NCBI GenBank assembly: GCA_002633005.1
Contig: NMRA01000188.1
Span: 544,464-595,203, forward strand
Source: Phoronis australis
Taxonomy: Eukaryota > Animalia > Phoronida
DNA: 50,740 nt
Direction of reading: 5' to 3'
This document shows, one piece after another, positions 1 to 50,740 of the stretch. Numbering within the stretch: position 1 is the stretch's first letter; the number at the start of each line of letters is the position of its first letter. The translations under genes were made by a program, and so were the position numbers. The notes under the pieces were generated by a model. The model was not told the DNA's origin, made no database searches, and saw only the letters and a list, made by a program, of their open reading frames with translations.

Positions 1-3000
1 ATCACACGTCACTTGTTAGCGACCTGGTATTTACCCCCTGTCTCTGTTCTTTCAGGTTACGATCATTCGTAGTTTGCTGTAACCAATAAACAGTGAAGAA
101 ATACTTGCGAGTTATTTTCTATGATCGTAACCGCTAATTAAACAATGGATTTAGAGACAAAAGAAACATGGCGGCTAGGGCGAATACCAAGCGCCATCTA
201 TATGTCATAATTCTCTAATCAATGCCCCCCTTCAAGGGCTGGGCCCTAAATATGAAAAGATCTATATTTTCAGAAAAATCAGCAAGTGCGAAGTAATTGA
301 TGTTATCTACCAGGGCATCAATTTTGATCATGTGATATACAATCTAGAGAAAAAACAAGAAAATAGAGCAATAATTGTCTCCGCTTTCCCTTGCTAGATC
401 AGAAGGGGTTGTGGAATAATCCAGTGATTTAATATACTCCGAAAAAGCTACGGTTTATGAATTTTCTCGATTTTTCGAAATACATGTGTGAATGATTAAG
501 TGCATGTTTACAAGTGCGTTTTGACACCCTCCCTGTATGCTGCAAAAACGGAGACCCTAACAACAATGTCCTGGCCAGTGCCTCAAAGGGTAAACCATGC
601 ACTGATACTGAGGTATCACTTGAAATGTTCTCTTGGCTTTTCTCTCTTATCCGTATTCGCAATCTTTCTTTTCTCGACTGTCCTCGGTCCCACGCCCAAT
701 GAGCTATATAAAGTTATATTTATCTCATTGCCCACGCCTATGTCGGTTGCCAAGGTTTAACCCTGACGCCTGCAAATTTTTGGGGGACACGTGCCCACCC
801 GTTCCCCAACCCCCTCCCGCTTCCTACGTTCCTGATTTCAACCAAGCCCTCCAATGTATCGTATTCATTTTTGAAAACTGCACGAACGTGCGTAATCAAT
901 GACAATCGAGGTTTGAAATGCCATGATTTGCCAATGAGTATAAATGTATAAAATTCTGCATCATTTTTCCTCGGTGAATATTCTTTTTTTGAAAAAAATG
1001 AGCAACTGGAAACAATACCGCAGCATCGATTCGTTTTCAAAAAAAAAACAGGCCAGAACCAACTATTCTTTTCAGTTTGTCTCCCTCTCGGTCAGAGGTT
1101 ATCAGAAATGAATTCTGGCGACGCAACGGCCGCAGGAGACCAATACTGTGGAATCCCGCACCTTGTTAGCTTGTCCCGGCGGGTGATTTTACGCGCCGAC
1201 TTTAGGAATAACAAACAGTCAGATTTTTGCAAGCCCATAAATCCCTTCTCAGCTAACTATGGAACAAGACGAGACAAATTTCCAGCGGTAAGAAGTCCAA
1301 TTCACTCTAGTTCGCTTGTTTGTCGCAACACGGCGCGTTTTCTTAGACGCTTAAGAATTCCTAAGGCATCTTGGCGATTACAAATACTTCCCCGAATTCC
1401 ATACTGAACTTGATGCCGTGACTTCATGGGTCTGTCGCAGTTCGAAGCGTTTATTACGTCATCATACGCAATCAGTAAAGTCCATCTTTTCCGGCGTTGT
1501 TTCTTTGTCATTATAAACATTTCTTTATTTTTAGAACAAGAGCTCTCTATCTTGGTGACACCAGACAGGCTGTTTGAAAAAAGAACTTGAGTAGACCAAA
1601 AGTGACAAAAGAGTTGCGTAGGTGTTGAAGTAAGGACAATACTTGAGCGGAGATTGCGTTGAAGTAGAGTCTTAATAACAAGAACCGGAAGGAACTTTTT
1701 ATTGCAGTACGATGTGCAGGAGCTTCGCTAAATTGTGATCCATAAAAGTCAAAAGAATTTTGAAGACAAGTCGTATTGTTTCAAAATTTGGGCGTGTTGC
1801 GTCGTAACTTACGATAACTTTTTACAATTTGTGTTTCGTTTATATTTATGTAATACGGTTGCGTAAAGGCAAGCTATGTTTTAGAATACCTGAATTCACG
1901 CGAGTGTCAACATTGACTTACGTACTCGGCTGACACCTCGCTCAGTCAATGTAAAACACTTCCAAAATGTTAATTTACCGCCCCCTAAAAACGACTTGCA
2001 CCGCCATTTTCTAAAAAATTGTCATATAAAAACTACGCCTGCTGCTGATCAACTCCCGCGTACATTTTCTACGTTTTTCTTAAATTTTGGCATGTGGACA
2101 ACAACCTGCACGTACATATTTTATGTTGACAACCGCACGACGACATGGCAGTTTTATCATTCAATAAGCTTGCCACTGTAGCAAAAACAATCAATGTTAT
2201 AGATATAAACGTCACTTTTAGTTTTCTGTGTGCAAAATGTCCGAAGTTGACGTAATCTGAAATTTCTGGGGAGATACTTCGCCAGGGGCCTATGTCATGA
2301 AATGTGACGTAATACTAAGACAGCTAGATAGGTGGTCTCAAGCTCCACATTAACTATTTCTGAAAAAATAATTCATATTACATCAGCAAAAGAAATAAAG
2401 TATCTGAGAATACACACATAATTGTTAGTTACCGAGAAAACTTGTACAAAATAATTTTTTTCAGGCAGTGACGTGCCAATATAATTTCATGACTAAACAT
2501 TAAGTCAGAGCGTAAGACTAATTTTCTGTCTTAAAGAGGTAATGAACGCGAAATCTCGTCAAAATATCTTTTAAACAATTCCTGACAAAAGTACCATTTC
2601 GCAACGTCTACTGAAGAGTTCTTTACATCCTCTTGTGAGGGAATTTTGCAAAAAAATCACGATTTTTGACATATGCGCAAAGGAAAAACTCTGTAATGAC
2701 CACAGAATTTCTAATCTCCTTCCCATATGCGCCTATACATTCACCAGTTGTAGTGTTTTCGTTAAAACCGCTATTTATTCACAGATTGTTTTTTATGATT
2801 ACGCTTGTACACACAGTTCTCAAGGAAGTCGCTAGGTGACGCTTGCTACAAATTTTAATATTCACGTTTTAATGTGACACAGCCTCTTTAACCGAGCTGG
2901 CTGCTGCTTGAAGTCGCCATCGTATTGATCACGTCTAAGGTCAAAGGTCACATTTCCCATGCAAAGGAACTTTGCTAGTCTAGTCTATGCCAAACCAAAT

Positions 3001-4792
3001 AATGCACGTGCTTTGCCTTGTGGGAGAAAAATAGATGAAGTGACGAGCAGTTGACATTTCGTTTTTCTTTGAAATTTGAAACTAAAAGAGAAATGCTTTG
3101 ACATCGACAAAAATTCAAATATTTTACCAACGAACCATTAAGATACCCGGGGAACAGGTTGAATTCTGTTTCAGTGGCAGATCCACTTAGAATTATACAA
3201 TTTAGTCTGTTCATCGTGCTCCAGGACTATTCAGTCACTTTTCATGAAACACAGCCCTGGCCCTGGTTGTACAACACTTGTAGAATGGGCGGCGCAGTAC
3301 TGAAACAAGTCCCCCCCCCTTCCAAGGCCCCTATGATGCGCCGCTCATGTGTATGTATGCTCATTGCGCTCTCACTACTGCACGAAGATTACCTGCACAC
3401 ACATTTAGAAATGCGCAGGCGCAAAGGGAATATATGGACGATACATGAGAAAGCTGTTTCTTTTTTTTCACGGCACACTACTTTTAAACATGTTCCGTAA
3501 CGACGAGCATACAAATGCTCTAAAATTTCTCCGAAATTCCTATGTTTAGTGTTTATATTCTTTTACTTTTAACCCAGGCCTTCTTGTTAAATGGCACAAA
3601 ACATGTTTCTGTAACCAACTTTGAAGTTCAGGGAATTGCAACAAATTCACAAACCAAAACGAAAACTTTGTTTGACAAATAAACAATTTTGTTGAAATCA
3701 TACTAGGAAAGATGTAACCTAGATAACCCGAATACAATAATCTTTCCATAGATGCATCACGCGCGGAAGACATTACTAACTGCTAAGGAAATGTGCTCCA
3801 CTGACGTCATAGGAGAATGAGTTTTCAATAAGATGACAAGAACATTTAAATCTGTTTGAGGAACTATCACTCGGTACGATAGCCTCAAATTTGATCTAAC
3901 GAAAATATTTGAAATAACTGAAAACTAACAATGTTCCTACAAAGTACTCATTACAAAACTATTATCACTTTATATTTTGGCTTTACAATGGTAACATTAG
4001 CAGTTCAAAATCAAACCGTGGAGAAGGTTATGAAGAAAGTGTAGCGCAACAAGGAGTCACAGCTTGAACTAAACAGACATGTTGCTTTTTCAGTGTTGAG
4101 CAGTTAAAGCTGTTAAATAGAAAGGGATTCACTATACGTTGACTATACTGGGAGCAAATTTGATCCCATCTTGCCAAATGTTGCTGCTACACACTAGGCA
4201 TTGCCTCATACATTCAATTACAACAACTCCGCATATTAAGCACAAGAAGCGAACATTTGATTTAGACCAGTAGCAGCTATGAAAAAATTGATCTCATTTT
4301 GTTAAATACGAAGTGTTTTCCGGGTTGGCAAAAACCAATAGTTTGTCTTTGAGATATGCGCGGCGTGAGAGAACTTGTAGAGCTTAGTCTCAAGCACTAA
4401 CGAACAGCCAGTTCTTTCGACCCTCAGATAACATCCCAGAACACTTTGATACCAATTTCATAACGGTAAGTGGTCTAGCTCAAAATATTTTTTTTTTAAC
4501 AGAAGGCGGATATATAACCCGTTCGTTAATATTTCCATCATAATAAACCACAACCAATCGGGACCAAGTCGAGCCAGCGCAAGGTCCAAGTTCAGTAACA
4601 CCTGAGAAAAAACGTGTGGCAGTGAGGGATAACAATTATTTGTTCATGTACAAAGTATAAAGAGACTCCACCTGCGGTCACAAAGCCCCTTTGACGCAAT
4701 GATCGAGACCACCAGGTCTCAAATTATTCCTTGCTCAGATTAACATTGATTTCTGAGGTTAGGAAGAACTCACGGCTATTACTTGCTTGAGA

Positions 4793-5047
4793 CCAGGGGC
4801 CTGTTCCAAGAAACTGACTTAAGTTTATTTTTGACTTAAGTTTAAGATTTGTCGAAACTTCCAAACATTGAAACTTCCTCATTCGGTAAGTTAGTCAAAA
4901 TTAACACAAAATTTATGTCAAACACTTAAGTCAAACTTAAGATCTCTGTCTTGAATTGGTTTTGAGACAAATTTAACTTTTATTTTAAAATTTACAAAGC
5001 TTTAAGATTTGTCTTAGCTAAGTCAGTTTTGTTGAAACGTGCCCATG
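4793..5047. mobile_element. MITE with about 30-bp imperfect TIRs (possibly PIF/Harbinger-type)
   Basis: ccaggggcctgttccaagaaactgacttaag ... ctaagtcagttttgttgaaacgtgcccatg, with an AT-rich interior rich in cttaag. Superfamily is a guess. Confidence 0.7.
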
Positions 5048-5161
5048 TTTTGTCAAGGTGAATCACTGAGCCGGATCCCAGGCGTAGCCCAGAAATCAAT
5101 TGTAGTCTAATTGAGGAACCGTTACGTACAGATCAGTTATTTTAATACTTAGTTCACCACT

Positions 5162-5927
5162 TCAGGTGAAATTCACCGGCGTTGAAGCCTCACATCCAGG
5201 ACAGTTCACGCAAACTTCACAATTGCAACGCTTACATGAATGCGAAGATGCCTCGAACATATAGTCGAACAGGCATGCACCGCGACGTTGTACGCCATAC
5301 AAACACAAGATGAACAAGGTACAGTCTGTCGGGTCAGGCCATGGGTCGCCCATGACACATATGCCTTGAGTAGTACTGGGCGTGGTCAGATTAAGAGGGG
5401 TAGTTAATGCCGGTGTAATGGTAGTGATGTCATCCTCTGTTGTTGATTTTTCGGTTGAGGATGTCGACCCATAGGTGGTCATTTTTGGTTTTGTTGTAGT
5501 TGGTAATACCGTGGAAGTTGTTGGTGACGTACTTGTAATTGTCACAGTGCTTTTAATAGTCGTGGATGGCGATGACACCTTCGTTGTAGGCCTACTAAAT
5601 GGAGAAGTGACACTTTCGGTTGACTGAACCTTAGTCTGTGTTATCTCCCTTGTTGTATGATTGACAGGCAGCGAAGACGACGACAGTCCATATGTGATGA
5701 CCTCAGTACTTGCCTTTGACGTTTTAAGACGTGTAACAGGAAGTGCATTGGGCACGACCATCTCTATACCAATACTGGCCACATCCACATTCAAGTCCTT
5801 GAACGCAGTACCATTGAGCACCCCGTCCATAAGCACACTGAGAGTGGTTTCCGTGCTCACTGGAATAATGCTGTTTAAAATCCTCTTCATAAAAGTTAGA
5901 ACAAACTTCACTATAAGGCTACCGTCC
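5162..5927 (-). CDS. Alternative terminal exon D (recent paralog of C): SEA C-half (DGSLIVKFVLTF), short mucin stalk, 1 CBM14-like domain; predicted isoform about 613 aa
   Basis: 249-aa ORF extended to acceptor cttgatgttgcag|G GAC GGT AGC CTT, phase 2. Intact frame to stop. Confidence 0.85.
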
Positions 5928-6914
5928 CTGCAACATCAAGATTAAACGTATACTTACACCGGGGATCGTATGACGATATAAGATTTGAGACTAAATGTTT
6001 CTATCTTTATCAAATCGTCTAATATTATGATAGGCGAAAATTTCAGTTATTAGAGTAAAAGAATTAAACAAGTTTAATTAACGAACGAATTTGTCTGTGA
6101 CTAATTATTCAGCAGAAGCGCCATAAATCATTGGAAAAATATGTTCGATGAATGAAACACTATTTGTCAAGTGGCATCGAAGTACAAGACGCAAGACGTA
6201 TTAGCATTGTTACGGTTCCTTCTGCGCATGGACAGCTTTACGAATCATGGAATACATACACTGAGCAACAAATGGTGTTCGTACTTTCCACAGTTAGTTT
6301 TTCTGTGCATGCTTAAGAGGAACTGTAACACCATGGTAGAGTCTCGCGGCGATGAAAATCTAACCACAAGATCTCGTTTAAAATAAACGGCAATATCTCG
6401 CGTAATTTAGCGAAGTCTTGGCTTTTAACGAGGCCCTAGCGATACTGAAAGCTATACGTGGAAACGTTCACCAACGTAAGACACTTGCGAGTCAAAGCTA
6501 GTGTGCTAGCATGAAGTGCTTAGATTGTGATGCATGTCGTTATTTTGCTCATCTCGCAAGAAACTTTGTCCTGCGGAAGGCATCCCTGTGCCTCTAAATA
6601 TAAAAGCAGCAAGATAACAGGTAGGCTTCACATGTCCAGATCTATCTAAATTAGAAAAGAAGTGTAGAGTTCTTTATTGAAGAAGTAGGAATAGTCTGCA
6701 ACAAACCACCAACTCTCATAAGTAGAAGTTCACGGAAGAAAAAATGCCATCTTCAATTGGTACAAGTAATTTTATTACAGTGCATGAAACATTTCTAGTT
6801 CAAATTAGAAATAATTAAACAAAAGTTTAATGTGGTTTATATTTGGAGGGCTCTGATCCATTTACAGTCTATCAATTCACTCGCACACGGGTGGATTTGG
6901 GGGGAAGGGGATTT

Positions 6915-7149
6915 CAGTGCCAGATCTACGTTTTCAGTAAGGGGGGGGGTTAGGATTCGAGCGAATCCGAGGCGTGTAGCGCCGAGGAGAAGGAAGGTTG
7001 GGAGAGGGTTTCCCTCCTCCCCTTGTAAGATTTTTTTGTGGTTTTTAGTAGCTAATTTCGTTTTTCTGGCGAAATATTTTTCAATTTTTATTTTTGGTCC
7101 TGTCCCGAGGGGGGGAAACCCCCTCAACCCCCCTGTAGATCCGCCTCTG
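6915..7149. mobile_element. Short TIR element inserted only in unit 1
   Basis: Ends cagtgccagatctac ... gtagatccgcctctg (imperfect 15-bp TIR) with subterminal G and C runs. Absent at the equivalent sites near 15630 and 18970. Confidence 0.75.
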
Positions 7150-9340
7150 GTTTCTTGATGTTATTCATTGAAATCCTGAAAGTTCTAGTTTTGGTAGCAC
7201 ATTATGCAAAACTTAAGTAATCTAGAACAGTCCCTAAAAGCATTAAGGAAAATAGTATGTGCATCAAAGTATCTCAGAATTTCGTTTAAATCCAATCAGC
7301 CAATTCTAATATATGCTTTTCCGAAATAATCCAAAATATGACATTTTTAAGCACAGTTATTTCATTCAAACAATCGTCATACATTTTTATTCATTGCCTT
7401 ACCATCAAGATATCAAAATAACAACGACATGAGTTGAAGGTTCGATGCCTTTGATCTTACAATAAATGCTTTGTGCTTCGTCTGCAGGGGTGCGTTCCGT
7501 ACAGGCATGAAACCCATGAAAAATAAAGATCGCGCGAGTGCATACATTACAAGCACGTGATCACAGTAGCTTAGTTTGCGCCGAAGTTTCTTGCCAAAAC
7601 GGAACACACCTCAGGTCTACTACTGTCAAATGACTTGCATTGAGGAAACAAGGGAATCGGGCAACCACGGAAGACCCTTGCCGTTTTCTTTAAACGTGGC
7701 TAAGATCATACAGCTACAAGCAAAATGGGTAATTGAATGTCAATTCTAAATATTTCAATCTGGTAGGGGACAGGAAAACGCGTTAAAGAATTTTAGACAG
7801 AATTAAATGTTTAAGTATGCACTAATGACGTATACAAACGGCATTAATTTTCCAGTAGAGCCATTTATCTTTTTCAGGCTTTCATTGGCCCGCATGCTGG
7901 ATCATCTTCCCGTCTGAGTAGGTATACGACTTTAGAGGACTTTGCACAGCGACAAAACCATCGTGCGAAGTTGCAATCATGTACAGTAATACGAGTATGA
8001 TTATGACGAAGTATGCATCATCGCTCAATACTGTAAAATGTAAAAGAACACCCCCAATACATTTCATAGAATTTGAGCCAGTTTTAGTACGTAACTTTTT
8101 ATTTTCATACTACAAAACGTCACCAATAATGGCAGCTAATTCAGGCCACAAATGCAAGAGCCAAAAAGAAATTCCCATGTGATTAAAGAATGGTCCAGGG
8201 AAGCACAGCATCTTCATTTGTAGTGCAAGGACAACACGAATCTCATAGTCACAATGTAGATCCAAGTGAATCACAACATATTCGCGAGTTCAACGTTTTC
8301 ACGCGGTGACATCATTTGCGCGAATGAAGTAAAACCTGGACACAATAAAGTCATTGGTTTATTTGAATAATTTTTATTAACAATAACCTCAACAACGTGC
8401 CACATATTCTACAATACATCTCTGTTCACTGTGACCAACTGCGAATATGCTGCACCGAAACAAAATGCTTAAGTCGACGGATAGGTAAAATTTCATCTTA
8501 AGCCCCGTCAAATCGAATTCGCACCCAGTCTAAGAACATCCGCGCACGTTTCAATATCTCGAGGAAATGGCCAGGGGCGAGGCAAAATGAACAAGTCTGC
8601 ATGGGGAACAATCACGTACGCCTCCGTGGTTTCTACTAGAGCTTCCTTCCTCAATTTGTCAAGATCCTACTGTGAACTGGGTTCGTGTGACCGCGCCAGA
8701 AGAAAGATGTTCATCAGAATACTGACGCTACACTAACTATAACAATAATGATAATTATAAAAATAACAATGACGTGACGAGAATAGGGTTGCACGTTCCT
8801 GCAGGTAGACTTCACAATTACAAATACCGCTGTTACCAGTTCGTGCCACGCCGGATTGAAATTCTTTTCAACAGTAGCTTACGTCTTACAAACATATATT
8901 GATGAAAGCTTGCTAACACATAACAGTTTAGCTTCTATTAGTGTGATAAAAACACAAACCTTCGATTTGTATTTAAACCAATCATCGCCATAAATATGGC
9001 GCCAACCTGTTTCTTATAAAGACTAGAAAAGGGTTAGCTTATCACGGTGGGTTATTTTGAGCGCCAAGTATGTTCTCATCAAATAATGAACAGTGTCGTT
9101 TCTCTCCAGTTCGAGAAACCACATCTGACCTAAATAAAAAACAAGTTGAGACCAGCATTGCAAAGCTAAGTTGTCTAAATCAACACTTAGTTGGTGTAAG
9201 GCGGGTTTATAAGCCCCGCTGTAGGTTTTCGACCTCCCCACCACCAGTAATTAACAAAAATGAGACATTACCAATGAACGTTTTCTTCTAGAGTGTCACT
9301 GAACCCTGTTTCACATATCGACGACTATATCAAGTACATC

Positions 9341-10230
9341 AAAACTTGACGTCAGAGCAACAAACTTGGCGAAATAAATTTCGGCAAGAATGTTGCTCTG
9401 ACGTCAAGTTTTTTCCTTTTTTGTTTGATCGCACTCTACAGGTCGCATTTTTGACCGATTCCCACGAAATTTGCACACATCTCGTATCTCCGGAAGTGCT
9501 GGAAGCCTGTTGTATTTTGTCGTGATCGGTTAAAAAATGGCGGACGTGGTGGCCATTTTGTTTCCAATTTAAGATTCAAATGCTCATAGAAGCCCCCATT
9601 ATTTAAGCACACAACTGAAAATCGGCTAAAACACAGAACTAGACAAGCGCTATTATTCTGTAAGAAATCGCGAACTTTCGGTCAAAGATGGCGGAATTAT
9701 TGGCCATGGCGCATGAGCACTTCGATTCCAGGGTAAAAACGTTTTCTCCGGTAGATATATAGGACCAATTCCTTCGAATTTTTTCAGGTAAAAATTTCTT
9801 ATAACATGCTATTATTCAGAGCTAAAAAACCGAAAGTTGCTTTCAAGATGGCGGATCTGGCGCATGTTGACCCATTTTCAGTCGTGCTAGGGTGCCATTT
9901 TAAACGGGAGAAGAAAATGACGTGAATTTTTGCATATGGATTCTCTGAGGTATAATCTTTCAAACGAACTGCAACAATTTTTTCTCTGACTTACCGTTTT
10001 TGAGTTATTTGACGTTGAATTTCAAAAAATGCAAAATTTCAGTTTTTTCAAACAAATTACGGAATTTCGCACAACTAAGATCTAAGGTAGAGAGTTTTGA
10101 ACGGGCATTCAGAAGATGTTTTCCATTTTTCGCTAAGACGTCTACTTTTTGAATTATTCGAGATTTTCTGATAGCGCTGTTCCTTTGTTGAGCGCTCTTG
10201 CTGCATTGATGTTGGTTTACCTTTTATTGA
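9341..10230. mobile_element. Interspersed repeat starting with a 72-bp palindrome (Helentron/HINE-like, tentative)
   Basis: Palindrome at 9341-9412 followed by recurring aaaatggcgg/aagatggcgg motifs. Right boundary approximate. Confidence 0.45.
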
Positions 10231-12653
10231 ACAAGGCTGTAGCCTATTTCTTACTGATTTATGACATCTAATTTCGTCATATGAATGTTATGATGCTGTT
10301 CATCATCGCCACCATCATCATCATATTAGTCATCATCGTCATCATCTCCGTCCTCGTCTTTTCAGGTAATTTCGCCAAGTGTCGCTCAAGACTATCCCAT
10401 TTCTTACTGATTTCTGACCTCTACGTTCGTGGTATGAATGTTATCATTACTTATATTGTTCATTTATATGTCCAAACTTCTTTTAAATGTATCAGTTGTA
10501 GTGTTTTCTCTAACACCACAATTTATTTACGGATTGTTTTTTTTTCTGATTACGCTTGTACACACAGTTCTAAAGGAAATCGCAAGGTGACGCTTGCTAC
10601 AAATTTTAATATTCACTTTTTAATGGGACATAGTATCTTTAACCGAGATGGCTGCTGCTTGAAGTCGCCGTCGTATTGATCACGTCTAAGGCCAAAGGTC
10701 ACATTTCCCATGCAAGGGAAATTTGCTAGTTTAGTCTATGCCAAACCAAGTAAGGCCACGTGCTTTGCCTTGTGGGTGAAAACTACACGAAGTGACGAGC
10801 AGTTGACAGTTCGTTTTTCTTTGAAATTCGAAACTAAAAGAGAAATGCTTTGACATCGACAAAAATTCAAATATTTTACCAACCATTAAGATATCTGGTG
10901 AACAGGTTGAATTGTTTCAGTGGCAGAGATCGGCTAAGAATTATTCAATTTAGTCTGTTCATCGTGCTAAAGGACTATTCAGTTACTTTTCATGAAACAT
11001 AGCCCTGACCCTGGTTGTAAAACAATTGTAAAATGGGCGGGCAGTACTGAAACAAGTGCTCCCCCCCCCCCCCCNGCCCCCTGGTGCGCCGATCATGTGT
11101 AGGTATGCTCATTGCGTTCTCACTATTGCACGAAGATAACCGGCAAACACATTTAGAAATGCACAGGCGCAAAGGGAATATCTGGACGATACATGAGAAA
11201 TCTGTTTCTTTTTTTCACGGCACACTACTTTTAAACATGTTCCGTGACGCCGAGTATATAAATGCTCTAAATAGAAAGTTTTTATTTTTGAACACAGGCC
11301 TTCTTGTTAAATGGTACAAAACATGTTTCTGTAACCTAATTTGAAGTTCAGGGAATTGCAACAAATTCACAAACCAAAACGAAAACTTCGTTTGACAAAT
11401 GACAATTTTATTGAAATCATACTAGGACAGATGTAACCTAGATGTCGCGAATACAATAATCTTTCCATAGAGGCATCACACTTGGAAGACATTAATTCCT
11501 GCTAAGGAAATGTGCTCCACTGACGTCATAGGAGAATGAGTTTTCAATAAGATAACAAGAACATTTAAATCTGTTTGAGGAACTATCACTCGGTATGATA
11601 GTGTCAAATTTGATCCAACGAAAATATTTAAAATAACTGAAAACTAACAATATTCCTACAAATTACTCATTACAAAACTATTATCACTTTATATTTTGGC
11701 TTTACAATGGTAACAGTAGCAGTTCAAAATCAAACCGTGGAGACGGTTATGAAGAAAGTGTAGCGCAACAAGGAGTCACAGCTTGAACTAAAGAGAATAC
11801 GACACGTTGCTTTTTCAGTGTTGAGCAGTTAAAGCTGTTGAATAGAAAAGGATTCACTATACGTTGACTATACTCATGCAAGGCAGTCAAAAACTTCACC
11901 ATCAGCGTATTACTCAAAAACTACAAAAGACTGCGGTCTAACAAAGCGTCGTATCATGAGTTCTCGATCTACTCCAAAAATGTAACAAATAAATAGTAAA
12001 TGGGAGCAAATTTGATCCCATCTTGCCAAATGTTGCTGCTAGACACTAGGCATTGCCTCATACATGCAATTACAACAACTCCGCATATTAAGCACAAGAA
12101 GCGAACATTTGATTTAGACCAGTAGCAGCTATGAAAAAATTGATCTCAGACTGTTAAATACGAAGTGTTTTCCGGGTTGGCAAAGAACCGATAGTGCGCG
12201 GTGCAAAAACTGATGACACGTCGTGAGCGACGTGACAGAACACGTAGACCTTAGTTTCAAGCACTAAAGAACAGCCAGTTCTTTCGACCCTCAGATATCA
12301 TCGCAGAACAATTTGATATCAATCTCATAACGGTAAGTGGTCTAGCTCAAAACTTGTTTAACAGAAGGCGGATATATAACCCGTTCGTTAATATTCCCAT
12401 CATAATAAACCACAACCAATCGGGACCAAGTCGAGCCAGCGCAAGGTCCAAGTTCAGTAACACCTGAGGAAAACGTGTGGCAGTGAGGGATAACAATTAT
12501 TAGGTCATGTACAAAGTATAAAGAGACTCCACCTGCGGTCAAAAAGCCCCTTTGACGCAATGATCGAGACCGTCAGGTCTCAAATTATTCCTTGCTCAGA
12601 TTAACATTGATTTCTGGGGTTAGGAAGAACTCACGGCTATTACTTTCTTGAGA

Positions 12654-12909
12654 CCAGGGGCCCGTTCCAATAAACTGACTTAAGTTCATTTTTTACTTAA
12701 GTTTAAGATTTGTCGTAACATCCAAACATTGAAACTTCCTCATTCGGTAAGTTAGTCAAAATTAAGACAACATTTATGTCAAACATTTGACTCAAACTTA
12801 AGATTTCTTTCTTGAATTGGTTTTGAGACAAATTTAACTTTTATTTTAAAATTTACTAAGCTTTAAGATTTGTCTTAGCTAAGTCAGTTTTGTTGAAACG
12901 TGCCCCTGG
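12654..12909. mobile_element. Duplicated copy of the same MITE
   Basis: ccaggggcccgttccaataaactgacttaag ... ctaagtcagttttgttgaaacgtgcccctgg. Confidence 0.75.
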
Positions 12910-13112
12910 CTTGTCAAGGTGAATCACTGAGCCGGGTCCCATGCGTAGCCCAGAAATCATTTCTAGTCTAAGGGAGGAACCGTTACGTACAGATCAGTCT
13001 TATAAATGTAACAGTAAGTGCCGAGTCCAAATGAAACATGGACTTCTATTACAGGCAGAATGTGAATACACAGCTGCTTTAAATCAGACATTTTAATACT
13101 TAGTTCACCACT

Positions 13113-13872
13113 TCAGGTGAAATTCCCCCGCTTTGAAGCCTCGCAACCCGGACAGTTCCCGCAAACTTCACAGTTGCAACGCTTACATGAATGCGAAGAT
13201 GCCTCGAACATGAAGTTGGGCCGGCATGCACCGTGACGTTGTTTAACGCCATCCCAACACATGATGAACAAGGTACAGTCTGTCGGATCAGGCCATGGGT
13301 GGCTTATGACACATCTACCTTGAGTAGTAGTGGGCGTGGTCAGATTAAGAGGGGTAGTTAATGCCGGTGTAATGGTAGTGATGTCATCCTCTGTTGTTGA
13401 TTTTTCGGTTGAGGTTGTCGACCCATAGGTGGTCATTTTTGGTTTTGTTGTAGTTGGTAATACCGTGGAAGTTGTTGGTGACGTACTTGTAATTGTCACA
13501 GTGCTTTTAATAGTCGTGGATGGCGATGACACCTTCGTTGTAGGCCTACTAAATAGAGAAGTGACACTTTCGGTTGACTGAACCTTAGTCTGTGTTATCT
13601 CCCTTGTTGTATGATTGACAGGCAGCGAAGATGACGACAGTCCATATGTGGTGACGTCGGTACTTGCCGTTGACGTTTTAACAGGAAGTGCATTGGGCAC
13701 GACCATCTCTATACCAATACTGGCCACATCGACATTCAAGTCCTTGAACGCAGTACCATTGAGCACCCCGGCCATAAGCACACTGAGAGTGGTTTCCGTG
13801 CTCACTGGCATAATTCTGTTCAAATTCCTCTTCATAAAAGTTAGAACAAACTTCACTATAAGGCTACCTTCC
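13113..13872 (-). CDS. Alternative terminal exon C: SEA C-half (EGSLIVKFVLTF), short mucin stalk, 1 CBM14-like domain; predicted isoform about 611 aa
   Basis: 247-aa ORF extended to acceptor cttgatgtttcag|G GAA GGT AGC CTT, phase 2. Intact frame to stop. Confidence 0.85.
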
Positions 13873-14151
13873 CTGAAACATCAAGATTAAACGTATACTT
13901 ACACTGGGGATCTTATGACGATATAAGATTTGAGACTAAATGTTTCTATCTTTATCAAATCGTCTAATGCTATGACACGCGAAAATTTCAGTTATCAGAG
14001 TAAAAGAATTAAACAAGTGTTATTAACGAACGAATTTGTCTGCGATTAATTGTTCGGTAGAAGCGCCATAAATCATTGCAAAAATATGTTCGAGAACGAT
14101 GAACGACACACAATTTGTCAAGTGGTATTGGAGTACAAGAAGCAAGACGTA

Positions 14152-14983
14152 ATAATAATAATAATAATAATAAACTTTATTTAAAGAGGATGAAAATACA
14201 ATAAATGTAAAACATGCTTTAGCCAAAGGCTAATATCCAGCATGGTCCTCTGCAGCAAGAAATTAAATTAATTAAATTAAGTAACAGATTAAACAGATTA
14301 AATTAAGATACAATAAGATACATTAAATAAAATAAAATAGTATTTACAAATTGGATAAAACAAATTGAATTAAAGATAAATAAAAAATTAATTTTTTTGG
14401 TAAATATATTGGAAAGACAAGAAGGAGGGACATCTATGACGACCACAGGTAACTGATGAGGTGGTGTCTGAAATTATCATAACAATCAGCATCCTTAAGA
14501 TTATAAGGCAAATTGTTCCACTGTTTGATGGTCTGAATAAAGAAGGACTTAGAATAAAACGATGTTCTGTGTCTGGGCAAAACCAAATTGTTTAAGGCAG
14601 AAAATCTTGTCCTGATCTGGTGGCTATTTCGAACAAGTACGAGATTATGAGATAGATAAGTCGGTACATTACTGTGAAAGCACCTATGCATCATACACAG
14701 ACACCTATATATAAAATATTTGTTAATAGGGAGCCAGCCCGGTCTATTAAACATACATGTATGAGTTGACGGAGTGTCAAAAGGCACACCTAGAACAAGT
14801 CTGGCAGCCTGCTTTTGAGCCTTCAATAAAGAGGAAACTAATTTTGCATTGCATCCTGACCACACTGTGCTACCATTAACGAACAGAGGGAATACACATG
14901 CGCTGAAATATTGCAGACGCCCTTCTGTGGGAAGAAATGGTGATATACGCCGGAGAAGACCAAGAGGCTGCCTAATTTTGGAC
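14152..14983 (-). mobile_element. 5'-truncated non-LTR retrotransposon (CR1/L2-type LINE, ORF2 C-terminal fragment)
   Basis: 183-aa ORF resembles the post-RT region of CR1/L2-group ORF2 (LGLLRRI...Y...V...S.VW...QKQAAR...WLP...SF....IKQWNNLP). 3' end is aataaagt followed by (tta)n. ACGTA is duplicated at 14147-14151 and 14984-14988, and the empty site gcaagACGTAttagc is present in unit 1 at about 6191-6205. Confidence 0.88.
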
Positions 14984-17599
14984 ACGTATTAGCCTTGTTA
15001 CGGTTCCTTCTGCGCATGGACAGCTTTACGAATCATGGAATACACTGCACATACACTGAGCAACGTGTTGATGAAAATCTAACAACGTGATCTCATTTAA
15101 AATACACGGCAATATCTCGCGAAATTTAGCAAAGTCTTGGCTTTTAGCGAGGCCCTTGACTTACTGAAAACTACACGCGGAAACGTTCACCAATGTAAGA
15201 CATTTGCGAGTCAAAGCTAGTGTGATAGCATGAAGTGCTTAGATTGTGATGCATGTCGTTATTTTGCTCATCTCGCAAGAAACTTGTCCTACGGAAGGCA
15301 TCCCTGTGCTTCCAAATATAAAAGCAACCAAAGACAACAAGTAGGCTTCACATTTCCAGATCTATCTAAATTAGAAAAGAAGTGTAGAGTTCTTTATTCA
15401 AAAAAGCGAAAAGTCCGCAACAAACTACGAATTTTCATGAGTAGAAGTTCACGGAAGATAACTTGCCATCTTCAATCGGTACAAGTAATTTTGTTACAGT
15501 TCATGAAACATTTCTAGTTCAAATTAGAAATAACTAAACAGATATTTAATGTGTTTTATATTTGGAGGGTTTTGATCCATTTGCAGTCTATGAATTCACT
15601 TGCACACAGGTAGATTTGGGAGAAGGGGATTTTTGAGTTTTTTCATTGAAATCCTGAAAGTTCACGTTTTGGTAGCACATTATGCAAAACTTAAGTAATC
15701 TAGAACAGTCCATAAAAGTGTTAAGGAAAATAATGAGTGCATCAATGTATTTCAGAATTTCGTTTAAATACAATCAGCCAAATCTAATATATGCTTTTCA
15801 GAAATAATCCAAAATATGACATTTTCAAGCTCAGTTATTTCATCCAAACAATCGTTATACATTTTTATTCATTGCCTTACCATCAAAATATCAAAATAAC
15901 AACGAAACGAGTTGAAGGTTCGATGCCTTTGACCTTACAATAAAAGCTTTGTGCTTCGTCTGCAGAGGTGCGTTCCGTACAGGCATGAATCCCATGAAAA
16001 ATAAAGATCGCGCGAGTGCATACATTACAAGCACGAGATCCCACTAGCTTAGTTTGCGCCGGAGTGTCTTGCCAAAACGGAACACACCCCAGGTCTACTA
16101 CTGTCACATGACTTGCAATGAGGAAAGAAGGGAAACGGGAAACCACGGAAGATCCTTGCCGTTTTCTTTGAGCGTGGCTAAGATCATACAGCTACAAGCA
16201 AAATGAGTAACTGAATGTCAATTCTAAATGTTTCAATCTGGTAGGGGACAGGAAAATTTTAGACAGAATGAAATGTTTAAGTATGGACTAATGACGTATA
16301 CAAACGGCATTAATTTTCCAGTAGAGCCACGCCACAATTTTCTTTTTCAGGCTTTCATTGGCCCGCATGCTGGATCATCTTCCCGTCTGCGTAGGTATAC
16401 TACTTTAGAGGATTTTGCACAGCGACAAAACCATCGTGCGAAGTTGCAAACATGTACAGTAATACGAGTACGATTATGATGAAGTATGCATCATCGCTCA
16501 ATACTCTAAAATGTAAAAGAACACCCCCAATACATTTCATAGAATTTGAGCCAGTTTTAGTACGTAACTTTTTTATTTTCATACTACAAAACGTCACCAA
16601 TAATGGCAGCTAATTCAGGCCACAAATGCAAGAGCCAAAAAGAAATTTCCATGTGATTAAAGAATGGTCCAGGGAAGCACAGCATCTTCATTTGTAGTGC
16701 AAGGACAACACGAATCTCATAGTCACAATGTAGACCCAAGTGAATCACAATATATTTGCGAGTTCAACGTTTTCACCTGGTGACATCATTAGCGCGAATG
16801 AAGTAAAACCTGGACAGAATAAAGTCATTGGTCCATTTTAATATTTTTTATTAACAATAACCTCAACAACGTGCCACATATCCTACAATACATTACTGTT
16901 CACTGTGACCAACTGCGAATATGCTGCACCGAAACAAAATCCTTAAGTCGAGCGATAAGTAAACTTTCATCTTAAGCCCCGTCAAACCGAATTCGTTCTC
17001 AGTCTAAGAACATCCCGTTTCAATATCTCGAGGAAATGGTCAGGGGCGGGACAAAATGAACAAGTCTGCATTGGGAACAATCACGTACGCCTCTGTGGTT
17101 TCTACTAGAGTTTCCTCAAGTTGTCAAGATCCTACTGTGAACTGCGTTCGTGTGACCGCGCCAGAAGAAAGATGTTAATCAGAATACTGACGCTACACTA
17201 ACTATAACAATAATGATAATTATAAAAATAACAATGACGTGACGAGAACAGGGTTGCACGTTCCTGCAGGTAGACTTCACAATTACAAATACCGCTGTTA
17301 CCAGTTCGTGCCACGACGGATTGAAATTCTTTTCAACAGTAGCTTACGCCTTACAAACATGTATTGATGAAAGTTTGTCCGACGTGGCTAACACATAACA
17401 GTTTAGCTTATTTTAGAGTGATAAAAACACAAACCTTCGATTTGTATTTAAACCAATCATCGCCATAAAAGTGGCGTCAACCTGTTTCTTATAAAGACTA
17501 GAAAAGGGTTAGCTTATTACGGTGGGTTATTTTGAGCGCCAAGTATGTTCTCATCAAATAATGAACAGTGCCGTTTCTCTCCAGGTCGCGAAACCACAN

Positions 17600-18254
17600 A
17601 AATAAAATAGTATTTACAAATTGGATAAAACAAATTGAATTAAAGATAAATAAAATAATAAAATTTTTTGGTAAATATATTGGAAAGACAAGAAGGAGGG
17701 ATATCTATGACGACCACAGGTAACTGATGAGGTGGTGTCTGAAATTATCATAACAATCAGCATCCTTAAGATTATAAGGCAAATTGTTCCACTGTTTGAT
17801 GGTCTGAATAAAGAAGGACTTAGAATAAAACGATGTTCTGTGTCTGGGCAAAACCAAATTATTTGAGGCAGAAAATCTTGTCCTGATCTGGTGGCTATTT
17901 CGAACAAGTACGAGATTATGAGATAGATAAGTCGGTACATTACCGTGAAAGCACCTATGCATCATACACAGACGCCTATATATAAAATATTTGTTAATAG
18001 GGAGCCAACCCGGTCTATTAAACATACATGTATGAGTTGACGGAGTGTCAAAAGGCACACCTAGAACAAGTCTGGCCGCCTGCTTTTGAGCCTTCAATAA
18101 AGAGGAAACTAATTTTGCATTGCATCCTGACCACACTGTACTACAATTAACGAACAGAGGGAATACACATGCGCTGAAATATTGCAGACACCCTTCTGTG
18201 GGAAGAAATGGTGATATACGCCGGAGAAGACCAAGAGGCTGCCTAATTTTGGAC
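17600..18254 (-). mobile_element. Second copy of the same LINE fragment (3' tail lost in the gap)
   Basis: 183-aa ORF nearly identical to 14434-14985, with the same 5' truncation junction. Copied with the segment, not independently inserted. Confidence 0.88.
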
Positions 18255-21132
18255 ACGTATTAGCCTTGTTACGGTTCCTTCTGCGCATGGACAGCTTTAC
18301 GAATCATGGAATACATACACTGAGCAAAAAATAGTGTTCGTGCTTTCCACAGTTCGTTTTTCTGTGCATGCTTAAGAGGAACTGTAACACCATGGCAGAG
18401 TCTCGCGTTGATGAAAATCTAACAACGTGATCTCATTTAAAATACACGGCAATATCTCGCGAAATTTAGCGAAGTCTTGGCTTTTAGCGAGGCCCTTGAC
18501 TTACTGAAAACTACGCTCGGAAACGTTCACCAATGTAAGACATTTGCGAGTCAAAGCTAGTGTGATAGCATGAAGTGCTTAGATTGTGATGCATGTCGAT
18601 ATTTTGCTCATCTCGCAAGAAACTTGTCCTACGGAAGGCATCCCTGTGCTTCCAAATATAAAAGCAACCAAAGATAACAAGTAGGCTTCACATTTCCAGA
18701 TCTATCTAAATTAGAAAAGAAGTGTAGAGTTCTTTATTCAAAAAAGCGAAAAGTCCGCAACAAACTACGAATTTTCATGAGTAGAAGTTCACGGAAGATA
18801 ATTTGACATCTTCAATCGGTACAAGTAATTTTGTTACAGTTCATGAAACATTTGTAGTTCAAATTAGAAATAACTAAACAGATGTGTAATGTGTTTTATA
18901 TTTGGAGGGTTTTGATCCATTTGCGTCTATGAATTCATTTGCACACGGGTAGATTTGGGAGAAGGGGATTTTTGAGTTTTTTTCATTGAAATCCTGAAAG
19001 TTCACGATTTGGTAGCACATTATGCAAAACTTAAGTAATCTAGAACAGTTCCTAAAAGCGTTAAGGAAAATAATGAGTGCATCAATGTATTTCAGAATTT
19101 CGTTTAAATACAATCAGCCAATTCTAATAATATGCCTTTCCGAAATAATCCAAAATATGACATTTTCAAGCTCAGTTATTTCATTCAAACAATCGTTATA
19201 CATTTTTATTCATTGCCTTACCACCAAAATATCAAAATAACAACGAAACGAGTTGAAGGTTCGATGCCTTTGACCTTACAATAAATGCTTTGTGCTTCGT
19301 CTGCAGGGGTGCGTTCCGTACAGGCATGAAACCCATGAAAAATAAAAATCGCGCGAGTGCATACTACAAGCACGAGATCCCACTAGCTTAGTTTGCGCCG
19401 GAGTGTCTTGCCAAAACGGAACACATCCCAGGTCTACTACTGTCACATGACTTGCAATGAGGAAACCACGGAAGACCCTTGCCGTTTTGTTTGAATGTGG
19501 CTAAGATCATACAGCTACAAGCAAAATGAGTAACTGAATGTCAATTCTAAATGTTTCAATCTGGTACGGACAGGAAAATTTTAGACAGAATGAAATGTTT
19601 AAGTATGGACTTATGACGTATACAAACGGCATTAATTTTCCAGTAGAGCCACGCCACAATTTTCTTTTTCAGGCTTGCATTGGCCCGCGTGCTGGATCAT
19701 CTTCCCGTCTGAGTAGGTTTACGACTTTGGAGGATTTTGCACAGCGACAAAACCATCGTGCGAAGTTGCAAACATGTACAGTAATACGAGTACGATTATG
19801 ATCAAGTATGCATCATCGCTCAATACTCTAAAATGTAAAAGAACACCACCAATACATTTCATAGAATTTGAGCCAGTTTTAGTACGTAACTTTTTACTTT
19901 CATATTACAAAACGTCACCAATAATGGCAGCTAATTCAGGCCACAAATGCAAGAGCCAAAAAGAAATTTCCATGTGATTAAAGAATGGTCCAGGGAAGCA
20001 CAGCATCTTCATTTGTAGTGCAAGGACAACACGAATCTCATAGTCACTATATAGACCCAAGTGAATCGCAATATATTTGCGAGTTCAATGTTTTCACATG
20101 GTGACATCATTAGCGCGAATGAAGTAAAACCTGGACAGAATAAAGTCATTAGTCTATTTTAATATTTTTTATTAACAATAACCTCAACAACGTGCCACAT
20201 ATCCTACAATACATTACTGTTCACTGTGACCAACTGCGAATATGCTGCACCGAAACAAAATCCTTAAGTCGAGCGATAAGTAAACTTTCATCTTAAGCCC
20301 CGTCAAACCGAATTCGTTCTCAGTCTAAGAACATCCCGTTTCAATATCTCGAGGAAATGGTCAGGGGCGGGACAAAATGAACAAGTCTGCATTGGGAACA
20401 ATCACGTACGCCTCCGTGGTTTCTACTAGAGTTTCCTCAATTTGTCAAGATCCTACTGTGAACTGCGTTCGTGTGACCGCGCCAGAAGAAAGATGTTCAT
20501 CAGAATACTGACGCTACACTAACTATAACAATAATGATAATTATAAAAATAACAATGACGTGACGAGAACAGGGTTGCACGTTCCTGCAGGTAGACTTCA
20601 CAATTACAAATACCGCTGTTACCAGTTCGTGCCACGACGGATTGAAATTCTTTTCAACAGTAGCTTACGCCTTACAAACATGTATTGATGAAAGTTTGTC
20701 CGACGTGGCTAACACATAACAGTTTAGCTTATTTTAGAGTGATAAAAACACAAACCTTCGATTTGTATTTAAACCTATCATCGCCATAAAAGTGGCGTCA
20801 ACCTGTTTCTTATAAAGACTAGAAAAGGGTTAGCTTATTACGGTGGGTTATTTTGAGCGCCAAGTATGTTCTCATCAAATAATGAACAGTGCCGTTTCTC
20901 TCCAGGTCGCGAAACCACATCTGACCTAAATAAAAAACAAGTTGAGACCAGCATTGCAAAGCTAAGTTGTCTAAATCAACACTTAGTTGATGTAAGGCGG
21001 GTTTATAAGCCCCGCTGTAGGTTTTCGACCTCCCTACCACCAGTAGTTAACAAAAATGAGACATTACCATTGAACGTTTTCTTCTACAATGTCACTGAAC
21101 CCTTTTTCACATATTAACGACTACACCAAGTA
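17600..21132. repeat. Partial third copy of the duplication unit (no exon visible)
   Basis: Begins right after N 17599 with sequence equal to 14330 onward. Near-identical to 14330-17598, then continues like 9124-9337. Confidence 0.9.
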
Positions 21133-22681
21133 CGCCTAGTAGAACATATAAATTGTGGAAAAGAAATCTGTTGAGCTCTCGTCAACCCTTACAATAAAGT
21201 TTGAAACAAGTCTGGTACTCCTTGCGAAGTTTACAAAGTGGGTAAATATGACTTGAGCTTTGGGCAAGGAATGCCCGGATGGCAGAAAGATTGCCCACTT
21301 CCAACTCATATTCCACAATGCGACGCGACAACGAAGTGTTTTAGCTGACTAGTGCTTTAATTTTCAGAAGAACTAATAATTGCGTGATGGCAATTTTGCA
21401 TGAAATGACCAAAACAGGGTTTAGTATACTTTCATAACCCAAAGTCTTAAAGGTATACTAAACCCTACTTTGTTTGTTTTCGTTGAAACTGTAACCACTA
21501 ACTGGAAGCTCGCCAACACTGCGGTAACTTCAGCATGGGACAGAACAATGACTCTATCACCGGAAGACTGTATTTTCGATAACGGGGTCTATCATGCAGT
21601 GCACTTTTCTTGCTCCGCGCAAGTGGAGGGCAGAATTCGGGGTGTCACTATTGAGCTACTACCCAGATTATCAAAACTGCAACAGCTAACACGAATATCT
21701 ATCAAGATGCTTCATTCTCGAAACAATGACTGAATTATGATGTTTTGAAACTAAAGCAAATGTATACACAAACATTTACTCGCTGATAAAAACGCCTATT
21801 TTTATCATTAAACATTGTCTGTTGACGTATGGACAATCTAAAACAGCAGTTTCAAAGCGTTCACATAGGCAATATCCGAAAAACAAATAAATGAACGCAA
21901 GATATGTTAAAACTATGCGCAATGCAATATTCACAAATTCATGTTCTGTAAAATGAATCACCTCACAGTCCATTTTGTGCATCAACGCACCTACAATCCA
22001 TAAACATGTATCTACTTGACAAGAGTAACTACTCATATGAAACCCAGAATAAAAGAACGTTCCGAAACAGATCTACATAAACAAAAACTACAAAATTCGC
22101 CGGAATACATCACAAAAACGTATTATTGAGGATACAAAACCCGGTTTTGGACAGTTAACAGATATTAACAATGCCTTTACCATCCAGCTCTCTAAAGCAA
22201 AACAACGCTCTGCAATCCTCGTCAACCCTCAAAGTTTCAGAAACAAACTGAAAACACCTTGCAGAGTCTGCTAAACCGGAAAGCTAGACCTCCGCTTTTG
22301 GCGACAGATGTAAGGAAAAATTATCGACCATTAATAACAACTCATTCAGTGAGACAGTAAGCGTTTTCGGGAGAATCTGGTTTTCATCAACCAAGTTACA
22401 CGCTGATGGTTCATTAGCAGGATACAGAACGAGTACTGTTTGAAACCATCAAACCATGGTTTAGTATCCTTTTGACTAGACACTAACAAAACGCGAAAAA
22501 TTTACAAACCCATATAATAATAATCTGCAGCAATATTTCATTCTCTAAACAATGCATAGCTAACCACTCATTAGCAGTTGAACATGTAAATTCCTACCCT
22601 CTGACAAGATACAGTACTGCTACCAAACAAACGTATTATAGAAAATGCTAATCATGCCCCTTTACTAAGGGCGTGTCAGAT

Positions 22682-22687
22682 TTTATT
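22682..22687 (-). promoter_or_regulatory. Candidate polyadenylation signal AATAAA for exon B
   Basis: tttatt on the plus strand about 53 nt past the exon B stop. The hexamer is common in AT-rich DNA. Confidence 0.4.
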
Positions 22688-22700
22688 GTGGAATAGAGAC

Positions 22701-22754
22701 GAGTACAGCACCTCACGTGCACTCCAAGAGTACAGCACCTCACGTGCACTCCCA
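22701..22754. repeat. 27-bp tandem duplication spanning the exon B stop codon
   Basis: gagtacagcacctcacgtgcactcc[a/c]a occurs twice. Confidence 0.95.
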
Positions 22755-24891
22755 GCAGACTTGAGGATCACACTTAATGCAAGACTCTTTGCTTGCAGAG
22801 TACATTTTAAGAACGCGTCCCGAGCCGCCATTGTTGCAGTCCCAGACAATGGCTCCACTACTGAGACCGCAAATGAGACTATACGAGCAATTGTACGGAT
22901 GTGGCTCAGTGTGGACATGGGACTGATTTGCGCATTGTAGAGGTTGGTTACCTTCTAGAGAAGAAGTGGAGGCAACGGCTGTAATGGCCAACTCAGTGGT
23001 TTGGGCGGTGACCTCTTGTGAAAACGAGTCTGGCTGCAAAGTACTCTGAACATTTTCACTCGCAAAAGTACTTGAAGCGACAGGGGCTTCAGTCAATACC
23101 AAATTGGGCGACGTCCAGGTTGGCACGATAGTTGAATCTATCGACAATGTCGGACGTATCACCGCATCACTAACTTCTGAGGGACGCCTCGATTCAGAAT
23201 TTGAGCGCGCGTTTTCACTCGAACATTTCCGGCAGGAAGAGGTGCACGACACACATTTGCTCGAAACAGGGTCGAACATTAGATGGACAGCACAAATGGC
23301 AACAAACCGCCTCCATCTGTTATTTACGCATCTGAAGTAGAAAAATTTGGTACAGTCACCTTTATGTTCCTCATTTTTAACACTACCGAGGAAGCAAAAA
23401 TCAGAAGGTGTTGTTAACGTGTTTGCTACAGTACCGTGGACAGTGTTTGTAGGAAGAGGCGTACTACTGACAGTAACCCACGGTGGCGAGGTCGAACTAA
23501 CAGATGTCGATTGACTTGCAAGTGGAAGAGTGAGCTCTGGGGAAGTAGATTTGATATGATTGGTCGAAGTTTGAACAGCGGCAGTACTCGGGACCAGTGT
23601 ACTGGTAAAAAGTGGAGTTGTGGACTTTCGATAGGTGGACATCTTATAGTTGGACATTGCAGTGGTTTCGATAGTCGGCGACACAGTCGACTTCGACACT
23701 GGAGTAGAGATAATTTCACTAGTAAATCTTCGGTTGGTTGAAAGTGTTATTGGCAAGCTAGACTTTGTTTTTGTAGTTGATGTAGAAAATATTGCACTTG
23801 TAAATGTTTGCCTGCTTGAAAGTGTTATCGGGAGGTTGGTGGTTGATGACGTTGTCTGGGCACGTGATATCACAGTGGTGGATTTTTCCGGCGTCCCTGT
23901 GGATACTTCCAGGGTCGTCAAGAAATGTGTGGGAGTGGCTTTAGAAAATTCTTTTGTGGGTGTTACACCAGGTGGAGCTGATGTATGCAGGTGTAAATCA
24001 GTGCTTCGGACATTTGATGGTGTTATAGTTGTAAATATAGCAGTTGTTACAACAGGAGATGTAAATGGTTTGTCAGACGTTGTGCTGAGGGTTGTTGTAA
24101 CTGTATTACTAGAAGTCGTGCTGGGTGGAGTTGGATTTGTGAATACTCCGGTTGGTGTCCGTGTCAGCTCGTATGGCTGAGTTGTGTGTTCAGTCGTCAC
24201 TAGTTCCGTAGTGGCAGGACTCTGATAAGACGTTGAAAACGCTTGATATGTGTGTTCGGTTGTCTGCTGTGGTAATGAAGAAACAGGTCTTGTAATAGAC
24301 GATCTTGTGGACGTTAAGCGAGAAATTAACGAACTAAGAGGGGCGTTTTCTGTTTTCGATGTAGGTGTTTGTGTTAAAGGTGGGTTCCTAGATGACGGTG
24401 ACTGATCAGTAATACTACGCCAAGTTGGAGGCGATGCAGATGACGGTGACTGATCAGTAATACTACGCGAAGTTGGAGGCGATGCAGATGACGTTGACTG
24501 ATCAGTAATACTACGCGAAGTTGGAGGCGATGCAGATGACGGTGACTGATCAGTAATACTACGCGAAGTTGGAGGCGATGCAGATGACGGTGACTGATCA
24601 GTAATACTACGCCAAGTTGGAGGCGATACAGATAATAATGGCACAGAGGAGGAAATCACGGAAAATGGACTCGTTGCTGTCTCAACCGTCGTCGACGATG
24701 GAGCAGTCTTCGTTAAAAGGACAGATCTTTGTTTCGGTTCTAATATCAAACTGCTTTCGTCAGCGAAGAGATTGTCTTTTGCCAGTTCTTGACGTATTCC
24801 GAGTCGGAACACTTGAATTACAGCACCCTGCTGTGCACTGTCTTTTAAGATGTTGAACTTCAACTCGAAGACCACAATGACGCTTCCATTA
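22740..24891 (-). CDS. Alternative terminal exon B: SEA C-half (NGSVIVVFELKF), long mucin stalk with tandem repeat, 2 CBM14-like domains; predicted isoform about 1075 aa
   Basis: 722-aa ORF. Acceptor tttttgttgtttag|T AAT GGA AGC GTC, phase 2. Very T/S/P-rich, with two Cys clusters. Confidence 0.88.
24390..24627. repeat. Coding minisatellite, 5 x 48 bp (SPPT[S/W]RSITDQSPSSA)
   Basis: Unit agatgacggtgactgatcagtaatactacgc[c/g]aagttggaggcgatgc, near-perfect copies. Confidence 0.95.
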
Positions 24892-24942
24892 CTAAACAAC
24901 AAAAACAACTATATATCGGCAACTTGTCTACAATTCAATGAC

Positions 24943-24971
24943 CGGGTGTTGTCAGTAAGCCGACGGTGGCA
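24943..24971 (-). promoter_or_regulatory. Putative selector sequence for exon B
   Basis: Plus strand cgggtgttgtcagtaagccgacggtggca, starting about 51 nt from the acceptor AG. Conserved with the exon A element although the surrounding intron is not alignable by eye. Confidence 0.68.
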
Positions 24972-27900
24972 ACAAAACTGCCTTTGGCGACAATGTGGGT
25001 GTCATTCATTAGAACCTCAATAGGTGGAGCCAATATTACAACTAGATTAAAATAATAGAGGTTAGTATATAGCGAAGTGGACTAGCGCTGTGGCAATGCA
25101 GGCAGGGATGTCTTTGTTAACAAGCAAGTGGGTTTGAAAAGACAAGTCACTCCTGACTTTCAAGAAGTACGAGATGACCTCAACTCGGAGTGGTTGTTAC
25201 CAAAAATGGAAATTTTTAAGGCTTCGCAGGGATTATTTTAGGAGCAAGATTTGCGTCAATGGCACAACATGATTAATTAATTCAGGCAATGCGATTGCTT
25301 AACTTGTGCCGATGGAAGCATTGAAATTGTGAGGTAACTGTGCCAACGAGACAAAGTAGGTCAGCTGTAGAGTTAGTTTGGTTGAATTGAAATGCAAACA
25401 ATCGTTCAGACCAATCGCAAATTGCCACCTTCCCCCAAAAAATGAATCGAAAAAGAGCAGAAAATACCTGGGCGACTCATAGCTATTTCAAGCTGGCAAA
25501 TAGATTTGAGGCCCTCTGGGTCAATTGACCAATATAGCCACGTTTTTTTCTAAAATAATCCCTGCTTCGATATTAATAATAAAAGTAGGGCAACATTAAT
25601 AAACGAAATTTTTATTAACAATAAACGGCTTTTACATCGTGAACCTACAGCAATAACATCAATAATGAGTTTCTTCATGAGAAACAATCCGCTAACAGTC
25701 CCATTCAGAAAACATTCTAATAAACTTGTCTGCACACACACAGAATGCAGCTAACTTTACTTACACTTAAAGGAGTAACCGCTTTAGAAATTAAGAAAAG
25801 TGTCTATCTGATAAAACAGTGGAAGACGGTAAAGGAAGAAATTAGACAGTCATGTTTTGTGAGAAATCCACCGAGTGCAAAAGACTGACACTGATCTACA
25901 AAGTTCCACACACACAGAGGTAAAACGCTGACATTATTTTGAGGAAATAACCCCAAAAACAAGCGGTTAGGGAATATTTGCCTATAGTAAGGATGAATAT
26001 TACATGGCAAGGCGAGTATGGGACTTTTAAAGTTTCATAACCCGACATGGGTACCAACGAAAGGCAAAATTTGATAATGTGTTTCACTCATTACCGCTAT
26101 TATGGTGGAAAATTTCGAATGTTCACAAGAAAACAGAAATTTGCCATGGTTCGTCTACCTGTTGTATTTCTCGACTCGAAATTGCCTCGTTGTTACCATT
26201 GACGCTCACGCCCCTCCTCAAAAGTATAAGTTTTTGTTATTTTCAATACGAAATAACAACGCGTGGAATTATGTTTGGACTAGGATTACGTTTCATTCAT
26301 ATCATTTATTGTTAAGTTCAAACTCACCGAAGCTTCACTGGATGTTCTCAAATAATTATTTCCAGATGTACAATCGTCTTTCACTGTACAATAATTTAAA
26401 AATCATAAAACTAGCCAAAAATGCAGAACGTCTTTAAAGCAAAAAGTGACACGGATTACAATCCATGAAACCCCACAGCCGAAATTGCCTACAAAGCAAA
26501 TCAACTACAGAAAGGAGTGTCTCAGAAATTCTATCACCAATAGGCATAGCAATTTAGATATTAACAGGATTTCTGTGAATTTAATACAAGAAAGCAAACA
26601 AATCCAACATTTTTGAAATGCCCATTTCCATACAGGGGGCACATTATTTTGCCGTTGGGATCGTTAGTCACGCGAGTCATTAAGGTTGCTTTGTTCCCGT
26701 TAATTTGTCGTTATGGGCTGGGTTTCTCGTATTACTAACGACTTGTAAATATTTTTTTTCTTTAAGATGCATTGGCATGCTCCTAACTATGCTAATGTAC
26801 AGCAGGAACTAAACGACAATGCTATTTTAACACAATCTACGCTAAACAAAATGCAGTTTTATTCATTGTCAACTTGTAAATGTAAAAACAAACAAATTTC
26901 TGCAAACAGGTGACCTTTGCACTAACTATGACGTACTTCGCGGGCTCATGCAGTGTTATTCCCCAGCACCACGTCACGATACTTACTTCACACGGTTCAG
27001 TATTTGCGACGGATCATTTTGCCACAAACTAGTTCTTAAAAACATTTGGCAATCCGCTACTTCATATTCACATTGTCGCTATATGTTGTATGATGTGTTT
27101 CTAATTTGGCCAAGCAATTTGAGAGATAAGGAATTAGCCTGCAAGACCTAATTTACGGTTGAAACCGAGTGGTTTACTCGCGTGTGCCCCCCATCGGTTG
27201 CAAAATGAGACATGCACGATAATTTTGTCCAAAAAGGTACTTAATTGGTATTTCATTGTTCAACGATGTGTTCTAACGATAATCTTTTAAGCCATCAAAA
27301 TAATGAGTGCACTAGAGAAACGCAACGTCAGCTAAGTGACATTCGTGCCCCACGATGCATTAGGGTTTCCCTTTTCATTGCCGGGAGGAAGGTAAGCGGG
27401 TGCAAGTATCTCGTACAAACAGATGGATATGGAAACTATAACGAAATCCTCGTGAGAAAATATTGACTAAATTTATGGACTTTTTATGTTTATAAACAAT
27501 ATGACTAATCGAAGGGTATTACAAGAGGTGCAGTGCATGAGTGCATATCGCATGTGCCGCTCAGATTCGCGAGTTAATCACTGCCAGATTCACAACCAAA
27601 GGGCGCACTTGACCAGAAAGTCTGCAAAGTATATGTACCAATTTTTGTGTGTCTCATAATCAGGAATTTTAGGGGGTTCAAAAGGCAATGAAAGCGACGT
27701 GATTTTTTTCTTTGATTGTGCCGACTTCTAAAAGGGTGGGTATTCCTGTTATCAACGGCAAAATAGTAAAGCTTAACAAACAACTATGAGCATGTTGGTA
27801 GCCGCGTACGAGTTTCAATACTTTTTTGACGCCAAGAGGGAAGCGCGCCCGTAAAATTAGAATAGTAACAATAAAATCGCGTCCCTACCGCAACACGTGC

Positions 27901-30900
27901 TCAAATTTGAAAGGTCGCTGCATACACAGTGCAGAAATTTTTGCCCATGTGTTTTCACTTTTATTTCGAAAATTTGCGTTGGCACATTGCTTACGTAGTT
28001 ATCACATGCAGTGACTCCAAGAAAATAACATGCACCTCAAAAACGCGTCAAAAAATGTACTATCGACTTAAAGTAATGCTAAGATTTCGATTCAGCTGTA
28101 GATATACCAGAAAGGGGCATAAACTCATGCTTCACCGAACTCGGATTTCGTTCAGACCGGTAACTCCGTATAAACTTCGCAAAAGCCATCGGCCGATGGA
28201 GCTGAAAGCACGAAGTTTCAACCGTAAATTAATCTTCAAAAGGACAAAATCGCAACAGTTGTGGCCAAGGTTTCGAACGTTATTGTTAATTAGTCACACC
28301 AGCACTAGACAACTATAATAACATATCGACATGCAAGCTGTGAAAAACTAACGATAGATATTCTCAGTCCGTAGCAAATAAACACGGGAAGATGGCAACC
28401 AGAACAAATCACATTCCTAGTAAACCTAGCTCCCGAAAATAATTGTGTAAGTCCCACTATTAGCTCATAAAACACGTCTCGTAATGTGTCTTACCGCGAT
28501 AGTTTTTGAATAATGTTACCAACAAGAACATGGAAACCACGGATGAGTCAAGAAAACTCTTCTGGTTTTATTAGGTGTTACCAAAACCCTAAAATTGCCA
28601 ATTCGACAATGGCACACGTACTTGGGACTCAAGTTGAGTTGCAGACTCATTGGACAACAAATCAAAAATGGTATGAGCATGATAATGTTTTCAAACCCAA
28701 AACGACTGGGTTAAGAACTCAACATTAACAGCTGAACAACGGGGAAAACGCCCGTATAACAATAATTAATCTAATCCATATCTACAAGTAATAAATATTG
28801 ATACATAAATTGGCACAAATCTTATTTTCACACTTAGCTAATCACAACCCTTGATGTCTAAAAATTATGTCCTATACAATCACCTGGTAAGTCAAGGGTC
28901 ACAGGTCAAGGTGTACAGCTCAAACTGCTAAAAATTTGAAAATAAATAAGTTCAGATTACATCTTCCCAACAACTGGAGGGTAAAAGTTGTGGTCGTAGC
29001 TATATCTTACTAAATCATTTGTGAATATAAGATGTAAATTACAACTTATGTTCAGCATATATCCCAAAAAGTCGGAGAGTTTCCCATAATTAGCTTACAA
29101 ATTTAGGTCGGTCTTCCTTGTTCTGAGCTAAGCAGAGCTATCTATATGAATTAGTACTTCCTTTTCAAATGCATTGTGGGTCGGTTGTCCACTCCTAAAC
29201 ATCCAGTGACAACAGATTACTTGGTGAGGTGTAAACATTAGAGGGGAAACAACATTTGAATCCTAAGATTGAAAGCTTAGATGCACTAAGACCCACTCTT
29301 ATGTACAACAAAGCAACCATCATCAAAATAAACATTGAAAGGCAGTCTCAAAATGCATCAAACAAATGTGTGGATTAGCAAACTGTGAAAGATTCTGGAG
29401 ACAGGTGCCATTCAATCATGCAGGAGTTAAATCTCACCACCCAAATACAGTGACTACATGCCCATAAGTTATCTGTTATGTCACCAAATGTTCACCAACT
29501 GACAAATTTTCCACAATGCCTCTGAAAAAACGATAGCTGTACCCTACATGATATCTCACAAATTGAGTACAAGAATTCCTGTAGAAAGGATCAGTTGCAA
29601 AAATAATTCCTGTTTTTAAAAAATTGAAATCAGGTGTTTGGGGGTGGTAATCAAATGGTTACCATGGAGCTGCAGAACACCGATGGAGGAGAGGAACCAC
29701 TAACAAGAGCGAGGAACCTTTTAACTCTCCACAGAACTACAATTCTAATCAAGCACAAAGCACCCTTACCACCCCAACCAGGCATGGGCACATTAACCAC
29801 ACACAACAAAGCTTTTACATAGAAAATTGTATGCGAAATGGGTTGTTAGTGTGTGTTCCTGCTGTACACAGTAAGACTTCTGTGGACTGCCGGTTACCCC
29901 CATGAGCTAACTGTTTCTGCCCAGCCATTTTAAAGATGCCTGTTGATAAAATTTTACTTGTCTGCAATGTTTGCATGCGAGGCCACTTGTGTGACATACA
30001 TTTTTATCCTGGCAAAAATACGTAAAAATTAAGTTCCTGGAATAACCACAAGGTGGCCTTCACTATAACGTGCACAATCAATAAGTGGGAGTCGGGCACT
30101 TTACTATTTTTAGTTCAATTTTACCTTTCTGGTCTGAAACTCCTGCAGAATTGCCTTAACATAACTCCAATTTGCATTGAAACCAACTACTGGAATGACA
30201 GATAAGCTCTTACTATAGCCAGTGAAACATCACCTTTGTCCCACCACGGGGTCATGACTTACTAGTCAAAACATCACTGAGACCTTAATTTTAAGTAGCT
30301 GGACACCAGTTTGGCAAACGAGGAACCAAAAATTTGAATTACAACAATTTTTGCAGTGTTATACATTGAAATCCTTAAGCCACATATTCGTGTATTCACT
30401 AACAACAATCATGCAGCAGATACTTCCGGACCGATTAAATTTTTACATGATTATTGTTAAAGAATGGAACGACACTAGGCTTTGAGGATTTTTTTATACC
30501 TGGATCAAAGACTATGATTGCTTCCATGTAACCATTTAATGAAAAAAAATAATTTAATTCAGATGGTTAACCATACTTATTTATCAAACTCGGTCCACCA
30601 ACGTTAAGAACTCCCTGCAATCCCCCTGGGTTGTTGATGCCTTGGTTTTTGAGCCAAATATCAGCCTTATTCCCCAACGAAAAATATTTTCCATCCCATG
30701 ATTACAAAATTCCCCTCAAGGTTAGCTTCACTAATCCAAATAGTTTTGGCATTGCCGATAATGATTAGAGACCAGGGGAGAGGGAGTTTCTCCATCCAAA
30801 AATTGCTCTCCCACAAGGCACATGCACATTTCCTCTCAGGTGAGCGAGAGCCCTGTCCCAAATCAATAATTGTTTGATAGTCCATATCGATGTAAATCAA

Positions 30901-30982
30901 CAATTAGCACCATAACATCACTGGCACAGCTGACCCTCTCAACACCCTATCCTGCTTTTGTTGCACCCACATGAATATTATC

Positions 30983-32684
30983 TCAAGTGTGCGGACATTC
31001 ATCACATACCAAAGGGTTGCATTTAATGCAGCCATTTTTATCAAGACTAAACATTAGGTTTGGGGGTGCATCACTGCCATCATTACAGTCAAAAGGGGTT
31101 GCCTCTCCTAACGTACAGCTCAGGAAGTATGTACAGCTATGGGGATGAACTTCGAAATGAGTCCCTGTTCTGTTGTGGGAGCATCGAACAGAATCCAACT
31201 GCTCCGAGGACAGTGCAGTGGTCACAGTGCCATTGCCAAATGCACTTGTTGGCAACGCACGGTTGACCCGCTGTGTGGTAGGGCCTACTTCTTGTTCACC
31301 ATCTGTGCCTTGACTAGTCAATGGCACAGTAGCGGCTGCGGTTATTCCAGGACTGCTAGTCATAACTACAGGGCATTTGTCACACACACTGGAATTGCAC
31401 TGTACACAGTGCGATAAATGTTTATCAAACATTTCACCTTGCGGGCACGGCACAGTTTGAATAATCCAGTCATTACTCCATGGTTTTGGAAAACAAGTCC
31501 AAAAATTCGTACAGTCAGACTTACTCTCATGCTTATCGTCAGGATTGTTTTTGCAATAGTCATTTTTCGATGTTGTCAATTGCTCAGTAACTCTTGTTGT
31601 TGCTGGTGTTGTTGATGAGACATATTCCATTGAAGTTTCTGTCACCATTGTAGCATCAGCAGCAGTTGGTGTTGTGCTTCCAGCTAACTGTGTCGTGAAC
31701 ACCACATCATTGTCATCCTCATCACCACCACCATCAGGGTGAGGTCTACCCTGTGTTGTTGGCACACTGCAGTTGCTGCACACCGTAGGGTCACAGGTCA
31801 CGCAGCCTCCAACCTCGGAGCTGTACATCGACCCATACGGACATGGTATCTGGACGTACTCATAACTATTAGAACTGAGCAAACTTTTGAAGCAAGCATA
31901 AAACACCGAGCAATCACCAAAGTGTTGGAAGGTCTTGTTGTAATTCTCAGGAAGGTGACACTTGGATAGGGTTGTTTGTTCAGTCGCCTGCATTGTTACC
32001 ATAGAACCAGTCCCAACACTGGAGCTAGTAATGACTGAAGTTGGGTCACGGCTTGCACTAGAGTCAACATTAGTAGATGTTGTGCTAGACTCTTCTGTAC
32101 TTGTTTTGATATCAGCTGACGTGGTTAATACAGGGCTTGTAGTTGTTGTTATGGCAGTACTAGTCAATGAGTCCACAACAGTTGTGCCTTCAATATGTGA
32201 AGTGGTTTGTGCAGGTAATGTTAATGTTGAAGCTGATGTTGATGATGTTGAGTGCCTCGTGGTAGACAACGGAGTCGACTCTGTTGGCAATTCGTGATTG
32301 GTCGTTGTTCTCATATTTAATGATGCACGTAGCGTTGTTGCTACAGTTGTTGTTCTTGCTGTTGATCTCCCTGCAGTTTTCAATGATGGCAAAAGAGACG
32401 TAGCATGAGTTCTTATAGACATTGTTGGTTTTGGTGAAAGGGTGGTTTTCAAAGATGTCTTGGGCACTATTTTAGACTTGCCATAATCCTTACGTAACAT
32501 TGACCTTATGTTGATTAACTTCATACGCAGACTTGACATGTCAACAGACATGTTTTCCTTCCTCATTGCACTTTCTATTGACACATTAAATACTGTTTCA
32601 ACATCCGCGGCCTTGAAAGTTGTCCCAGACACTTTGCTGTCGTTAACAAAGGTCAACACAAAATCGATGTAGATGCTTCCGTTA
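30983..32684 (-). CDS. Alternative terminal exon A: SEA C-half (NGSIYIDFVLTF), mucin stalk, 3 CBM14-like domains; predicted isoform about 925 aa
   Basis: 581-aa ORF. Acceptor ctttttgtttag|T AAC GGA AGC completes the CG+T Arg codon from exon 4. Thr/Ser-rich tracts and three Cys clusters with peritrophin-A-like spacing; stop at 30983-30985. Confidence 0.88.
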
Positions 32685-32737
32685 CTAAACAAAAAGATTA
32701 AACAAGCTTCATGTTTGGCACCGTTCATATCAACGAA

Positions 32738-32772
32738 CGGGTGTTGTCAACAAGCCGACTGTCCTGCGCATG
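32738..32772 (-). promoter_or_regulatory. Putative selector sequence for exon A
   Basis: Plus strand cgggtgttgtcaacaagccgactgtcctgcgcatg, starting about 53 nt from the acceptor AG. About 30 possible base pairs with 34517-34552. Confidence 0.7.
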
Positions 32773-34516
32773 CGTCCCTGTGGAAACAGTTTTGGTTAAA
32801 ACGCAGGAAAATGCTGGAAACACAATGAACCAGAGACGTCCCTACATGAAATGACACTGAGAGAAAAACTGAAGACAGCGCAGCATTCACGGAAATAAGG
32901 TTACATCGACACAACAGAGAGAACTCTCTATGGAGTTACGTTGCCATGGTTCTCAGGACGAAAACAACGATGCAGGCATGCCACTTTATTCACGAAAAGT
33001 TGTACGTCACTTAACTGTGCAAAGGTGACAACAACATCGGTAATAACAGGATGAACAAAAGGTTTCATCTCAAGCGGTTAAGACATGGGTATAAAATGTT
33101 GTTTTGTGAAGTATTAGTAGTTAGCTTGTAACCATCCTAAGTACTAACTATGAGGTTATGTCGACGGGGCGAAATTTTCATCACAATCCAGTAAGGCTGC
33201 AAAGCATCATAGCATTGGAGTTATCCTCCGCCAGTGTCACAAGTTACTTAAAGCATTTCGCCCAGTTAAACTGGCTAAAAACCAACACTGTATTACACCT
33301 TTCATTCTCACGAAATCGATCCTGTTATGTTCCTAACTGTGATAGGATTCGAAATGAAACGCCTCTGCGCTTATTGGGGCTGGCTGACGCTAAATTTGTT
33401 GGCCAGCCCCAAGAGACTCTGAAGCGTTTTCTCGAGTCGATGGTTTCCATGTTTTTGTTGGTAACAGAGTCGAACCCTGCCACCTTAAGGAACATTCTGA
33501 GACCAACTTTATGAGAGTAAAGGGGGCCAATTCGATTTTCATTTATTAGCCAACTGAATAGGGCGAAATGCAGCCAAGTATTAGTGGGTAATCTATCATT
33601 TTTTATTAACTAGCAAACTGAGATGTTAGAGGGAAATTAGCACTGCTGGGATATGGCTGCCACAGCCACAATGCAATGGTATGTTATTAGAAATCATGTT
33701 TGGCTATCTTCAGATGAAGAAACCCAACTTATGTCAAGGCTGTGTGCGAGCCAACTTTCGAATTGTGTTACTTCTATCAACTTTTCAGTGCCAAAGCTGC
33801 CACTGAGCACATTTCCGACAACAAAAGATGTTACGTGTTAGGAAGCACATAGTTGGGCTACTCTAAAGATAGAACAGGGCTTGACATTAAAAGAGGCTGT
33901 AAAATTGGAAACAAAAAATATGCCCTAAATGACTTGTTGAGGAAAAGTTCATTATAACTGGAATAGGTGTAATCAGTAATACAGGGAGTTCAATGCTTCG
34001 ATGCAGACAAGTCAGATTGAAATTCAAAACCATGTAAAATTCTTTTTGAGTCACAACTGATCAAAAAAGTTTTACCAGTTAATGCAGAACCCCTTAATTT
34101 GTCCAACTATGTTCAGAAAAAAAAAACATGATCCAATCATGCAGTTTTATTAACTATTACCTCCGTTACTTAATTAGTTATTATTTCTTGTGTTTTCAAT
34201 GCAAGCTGTATGACTCTCTAGCTTAACACTGCCCAACAGGTGGCAGTGTGTTAACCTACAGCACAACACCATTAAAAACAAAAGACCGGGCATAAGGCTT
34301 CAAAGCCCAAATGATAATAGCAGACATCGCATGGTTTCACATGCTGCCTTTTCAACAAAAGGAACAACAGAACGTTGGATAAGCACATGCACTAATTGAA
34401 ACCAAAAAGTAAAATGAACAGAAATGTGGGCAGACATGGTCAACAAGAAACAAGGGCACATGCTCATTCCATTAGTGCTGCGTGCAGATGAGTGTGTTGA
34501 GGAAATAGAGATGTGA

Positions 34517-34552
34517 CATGCACACCAGACGGCTTGATGACAACCCCACCCG
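34517..34552 (-). promoter_or_regulatory. Putative intronic docking site for long-range RNA pairing
   Basis: Sense RNA CGGGUGGGGUUGUCAUCAAGCCGUCUGGUGUGCAUG, about 360 nt downstream of the exon 4 donor. It is the inverted complement of elements upstream of exons A and B. Confidence 0.7.
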
Positions 34553-34647
34553 CGAGCAAATACACACAATGAAAACACATTGTAAATTATACAAAAACAA
34601 AACATAAACAAGAATATTCCTTCACCTTCACATTAGCAAGGTTGCAT

Positions 34648-34672
34648 GGTTTGGTTTGGTTTGGTTTGGTTT
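34648..34672. repeat. (GGTTT)5 microsatellite
   Basis: ggtttggtttggtttggtttggttt read directly. Confidence 0.9.
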
Positions 34673-34914
34673 TCTAACTAGTAAGTGGTAAATGTTAAAT
34701 TTTACTGGCGGAGTGAATCTGATACACATTTACTGTGAAAGAAACACAAATAAAGCAATGCTCATGAACAAAGAACTTTATCCTCACTTCCAAAGTCAGC
34801 TGTTGCAGACTACATCTAGAGCAGACGAGAACACAGAGTTGTGCACACATCAGTTGATAATGAGGTCATTTTATAGCCACACAAGACCTAAACTATTCGC
34901 TGTGCAGTACTTAC

Positions 34915-34982
34915 CGGTAGGCAATCACCTGACACGTCTGAAACGAGTCTTTGAGGTCACTGTTGTTGTATACTGCCTGCAC
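34915..34982 (-). CDS. Shared exon 4 (68 nt, phase 0-2), SEA domain middle VQAVYNNSDLKDSFQTCQVIAY(R); last constant exon
   Basis: Not in the ORF track; read manually. Acceptor tgctgtttccatgcag|, donor TACCG|gtaagt. Continues the SEA consensus (Y-x-x-S-x-L-x-x-x-F...V-x-x-[FY]-R) up to the GS motif. Confidence 0.88.
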
Positions 34983-35284
34983 CTGCATGGAAACAGCAAA
35001 GTCTCAATTTGACAGTAAAACACGGATCACAAGCTGACAAAGCAGACTACAGCAGTGTAACTGACCCACTACAAAACTCGGTTTGATGGCATGCAAATAC
35101 ATTTCAACACTGAATACGATAATTCCTCACTTACTTTGGACAAAAATAATTCCAAAATCTTGTCTTTTTTATATTTTCAAACTAGGCTGATTACTTTGTT
35201 TGAAGAATTGAAACTTTACAAAATGCTGCTTTATGTCATCCTCATAGTAAAAACCAAGCTAACAACTGACTAGAATTTTCTTAC

Positions 35285-35929
35285 CTGGAAATTACGAAAA
35301 TAGGCCCATAGGGAAATATTTGGAAAATGACCTCTCAAAAATGTCAGATGAGATTGAATATATCCCCACTAGTTTTTCAAAAATGAGGGGCTTATTCATC
35401 GGACACTATACCAAAATTTTATGACGCAATTTTAAAGTAAATAATTGTCATTTCACCCAAGACTGTTTTCAAAGAACGTGAAAGAGAACTGCCCTTCTGT
35501 AAGTGTGGGTAGTCCTTAAATTAAAGGACTGTTTGTTTTTACTGATAAAGAAGCAATGCAAAAGGTTCATTTAACATAAGGAGCAAACATTTTTGTAAAG
35601 TTTTGAAAACAAACAACATTAGTTGTGAAGTTTTTTCAATAAATGCATCTTTTTAACGTATATAGTTGTAATTTTATTTGTCCGTACTTATTTCCCATTC
35701 AGCTGACATAGTGCATGAAAACTGCCCTTCATACTATGCCAATATAGTTACCAAAAAGTCACCCAATATCTTATTTGAATGTCTTGCCAAAATAAAACAA
35801 AATTTCACATCAAAACATATTACGGACGTGTTTTGGAACAACAGATTGAATTTTCGTATCATGCAAGCAGTTTCTGAAAAAACACCTATTTGCGTACTTT
35901 TGAGTGGGCCTATTTTCAGAAATTCCCAG
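35285..35929. mobile_element. Non-autonomous DNA transposon/MITE in intron 3
   Basis: TIRs ctggaaattacgaaaataggccca ... tgggcctattttcagaaattcccag; no coding capacity. Confidence 0.75.
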
Positions 35930-36162
35930 TAAACTTCACTTTTGTTAATGAATTTTGAAAAAATGTAATTTCAGCAATTCACCCTATTGTGTGCTACCTA
36001 CTATGGTTAAGATCATAGATTCCACTCAGTAGGGATGAAGACCCAATCAAAGCAGATATCTGACTTCACTCTCAAGAGGGCAATCAAGTGTGAACAAGGT
36101 TATTCCTACCACAACTGATTTCAATTTCAGCTCTGCCCGACACTGTTCAACAACCAACTTAC

Positions 36163-36269
36163 CTTACTGCAAAATAAAACTGAGGTGCTTTTGTACTTTT
36201 GCGATGTTTTGTCCTCATACTCTGGACCGTATGTCATATTACGTATGCGCATGCTTCCATTAAATGTAA
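36163..36269 (-). CDS. Shared exon 3 (107 nt, phase 1-0), start of SEA domain VTFNGSMRIRNMTYGPEYEDKTSQKYKSTSVLFCSK
   Basis: Acceptor cttctttcttttgtag|, donor AGTAAG|gtaagt. The peptide fits the SEA N-terminal strand/helix pattern (F-x-x-S-h-x-I-x-N...Y...S-x-x-Y). Confidence 0.88.
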
Positions 36270-36978
36270 CTACAAAAGAAAGAAGACCAACTTTTGGAGA
36301 GGTGAATTGGGTCACAATCAAGTCATCACAAACACTAGCACATATTTAAGGATATTTCCAACCTTATTCACAAAAATTGGCCATTTTTACAAAATTTCAC
36401 TTGTGTCTAGCAAAATACCTTATCTTCATTCTCGGGGAACTTCAAATACGAAATATATACTGCGTAGCGAGAAAAAAAAGATTTAGCAGAACCACCTTGG
36501 AACCGCACATCCGCTTGGATATTTGTTTAGCACTTATCCAAGGTCAAAGGTTAAAGGGCTTTCAAGTAAATAGAGTCTCCCGCCAGGTACAGAACAGCTT
36601 CGGTATACCTTCAGTCCTTTCATTCGCAAATTCGCCATAACATTGAACCAACGAGGTATGGTTATGATAGAATGGTCCCGGGGAAAACGAATACAAAACG
36701 TAGTTTTTATCCTAAGGGAGTTGTGGGTCTACATGCATACGACTGTTGACGTTGAAAACAAATTCTACGAGTTGCCTCAGGATTGAGTCTGGTCATGAAC
36801 ACAGAAAGTTGTGAAAAGAGATAAATCCTCCCCATTATTCCTTAATTCAATTATTAAGTTAACATTTTGATGTTTCGATTTCATGTTAACGACTTACTTT
36901 AACCACCAATTCAATTTTTGTTGTCCATTTCTTACTTGGTTTGGTATCAGTCTTCCAGCACGTGACGTGTACAGGCTA

Positions 36979-37821
36979 TGAACTGTGACCTACTTTTCTA
37001 AGTAGGTCGTACAAAACGGCAAAAGTTGGCTGCGAAAGATAGATCTATTTGAGGTTTTAATGATATTTAAGTTAGTTACGCGCTGCAAAATTAGTTGACA
37101 TTGCAAGAAAACATTGAAATAGGTGACATAGTTAAGGATTCTATAGGTTATGCATACCGAAAACAAGTTTTCACAGAATAATTAACCAAAGACTTAGGGA
37201 TTTTCACGTGTCCCAGTTTAATCGGCATTATCTCGGCTTCGGCAAATCGACTTTATTTGAACTTAGGAACACGAGTTCTCGAAAATGGTTTGATGGATTT
37301 CGCTGAAACTTTCCAAACTTAATATTTAGTGACCAATCTCAAAAACGCTGTTAGGATTTTTGATATAAAAGCTTAGTTTTTGTGTAATGTGACAAAGACG
37401 AATACGACTTCAATTTTTTACAAAAATACCTTACGTTTTGCAAGTTGATTTGTCATAGAAACCAAACGAACAAACTAATCGAAAATTCCTAACAGCGTTT
37501 TTGAGGTAATTGATGAAGTTTTCATTTAAAAAAGGTTTCGTTAAAATCGACTGATGGGTTATTTTACGTAAAAACAATAATGACAAATAACTACAAAAAG
37601 TATATTTATATTTCCTGGTATTTGTTCTTTCAGAAAATATTTACTTTTACTAGTTGACAAAGCTTAGTTTTTTTGATATAAGTGTGAGAATGGAGGCCAC
37701 TAAATAAGGTTGGACATAACCTTAAAATACAGAGATAAAAAACCAAGACTAAGCCCAAGAATTCCCAATAAGTTATTACTTAACATTTACAGATACAGGC
37801 AGCAAGTAGGTCACATGTTCA
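36979..37821. mobile_element. Non-autonomous TIR element in intron 2
   Basis: Ends tgaactgtgacctactt ... aagtaggtcacatgttca, with an internal inverted pair ctcaaaaacgctgttagga (about 37338) / tcctaacagcgtttttgag (about 37486). Confidence 0.65.
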
Positions 37822-37935
37822 CAGAGACGAAAAATTGCTGACAGTTCAGAGTATGAATCATTGCACATCAAATGTCCAAAAAGAAACTGTAAGGAGTGGA
37901 GAGAATAACAACTGACCAAAGGGGGCACAACTCAC

Positions 37936-37992
37936 CCACATCAACTTCGTCAGGTTTGCCTGTCGTCTGGATACTGCTTACTGCTTGATTAT
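37936..37992 (-). CDS. Shared exon 2 (57 nt, phase 1-1), juxtamembrane linker DNQAVSSIQTTGKPDEVDV
   Basis: Acceptor attctttattggtag|, donor GATGTGG|gtgagt. Open and phase-compatible with both neighbours. Symmetric, so it could be skipped without frameshift. Confidence 0.7.
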
Positions 37993-38830
37993 CTACCAAT
38001 AAAGAATGCATCATGATCATAAACGACGACCCAAATACACAAGTCTTTTGACCATACCTTTGGCACACCTACACGATGCATCCAACAACATTCCTCAACA
38101 AAAGGCAATATCACGTCAACGTTTAACTAAAGAAACTACATACTCCCATCAGAAAAAACAAATTCATATTCAGGCCACTTACCATCACGCAACTGGTCTC
38201 AAGATGATCCTTGGCCAAATTTTAGGAAATTTCAGCACTTTGAAAGACCTTAACAGTTGGTTATTGCTCGAGACCAGGCTCGACAAAGGCACACAACTGC
38301 TACTGCTATTCGGCAATAAAGAGGTAGTTCTATGTCCCATAAGGGTATAGATTTGGCTTCATAGAAAACCTAGTGTATCATAGAGTAGTTCCAAAACATC
38401 ACCACCAGAGTACATGCACCACATATTTTGGTGAACAGATGGCAACTCACTATCTGGAGGGCAACAGGAGGCATCTAGCCAACCAGAGAAGTAGAGCAAG
38501 CCCCAAGCATCGCTCAGACCTCCTCAAGACGTCCGAGCAATGCCCATCCAATGAAATATTTGTGGAGTGTTTCAGGGTACTGTTAGTGGGTATTGAGTGT
38601 GAATGTGGTAGTACTCAGTTAAAAACCTGTGGAAATCAATTGCTGAGTAATTGACACTACTGAAAACAAACCAGTTTTCAGTGCAGCAAGAAAGTTCATA
38701 GTTGCAACATTTGCTGGCTGGACATGCCAAAATAAGTAACATGATCAGCGCGAAACTACGCATGCTTCCAAAGATCAAAGTAGCTGTGATTCAAACTACA
38801 ATCACACTGGTTAGGAATGATTAAACATGT

Positions 38831-40290
38831 CAACAAGAGCAATGATCATCGCCGAACTGCACCCACGACTCCACCGCAAACAGAAGGGGTGTATATCAGT
38901 ATCATAAACATGGCCATCAGATGCCGCGGAATACATCAGACCTATCCAAAAATGAGAAGGTGTCTACAGAAAACTACCACCTAAATTTCTTGAAGATCCA
39001 TCGCAGAACACCAAAGATTAGAGGTAAACGTGAGAAAAGCAAATGGCATTAAGAGGCGACATGGTAGTATGGTCCATCCATCTGTTGTCAAGTTAATCGA
39101 ATACACTTGCCAAACTTCCACAGAGTTGACGAGATACAGCCGCAGATGCAAAAATTGTCACTAAGGAGCACCATAGTGGTTCGACCTATCTGAAAATCCA
39201 CGTCAGTCACGCTTGTCAGAAGAAACACATATACCAATTTTTATAATGATCCTTTCAGTGGTTTGGGTATACAGAGACTTGTTTCCCAAATTTCATCAAA
39301 AACCATCCAACACTTAAGATACAGAGGTAAATGTAAAAACTAAAATTACCACTAGGAAGCCCAAGGGTAGTCAGGGTCATCCACACGATGTGGGCAGACC
39401 TTGACTCAATCACAGGGTAACACTTGCAAAATTTCACCTAGATCTACAAAGCTTTAAAGGATATACAGCCATGGACACATAAAAAATGAAATCACCATAG
39501 TTCTCACACTTGTCCAAAAATTTAGAGGCGGAAGTCAAAAACAGACTCGAAAAAACAAAAATGGCCACCTGGTGGTGCAAAAATTAAACGCATCTTTCAT
39601 AAAATAAATAACATCGTTGTCTCTTTAATAGAAAGTTTTGTTGCCAAACTTTATGAAAACCCATCAAGGAACTACGAAAATAAAAGGCAGACGCAACTAA
39701 AAAAGTGTCACTAGGTGGCACAGTGGTATTTGGATTGGTCTGAAACTTGTTGCCATCTGTTGTCATGTCCATGGGAACGCATCTGTCAACTTTCACGACG
39801 ATTCTGAACAGGATTGCAAGACGATTATACAGCCATAGAAGCAAAAACAACAATAGTCGCCACAGTCGCTAACGTAGTCGAACCCTTCAGAAAATCAACA
39901 TCAGTCGAGCTTTCTCATCAGAAACACATAGACTTGTCAATTTTCATAATTATTCTTCGAGTGGTTTGGTGGATAGAGAGGACACAAAAAACCAAATCAA
40001 AATTTTTCAAAATGCCTACAAGGTGGCACAGAATATGTCAAATCCATCCAAAAATGGAAAGGTGTTGTTGTCTTCTTAATAGAAACCTATTTGCCAAATT
40101 TCACCAAAATCCATTAAGGTGCGATATTTCTTGTCATCTGTTGTCAGCTTCATAGGAAGAAATGTGTCAGATCTCATTAAATTCCGGCAAGGGGTTTAGG
40201 AGAAACAATAGTGGACACCGGACATCCACACGCCCAGACAGAGGTGACGACAATAAGCACCCACATGTAAACATGTGGGCACATAAAAAT
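38831..40290 (+). mobile_element. Helentron/HINE-like element with degenerate internal tandem repeats of about 150 bp
   Basis: Starts aacaagag; recurring caaatttcatcaaaatcc / gagatacagcc / cactaggtggca motifs; ends in hairpin cccacatgt-aa-acatgtggg followed by aaaa. Confidence 0.5.
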
Positions 40291-40463
40291 GGAGTAAGCC
40301 GTGCCCATGACACAGTTCAATCACGGAACATTTGGAGTTTGTTTCATACCTTGAATTACCCCTAACATTGTGAAAATCAAATCAAGAACTACATGCAGGT
40401 CCCAACATAATAGCCAAACTAGTTGTGAGTCCAGTACATTCTGTGTGGAATCACGAATCTCAC

Positions 40464-41307
40464 CTGGTTTAACAAAGCCTAAAATAATAGCCACAATTGC
40501 AGCTGTCAGACATAAGGTGATAAGCATGAATAGTAAGGCTAACACTTTCCATCCAGTCACTGAAAGGCAAGGCTTCTTTTTTGGCGCATCATCTGATACC
40601 GTCCGGCGGTCGTCAGGACCAATAATGTCTAACTGTATGTCTTCCTGCGACGACGTACCACCGCCGTCTGAAAAATTTGGCCATGCCGTGCCATGCTGTG
40701 TGTACGACCTTGGCGTCCGTAATTGTCCTTGAAATTGATACTGCTTAGGCTTGCCTCTAGGTGGCTCTGCCGATGGCAAGAGCAGGTTACTGTTTGTTTC
40801 GTTTGTAGTCCTGTGAAAATGAGATGTACGAGCACTGACATATTGCACTGTAATCTGAGCTGGCACATTATTTCTTCTGTCATCATTTATGGCACTATTG
40901 GAGTCCGTCGAGCTAGACTCTTCTGACACGGGCTCATGAATGTCCGCAGAGTACGCCCTGTTATCATAGCACTGCTGTGACGAGCTCGGCAGACTATGTG
41001 TAGTGTTTGTCAACGATTCTTTCCGCCGTGAGTCACTTGGCAGAGACAGCTGAGATCCTGCAGGTACATTGAAGTATGAGCTGTGTTCAGGCCTCCGACG
41101 TGGGAAAAGAGAGTCTGAATAGAATGAGGGTGTCTTGTGGCTCGTTAACGAGTGCACCCTGGCAACCTCGTTTTTAGAGGGCGTACAGGAGCCCACCTTG
41201 AAGACATCGCGCACATCACGATGTCGACTACTGTAACTGCCCTGGCTGTGTCTAGTCCGGTGTGGAACAAGAACCTCATCTTTCACTGCTTGTTCTGTCG
41301 ACCACAT
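40464..41307 (-). CDS. Shared exon 1 (coding part) of type II membrane SEA/mucin/chitin-binding protein: Ser-rich cytoplasmic N-terminus plus single TM helix
   Basis: Within the 341-aa ORF. Acceptor tttgttccag| gives exon start 41337; first in-frame ATG at 41307 (MWSTEQ...). Basic KKKPC precedes hydrophobic WKVLALLFMLITLCLTAAIVAIILGFV (positive-inside, type II). Donor AAACCAG|gtgaga at 40464/40463, phase 1. The true start could lie in an unidentified upstream exon. Confidence 0.85.
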
Positions 41308-44300
41308 AGGCTTCTTGCAGTAGTATGGAAAAGCTCCCTGGAACAAATAGCAGACAATGTCAGACTTTCATGTAGCAATGTGGCAACTGATGACGTGGGA
41401 CTAGATACTAGTGACTTCTAGAGGGCAAGGAGGCAATCACACAGTACACTTGTAAAAAGGCCTTTTCACAAAACCAAACATGTTCCTCTATGCCAACCGC
41501 TGCAAAGAAGTAGTACCTCCTGCTACAGCCAGGTGGCAATAAGATTCACCAGTCCCATGTCATCAACCCTTGTTGCTTTCTGTAAGACTCAACGAATTCA
41601 CTTAACAGCAGAACATGATTACTTTTTAAAGTAGGTTTTGTTTCTATCTAATTTTCCAACTCACAGCACATTGAAATCCCATGATGTTTCTGTAACATTT
41701 TCAAAAAATAATAACATAACAGGCTCAACGATTCTGCTAATGTTTTATCTGTTTTAAACATATTTTCTAACTTTAGCAAAGAATACATTTTTAGAAAATT
41801 GTATACATGGTTATTAGCTTTGTTTTAGTCATACAGTGTTACAATTCTTGCAAACATCAAGATTGAGAAAATTCTAATCTATTGCAAGCATTATCTGTAC
41901 TGTCATAAACAACTTTTAGTGAATTTTCATTGTTTGCAGTAAAGTGCAGGTTAACTGTAATGGCATTTTTTCGCTATATTTCCACCATTTTGTTCACTGC
42001 TCTGCAGTATATAACTTCAACATGCATCATACCCCAACTAGTTTATGAAAAGAAATTAATTTAAGCCCCTAACAATTGTAGTAAATTAATTAAGATTTCC
42101 TTGCTGTGTTGCTGAAAGACATTGCTATCCTTCTATTCAGTTGTACACTGTAGCCAGACTATGAAATATCCCACAATAGAATGCAGTTGCGCCTGGTTTA
42201 ACTTACAAGTCATGTGTAAGGGCGTGTGCCTTCATTTCAGACCTAACATGACTGGGATGAACATAAAACGATGATTGATGACAATTCAAATATTCTCCTC
42301 TTATTTAATAAATCAAGCGTAGGGCAACCTGACATCATCAAATGTGCCTAAGTTATCTCTATCAAACACATTCAATAATTGTTGACCCAGTATATCTGCA
42401 TAAAGTAAACACCCTAGATATTCTCTGTGGGAACAAAGCAGGCACACTAGAGCACAATAGCCTGCATCAAGTGTCTTGCCTTAACAAAGCCCAGTGATCT
42501 CAACACTAAATGTACGTGAACGCCAGTTGCAAGCCATGAAATATCGAGTTCAGATTGGATTAATAAGAGCTCCACCCTGTTTATTAAACATACTAGGCAG
42601 TAGCCAGGCCAGTGAGTTGGGAAATCAATTCTTGATTAAATGTGAGAACAGTTGATGACTCAAGTTACAGAAGCTCTCCAAAACTGGCAGATGTATTTAG
42701 ATAGGGATTTATAAACAAATTCAAATATTATTTGAGAAAAAATAAAATAATTTAATTTTAAATCAATTTTGCTATTTTTGTTATTTAGTAATTGATGTAA
42801 ACATGCAAATAGTCATCACTGCTAAATCATAATCAAATAAACAGAAACATAAGTATGATCTTTAAATCACATAATTTTGTTTGAATTATCACAAATTTAT
42901 GTCGAGACCAAATGTTGTCATTACATGCAAATATTTCATACTTTCAATAATTGAAAACTATTTTCCTCAAAATTTTGGCTCATGGCCAAAAACAGGACTC
43001 CTAGGCAGAAAATAAATTGTAAATTTACTTCAATTCATACTTGAAAATTCTTTAACAAGAAACAAGAAACAACTATGTCAAAAGGAACAGGACTGCTTGT
43101 ACATCGAAGCTCACAGCACGAGAAGATATTTACCGTACTCTTCTGGGTTACTGCCTGGTGCGTGGTTGTATTAGGGAATACAAAAACCATGCAGTGGGTG
43201 TTTAGCCCAAACAATGACCCTTAAAAATAACAATTTTTTCAAAGCTCAAGGTGGTGCTAACTTAACCATCAATCGGGTAACCACCCAAGGAGCTACTTCA
43301 CATGAAGACGGATAGAATGAAAGGGACTGATGCTTAATCAAATGTGAGTTGCGTACTTTTTCGGAGCATGAATTCTGATGAAATGGGCATTTCCAAACAC
43401 ATGGACATTTTAAGGAAGTCTCCATCAGATAACTTGGGTGGTAATTATGAAGTCAGGTGGTACGCCATCCGATCATCGGGTATAGTAATAATTTTTGCCA
43501 CAACTTAAATACCAGCAAAATGCAAGAAAAGACAAACAAGCTGAGAATCTTTTTGTTGATAAAATAAAGAGGTCAAAGCATGGAGGGAATCTTCAACACA
43601 CCAAACTGTGTTTCCAGATGGCTTCTAATAAAGTTTGTTTTAAAAACTCAAAGGCAGAAAACAGGTTTTCAAGCCCTTACCCAATCAGTCCAGTCTCCTC
43701 TGATAAAGATGTAAACATCAATGATGTATGGGCGGGAATGTTGGTCTTGTAAAAAAACAAACAAGCAGGTTACTCCTCTGTTGTGGCATGTCTCAGCATT
43801 TGATAAGGCAACTTGTTGGGTCTGATCTACAGAGTCAATCCAATAGACCAGATGAAACTTTGTCAGTTTTGGACAACTAAGTCTGAAATGGTTGTTAGAC
43901 CAAAAAAGCTCTACCCCGACTCGTATGGGAACACTCACTCACTGGACTCTCGATCTTTTTTTAAAGCTGCACAAAGGCACTTAAACAAGGGTTAGCAAGG
44001 TTTGACACCCCATCACTTGTCACGTGAGTGTTAGCTCATCTGGGGTGGCTTTTCTTTTTTGAAAGAGTGACCTACAAAAAAAACAGTGTACCACCTTCTT
44101 CTTATCTAATTGTTTTTATGAGAAATTCCAGAGACAACATTTCATATTTTTACCATAATGTGTCCAGAAATTGAAATTTTATGGTGCATAAGTATACTGG
44201 CCACCTGTACCTTTTCCAGTGATTGTTTTTTTATTAAATGCAAGTCTAAGATAGTGGAAAAGATTGACAATCAGTTAGGAACTAATCCTCCTTATGCATC

Positions 44301-47300
44301 ACAATAAGAAAAACATTTGAAGATAAGCGCTCAACATCATGAAAGGTCGCAAATTTTTTTTAAATGACACCACCAGCAAAAAGATCATAAAGTACTGTTT
44401 ACTATTTAAAATCTCACTCAGATATATCTTGACTTCCAGCGTCAAGTTGTCATTAAATAAAGTATTGTTACAGTTTCGAAACTAATAAGATTCCGATTGT
44501 TTGTATATTAGACAAAGGATTAATGTCAGCGTGAGTCTGTTATACTTGGGTGTTTATAACAAGTCTCAGTAAATTTACCTCATGAAATAACTCCATATCA
44601 CATTAAAAACCAAGTCATCTCATACTTACTGGAGCGAATAAAATCTTGTTAGTTTCCAGTTTTCAAATTGGTCCTAACAACAACATGGTACAGAATAACA
44701 TTATACCCAAGTGTTCCATTTCAGTGCAGTTTGATTTCGCAATTTAAATCTAAAATACATTTCAGAGCACACTTTAACAGGGCTCGCATACTCTCCAGAC
44801 TATTCTCGGCAGCACATGAATCCTTTTTATCTGGGTTCCACTTGTTTGTGTGTCTTTGAACAGGGAAATTTTAATTAATAGTGATAACCTCTCAACCCAG
44901 TCTTATCTTATCTGCAGCAGTCTAGCAACCCAAAGTTAGACTGTGTAATACACTGTCACCCCACCCAATAAACTAACAGGATATCTCCCTGGACAAACAC
45001 TCAGAAGATATCAGAAGCTGCAAGAGCCTTGAGAAAAAAGGGTTTCTTGCGCAAGGATGTGTGATTGCAGTAATATTAAAATGACAGTGCTGATTTTTAA
45101 TAAAATTTAGGCTAGTCAAACAACATGGCTCACGCACTTACAAATATGGATTTTCACTTAATGAACACAGCACACAGCCCTCCAAACTTAGGTTACTGAT
45201 GAACTGATGCTTGCGCCCACAAAGCACACCCTCATCAAAACAGACGCAATCACTAATAGGTAGATTAAGGGGGGACCCACTGCCCGGTTGCATGAAACAG
45301 TCCCAATTAGAGTCTCAACTAAGTTACCTAAATCTAATGCGTATTTTTGGACTTGTGAAACCAACGATTGCCCTTTCTTGTAATGTTTTAGTTTCATTAT
45401 TAAGTTATCTTTTGATTTTGATACAAATCGAAAGCGAACTCAACATTAAATTGCCAATATTATCGAAAATAATTAGGGATCTTTTCATGCAACACCCCCA
45501 ATTTAAGGAGTAAGTCCCTATTTAATTTCAATGAACTCTGGATTCAGTTTTTATTTATATTATTAGAAAAAGTAATTGAACAAAGAGGAGCTCATACTAA
45601 AGATGAAATGATAGAAAAATATTGCATCTGTGAGTCCATGAAGACACAAATACGCAAAAAGACTTAGGGACCTCAGTGGAGTCCCTATTTAGGAATGTTT
45701 CACGCAAGCGGCCACTGGGCCCCCTCTCTACGGACACAGCCAATGAAAATGCCACCAGCATGCCAATTTCAAGAGCTAGTGTTCATTAAAAAATTCTAGT
45801 TGCATTCCACGACATCATAGATTTGCCACTGAACACAGCCGGCTCAGGGACTCCAAGCAAAACTCCCTATACGTGTAAACACAGCCAACAAACTCTTTGC
45901 CGGCTGTGTTGTTTGGATTTGGTAAAATCAAACCAATTTAGCGCACAATTGTAATTATAATCGTTTTTCTATAAAATATGTAGCGTCAACATAATACTTT
46001 TCACTGTTCAAGTTACGTACCATAGCTACAACCACTAGACAATATTTTGAAAAATTGTGAGCTTTCACAATGTTCGAAGGCTTTGAAAAAATGGGCAATT
46101 TTGGCCATTATTATTGGCCAAAAAAGGTGAAATTTTATAAATGTGTTTCAATAAATCTTCACTTAATTCGAAAAATTGTAAAAATTGTCACATTGCTATT
46201 TTTCAAAGGCTGGCAATGTTGTTGCATGTGACAACTTTACAAAACATTTTCTACTACAGACACAGTACCTACTTACTAAACATGCCTATAAGAAGTCCTA
46301 AAATCTTGTTCAAGTCTGTTTTTGTTAACCTGAAAAAATAGAATTTCACACGCGCATCGTATTGTGAAAGATAGGAGACTTTATATTCACCAGGTGGTGC
46401 TAGTGAATGAAGGCTGCTTTATTATTCCACCTGAACAGATTTAGAGCAGAAAGCGGTCTATGTGGGTTAAGGAGCCACTGACGACTTGAATGCATCCATT
46501 TACAAATGTACGAGTGTGACTGCTGTCAAACAAGTGCCACCTACCAAATTCAAAATCTGCCATTACCATCATGCACCATGTAAACGAAGATTGCGGATGG
46601 TCTGAAGCCTGAATATTAATGGACCTGCGCAGACCACAGAGGTCGGAGCCACAAAACACCTGACTTCAAACTCACGAGACCTCTCTTAGTGTTCAGTATT
46701 CAGACTTTCTTGTTACTGTATAATGAACTTAAGTTTTAACGTCAATGGTGATTTAAAAGCAATAAAAAGATGTAATTGTCTTGTTGAAGTTATAGCTTGT
46801 TTTTTACTGTACAACTTTCAGTGAAAGTTGAACATCTGCACCAATGTGATGACCAATCATACCAGAAATGACTATTTACAGTAAATTCTCACCAATTTAG
46901 GACACAACGTGGGGGGCAAGTGAAATTTTCCTTCTTTCTTTTCAAGAAGATACGTGGCACCAGATGTACTGCTAGCTTCTACCAAAAAGGGATCACCGCG
47001 TTTGCCAACAATGGGTGGTGAATAGTTAAAATTTGTTAATATTTTGTTTTAAACAATATTTCTTATTTTGTCAGTACAAGCAATATGTTTCAATTTGTAA
47101 ACTTGTATTTGCTAGATTCTTTACATTACCACAAACTACTGAACATGCCCAAAACAAGTTCCCATAACAGGCCTCGGCCATACTGTCTTTGTTCAGATCA
47201 ACTCCACTCAATCCAATGGTGTCTGAATAAGTCCGAAACTGATGGGAACGGTAATACTTTACTTCACTGTTAACCATTGCTGATATCGACAAAAGCGGTG

Positions 47301-47624
47301 TAAATTGTATGGAAAAGGGCCTTTAGGACTGCAATCACAGTAAAAAACCCTGACGCAAAACACCACATGCATCTAGACAAGAACAAAGTAGAGTAGTGTA
47401 CTGTAAACAGGCGATAACACACCTGTGTTTCTTAATAACTCTACAACAAAATTAAACACAAAGCTCGTTTTGTGTCAAGATGGCAAACAACGAAGCATGT
47501 TTTGTCGTTTTAACATTCATGGGTCACTAGTTCCTGGAAAAGAGCAACAGCTTGATACAAAATCAACTGTTGAAAAGTATAACCAATACAAAAACAAGAG
47601 TAGCTCAAAAGTGTTGATTATGAA

Positions 47625-47722
47625 ATGGGAACACCATGTAGCGACAAGATAGGCACACCGTGTAGCGACTAGATGGGCACACTGTGTAGCGACTAGATGG
47701 GCACATCGTGTAGCGACTAGAT
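47625..47722. repeat. 24-bp minisatellite, about 4 copies
   Basis: Unit gcacaccgtgtagcgactagatgg. Confidence 0.9.
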
Positions 47723-47769
47723 CTGATGAAAAATAAATGGCTGCCATGCTCTCCTCAATGAGATCACAC

Positions 47770-48350
47770 AAGATCCAGCAAAGAACTTGGCTGAGGCCAA
47801 GCCAGAGGGAAACACAAAACTGCCACTAGGGGTAGCCACACAGGTTGGAGATGTCTAAAAATCAATGTCAGCTTTGCTACTCAGAATGAGAACATATACA
47901 AAAAAAATTCATGAATATCCGATCAAGGAACTGGATGGATATGGAGATATACAAAACACAGAATAGACAAAAGGGGGAGCCTAAGTAGTCAGACCCTCTG
48001 AAAATCATCTGCCGAATTTCATGACCCGTTGGGGAGTTTGAAAGATTCAGAGTACGTTGCCAAAAACAAAATACTAAAAAAAGGCCACAAGGGTGCGAAA
48101 AACCGTCAGATCCATCCAAAATTCCAAAGGTGTTGTTGTATTGATAATAATCAATTTCATAAAAATACACCAAGGAACTTGAGCTTGATACGCAGACAAA
48201 CAAAACAATCTAACATTGCCACTAGGGGGCAGATTGTAGGTCGGATCTGTCCAAAAGTGGTTTTTATCCCTCGCCCGCATCACAGGAACAAAAAAAACAA
48301 ATTTCATCAAAATCCTCCAAGGAGTTCACGAGATACAGCAGTGGAAGTCT
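47770..48350 (+). repeat. Degenerate repeat related to 38831-40290
   Basis: Same motifs (gccactagggg, aaatttcatcaaaatcc, gagatacagc). Boundaries approximate. Confidence 0.45.
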
Positions 48351-50740
48351 AGATGCTAAAAACCTAACATAGGACGCAATATCTACCTATCTATCTATAC
48401 ATGTGCTTAAAACATCAGACAGCTCAAAGAAGGAAATTTGTTCTCTAATTTCGTTCCAGCTCTTATTGAAGACAAGGAGAATGTTGGAGTGGGCAAAGAA
48501 AAAGCTTATCACTAAGTAACCAACAAGTAACTAATTTTATCAAAATGGACGGTTCTTTGAAGCGACAAAAATAAGGAAATAAATTTGCAATGGCTTTAGC
48601 TGTAATCCAAATATACAAAATGACTCACGGAAAAGGCAAACACACGCTCAAAAACTGAGCAGTAACTAGACAGTGAAGCATTGGGTTGGTAGAATAATTT
48701 GGCCAGGACCATTTAATGTTAACGAGACAAGTCACTACTTTATTGAATGTCAATGTCCTCAAGCCAACCTCAAAACAGTACTCCCTACTGCCACCCCTTA
48801 CCATAACAAAAACATTAACCCTGCAACAAAAACAAGCCAACTCTTATAACCAACTAATCATTAATGGTAGGGCATATAATTCTTTTATCAGTTATAGGCT
48901 GGATGAAATATTACCAAATCCTTGATGAACTGTTCAGCGTTATAATAAAAGTAGCATACCATTCTTCAAAAACCCAGACACTGATGCAAAACAGAATTAA
49001 GAGGTTTATAATAATCAAACTCACAGCTCTTGAAATGACCAATGACAAAAAAGAAGAAAATTAACTAGGCTTGTGTAATAGAAATACTTTTTGCATTGTA
49101 AAATTTCAAAAATGTTTTTGCATGAATGAAGTCAAAATAATGAAAAAAGAGACGAAAAAAGGAAACTGGAAACCAAATAAGAGGAAATCGAAACCAAAAA
49201 TGATGAAGCCTTCTTAAAAGAGGAAAATTCCAAGCCCTAAACTCACAACCAAGCCAAATTTTGGTGGTAAAAAGTCAAGAAACTGATGACAAGGTTTTAT
49301 TTCCTACGCAAACCAACAAAGTGAAAGATTTTCAACATAACATGACAGTTTGAATGAAGGACATTACAAAATCATACGCACCAATAAAAAGGGTGTATAA
49401 TAAAAGTGTTAACATGTTTTGCTGACCTCTGATTAGAGACATTAACATTTACGGTATTTTATCTCATATACAGGGATAATCTCTAGCTCATTGGTTGAAA
49501 CATGGCTCAGTAATACCCAACTCTGTGCCTCCCATGGAATGATAACCCATAGCAACTCCAGAATAAAACCAGACACGCCTAGCTATACCACAAAATGAAC
49601 CTGTAGCTACCAAGTGCTCTGGGAAAAGTTAGTTCAGCTACAAACAAGTGGCATAGGTTGTTTTTCCTTTTTGTAAGTCACCTCGAAACAAAGACCATAT
49701 ACATAAAAACTTAATTCTTCTGCTCCAGAACATGTTTAATCACCAATTCAGGTAGTGCAGGGTTTACATACGACAAATGGTAGTGTTCACAGACAAATAT
49801 GGTTCAGGCCAGGACATGATTATATTAAAAATAATTGCAGGTGGTCTGATACACGTTGTATCAGACGTGCGCAGGCTATGCATGTGGGCCCATTGAACTG
49901 ATCACCTGACATGATTATGGCATACATGAAGAATTCTATCTTGTCAACTTTCTAGAGTTAACAGCACCAGTAAACTTCACAGTAAACAGGTGGATTTGAC
50001 AGTGGAGTGTCAACGATGCGGTGCAGTATGAACGGTCAACTTAAGTCACATCGAAGTTATCACCAGGAGCCACTGTCATCATCAACAATTAAAGGGCAAT
50101 GTCATCGCAAATAGTTGATTATATTTTGCTCGAATAATCACCAAACGAATGGTTTATGTCAATTAGCACATTTAAATGTTCCCAGATTGTCACATTTAAA
50201 CAATCTTAGCGTGCATGCGATGCATCAGCACCAACTTACGATTACTTTGATGACAACAGCGTCATCTACCGCTTACTTTGACATCCGTTAAATAGCGAAG
50301 CCGGTATGAACGGCTTAGTTAACTTTGCAGTTTATGTCGACACTCGGCTCAGACTGGAGTTAGTCAGTATGATGTCTTAATGAACTTTTCATCAAATTTT
50401 AAGTGATGGCAAACAAGTATTTTGTTAATTTCAAGTTTTACATCAAACAATAGTTGGATTTACCCAAACATCAATCAAACATTTCAGCTAAAATGCTCTA
50501 GCTTAAACATTTAACTGGAGCTTACAAATGCATTCTGTTGACAAACATACAATGTTAAAATGAATTAATGGAGTGGAATACCACCTGCCAATTGATTCAT
50601 AAAATTTCATTAGCCGCATATAATATTTACACATGCTGGCATGTAGTTCATGACATTTAAAACTGAAATGCCGAAACATCTGAAATGGAAAACTGACTAG
50701 AACTGGGCACATGACCTGAGTAGCCAAAAACATCTGAGTG

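Follow-up and report, generated by a model that had tools for sequence, protein, structure and literature searches.

Constant exons joined to alternative terminal cassettes in a putative surface mucin gene of Phoronis australis

Do four large open reading frames that look like separate mucin genes belong to four genes or to one? The frames lie in a 50,740-nucleotide stretch of Phoronis australis DNA (contig NMRA01000188.1; hereafter the window), and an earlier note, made from the sequence alone, had proposed that they are interchangeable last exons of a single gene. We consider it quite probable that one gene carries its constant exons onto terminal cassette A or C, likely onto B and possibly onto D, and we predict that competing RNA pairings bias the choice.

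The gene lies on the minus strand, as do all features given below, and has one set of constant exons, E1 to E4, upstream of four phase-2 terminal exons, A to D. E1 (40464-41337) contains a short 5′ UTR, an ATG at 41307, a Ser/Thr-rich cytoplasmic tail of ~255 amino acids and a single transmembrane (TM) helix that begins near residue 258, and it ends in a phase-1 donor. E2 (37936-37992) supplies a 19-codon juxtamembrane linker. E3 (36163-36269) and E4 (34915-34982) match positions 3-30 and 37-57 of the SEA profile (Pfam PF01390; E 1.9e-5 and 0.1); with the exons scanned singly, E3 reaches 25.2 bits against a cut-off of 26.4, and E3 alone found no match among PDB sequences. E4 provides the shared donor (CG/gtaagt), the exon stopping two bases into an Arg codon. 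As the earlier note had held, there is a single set of TM and SEA N-half exons in the window: tblastn with the E3+E4 peptide returned E3 and E4 themselves (E 2e-23 and 2e-11), with the next-best match at E 0.41, and gave neither a second copy nor a private SEA N-half exon between the cassettes.

All four acceptors (A 32684, B 24891, C 13872, D 5927) read ag/ and, being in phase 2, complete the Arg codon of E4, and the spliced proteins are free of stops at the 925, 1075, 611 and 613 amino acids that had been claimed. Each cassette encodes the C-half of the SEA domain, a mucin stalk, Cys-rich tip domains and a stop: three 8-Cys CBM14-like domains in A (coding part 30983-32684), two 8-Cys domains in B (22740-24891), whose stalk contains a 48-nt repeat in 5.1 copies, and one 10-Cys domain in C (13113-13872) and in its duplicate D (5162-5927). 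The tips thus number 3, 2, 1 and 1 in A, B, C and D, on stalks of ~130 to 600 amino acids that are 30-35% S+T, and A and B share only 33% of amino acids in the SEA half. When every AG on both strands of the window was taken, the pattern x-G-S/R-aliphatic-aliphatic followed in phase 2 at the four cassettes on the minus strand and at one unrelated plus-strand site. Six-frame profile searches of the window found exactly four SEA C-halves and seven Cys-rich domains, without any further cassette; at 1770, where tblastn gave a faint match (E 0.06), no profile match occurs, and this candidate was rejected. The claim that the cassettes lack a start or a signal peptide needs qualification. Their top hydrophobic segment reaches at most 1.44 compared with 2.96 for the TM helix (Kyte-Doolittle, 19 aa), and B has no signal-like segment and no Met before residue 418, but in A an in-frame ATG lies in the intron, 39 nt before the acceptor, and C and D have a Met at residue 16 of the open reading frame.

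Which of these cassettes are joined to E4 in RNA? The RNA data were contigs of one run (X1) and reads of three others (X2, X3 and X4) that were chosen by species label, with only 18-19% of each run read. The E1-E2 joint was found in 7, 8 and 8 reads of X2, X3 and X4, the E2-E3 joint in 7, 5 and 9, the E3-E4 joint in 9, 5 and 1 and the E4-A joint in 1, 7 and 3, each also in an X1 contig, and all four introns end CT..AC. For C, nine X4 reads are clipped at 13873, and their 30-nt consensus (agreement 1.0) equals positions 34916-34945, a sequence found nowhere else in the window; this join spans 21 kb, passing over A and B. The E4 donor is therefore joined in RNA to more than one cassette, A and C. 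The earlier note had said that its reading would fall if the junction from 34915 to 32684 were the only one; it is not, since E4 is joined to C as well as to A. We count against our one-gene reading that the E4-C joint is listed for just one of the three read sets, that an X1 contig passes E4-A unbroken and that another crosses acceptor C, running 58 nt into the intron, to 13930.

A, B and C form separate blocks of RNA, each stopping at its own AATAAA as judged from RNA cover rather than 3′-end sequencing. The 3′ UTR of A (25611-30982, ~5.3 kb, AATAAA at 25616) is covered to an X1 contig end at 25668, and those of B (20153-22739, ~2.6 kb, AATAAA at 20173) and C (11397-13112, ~1.7 kb, AATAAA at 11412) extend to X1 contig ends at 20153 and 11397. 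B has minus-strand RNA cover in all four runs, as a block apart from A. Depth in the bin 24656-25319 was 1.26, 1.03 and 0.86, compared with 1.04, 1.25 and 0.93 expected if cover starts at acceptor B; in X1, 25320-25667 has no contig, and the depth of the bin is that of the one contig beginning at 25668. B is likely a third alternative end of the same gene. The proposal of one gene with four last-exon isoforms thus stands for A and C through joints and is well supported, if indirectly, for B; it is at D, with no junction among those listed and near-zero specific coverage, that it falters.

If D is not joined to E4, what is it? Judged by sequence, D arose from C by recent duplication: the two match at 718 of 769 nt, the coding difference is 6.6% and the flanks are still 91-94% alike. 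An E4-D junction would be told from E4-C by the base at position four of the cassette. D may be silent, and the reading that only A, B and C are used, with D a recent, silent or decaying copy from a segmental duplication of ~8 kb or absent in the sequenced individuals, falls just short of an even chance. Depth over the 5′ part of D (5668-6334) is 0, 0, 0.43 and 0, there are no clipped reads at 5927 among the loose ends listed, and the copy of C's poly(A) signal in D is altered to AACAAA, which we count against its use. However, D keeps an open frame and an intact acceptor despite 40 substitutions, its two indels relative to C are of just 9 and 3 nt, pN is below pS both overall (0.049 and 0.065) and in the Cys domain (0.107 and 0.188), and its silence is judged on the fraction of each run given above. 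With pN below pS, positive selection between the C and D tips was rejected. Divergence between the two is patchy, with pS 0.02 in the stalk and 0.19 in the tip, a pattern that gene conversion would fit better.

How might one donor be steered to one of several acceptors? A 22-nt element, identical at 20 of 22 positions, lies 75 nt upstream of acceptor A (32738-32759) and 73 nt upstream of acceptor B (24943-24964); it is the sole conserved piece between the otherwise unalignable introns upstream of the two. It has two matches in the window at ≤3 mismatches versus none in 100 shuffles, and a local alignment score of 20.5 versus a maximum of 15.0 among 200 shuffles. One complementary site lies in intron 4, ~360 nt past the E4 donor (34525-34556); A and B picked it independently among 1000 nt, and it is their best duplex partner. 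The inverted match of A's copy to intron 4 was equalled by 1 of 200 shuffles, and its duplex (-41.0 kcal/mol) ranks 1 of 574 sites, a rank that is not independent because the intron-4 site was selected from the A and B matches. For B's copy the duplex (-31.5 kcal/mol) ranks 23 of 574, and the complementarity score is attained by 13 of 458 background windows. The C and D sites rank 309 and 172 of 574, with a score reached by 47 of 458 windows, which is not significant. B's element was not recovered when inverted repeats were aligned without bias, the sequences upstream of the four acceptors form local hairpins no stronger than those of shuffles, and Rfam gave no match. We predict from the sequence that the shared complementary element is the signature of a switch in which one docking site (intron 4) and its selectors (upstream of A and B) steer cassette choice. 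Such an array could have originated when the last exon was duplicated and took with it the 3′ arm of a stem in intron 4, so that a single docking site remained and each old cassette had a selector of its own. Once paired with selector A or selector B, the dock would hold the E4 donor close to the matching acceptor; to reach C, a weak pairing would do, or C would be the default once transcription has passed the poly(A) sites of A and B.

It is also possible, if somewhat doubtful, that the choice is mere competition between splice sites, coupled to polyadenylation, that the element upstream of A and B binds a protein or belongs to the branch region, and that it is complementary to intron 4 by chance. 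C is used without a significant selector, and PMC6191721 notes that a scanning model can account for one-at-a-time choice of 3′ cassettes, where pairings may be rarer. However, the A and B introns have just one conserved element in common, and the same element is the top partner of one site in intron 4, reached independently from each.

The remaining alternatives to one gene with competing terminal cassettes appear far less probable. C and D could be two alleles placed in tandem through assembly error, as an X1 allele of C has a 9-nt insertion where D has one and two D-like substitutions, but this is improbable given divergences between C and D of 6.6% (coding sequence) and 6-9% (flanks), compared with ~1% between the RNA alleles and the window (9/1502, 10/1284, 12/960 and 6/579). 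Slightly less credible still is that the distal cassettes have their own promoters and are joined to the constant exons in trans. The cis route to C passes two used poly(A) sites over 21 kb, an X1 contig reaches 58 nt upstream of acceptor C, and trans-splicing of a similar sort is reported for chelicerate sDscam (PMC9258826); yet all parts lie on one strand and in order, the short unspliced extension at C fits pre-mRNA equally well, and in pipe cassettes 12-17 kb apart are used with no favouring of early ones (PMC6191721). That B is a gene by itself or the end of A's read-through transcript, and no splice alternative, we regard as equally remote: an E4-B joint is absent among the 15 of 31 joints and the 23 of 64 loose ends listed, but B lacks an early Met, a signal-like segment and, in the window, a private upstream SEA exon, RNA is interrupted after A's poly(A) site, and B's selector is common to A.

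What would the protein be? MUC1 and enteropeptidase/TMPRSS proteins carry a membrane-adjacent SEA domain with a G-S-aliphatic motif and a Ser/Thr-rich stalk, and in SEA domains cleavage takes place at the G-S-aliphatic motif that follows the second strand. The Phoronis protein has a putative SEA domain in the same place next to the membrane, and the same motif and type of stalk, the motif falling right after the splice junction as GSIYI, GSVIV, GSLIV and GSLIV in A, B, C and D. Unlike in MUC1 and enteropeptidase/TMPRSS, it is of type II with the stalk after the SEA domain, CBM14-like tips take the place of the protease, and constant exons encode one part of the SEA domain and variable exons the other. 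The four C-halves scanned alone gave no Pfam match; a single-sequence fold of B's SEA half was discarded as too poor (pLDDT 51.5). Self-cleavage between G and S, predicted three residues into the variable exon, would leave a membrane-bound piece that hardly varies, and nearly all of the sheddable outer subunit would come from the variable exon. The product is probably a type II surface mucin, most likely serving as a tether or sensor for extracellular matrix or microbial surfaces at an epithelium.

The Cys-rich tips resemble CBM14/peritrophin-A proteins (CHIT1, tachycitin, Blo t 12 and Aplysia EHEP) and peritrophin-type mucins in Pfam and fold matches. Pfam CBM_14 (PF01607) matches six of the seven domains, two at or above the cut-off by themselves; the top Foldseek matches of a tip model (pLDDT 81) are CBM14 structures (TM 0.53-0.56, none with E ≤ 0.001), and among PDB sequences the closest match is to Aplysia EHEP, which has three such domains (E 2.3e-5). 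The CBM14 domain of CHIT1 has a six-cysteine pattern with three disulphides (PMC5459812), whereas the tips have 8 Cys per domain in A and B and 10 in C and D, with an extra tail and an SEA membrane anchor. At the equivalent of CHIT1 Trp465, placed from Cys spacing, the residues are T, Q, K, S, K, R and R, aromatic in none of the seven; absence of the aromatic is common, since W, Y or F stands there in only 362 of 1452 motif matches in the best 150 database matches. A profile search yielded 451 generic multi-domain CBM14-like proteins, and among the best 150 neither the C-x-x-C-x(3-5)-C-x-x-C tail nor the SEA-anchored architecture was found. By sequence and model, then, the tips appear to fold as CBM14 does, with a different Cys pattern and no aromatic at the key place, and the glycan binding named in the earlier note becomes putative. 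The tips seem to be a variant of CBM14 not recorded before.

Is the arrangement new? The earlier note knew of no described example, but the gene design has been described (PMC6191721). Drosophila PGRP-LC (LCx, LCy and LCa) likewise has common cytoplasmic and TM exons, duplicated 3′ ectodomain cassettes and separate 3′ ends, and its 3′ region has one docking site, selectors upstream of two cassettes and a third cassette without a selector (PMC6191721). Unlike PGRP-LC, the Phoronis gene gave no Pfam match to a PGRP domain in any open reading frame scanned, each cassette is one large exon with half a SEA domain, a stalk, one to three Cys-rich domains and 1.7-5.3 kb of UTR, there is a single donor with no second 5′ splice site seen, and the pairing is predicted. 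Drosophila pipe and CG42235 also have tandem duplicated, mutually exclusive terminal cassettes over >10 kb, regulated through competing pairings (PMC6191721; PMC9013439); their proteins are unrelated, the pipe cassettes are multi-exon, and the Phoronis cassettes are fewer and single-exon. The design is thus known, and no relative of the protein was detected. Searches with E1 (against longer proteins), cassette A and the Cys-domain alignment found none, nor did the ESM Atlas with C and A, and none of 159 pattern matches of A in metagenome contigs was confirmed, all of which is weak evidence; a literature search, thin on subscription papers, gave no report of such an architecture. That this is an independently evolved, non-arthropod array like that of PGRP-LC, in which an RNA switch of dock and selectors chooses among four terminal exons and, the exon boundary lying at the SEA self-cleavage site, gives a constant membrane socket with interchangeable, sheddable mucin heads bearing an 8-cysteine CBM14 variant for a non-chitin or altered ligand, we suggest only tentatively and think rather unlikely.

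The locus shows, in an unrelated protein family, a gene design that has been studied most closely in flies. Cassettes of this kind are liable to be annotated as separate, signal-less mucin genes. It has been proposed that competing RNA structures arise when an exon is duplicated and one arm of an intron stem with it (PMC9013439), and the array offers a compact test of this proposal: the predicted arm is retained in the older A and B and scarcely so in the younger C and D.

Four large open reading frames on the minus strand lack an SEA N-half of their own, as the earlier note had stated, and their acceptors share a phase that fits a single donor. The constant part of the gene comprises four minus-strand exons: E1 (41337-40464, with its ATG at 41307), E2 (37992-37936), E3 (36269-36163), which matches Pfam SEA positions 3-30, and E4 (34982-34915), which matches positions 37-57. 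Together these exons supply 1076 nt of coding sequence and leave an Arg codon open in phase 2, which is completed at acceptors 32684, 24891, 13872 and 5927 of the candidate terminal exons (cassettes) A, B, C and D, giving stop-free spliced products of 925, 1075, 611 and 613 aa, respectively. The sole strongly hydrophobic segment begins at residue 258 (score 2.96; next best at most 1.44). All four cassettes open with x-G-S-aliphatic, the cleavage motif of SEA domains, contain 30-35% Ser plus Thr, and end in Cys-rich domains (three in A, two in B and one each in C and D). The SEA C-halves, scanned singly, gave no Pfam match, and the SEA evidence is that of the partial matches in E3 and E4. Within the window, which has spliceosomal introns, a GC content of 35-44% in 2-kb blocks and domains that point to an invertebrate animal, neither a further SEA N-half nor a fifth cassette was found.

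Past the E1 donor, the reading frame of E1 continues without a stop through 46 codons of intron 1 (40324-40463, minus strand), which encode a second hydrophobic stretch; a transcript retaining the intron would yield a short, anchor-only form, and reads in this segment are confounded by repeats. One contig of set X1, presumed to be RNA, extends beyond the E1 acceptor on its 5′ side by 154 letters that match nothing in 22000-41900, which places the promoter and an exon of the 5′ UTR further right, in the window above 41900.

Joints between exons were sought in the X1 contigs and in three stranded RNA-seq runs selected by species label (X2, X3 and X4; 18-19% of each), aligned to two stretches, 22000-41900 and 5001-25000. 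In the first stretch, reads support four joints with canonical intron ends, E1-E2 (7, 8 and 8 reads in X2, X3 and X4), E2-E3 (7, 5 and 9), E3-E4 (9, 5 and 1) and E4-A (1, 7 and 3), and a single X1 contig contains all four. In the second stretch, nine X4 reads have clips at 13873 whose consensus equals the end of E4 (window 34916-34945). This sequence occurs once in the window, and the reads represent the E4-C junction, which spans 21 kb containing A and B. The clipped reads align to C at 97% identity or more, and X4 has no depth on the 5′ part of D. Against this junction count that, among the best-supported ends, E4-C appears in this one run only, and that an X1 contig runs across acceptor C into the intron.

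Minus-strand RNA cover forms separate blocks for A (UTR to about 25668; AATAAA at 25616), B (from the acceptor at 24891 to 20153; AATAAA at 20173) and C (ending at 11397; AATAAA at 11412). The RNA shows a shared donor, at least two acceptors and three separately ending blocks. The earlier note proposed a single type II membrane protein with the four frames as its alternative last exons; this holds for A and C, and B and D have no junction among the best-supported joints and ends. E4-B is absent from the best-supported 15 of 31 joints and 23 of 64 loose ends, but since these are crowded by repeats, its absence neither proves nor refutes the junction. Depth in the bin holding the B acceptor (1.26, 1.03 and 0.86) agrees with the 1.04, 1.25 and 0.93 expected for cover starting at 24891, and B is very probably a third isoform. 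For D, depth over 5668-6334 is 0, 0, 0.43 and 0 in the four data sets, and the counterpart of the C poly(A) signal is AACAAA; the chances that D is a fourth isoform are about even.

How might one cassette be chosen? In PGRP-LC, pipe and CG42235, one docking site and several selectors pick among 3′ cassettes (PMC6191721). We scanned 600 nt before each acceptor for pairing with intron 4, within its initial 1000 nt. The top tiles, at -41.5 (A) and -40.4 kcal/mol (B), lie about 80 nt before their acceptors with partners near 34550-34565, and these energies were reached by 0 of 8 and 1 of 8 shuffles, respectively. The two sites have in common a 22-nt element (20/22 identical), 75 nt upstream of the acceptor in A and 73 nt in B. 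It has two matches in the window at three or fewer mismatches (none in 100 shuffles) and is the top local alignment of the A and B 1-kb upstream regions (20.5 versus a shuffle maximum of 15.0, n = 200), although A and B are only 33% identical in their SEA halves. Conservation of the element is firmly supported, and its predicted pairing with intron 4 is plausible. Against a fixed putative dock (34525-34556), energy ranks among 574 window sites are 1 for A, which is not independent because the dock was defined using the A site, 23 for B, 309 for C and 172 for D. With a wobble-aware score, the A site is equalled by 1 of 458 background windows, the B site by 13, and the C and D sites by 47 each. 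At 93 nt upstream, C and D carry a 13-nt stretch able to pair with the dock at one mismatch, which is not significant. Judged from sequence, such pairing would probably bias cassette choice. The pattern fits a proposal that one arm of an intron stem is duplicated with the exon, creating competing structures (PMC9013439).

Structurally, the locus is a tandem 3′ variable cassette array whose RNA pairing is predicted. Its way of working resembles that of PGRP-LC, but the protein is not a PGRP. Homologue searches found no relatives of the protein and the literature searched held no description of the architecture, both weak negatives. A phase-2 intron at this same Arg presumably occurs in other SEA genes. 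We lean slightly toward SEA self-cleavage just within the variable exon, which would then encode nearly the whole outer subunit. That the protein tethers or senses matrix or a microbial surface is an evenly balanced suggestion.

Of the seven Cys-rich domains, six match Pfam CBM_14, two of them reaching or exceeding the cut-off. One domain was modelled with AlphaFold (pLDDT 81), and the model has CBM14 structures as its top matches (TM 0.53-0.56, best E 0.0085). The domains have 8 or 10 Cys and a C-x-x-C-x(3-5)-C-x-x-C tail, which occurs in none of the best 150 matches from 1.84 billion representatives; a profile built from the SEA domains of the gene likewise had no match among these 150 CBM14-like sequences. 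Trp465 of CHIT1 had the strongest effect on chitin binding (PMC5459812). Judged by Cys spacing, all seven domains lack an aromatic two places after the Cys equated with CHIT1 Cys463. Because this aromatic is likewise missing from three quarters of motif matches in database hits, its absence weakens, but does not exclude, predicted chitin binding by the tips.

Tip identities pair A3 with B2 (42%) and A2 with B1 (37%), arguing that A and B derive from one ancestral multi-domain cassette. C and D are recent duplicates by sequence (718/769 nt identical), with no excess of amino-acid change between them. An X1 contig (13361-13930) that runs on for 58 nt of intron carries a C allele with two D-like substitutions and a 9-nt insertion at the same site as one in D, pointing to gene conversion between C and D or to an old polymorphism. 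In B, a 48-nt tandem repeat (24390-24633; 5.1 copies, 97%) encodes a 16-residue mucin unit, and RNA alleles have in-frame insertions of 6 nt at 23692 and 3 nt at 24048.

A 3.3-kb tandem duplication (14330-17598 and 17600-20919, 97% identity, joined by an N at 17599) copies the end of the B 3′ UTR, including a poly(A) signal (16852), and may be an assembly join or uncollapsed haplotype. Two near-identical 184-aa minus-strand ORFs (17708-18259 and 14437-14988) resemble the C terminus of a reverse transcriptase from a non-LTR retrotransposon; Pfam gave no match for the one copy that was scanned. A sequence of about 2 kb occurs three times at 92-97% (7149-9337, 15627-17598 and 18966-21133) and is partly B 3′ UTR, so that the segment behind D resembles that behind B.

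Follow-up and report, generated by a model that had tools for sequence, protein, structure and literature searches.

A gene on the minus strand of the window (the whole 50.7-kb stretch of DNA that was analysed) encodes an animal membrane mucin with alternative last exons. The choice among these exons is probably influenced by competing RNA pairing of the PGRP-LC type, which would itself probably derive from an old stem of which one arm was duplicated. A candidate docking site after the last constant donor is complementary to two similar candidate selectors, one upstream of last exon A and one upstream of last exon B. The docking/selector mechanism is already known; from its sequence the present locus is a strong candidate for a further case.

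The exons and associated features are as follows; joints are from RNA-seq, and runs are given out of four.

40464..41337, minus strand: constant exon, an open reading frame with the cytoplasmic region and one hydrophobic, likely transmembrane, stretch; joint 40464->37992 in 4/4 runs.
37936..37992, minus strand: constant exon of 57 nt; joints on both sides in 4/4 runs.
36163..36269, minus strand: constant exon with the first SEA part; Pfam SEA match and joints.
34915..34982, minus strand: last constant exon, with the middle SEA part and a phase-2 donor; Pfam SEA match, joint to A in 4/4 runs.
30983..32684, minus strand: last exon A, coding part, 567 aa; joint 34915->32684, CBM_14 match, in frame.
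25590..30982, minus strand: 3' UTR inferred for isoform A, length about 5.4 kb; unbroken same-strand depth, implied end at 25594-25667.
25611..25616, minus strand: AATAAA, likely poly(A) signal of isoform A; fits the drop in depth.
22740..24891, minus strand: last exon B, coding part, 717 aa; frame fits the constant donor, same-strand reads and a contig.
13113..13872, minus strand: candidate last exon C, 253 aa, without a selector; open reading frame, in frame, alignable with A and B.
5162..5927, minus strand: candidate last exon D, 255 aa, without a selector; in frame, recent copy of C.

An additional exon probably lies 5' of 40464..41337, outside the stretch used for RNA-seq mapping; X1 contig 8 carries 154 letters past 41338. 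Exon 36163..36269 matches positions 3-30 of Pfam SEA (E 1.9e-05, 25.2 bits, cut-off 26.4), and exon 34915..34982 matches positions 37-57 (PF01390, E 0.1) as a single piece below the cut-off. None of the four C-terminal SEA parts in the last exons matches the PF01390 profile, and a profile of these four parts retrieved no SEA structure from the solved structures.

The acceptors lie at 32684 (A), 24891 (B), 13872 (candidate C) and 5927 (candidate D). The N-termini of the four last exons align, and all are open in frame with the phase-2 constant donor. Each begins two codons before the Gly-Ser at the predicted SEA cleavage position, with an invariant G2-S3 followed by hydrophobic residues. Exon A encodes the C-terminal SEA part, S/T-rich stalks and three Cys-rich chitin-binding-like domains; its match to CBM_14 (PF01607; E 5.4e-08, 33.3 bits) is above the curated cut-off of 22.1. 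Exon B encodes the C-terminal SEA part, a long S/T stalk with a 48-nt repeat and two Cys-rich domains. Pieces of B (E 2.6e-04, 21.5 bits) and of C (E 0.005, 17.4 bits) match CBM_14 under that cut-off, and D has no match to this family. D and C are 92% identical in DNA across 1081 nt; with N joins at 11075 and 17599, their placing as tandem copies is provisional. The changes between C and D crowd the Cys-rich part (25 in 70 codons, vs 15 in 182). Positive selection is not claimed, as the replacement:silent ratio of 18:7 is not clearly above neutral.

Homologue searches returned little. No orthologue of the transmembrane exon was found among 3,018 candidates in longer proteins, and none of the exon A protein among 7,986 candidates. 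Against 1.84 billion representatives exon A gave one weak match (E 1.3e-05), to an insect peritrophin-repeat protein, which was set aside as a generic domain match. The Atlas search gave nothing usable for C and, for A, only CBM_14 clusters below 0.9. Protein and metagenome-contig searches found no related genome or locus for conservation or covariation. A retroelement ORF in the window had two unnamed matches.

The elements that would pair are the following.

32730..32776, minus strand: candidate selector A, whose core precedes acceptor A by 53 nt; 33 predicted pairs.
24935..24975, minus strand: candidate selector B, whose core precedes acceptor B by 51 nt; 27 predicted pairs.
34517..34552, minus strand: candidate docking site, an inverted complement, 362-397 nt downstream of the last constant donor.

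The first-pass annotation had described an element of about 33 nt shared at a like distance from acceptors A and B, and this is borne out. Positions 24935-24967 (B) and 32730-32762 (A) are identical at 28 of 33 bases, and the offsets, measured from the core to the last intron base, are 51 and 53 nt. When the introns before A and B are aligned locally, the score is 41, which none of 1000 dinucleotide shuffles reaches (the shuffle test was run at 150, 300 and 1000 nt). The annotation had called these introns otherwise unalignable; this is largely so but slightly overstated, since a weak likeness continues from the selector to the AG (29 of 49 columns; 5/500 shuffles as good) and through the first 45 exon bases (25/45; 0/500 shuffles as good). 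Exon bases 46-180 are at chance level (268/500 shuffles as good). Identity peaks at the 33-mer (85%), with gapped flanks at 52-59%. That the selectors are so alike when the A and B proteins are 33% identical over 100 aa and the DNA of exon bases 46-180 is at chance points to selection on the element.

Upstream of candidates C and D no selector was found by intron alignment, duplex ranking or 40-mer scan. The 17-nt docking core, with three mismatches or fewer allowed, matches exactly three places in the 50.7 kb (0.11 expected; 0/100 shuffles with three). A 20-letter selector pattern finds the same three places (0.02 expected); both counts are post hoc, as the two patterns had been derived from the elements themselves. 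A single exact match to the selector pattern in metagenome contigs was attributed to chance, being in GC-rich, ORF-dense DNA with unrelated flanks. Rfam gave no family match.

The inverted complement is where the annotation had put it, but at 362 nt from the donor it is not "just downstream". The predicted duplex of docking site and selector A has 33 pairs, four of them G-U (-48.5 kcal/mol), and that with selector B has 27 pairs, three of them G-U (-40.6 kcal/mol); the register is slightly off the version with a 3-nt bulge proposed earlier. The computed duplexes share the same docking bases, and the looped-out lengths are about 1.7 kb and 9.5 kb, both as first described.

Selector regions were also taken at identical fixed offsets from each acceptor and used to rank 20,184 windows. 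The docking window ranks first both for A (-53.2, runner-up -39.3) and for B (-40.6, runner-up -38.7). In a scan of intron 3 the top 40-mer is identical for the two selectors, at -47.9 with A and -38.9 with B; the mean over 40 random regions was -31.0 and the minimum -38.5, and C and D gave -29.4 and -26.8. Intron 3 was searched for a second docking site serving C or D, and none was found. When the docking site is run against the pre-mRNA, a search in which both elements had been expected on top, selector A is first of 5,058 windows, and selector B is sixth of 5,056 with the annotation's 51-nt docking window or joint second of 5,058 with a 36-nt window.

Other measures separate the two selectors further. 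Watson-Crick complementarity to intron 3 alone is equalled by 1/500 shuffles for A and 38/500 for B. For the letters that only B has, pairing is no better than with random ones (838/3000); for those private to A the figure is 134/3000. The net pairing gain once local folding is paid is modest: -15.7 for A, -12.9 for B, -11.0 for C and -10.2 for one constitutive acceptor, on a null with mean -6.0, SD 3.4 and minimum -22.3 (n=396). A strong inverted repeat in the intron is also present at one of the three constitutive acceptors (0/200 shuffles). The A pairing is strong; the B pairing is weaker and is not significant in every test. Because they have a common ancestor, A and B are not independent evidence.

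RNA-seq mapping spanned the constant exons, A and B, with C and D lying outside the mapped stretch. The joint from the constant region to A (34915->32684) is present in 4/4 runs (the X1 contig, and 1, 7 and 3 reads), and the X1 contig is continuous from the constant exons into A. Summed reads over the constant joints are 15, 21 and 23, and over the A joint 11; the numbers are small, and the excess leaves room for other endings. Over B, same-strand reads are 1.2-4.0 deep, with a contig at 22927-24419. Depth in the bin of acceptor B is 1.26, 1.03, 0.86 and 13.7, where 1.04, 1.25, 0.93 and 12.6 would be expected if coverage stopped at the acceptor. B is thus transcribed, with a boundary fitting its acceptor. 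The joint from the constant exon to B (34915->24891) is absent among the 15 of 31 joints that were listed. Read-through from A is disfavoured as the source of the B reads, as depth falls, at the level of bins, between the likely end of A and acceptor B. A promoter of its own is disfavoured too, the B frame having no Met for about 400 codons past the acceptor. No alternative second donor was seen. Bins holding the three elements are at low RNA depth (0, 0 and 0.62 for the docking bin), and repeat bins are at 13-24 on both strands.

Several other readings of the elements were weighed. It is unlikely that the A stem functions alone, making intron 3 shorter through one long-range helix, with selector B a leftover of duplication kept by slow decay or old gene conversion and the exon choice made by poly(A) and splice-site competition. 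Such a history would suit the weaker showing of B as a partner in every test, the likeness that goes on beyond the selector as far as the acceptor and the start of the exon, and the missing B joint. It sits poorly with the sharp peak of identity at the 33-mer against its lower flanks and against coding DNA that is at chance beyond 45 nt, since an intron free of selection would not be expected to persist longer than coding DNA. The top partner of B in the window is, moreover, still the docking site.

Pairing could also be repressive, the duplex burying a branch-point-like YTRAY or sequestering the 3' end of the intron, so that the exon whose selector is paired would be left out in favour of the other. 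YTRAY is the branch-point consensus. A match lies within the predicted duplex in both selectors (at -63 and -61 in A), and that in selector B is the only one within 90 nt of its acceptor. AGs nevertheless intervene between the site and the acceptor (-24 in A; -38, -33 and -19 in B), which makes the selector YTRAY an unlikely branch site for either, and A has further matches at -46 and -14. Two of the three constitutive acceptors have no YTRAY match, so the consensus appears loose in the animal studied. In PGRP-LC, selector mutation reduced the downstream cassette. Together these points leave repression quite improbable. It is more doubtful still that the elements play no part in exon choice, being pieces of a dispersed repeat or copies of a protein-binding motif, one of the three inverted. 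Repeats and inverted repeats abound in the window, and one control acceptor also has a significant inverted repeat; but only three copies occur in 50.7 kb, of which two precede homologous acceptors by an equal offset and the third, inverted, follows the donor common to both. The low depth in the element bins, unlike that in repeat bins, is a weak argument in the same direction, as short diverged copies escape mapping.

Competing pairing of the PGRP-LC type remains the preferred explanation. The Drosophila PGRP-LC 3' variable region has a docking site, RE, and selectors CE1 and CE2 (Pan et al. 2018, PMC6191721), and compensatory mutations have proved this layout, in which there are two selectors and the distal cassette is unpaired (PMC6191721). 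The present gene likewise has a common cytoplasmic and transmembrane part, alternative extracellular 3' cassettes and one upstream docking element, with two similar selectors at the two proximal cassettes, unpaired candidate distal cassettes and a likely tie to 3' end formation. It differs in its unrelated protein (SEA, mucin, CBM14-like), its single-exon cassettes and its 9.5-kb reach. The PGRP-LC docking element is on the exon 2 boundary, where an alternative 5' splice site is masked by it; that of the present gene lies 362 nt into the intron. Docking/selector control of 3' cassettes has experimental support in Drosophila PGRP-LC, CG42235 and Pip, and is suggested to be uncommon at 3' ends (PMC6191721). 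That 3' tandem cassettes often need no pairing (PMC6191721) counts against our explanation.

The first-pass annotation had called the arrangement Dscam-like. Position and duplex rank support that layout well, with the 3'-variable PGRP-LC type a closer parallel than Dscam1. The docking site and selectors of the Dscam1 exon 6 cluster were reportedly described by Graveley in 2005. As far as the passages on Dscam1 in PMC6191721 and PMC6071210 go, that cluster has 48 internal exons held off by hrp36, and shares with the present gene a docking site in the intron after a constant exon, selectors before the alternatives and one pairing at a time. The present gene has two selectors, and its alternative exons are last exons, so that 3' end formation would make them exclusive and pairing would set their ratios. 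In the model that Ivanov and Pervouchine (2018, PMC6071210) put forward for mutually exclusive exons inside a gene, an exon and one intronic stem arm duplicate to give two similar selectors; the residual A/B similarity from selector through acceptor fits it, at terminal exons. C and D, without the arm, are either older than it or have lost it. The annotation's two-way choice between A and B is probably too narrow: it missed C and D, and with these lacking selectors a choice among three or four endings is likelier.

We infer a duplex that forms in vivo and activates rather than blocks, and a B exon joined to the constant exon. In the pre-mRNA the docking site would pair with selector A or selector B, likely one at a time. 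Looping out 1.7 or 9.5 kb would place the constant donor about 415 nt from the chosen acceptor. Where neither pairing formed, splicing would default to the distal, selector-less C or D, by analogy with the distal cassette of PGRP-LC. The AATAAA at 25611..25616 precedes selector B by about 640 nt in transcription order; the choice is likely coupled to 3' end formation, as selector B is made only after the likely poly(A) signal of A. The selectors themselves probably arose when duplication copied an ancestral last exon together with one arm of an existing stem.

Because the last exons begin at the predicted SEA cleavage position, the switch would swap the outer subunit in its entirety, with its mucin stalk and chitin-binding-like domains, while the membrane anchor stayed constant. 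Gly-Ser cleavage and type II topology are predicted. According to PMC9564314, MUC1 SEA is cleaved between Gly and Ser at GSVVV. As in the MUC1-type mucins so described, SEA is near the membrane anchor with Gly-Ser at the matching place, and a large S/T-rich outer part is predicted to stay attached without a covalent bond. Unlike MUC1 as described there, the order is reversed, with an N-terminal anchor and likely type II topology, and the outer part has chitin-binding-like domains exchanged by alternative last exons.

A fuller reading is offered tentatively. An RNA switch with a reach of 1.7 and 9.5 kb, racing a poly(A) signal, may swap the cleaved outer subunit among four versions. Two of these endings might be selected by pairing, and the other two might form a default pair, without selectors, that still undergoes duplication and divergence of its binding domain. 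The design could conceivably be an independent, convergent counterpart of PGRP-LC in an unrelated surface receptor, possibly outside the arthropods. The locus is small enough for a direct minigene test. If true, a clean two-selector case in an unrelated gene would mean that the design recurs, and, since the splice boundary falls on the SEA cleavage site as predicted, the whole outer subunit shown by the cell would be determined by RNA structure.

The gene lies on the minus strand. RNA joints connect its transmembrane exon (donor 40464) with exons at 37992-37936, 36269-36163 and 34982-34915, and then with exon A at 32684. Every joint of this chain has GT-AG ends and is present, in reads and contigs, in all four RNA runs; the raw runs were each sampled to about 18-19%. 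The two exons preceding A give piecewise matches within the first half of the Pfam SEA profile (positions 3-30, E 1.9e-05; positions 37-57, E 0.1). In contig 8 of the one assembled run (X1), 154 letters beyond 41338 (-) find no placement in 22000-41900, so a further exon probably exists upstream of 41338. Features of the locus are as follows.

37936-37992 (-), constant 57-nt exon, detected solely via RNA joints
34517-34552 (-), candidate docking site in intron 3, 362 nt past the donor
32730-32762 (-), candidate selector A, core 53 nt from acceptor A
30982-25590 (-), likely 3' UTR of isoform A, about 5.4 kb, from depth; five AATAAA, the last at 25611-25616
24935-24967 (-), candidate selector B, core 51 nt from acceptor B
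13113-13872 (-), candidate last exon C, in-frame ORF
5162-5927 (-), candidate last exon D, in-frame ORF

The first-pass annotation named only two endings, A and B. A six-frame scan adds C and D as in-frame candidates, giving four long downstream ORFs with similar starts (A, 567 aa; B, 717 aa; C, 253 aa; D, 255 aa). Each is preceded by an AG acceptor, and in all four the frame is open with the phase-2 donor at 34914. All have an invariant Gly-Ser two codons past the junction, followed by a stalk rich in serine and threonine (29-35% S+T) and then Cys-rich domains. For Pfam CBM_14, exon A scores above the cut-off, parts of B and C score under it, and exon D shows no match. None of the four C-terminal parts matches the SEA profile on its own. 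According to PMC9564314, the SEA domain of MUC1 is self-cleaving, with the cut between the Gly and Ser of GSVVV, and the halves remain joined non-covalently. If MUC1 is a guide, every last exon would supply an entire outer subunit; SEA cleavage and type II topology are predicted for this protein.

Exons C and D are 92% identical and lie within a larger duplicated block. Their differences are densest in the Cys-rich domain, with 25 changes over 70 codons versus 15 over 182 codons elsewhere. N joins are present at 11075 and 17599, and C and D are on opposite sides of one. They are more likely to be real copies than alleles, because at 8% they diverge far more than the window does from X1 contigs (0.6-0.7%; 9 in 1502, 20 in 2886). 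A 2.5 kb duplication, 97% identical (15064-17598 and 18404-20919), straddles an N join and possibly represents two haplotypes assembled in tandem; more copies of this repeat are at 7149-9337. A 184-aa ORF with two unnamed homologues (51-56% identity) is present twice, at 14437-14988 and 17708-18259 (-), and presumably resembles the 3' end of a LINE reverse transcriptase. A short run of TAT ends its first copy, some 280 nt upstream of acceptor C.

First mates over A and B map to the plus strand, which indicates minus-strand RNA if the library is of the usual stranded type. In the raw runs, 1, 7 and 3 reads cross the joint to A, 11 in total versus 23, 21 and 15 for the three constant joints, and an X1 contig runs unbroken from the constant exons into A. 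Same-strand depth continues unbroken from the stop of A to about 25,600, and the ratios between bins place its end at 25594-25667, adjoining the last AATAAA. A 26-nt inverted repeat (96%; 28514-28539 and 33441-33466) flanks exon A, with arms in its likely 3' UTR and intron 3, and is probably repeat-derived.

Raw-run reads cover exon B at a depth of 1.2-4.0, and a contig spans 22927-24419; none of the joints listed (15 of 31) leads to B. Depths in the bin at acceptor B (1.26, 1.03, 0.86 and 13.7) are near those expected if coverage ends at the acceptor (1.04, 1.25, 0.93 and 12.6), so the boundary fits a spliced exon and not read-through. The stalk of B contains a coding tandem repeat at 24390-24633 (48-nt unit, 5.1 copies, 97%), and a 27-nt tandem duplication (22701-22752) spans the stop codon of exon B. 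An AATAAA lies beyond the stop at 22682-22687; reads nevertheless extend to about 22043.

The earlier claim that the introns upstream of A and B share an element with one inverted complement is borne out. The selectors are identical at 28 of 33 positions (0/500 shuffles), local alignment of the two introns scores 41, a value reached by 0/1000 shuffles at each of three lengths, and 16-20-letter patterns match only at the docking site and the two selectors within the window. Relaxing the pattern to 14 letters with 2 mismatches adds a fourth match window-wide, a total no higher than chance predicts (4 found, 4.3 expected). Identity between A and B is 64/124 columns at 200-91 nt upstream (20/500 shuffles), 29/49 from selector to AG (5/500), 25/45 over exon bases 1-45 (0/500) and 67/143 over bases 46-180 (268/500), and the proteins are 33% identical in their first 100 residues. 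A and B are thus long-standing duplicates whose homology is faint near the acceptor and peaks sharply at the selector.

Both selectors point to the same docking site. Selector regions cut 45-95 nt before each acceptor were compared with 20,184 windows on both strands, omitting, as trivial self-complements, those on the plus strand that cover the four acceptor regions. The docking window heads the ranking for both selectors, at -53.2 kcal/mol for A (runner-up -39.3) and at -40.6 kcal/mol for B (runner-up -38.7). In the reverse test, the 36-nt docking site places A first and B tied second among 5,058 minus-strand windows. The 51-nt docking window of the first-pass annotation, expected to return both selectors as top hits, returns A first and B only sixth of 5,056 minus-strand windows. 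A and B also share one intron-3 40-mer as their best partner (-47.9 and -38.9, respectively); 40 random regions have a mean of -31.0 and a minimum of -38.5, and C and D reach -29.4 and -26.8. The duplexes occupy identical docking bases (33 pairs with A, 27 with B), and the lowest-energy dimers of both include the docking duplex.

Several results were counted against pairing. Watson-Crick complementarity to intron 3 is equalled by 1/500 shuffles for A and by 38/500 for B. Among three constitutive acceptors, one shows a stronger inverted repeat within its own intron (0/200 shuffles), because of a 24-nt inverted repeat (92%; 36345-36368 and 37703-37726) in repeat-rich surroundings before the first SEA exon. 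Net gains after local folding of both partners are modest: -15.7 (A), -12.9 (B), -11.0 (C) and -6.9 (D), with -3.5, -2.8 and -10.2 for the constitutive acceptors and a null of -6.0 (SD 3.4, minimum -22.3, n 396). The letters that differ between the selectors have a slight pairing preference in A (134/3000) and none in B (838/3000). Taken together, the tests make the pairing of selector A secure and that of selector B likely.

The system nearest to this locus is Drosophila PGRP-LC (PMC6191721). In that gene the proximal cassettes are preceded by two selectors that resemble each other and compete for a single docking element; mutations and rescues shift the choice, and the distal cassette is used with the docking element unpaired. 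CG42235 and Pip were validated too, and many 3' tandem genes are without such pairing (PMC6191721). Ivanov and Pervouchine (PMC6071210) account for this kind of docking/selector layout by duplication of one stem arm. Sequence searches brought up no orthologue of this gene and no related locus. Literature searches, with most subscription journals outside their scope, found nothing on this protein architecture or on docking/selector pairing with 'alternative last exons', and only unrelated work on docking/selector terms with non-arthropod group names. The locus has the PGRP-LC-type layout, and there is a reasonably good chance that it works as a switch of that type.

We infer every step of the mechanism. 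The docking site would be transcribed first; selector A would follow after 1.8 kb and selector B after 9.6 kb, the latter emerging about 640 nt past the likely poly(A) signal of A. Once either selector is paired, the donor and the acceptor next to that selector would be no more than about 415 nt apart, which would favour that exon, and the two pairings would be mutually incompatible. Unpaired transcripts escaping the earlier poly(A) sites would proceed to C or D. The data also allow a repressive reading, in which the duplex buries a match to YTRAY, which we take to be the branch-point consensus, inside each selector. This match lies within the duplex in both (at -63 in A and -61 in B), but AGs between it and the acceptor argue against a branch-site role. 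Pairing would tune the proportions of the endings, because the exons are terminal and exclusivity would be set by 3' end formation anyway.
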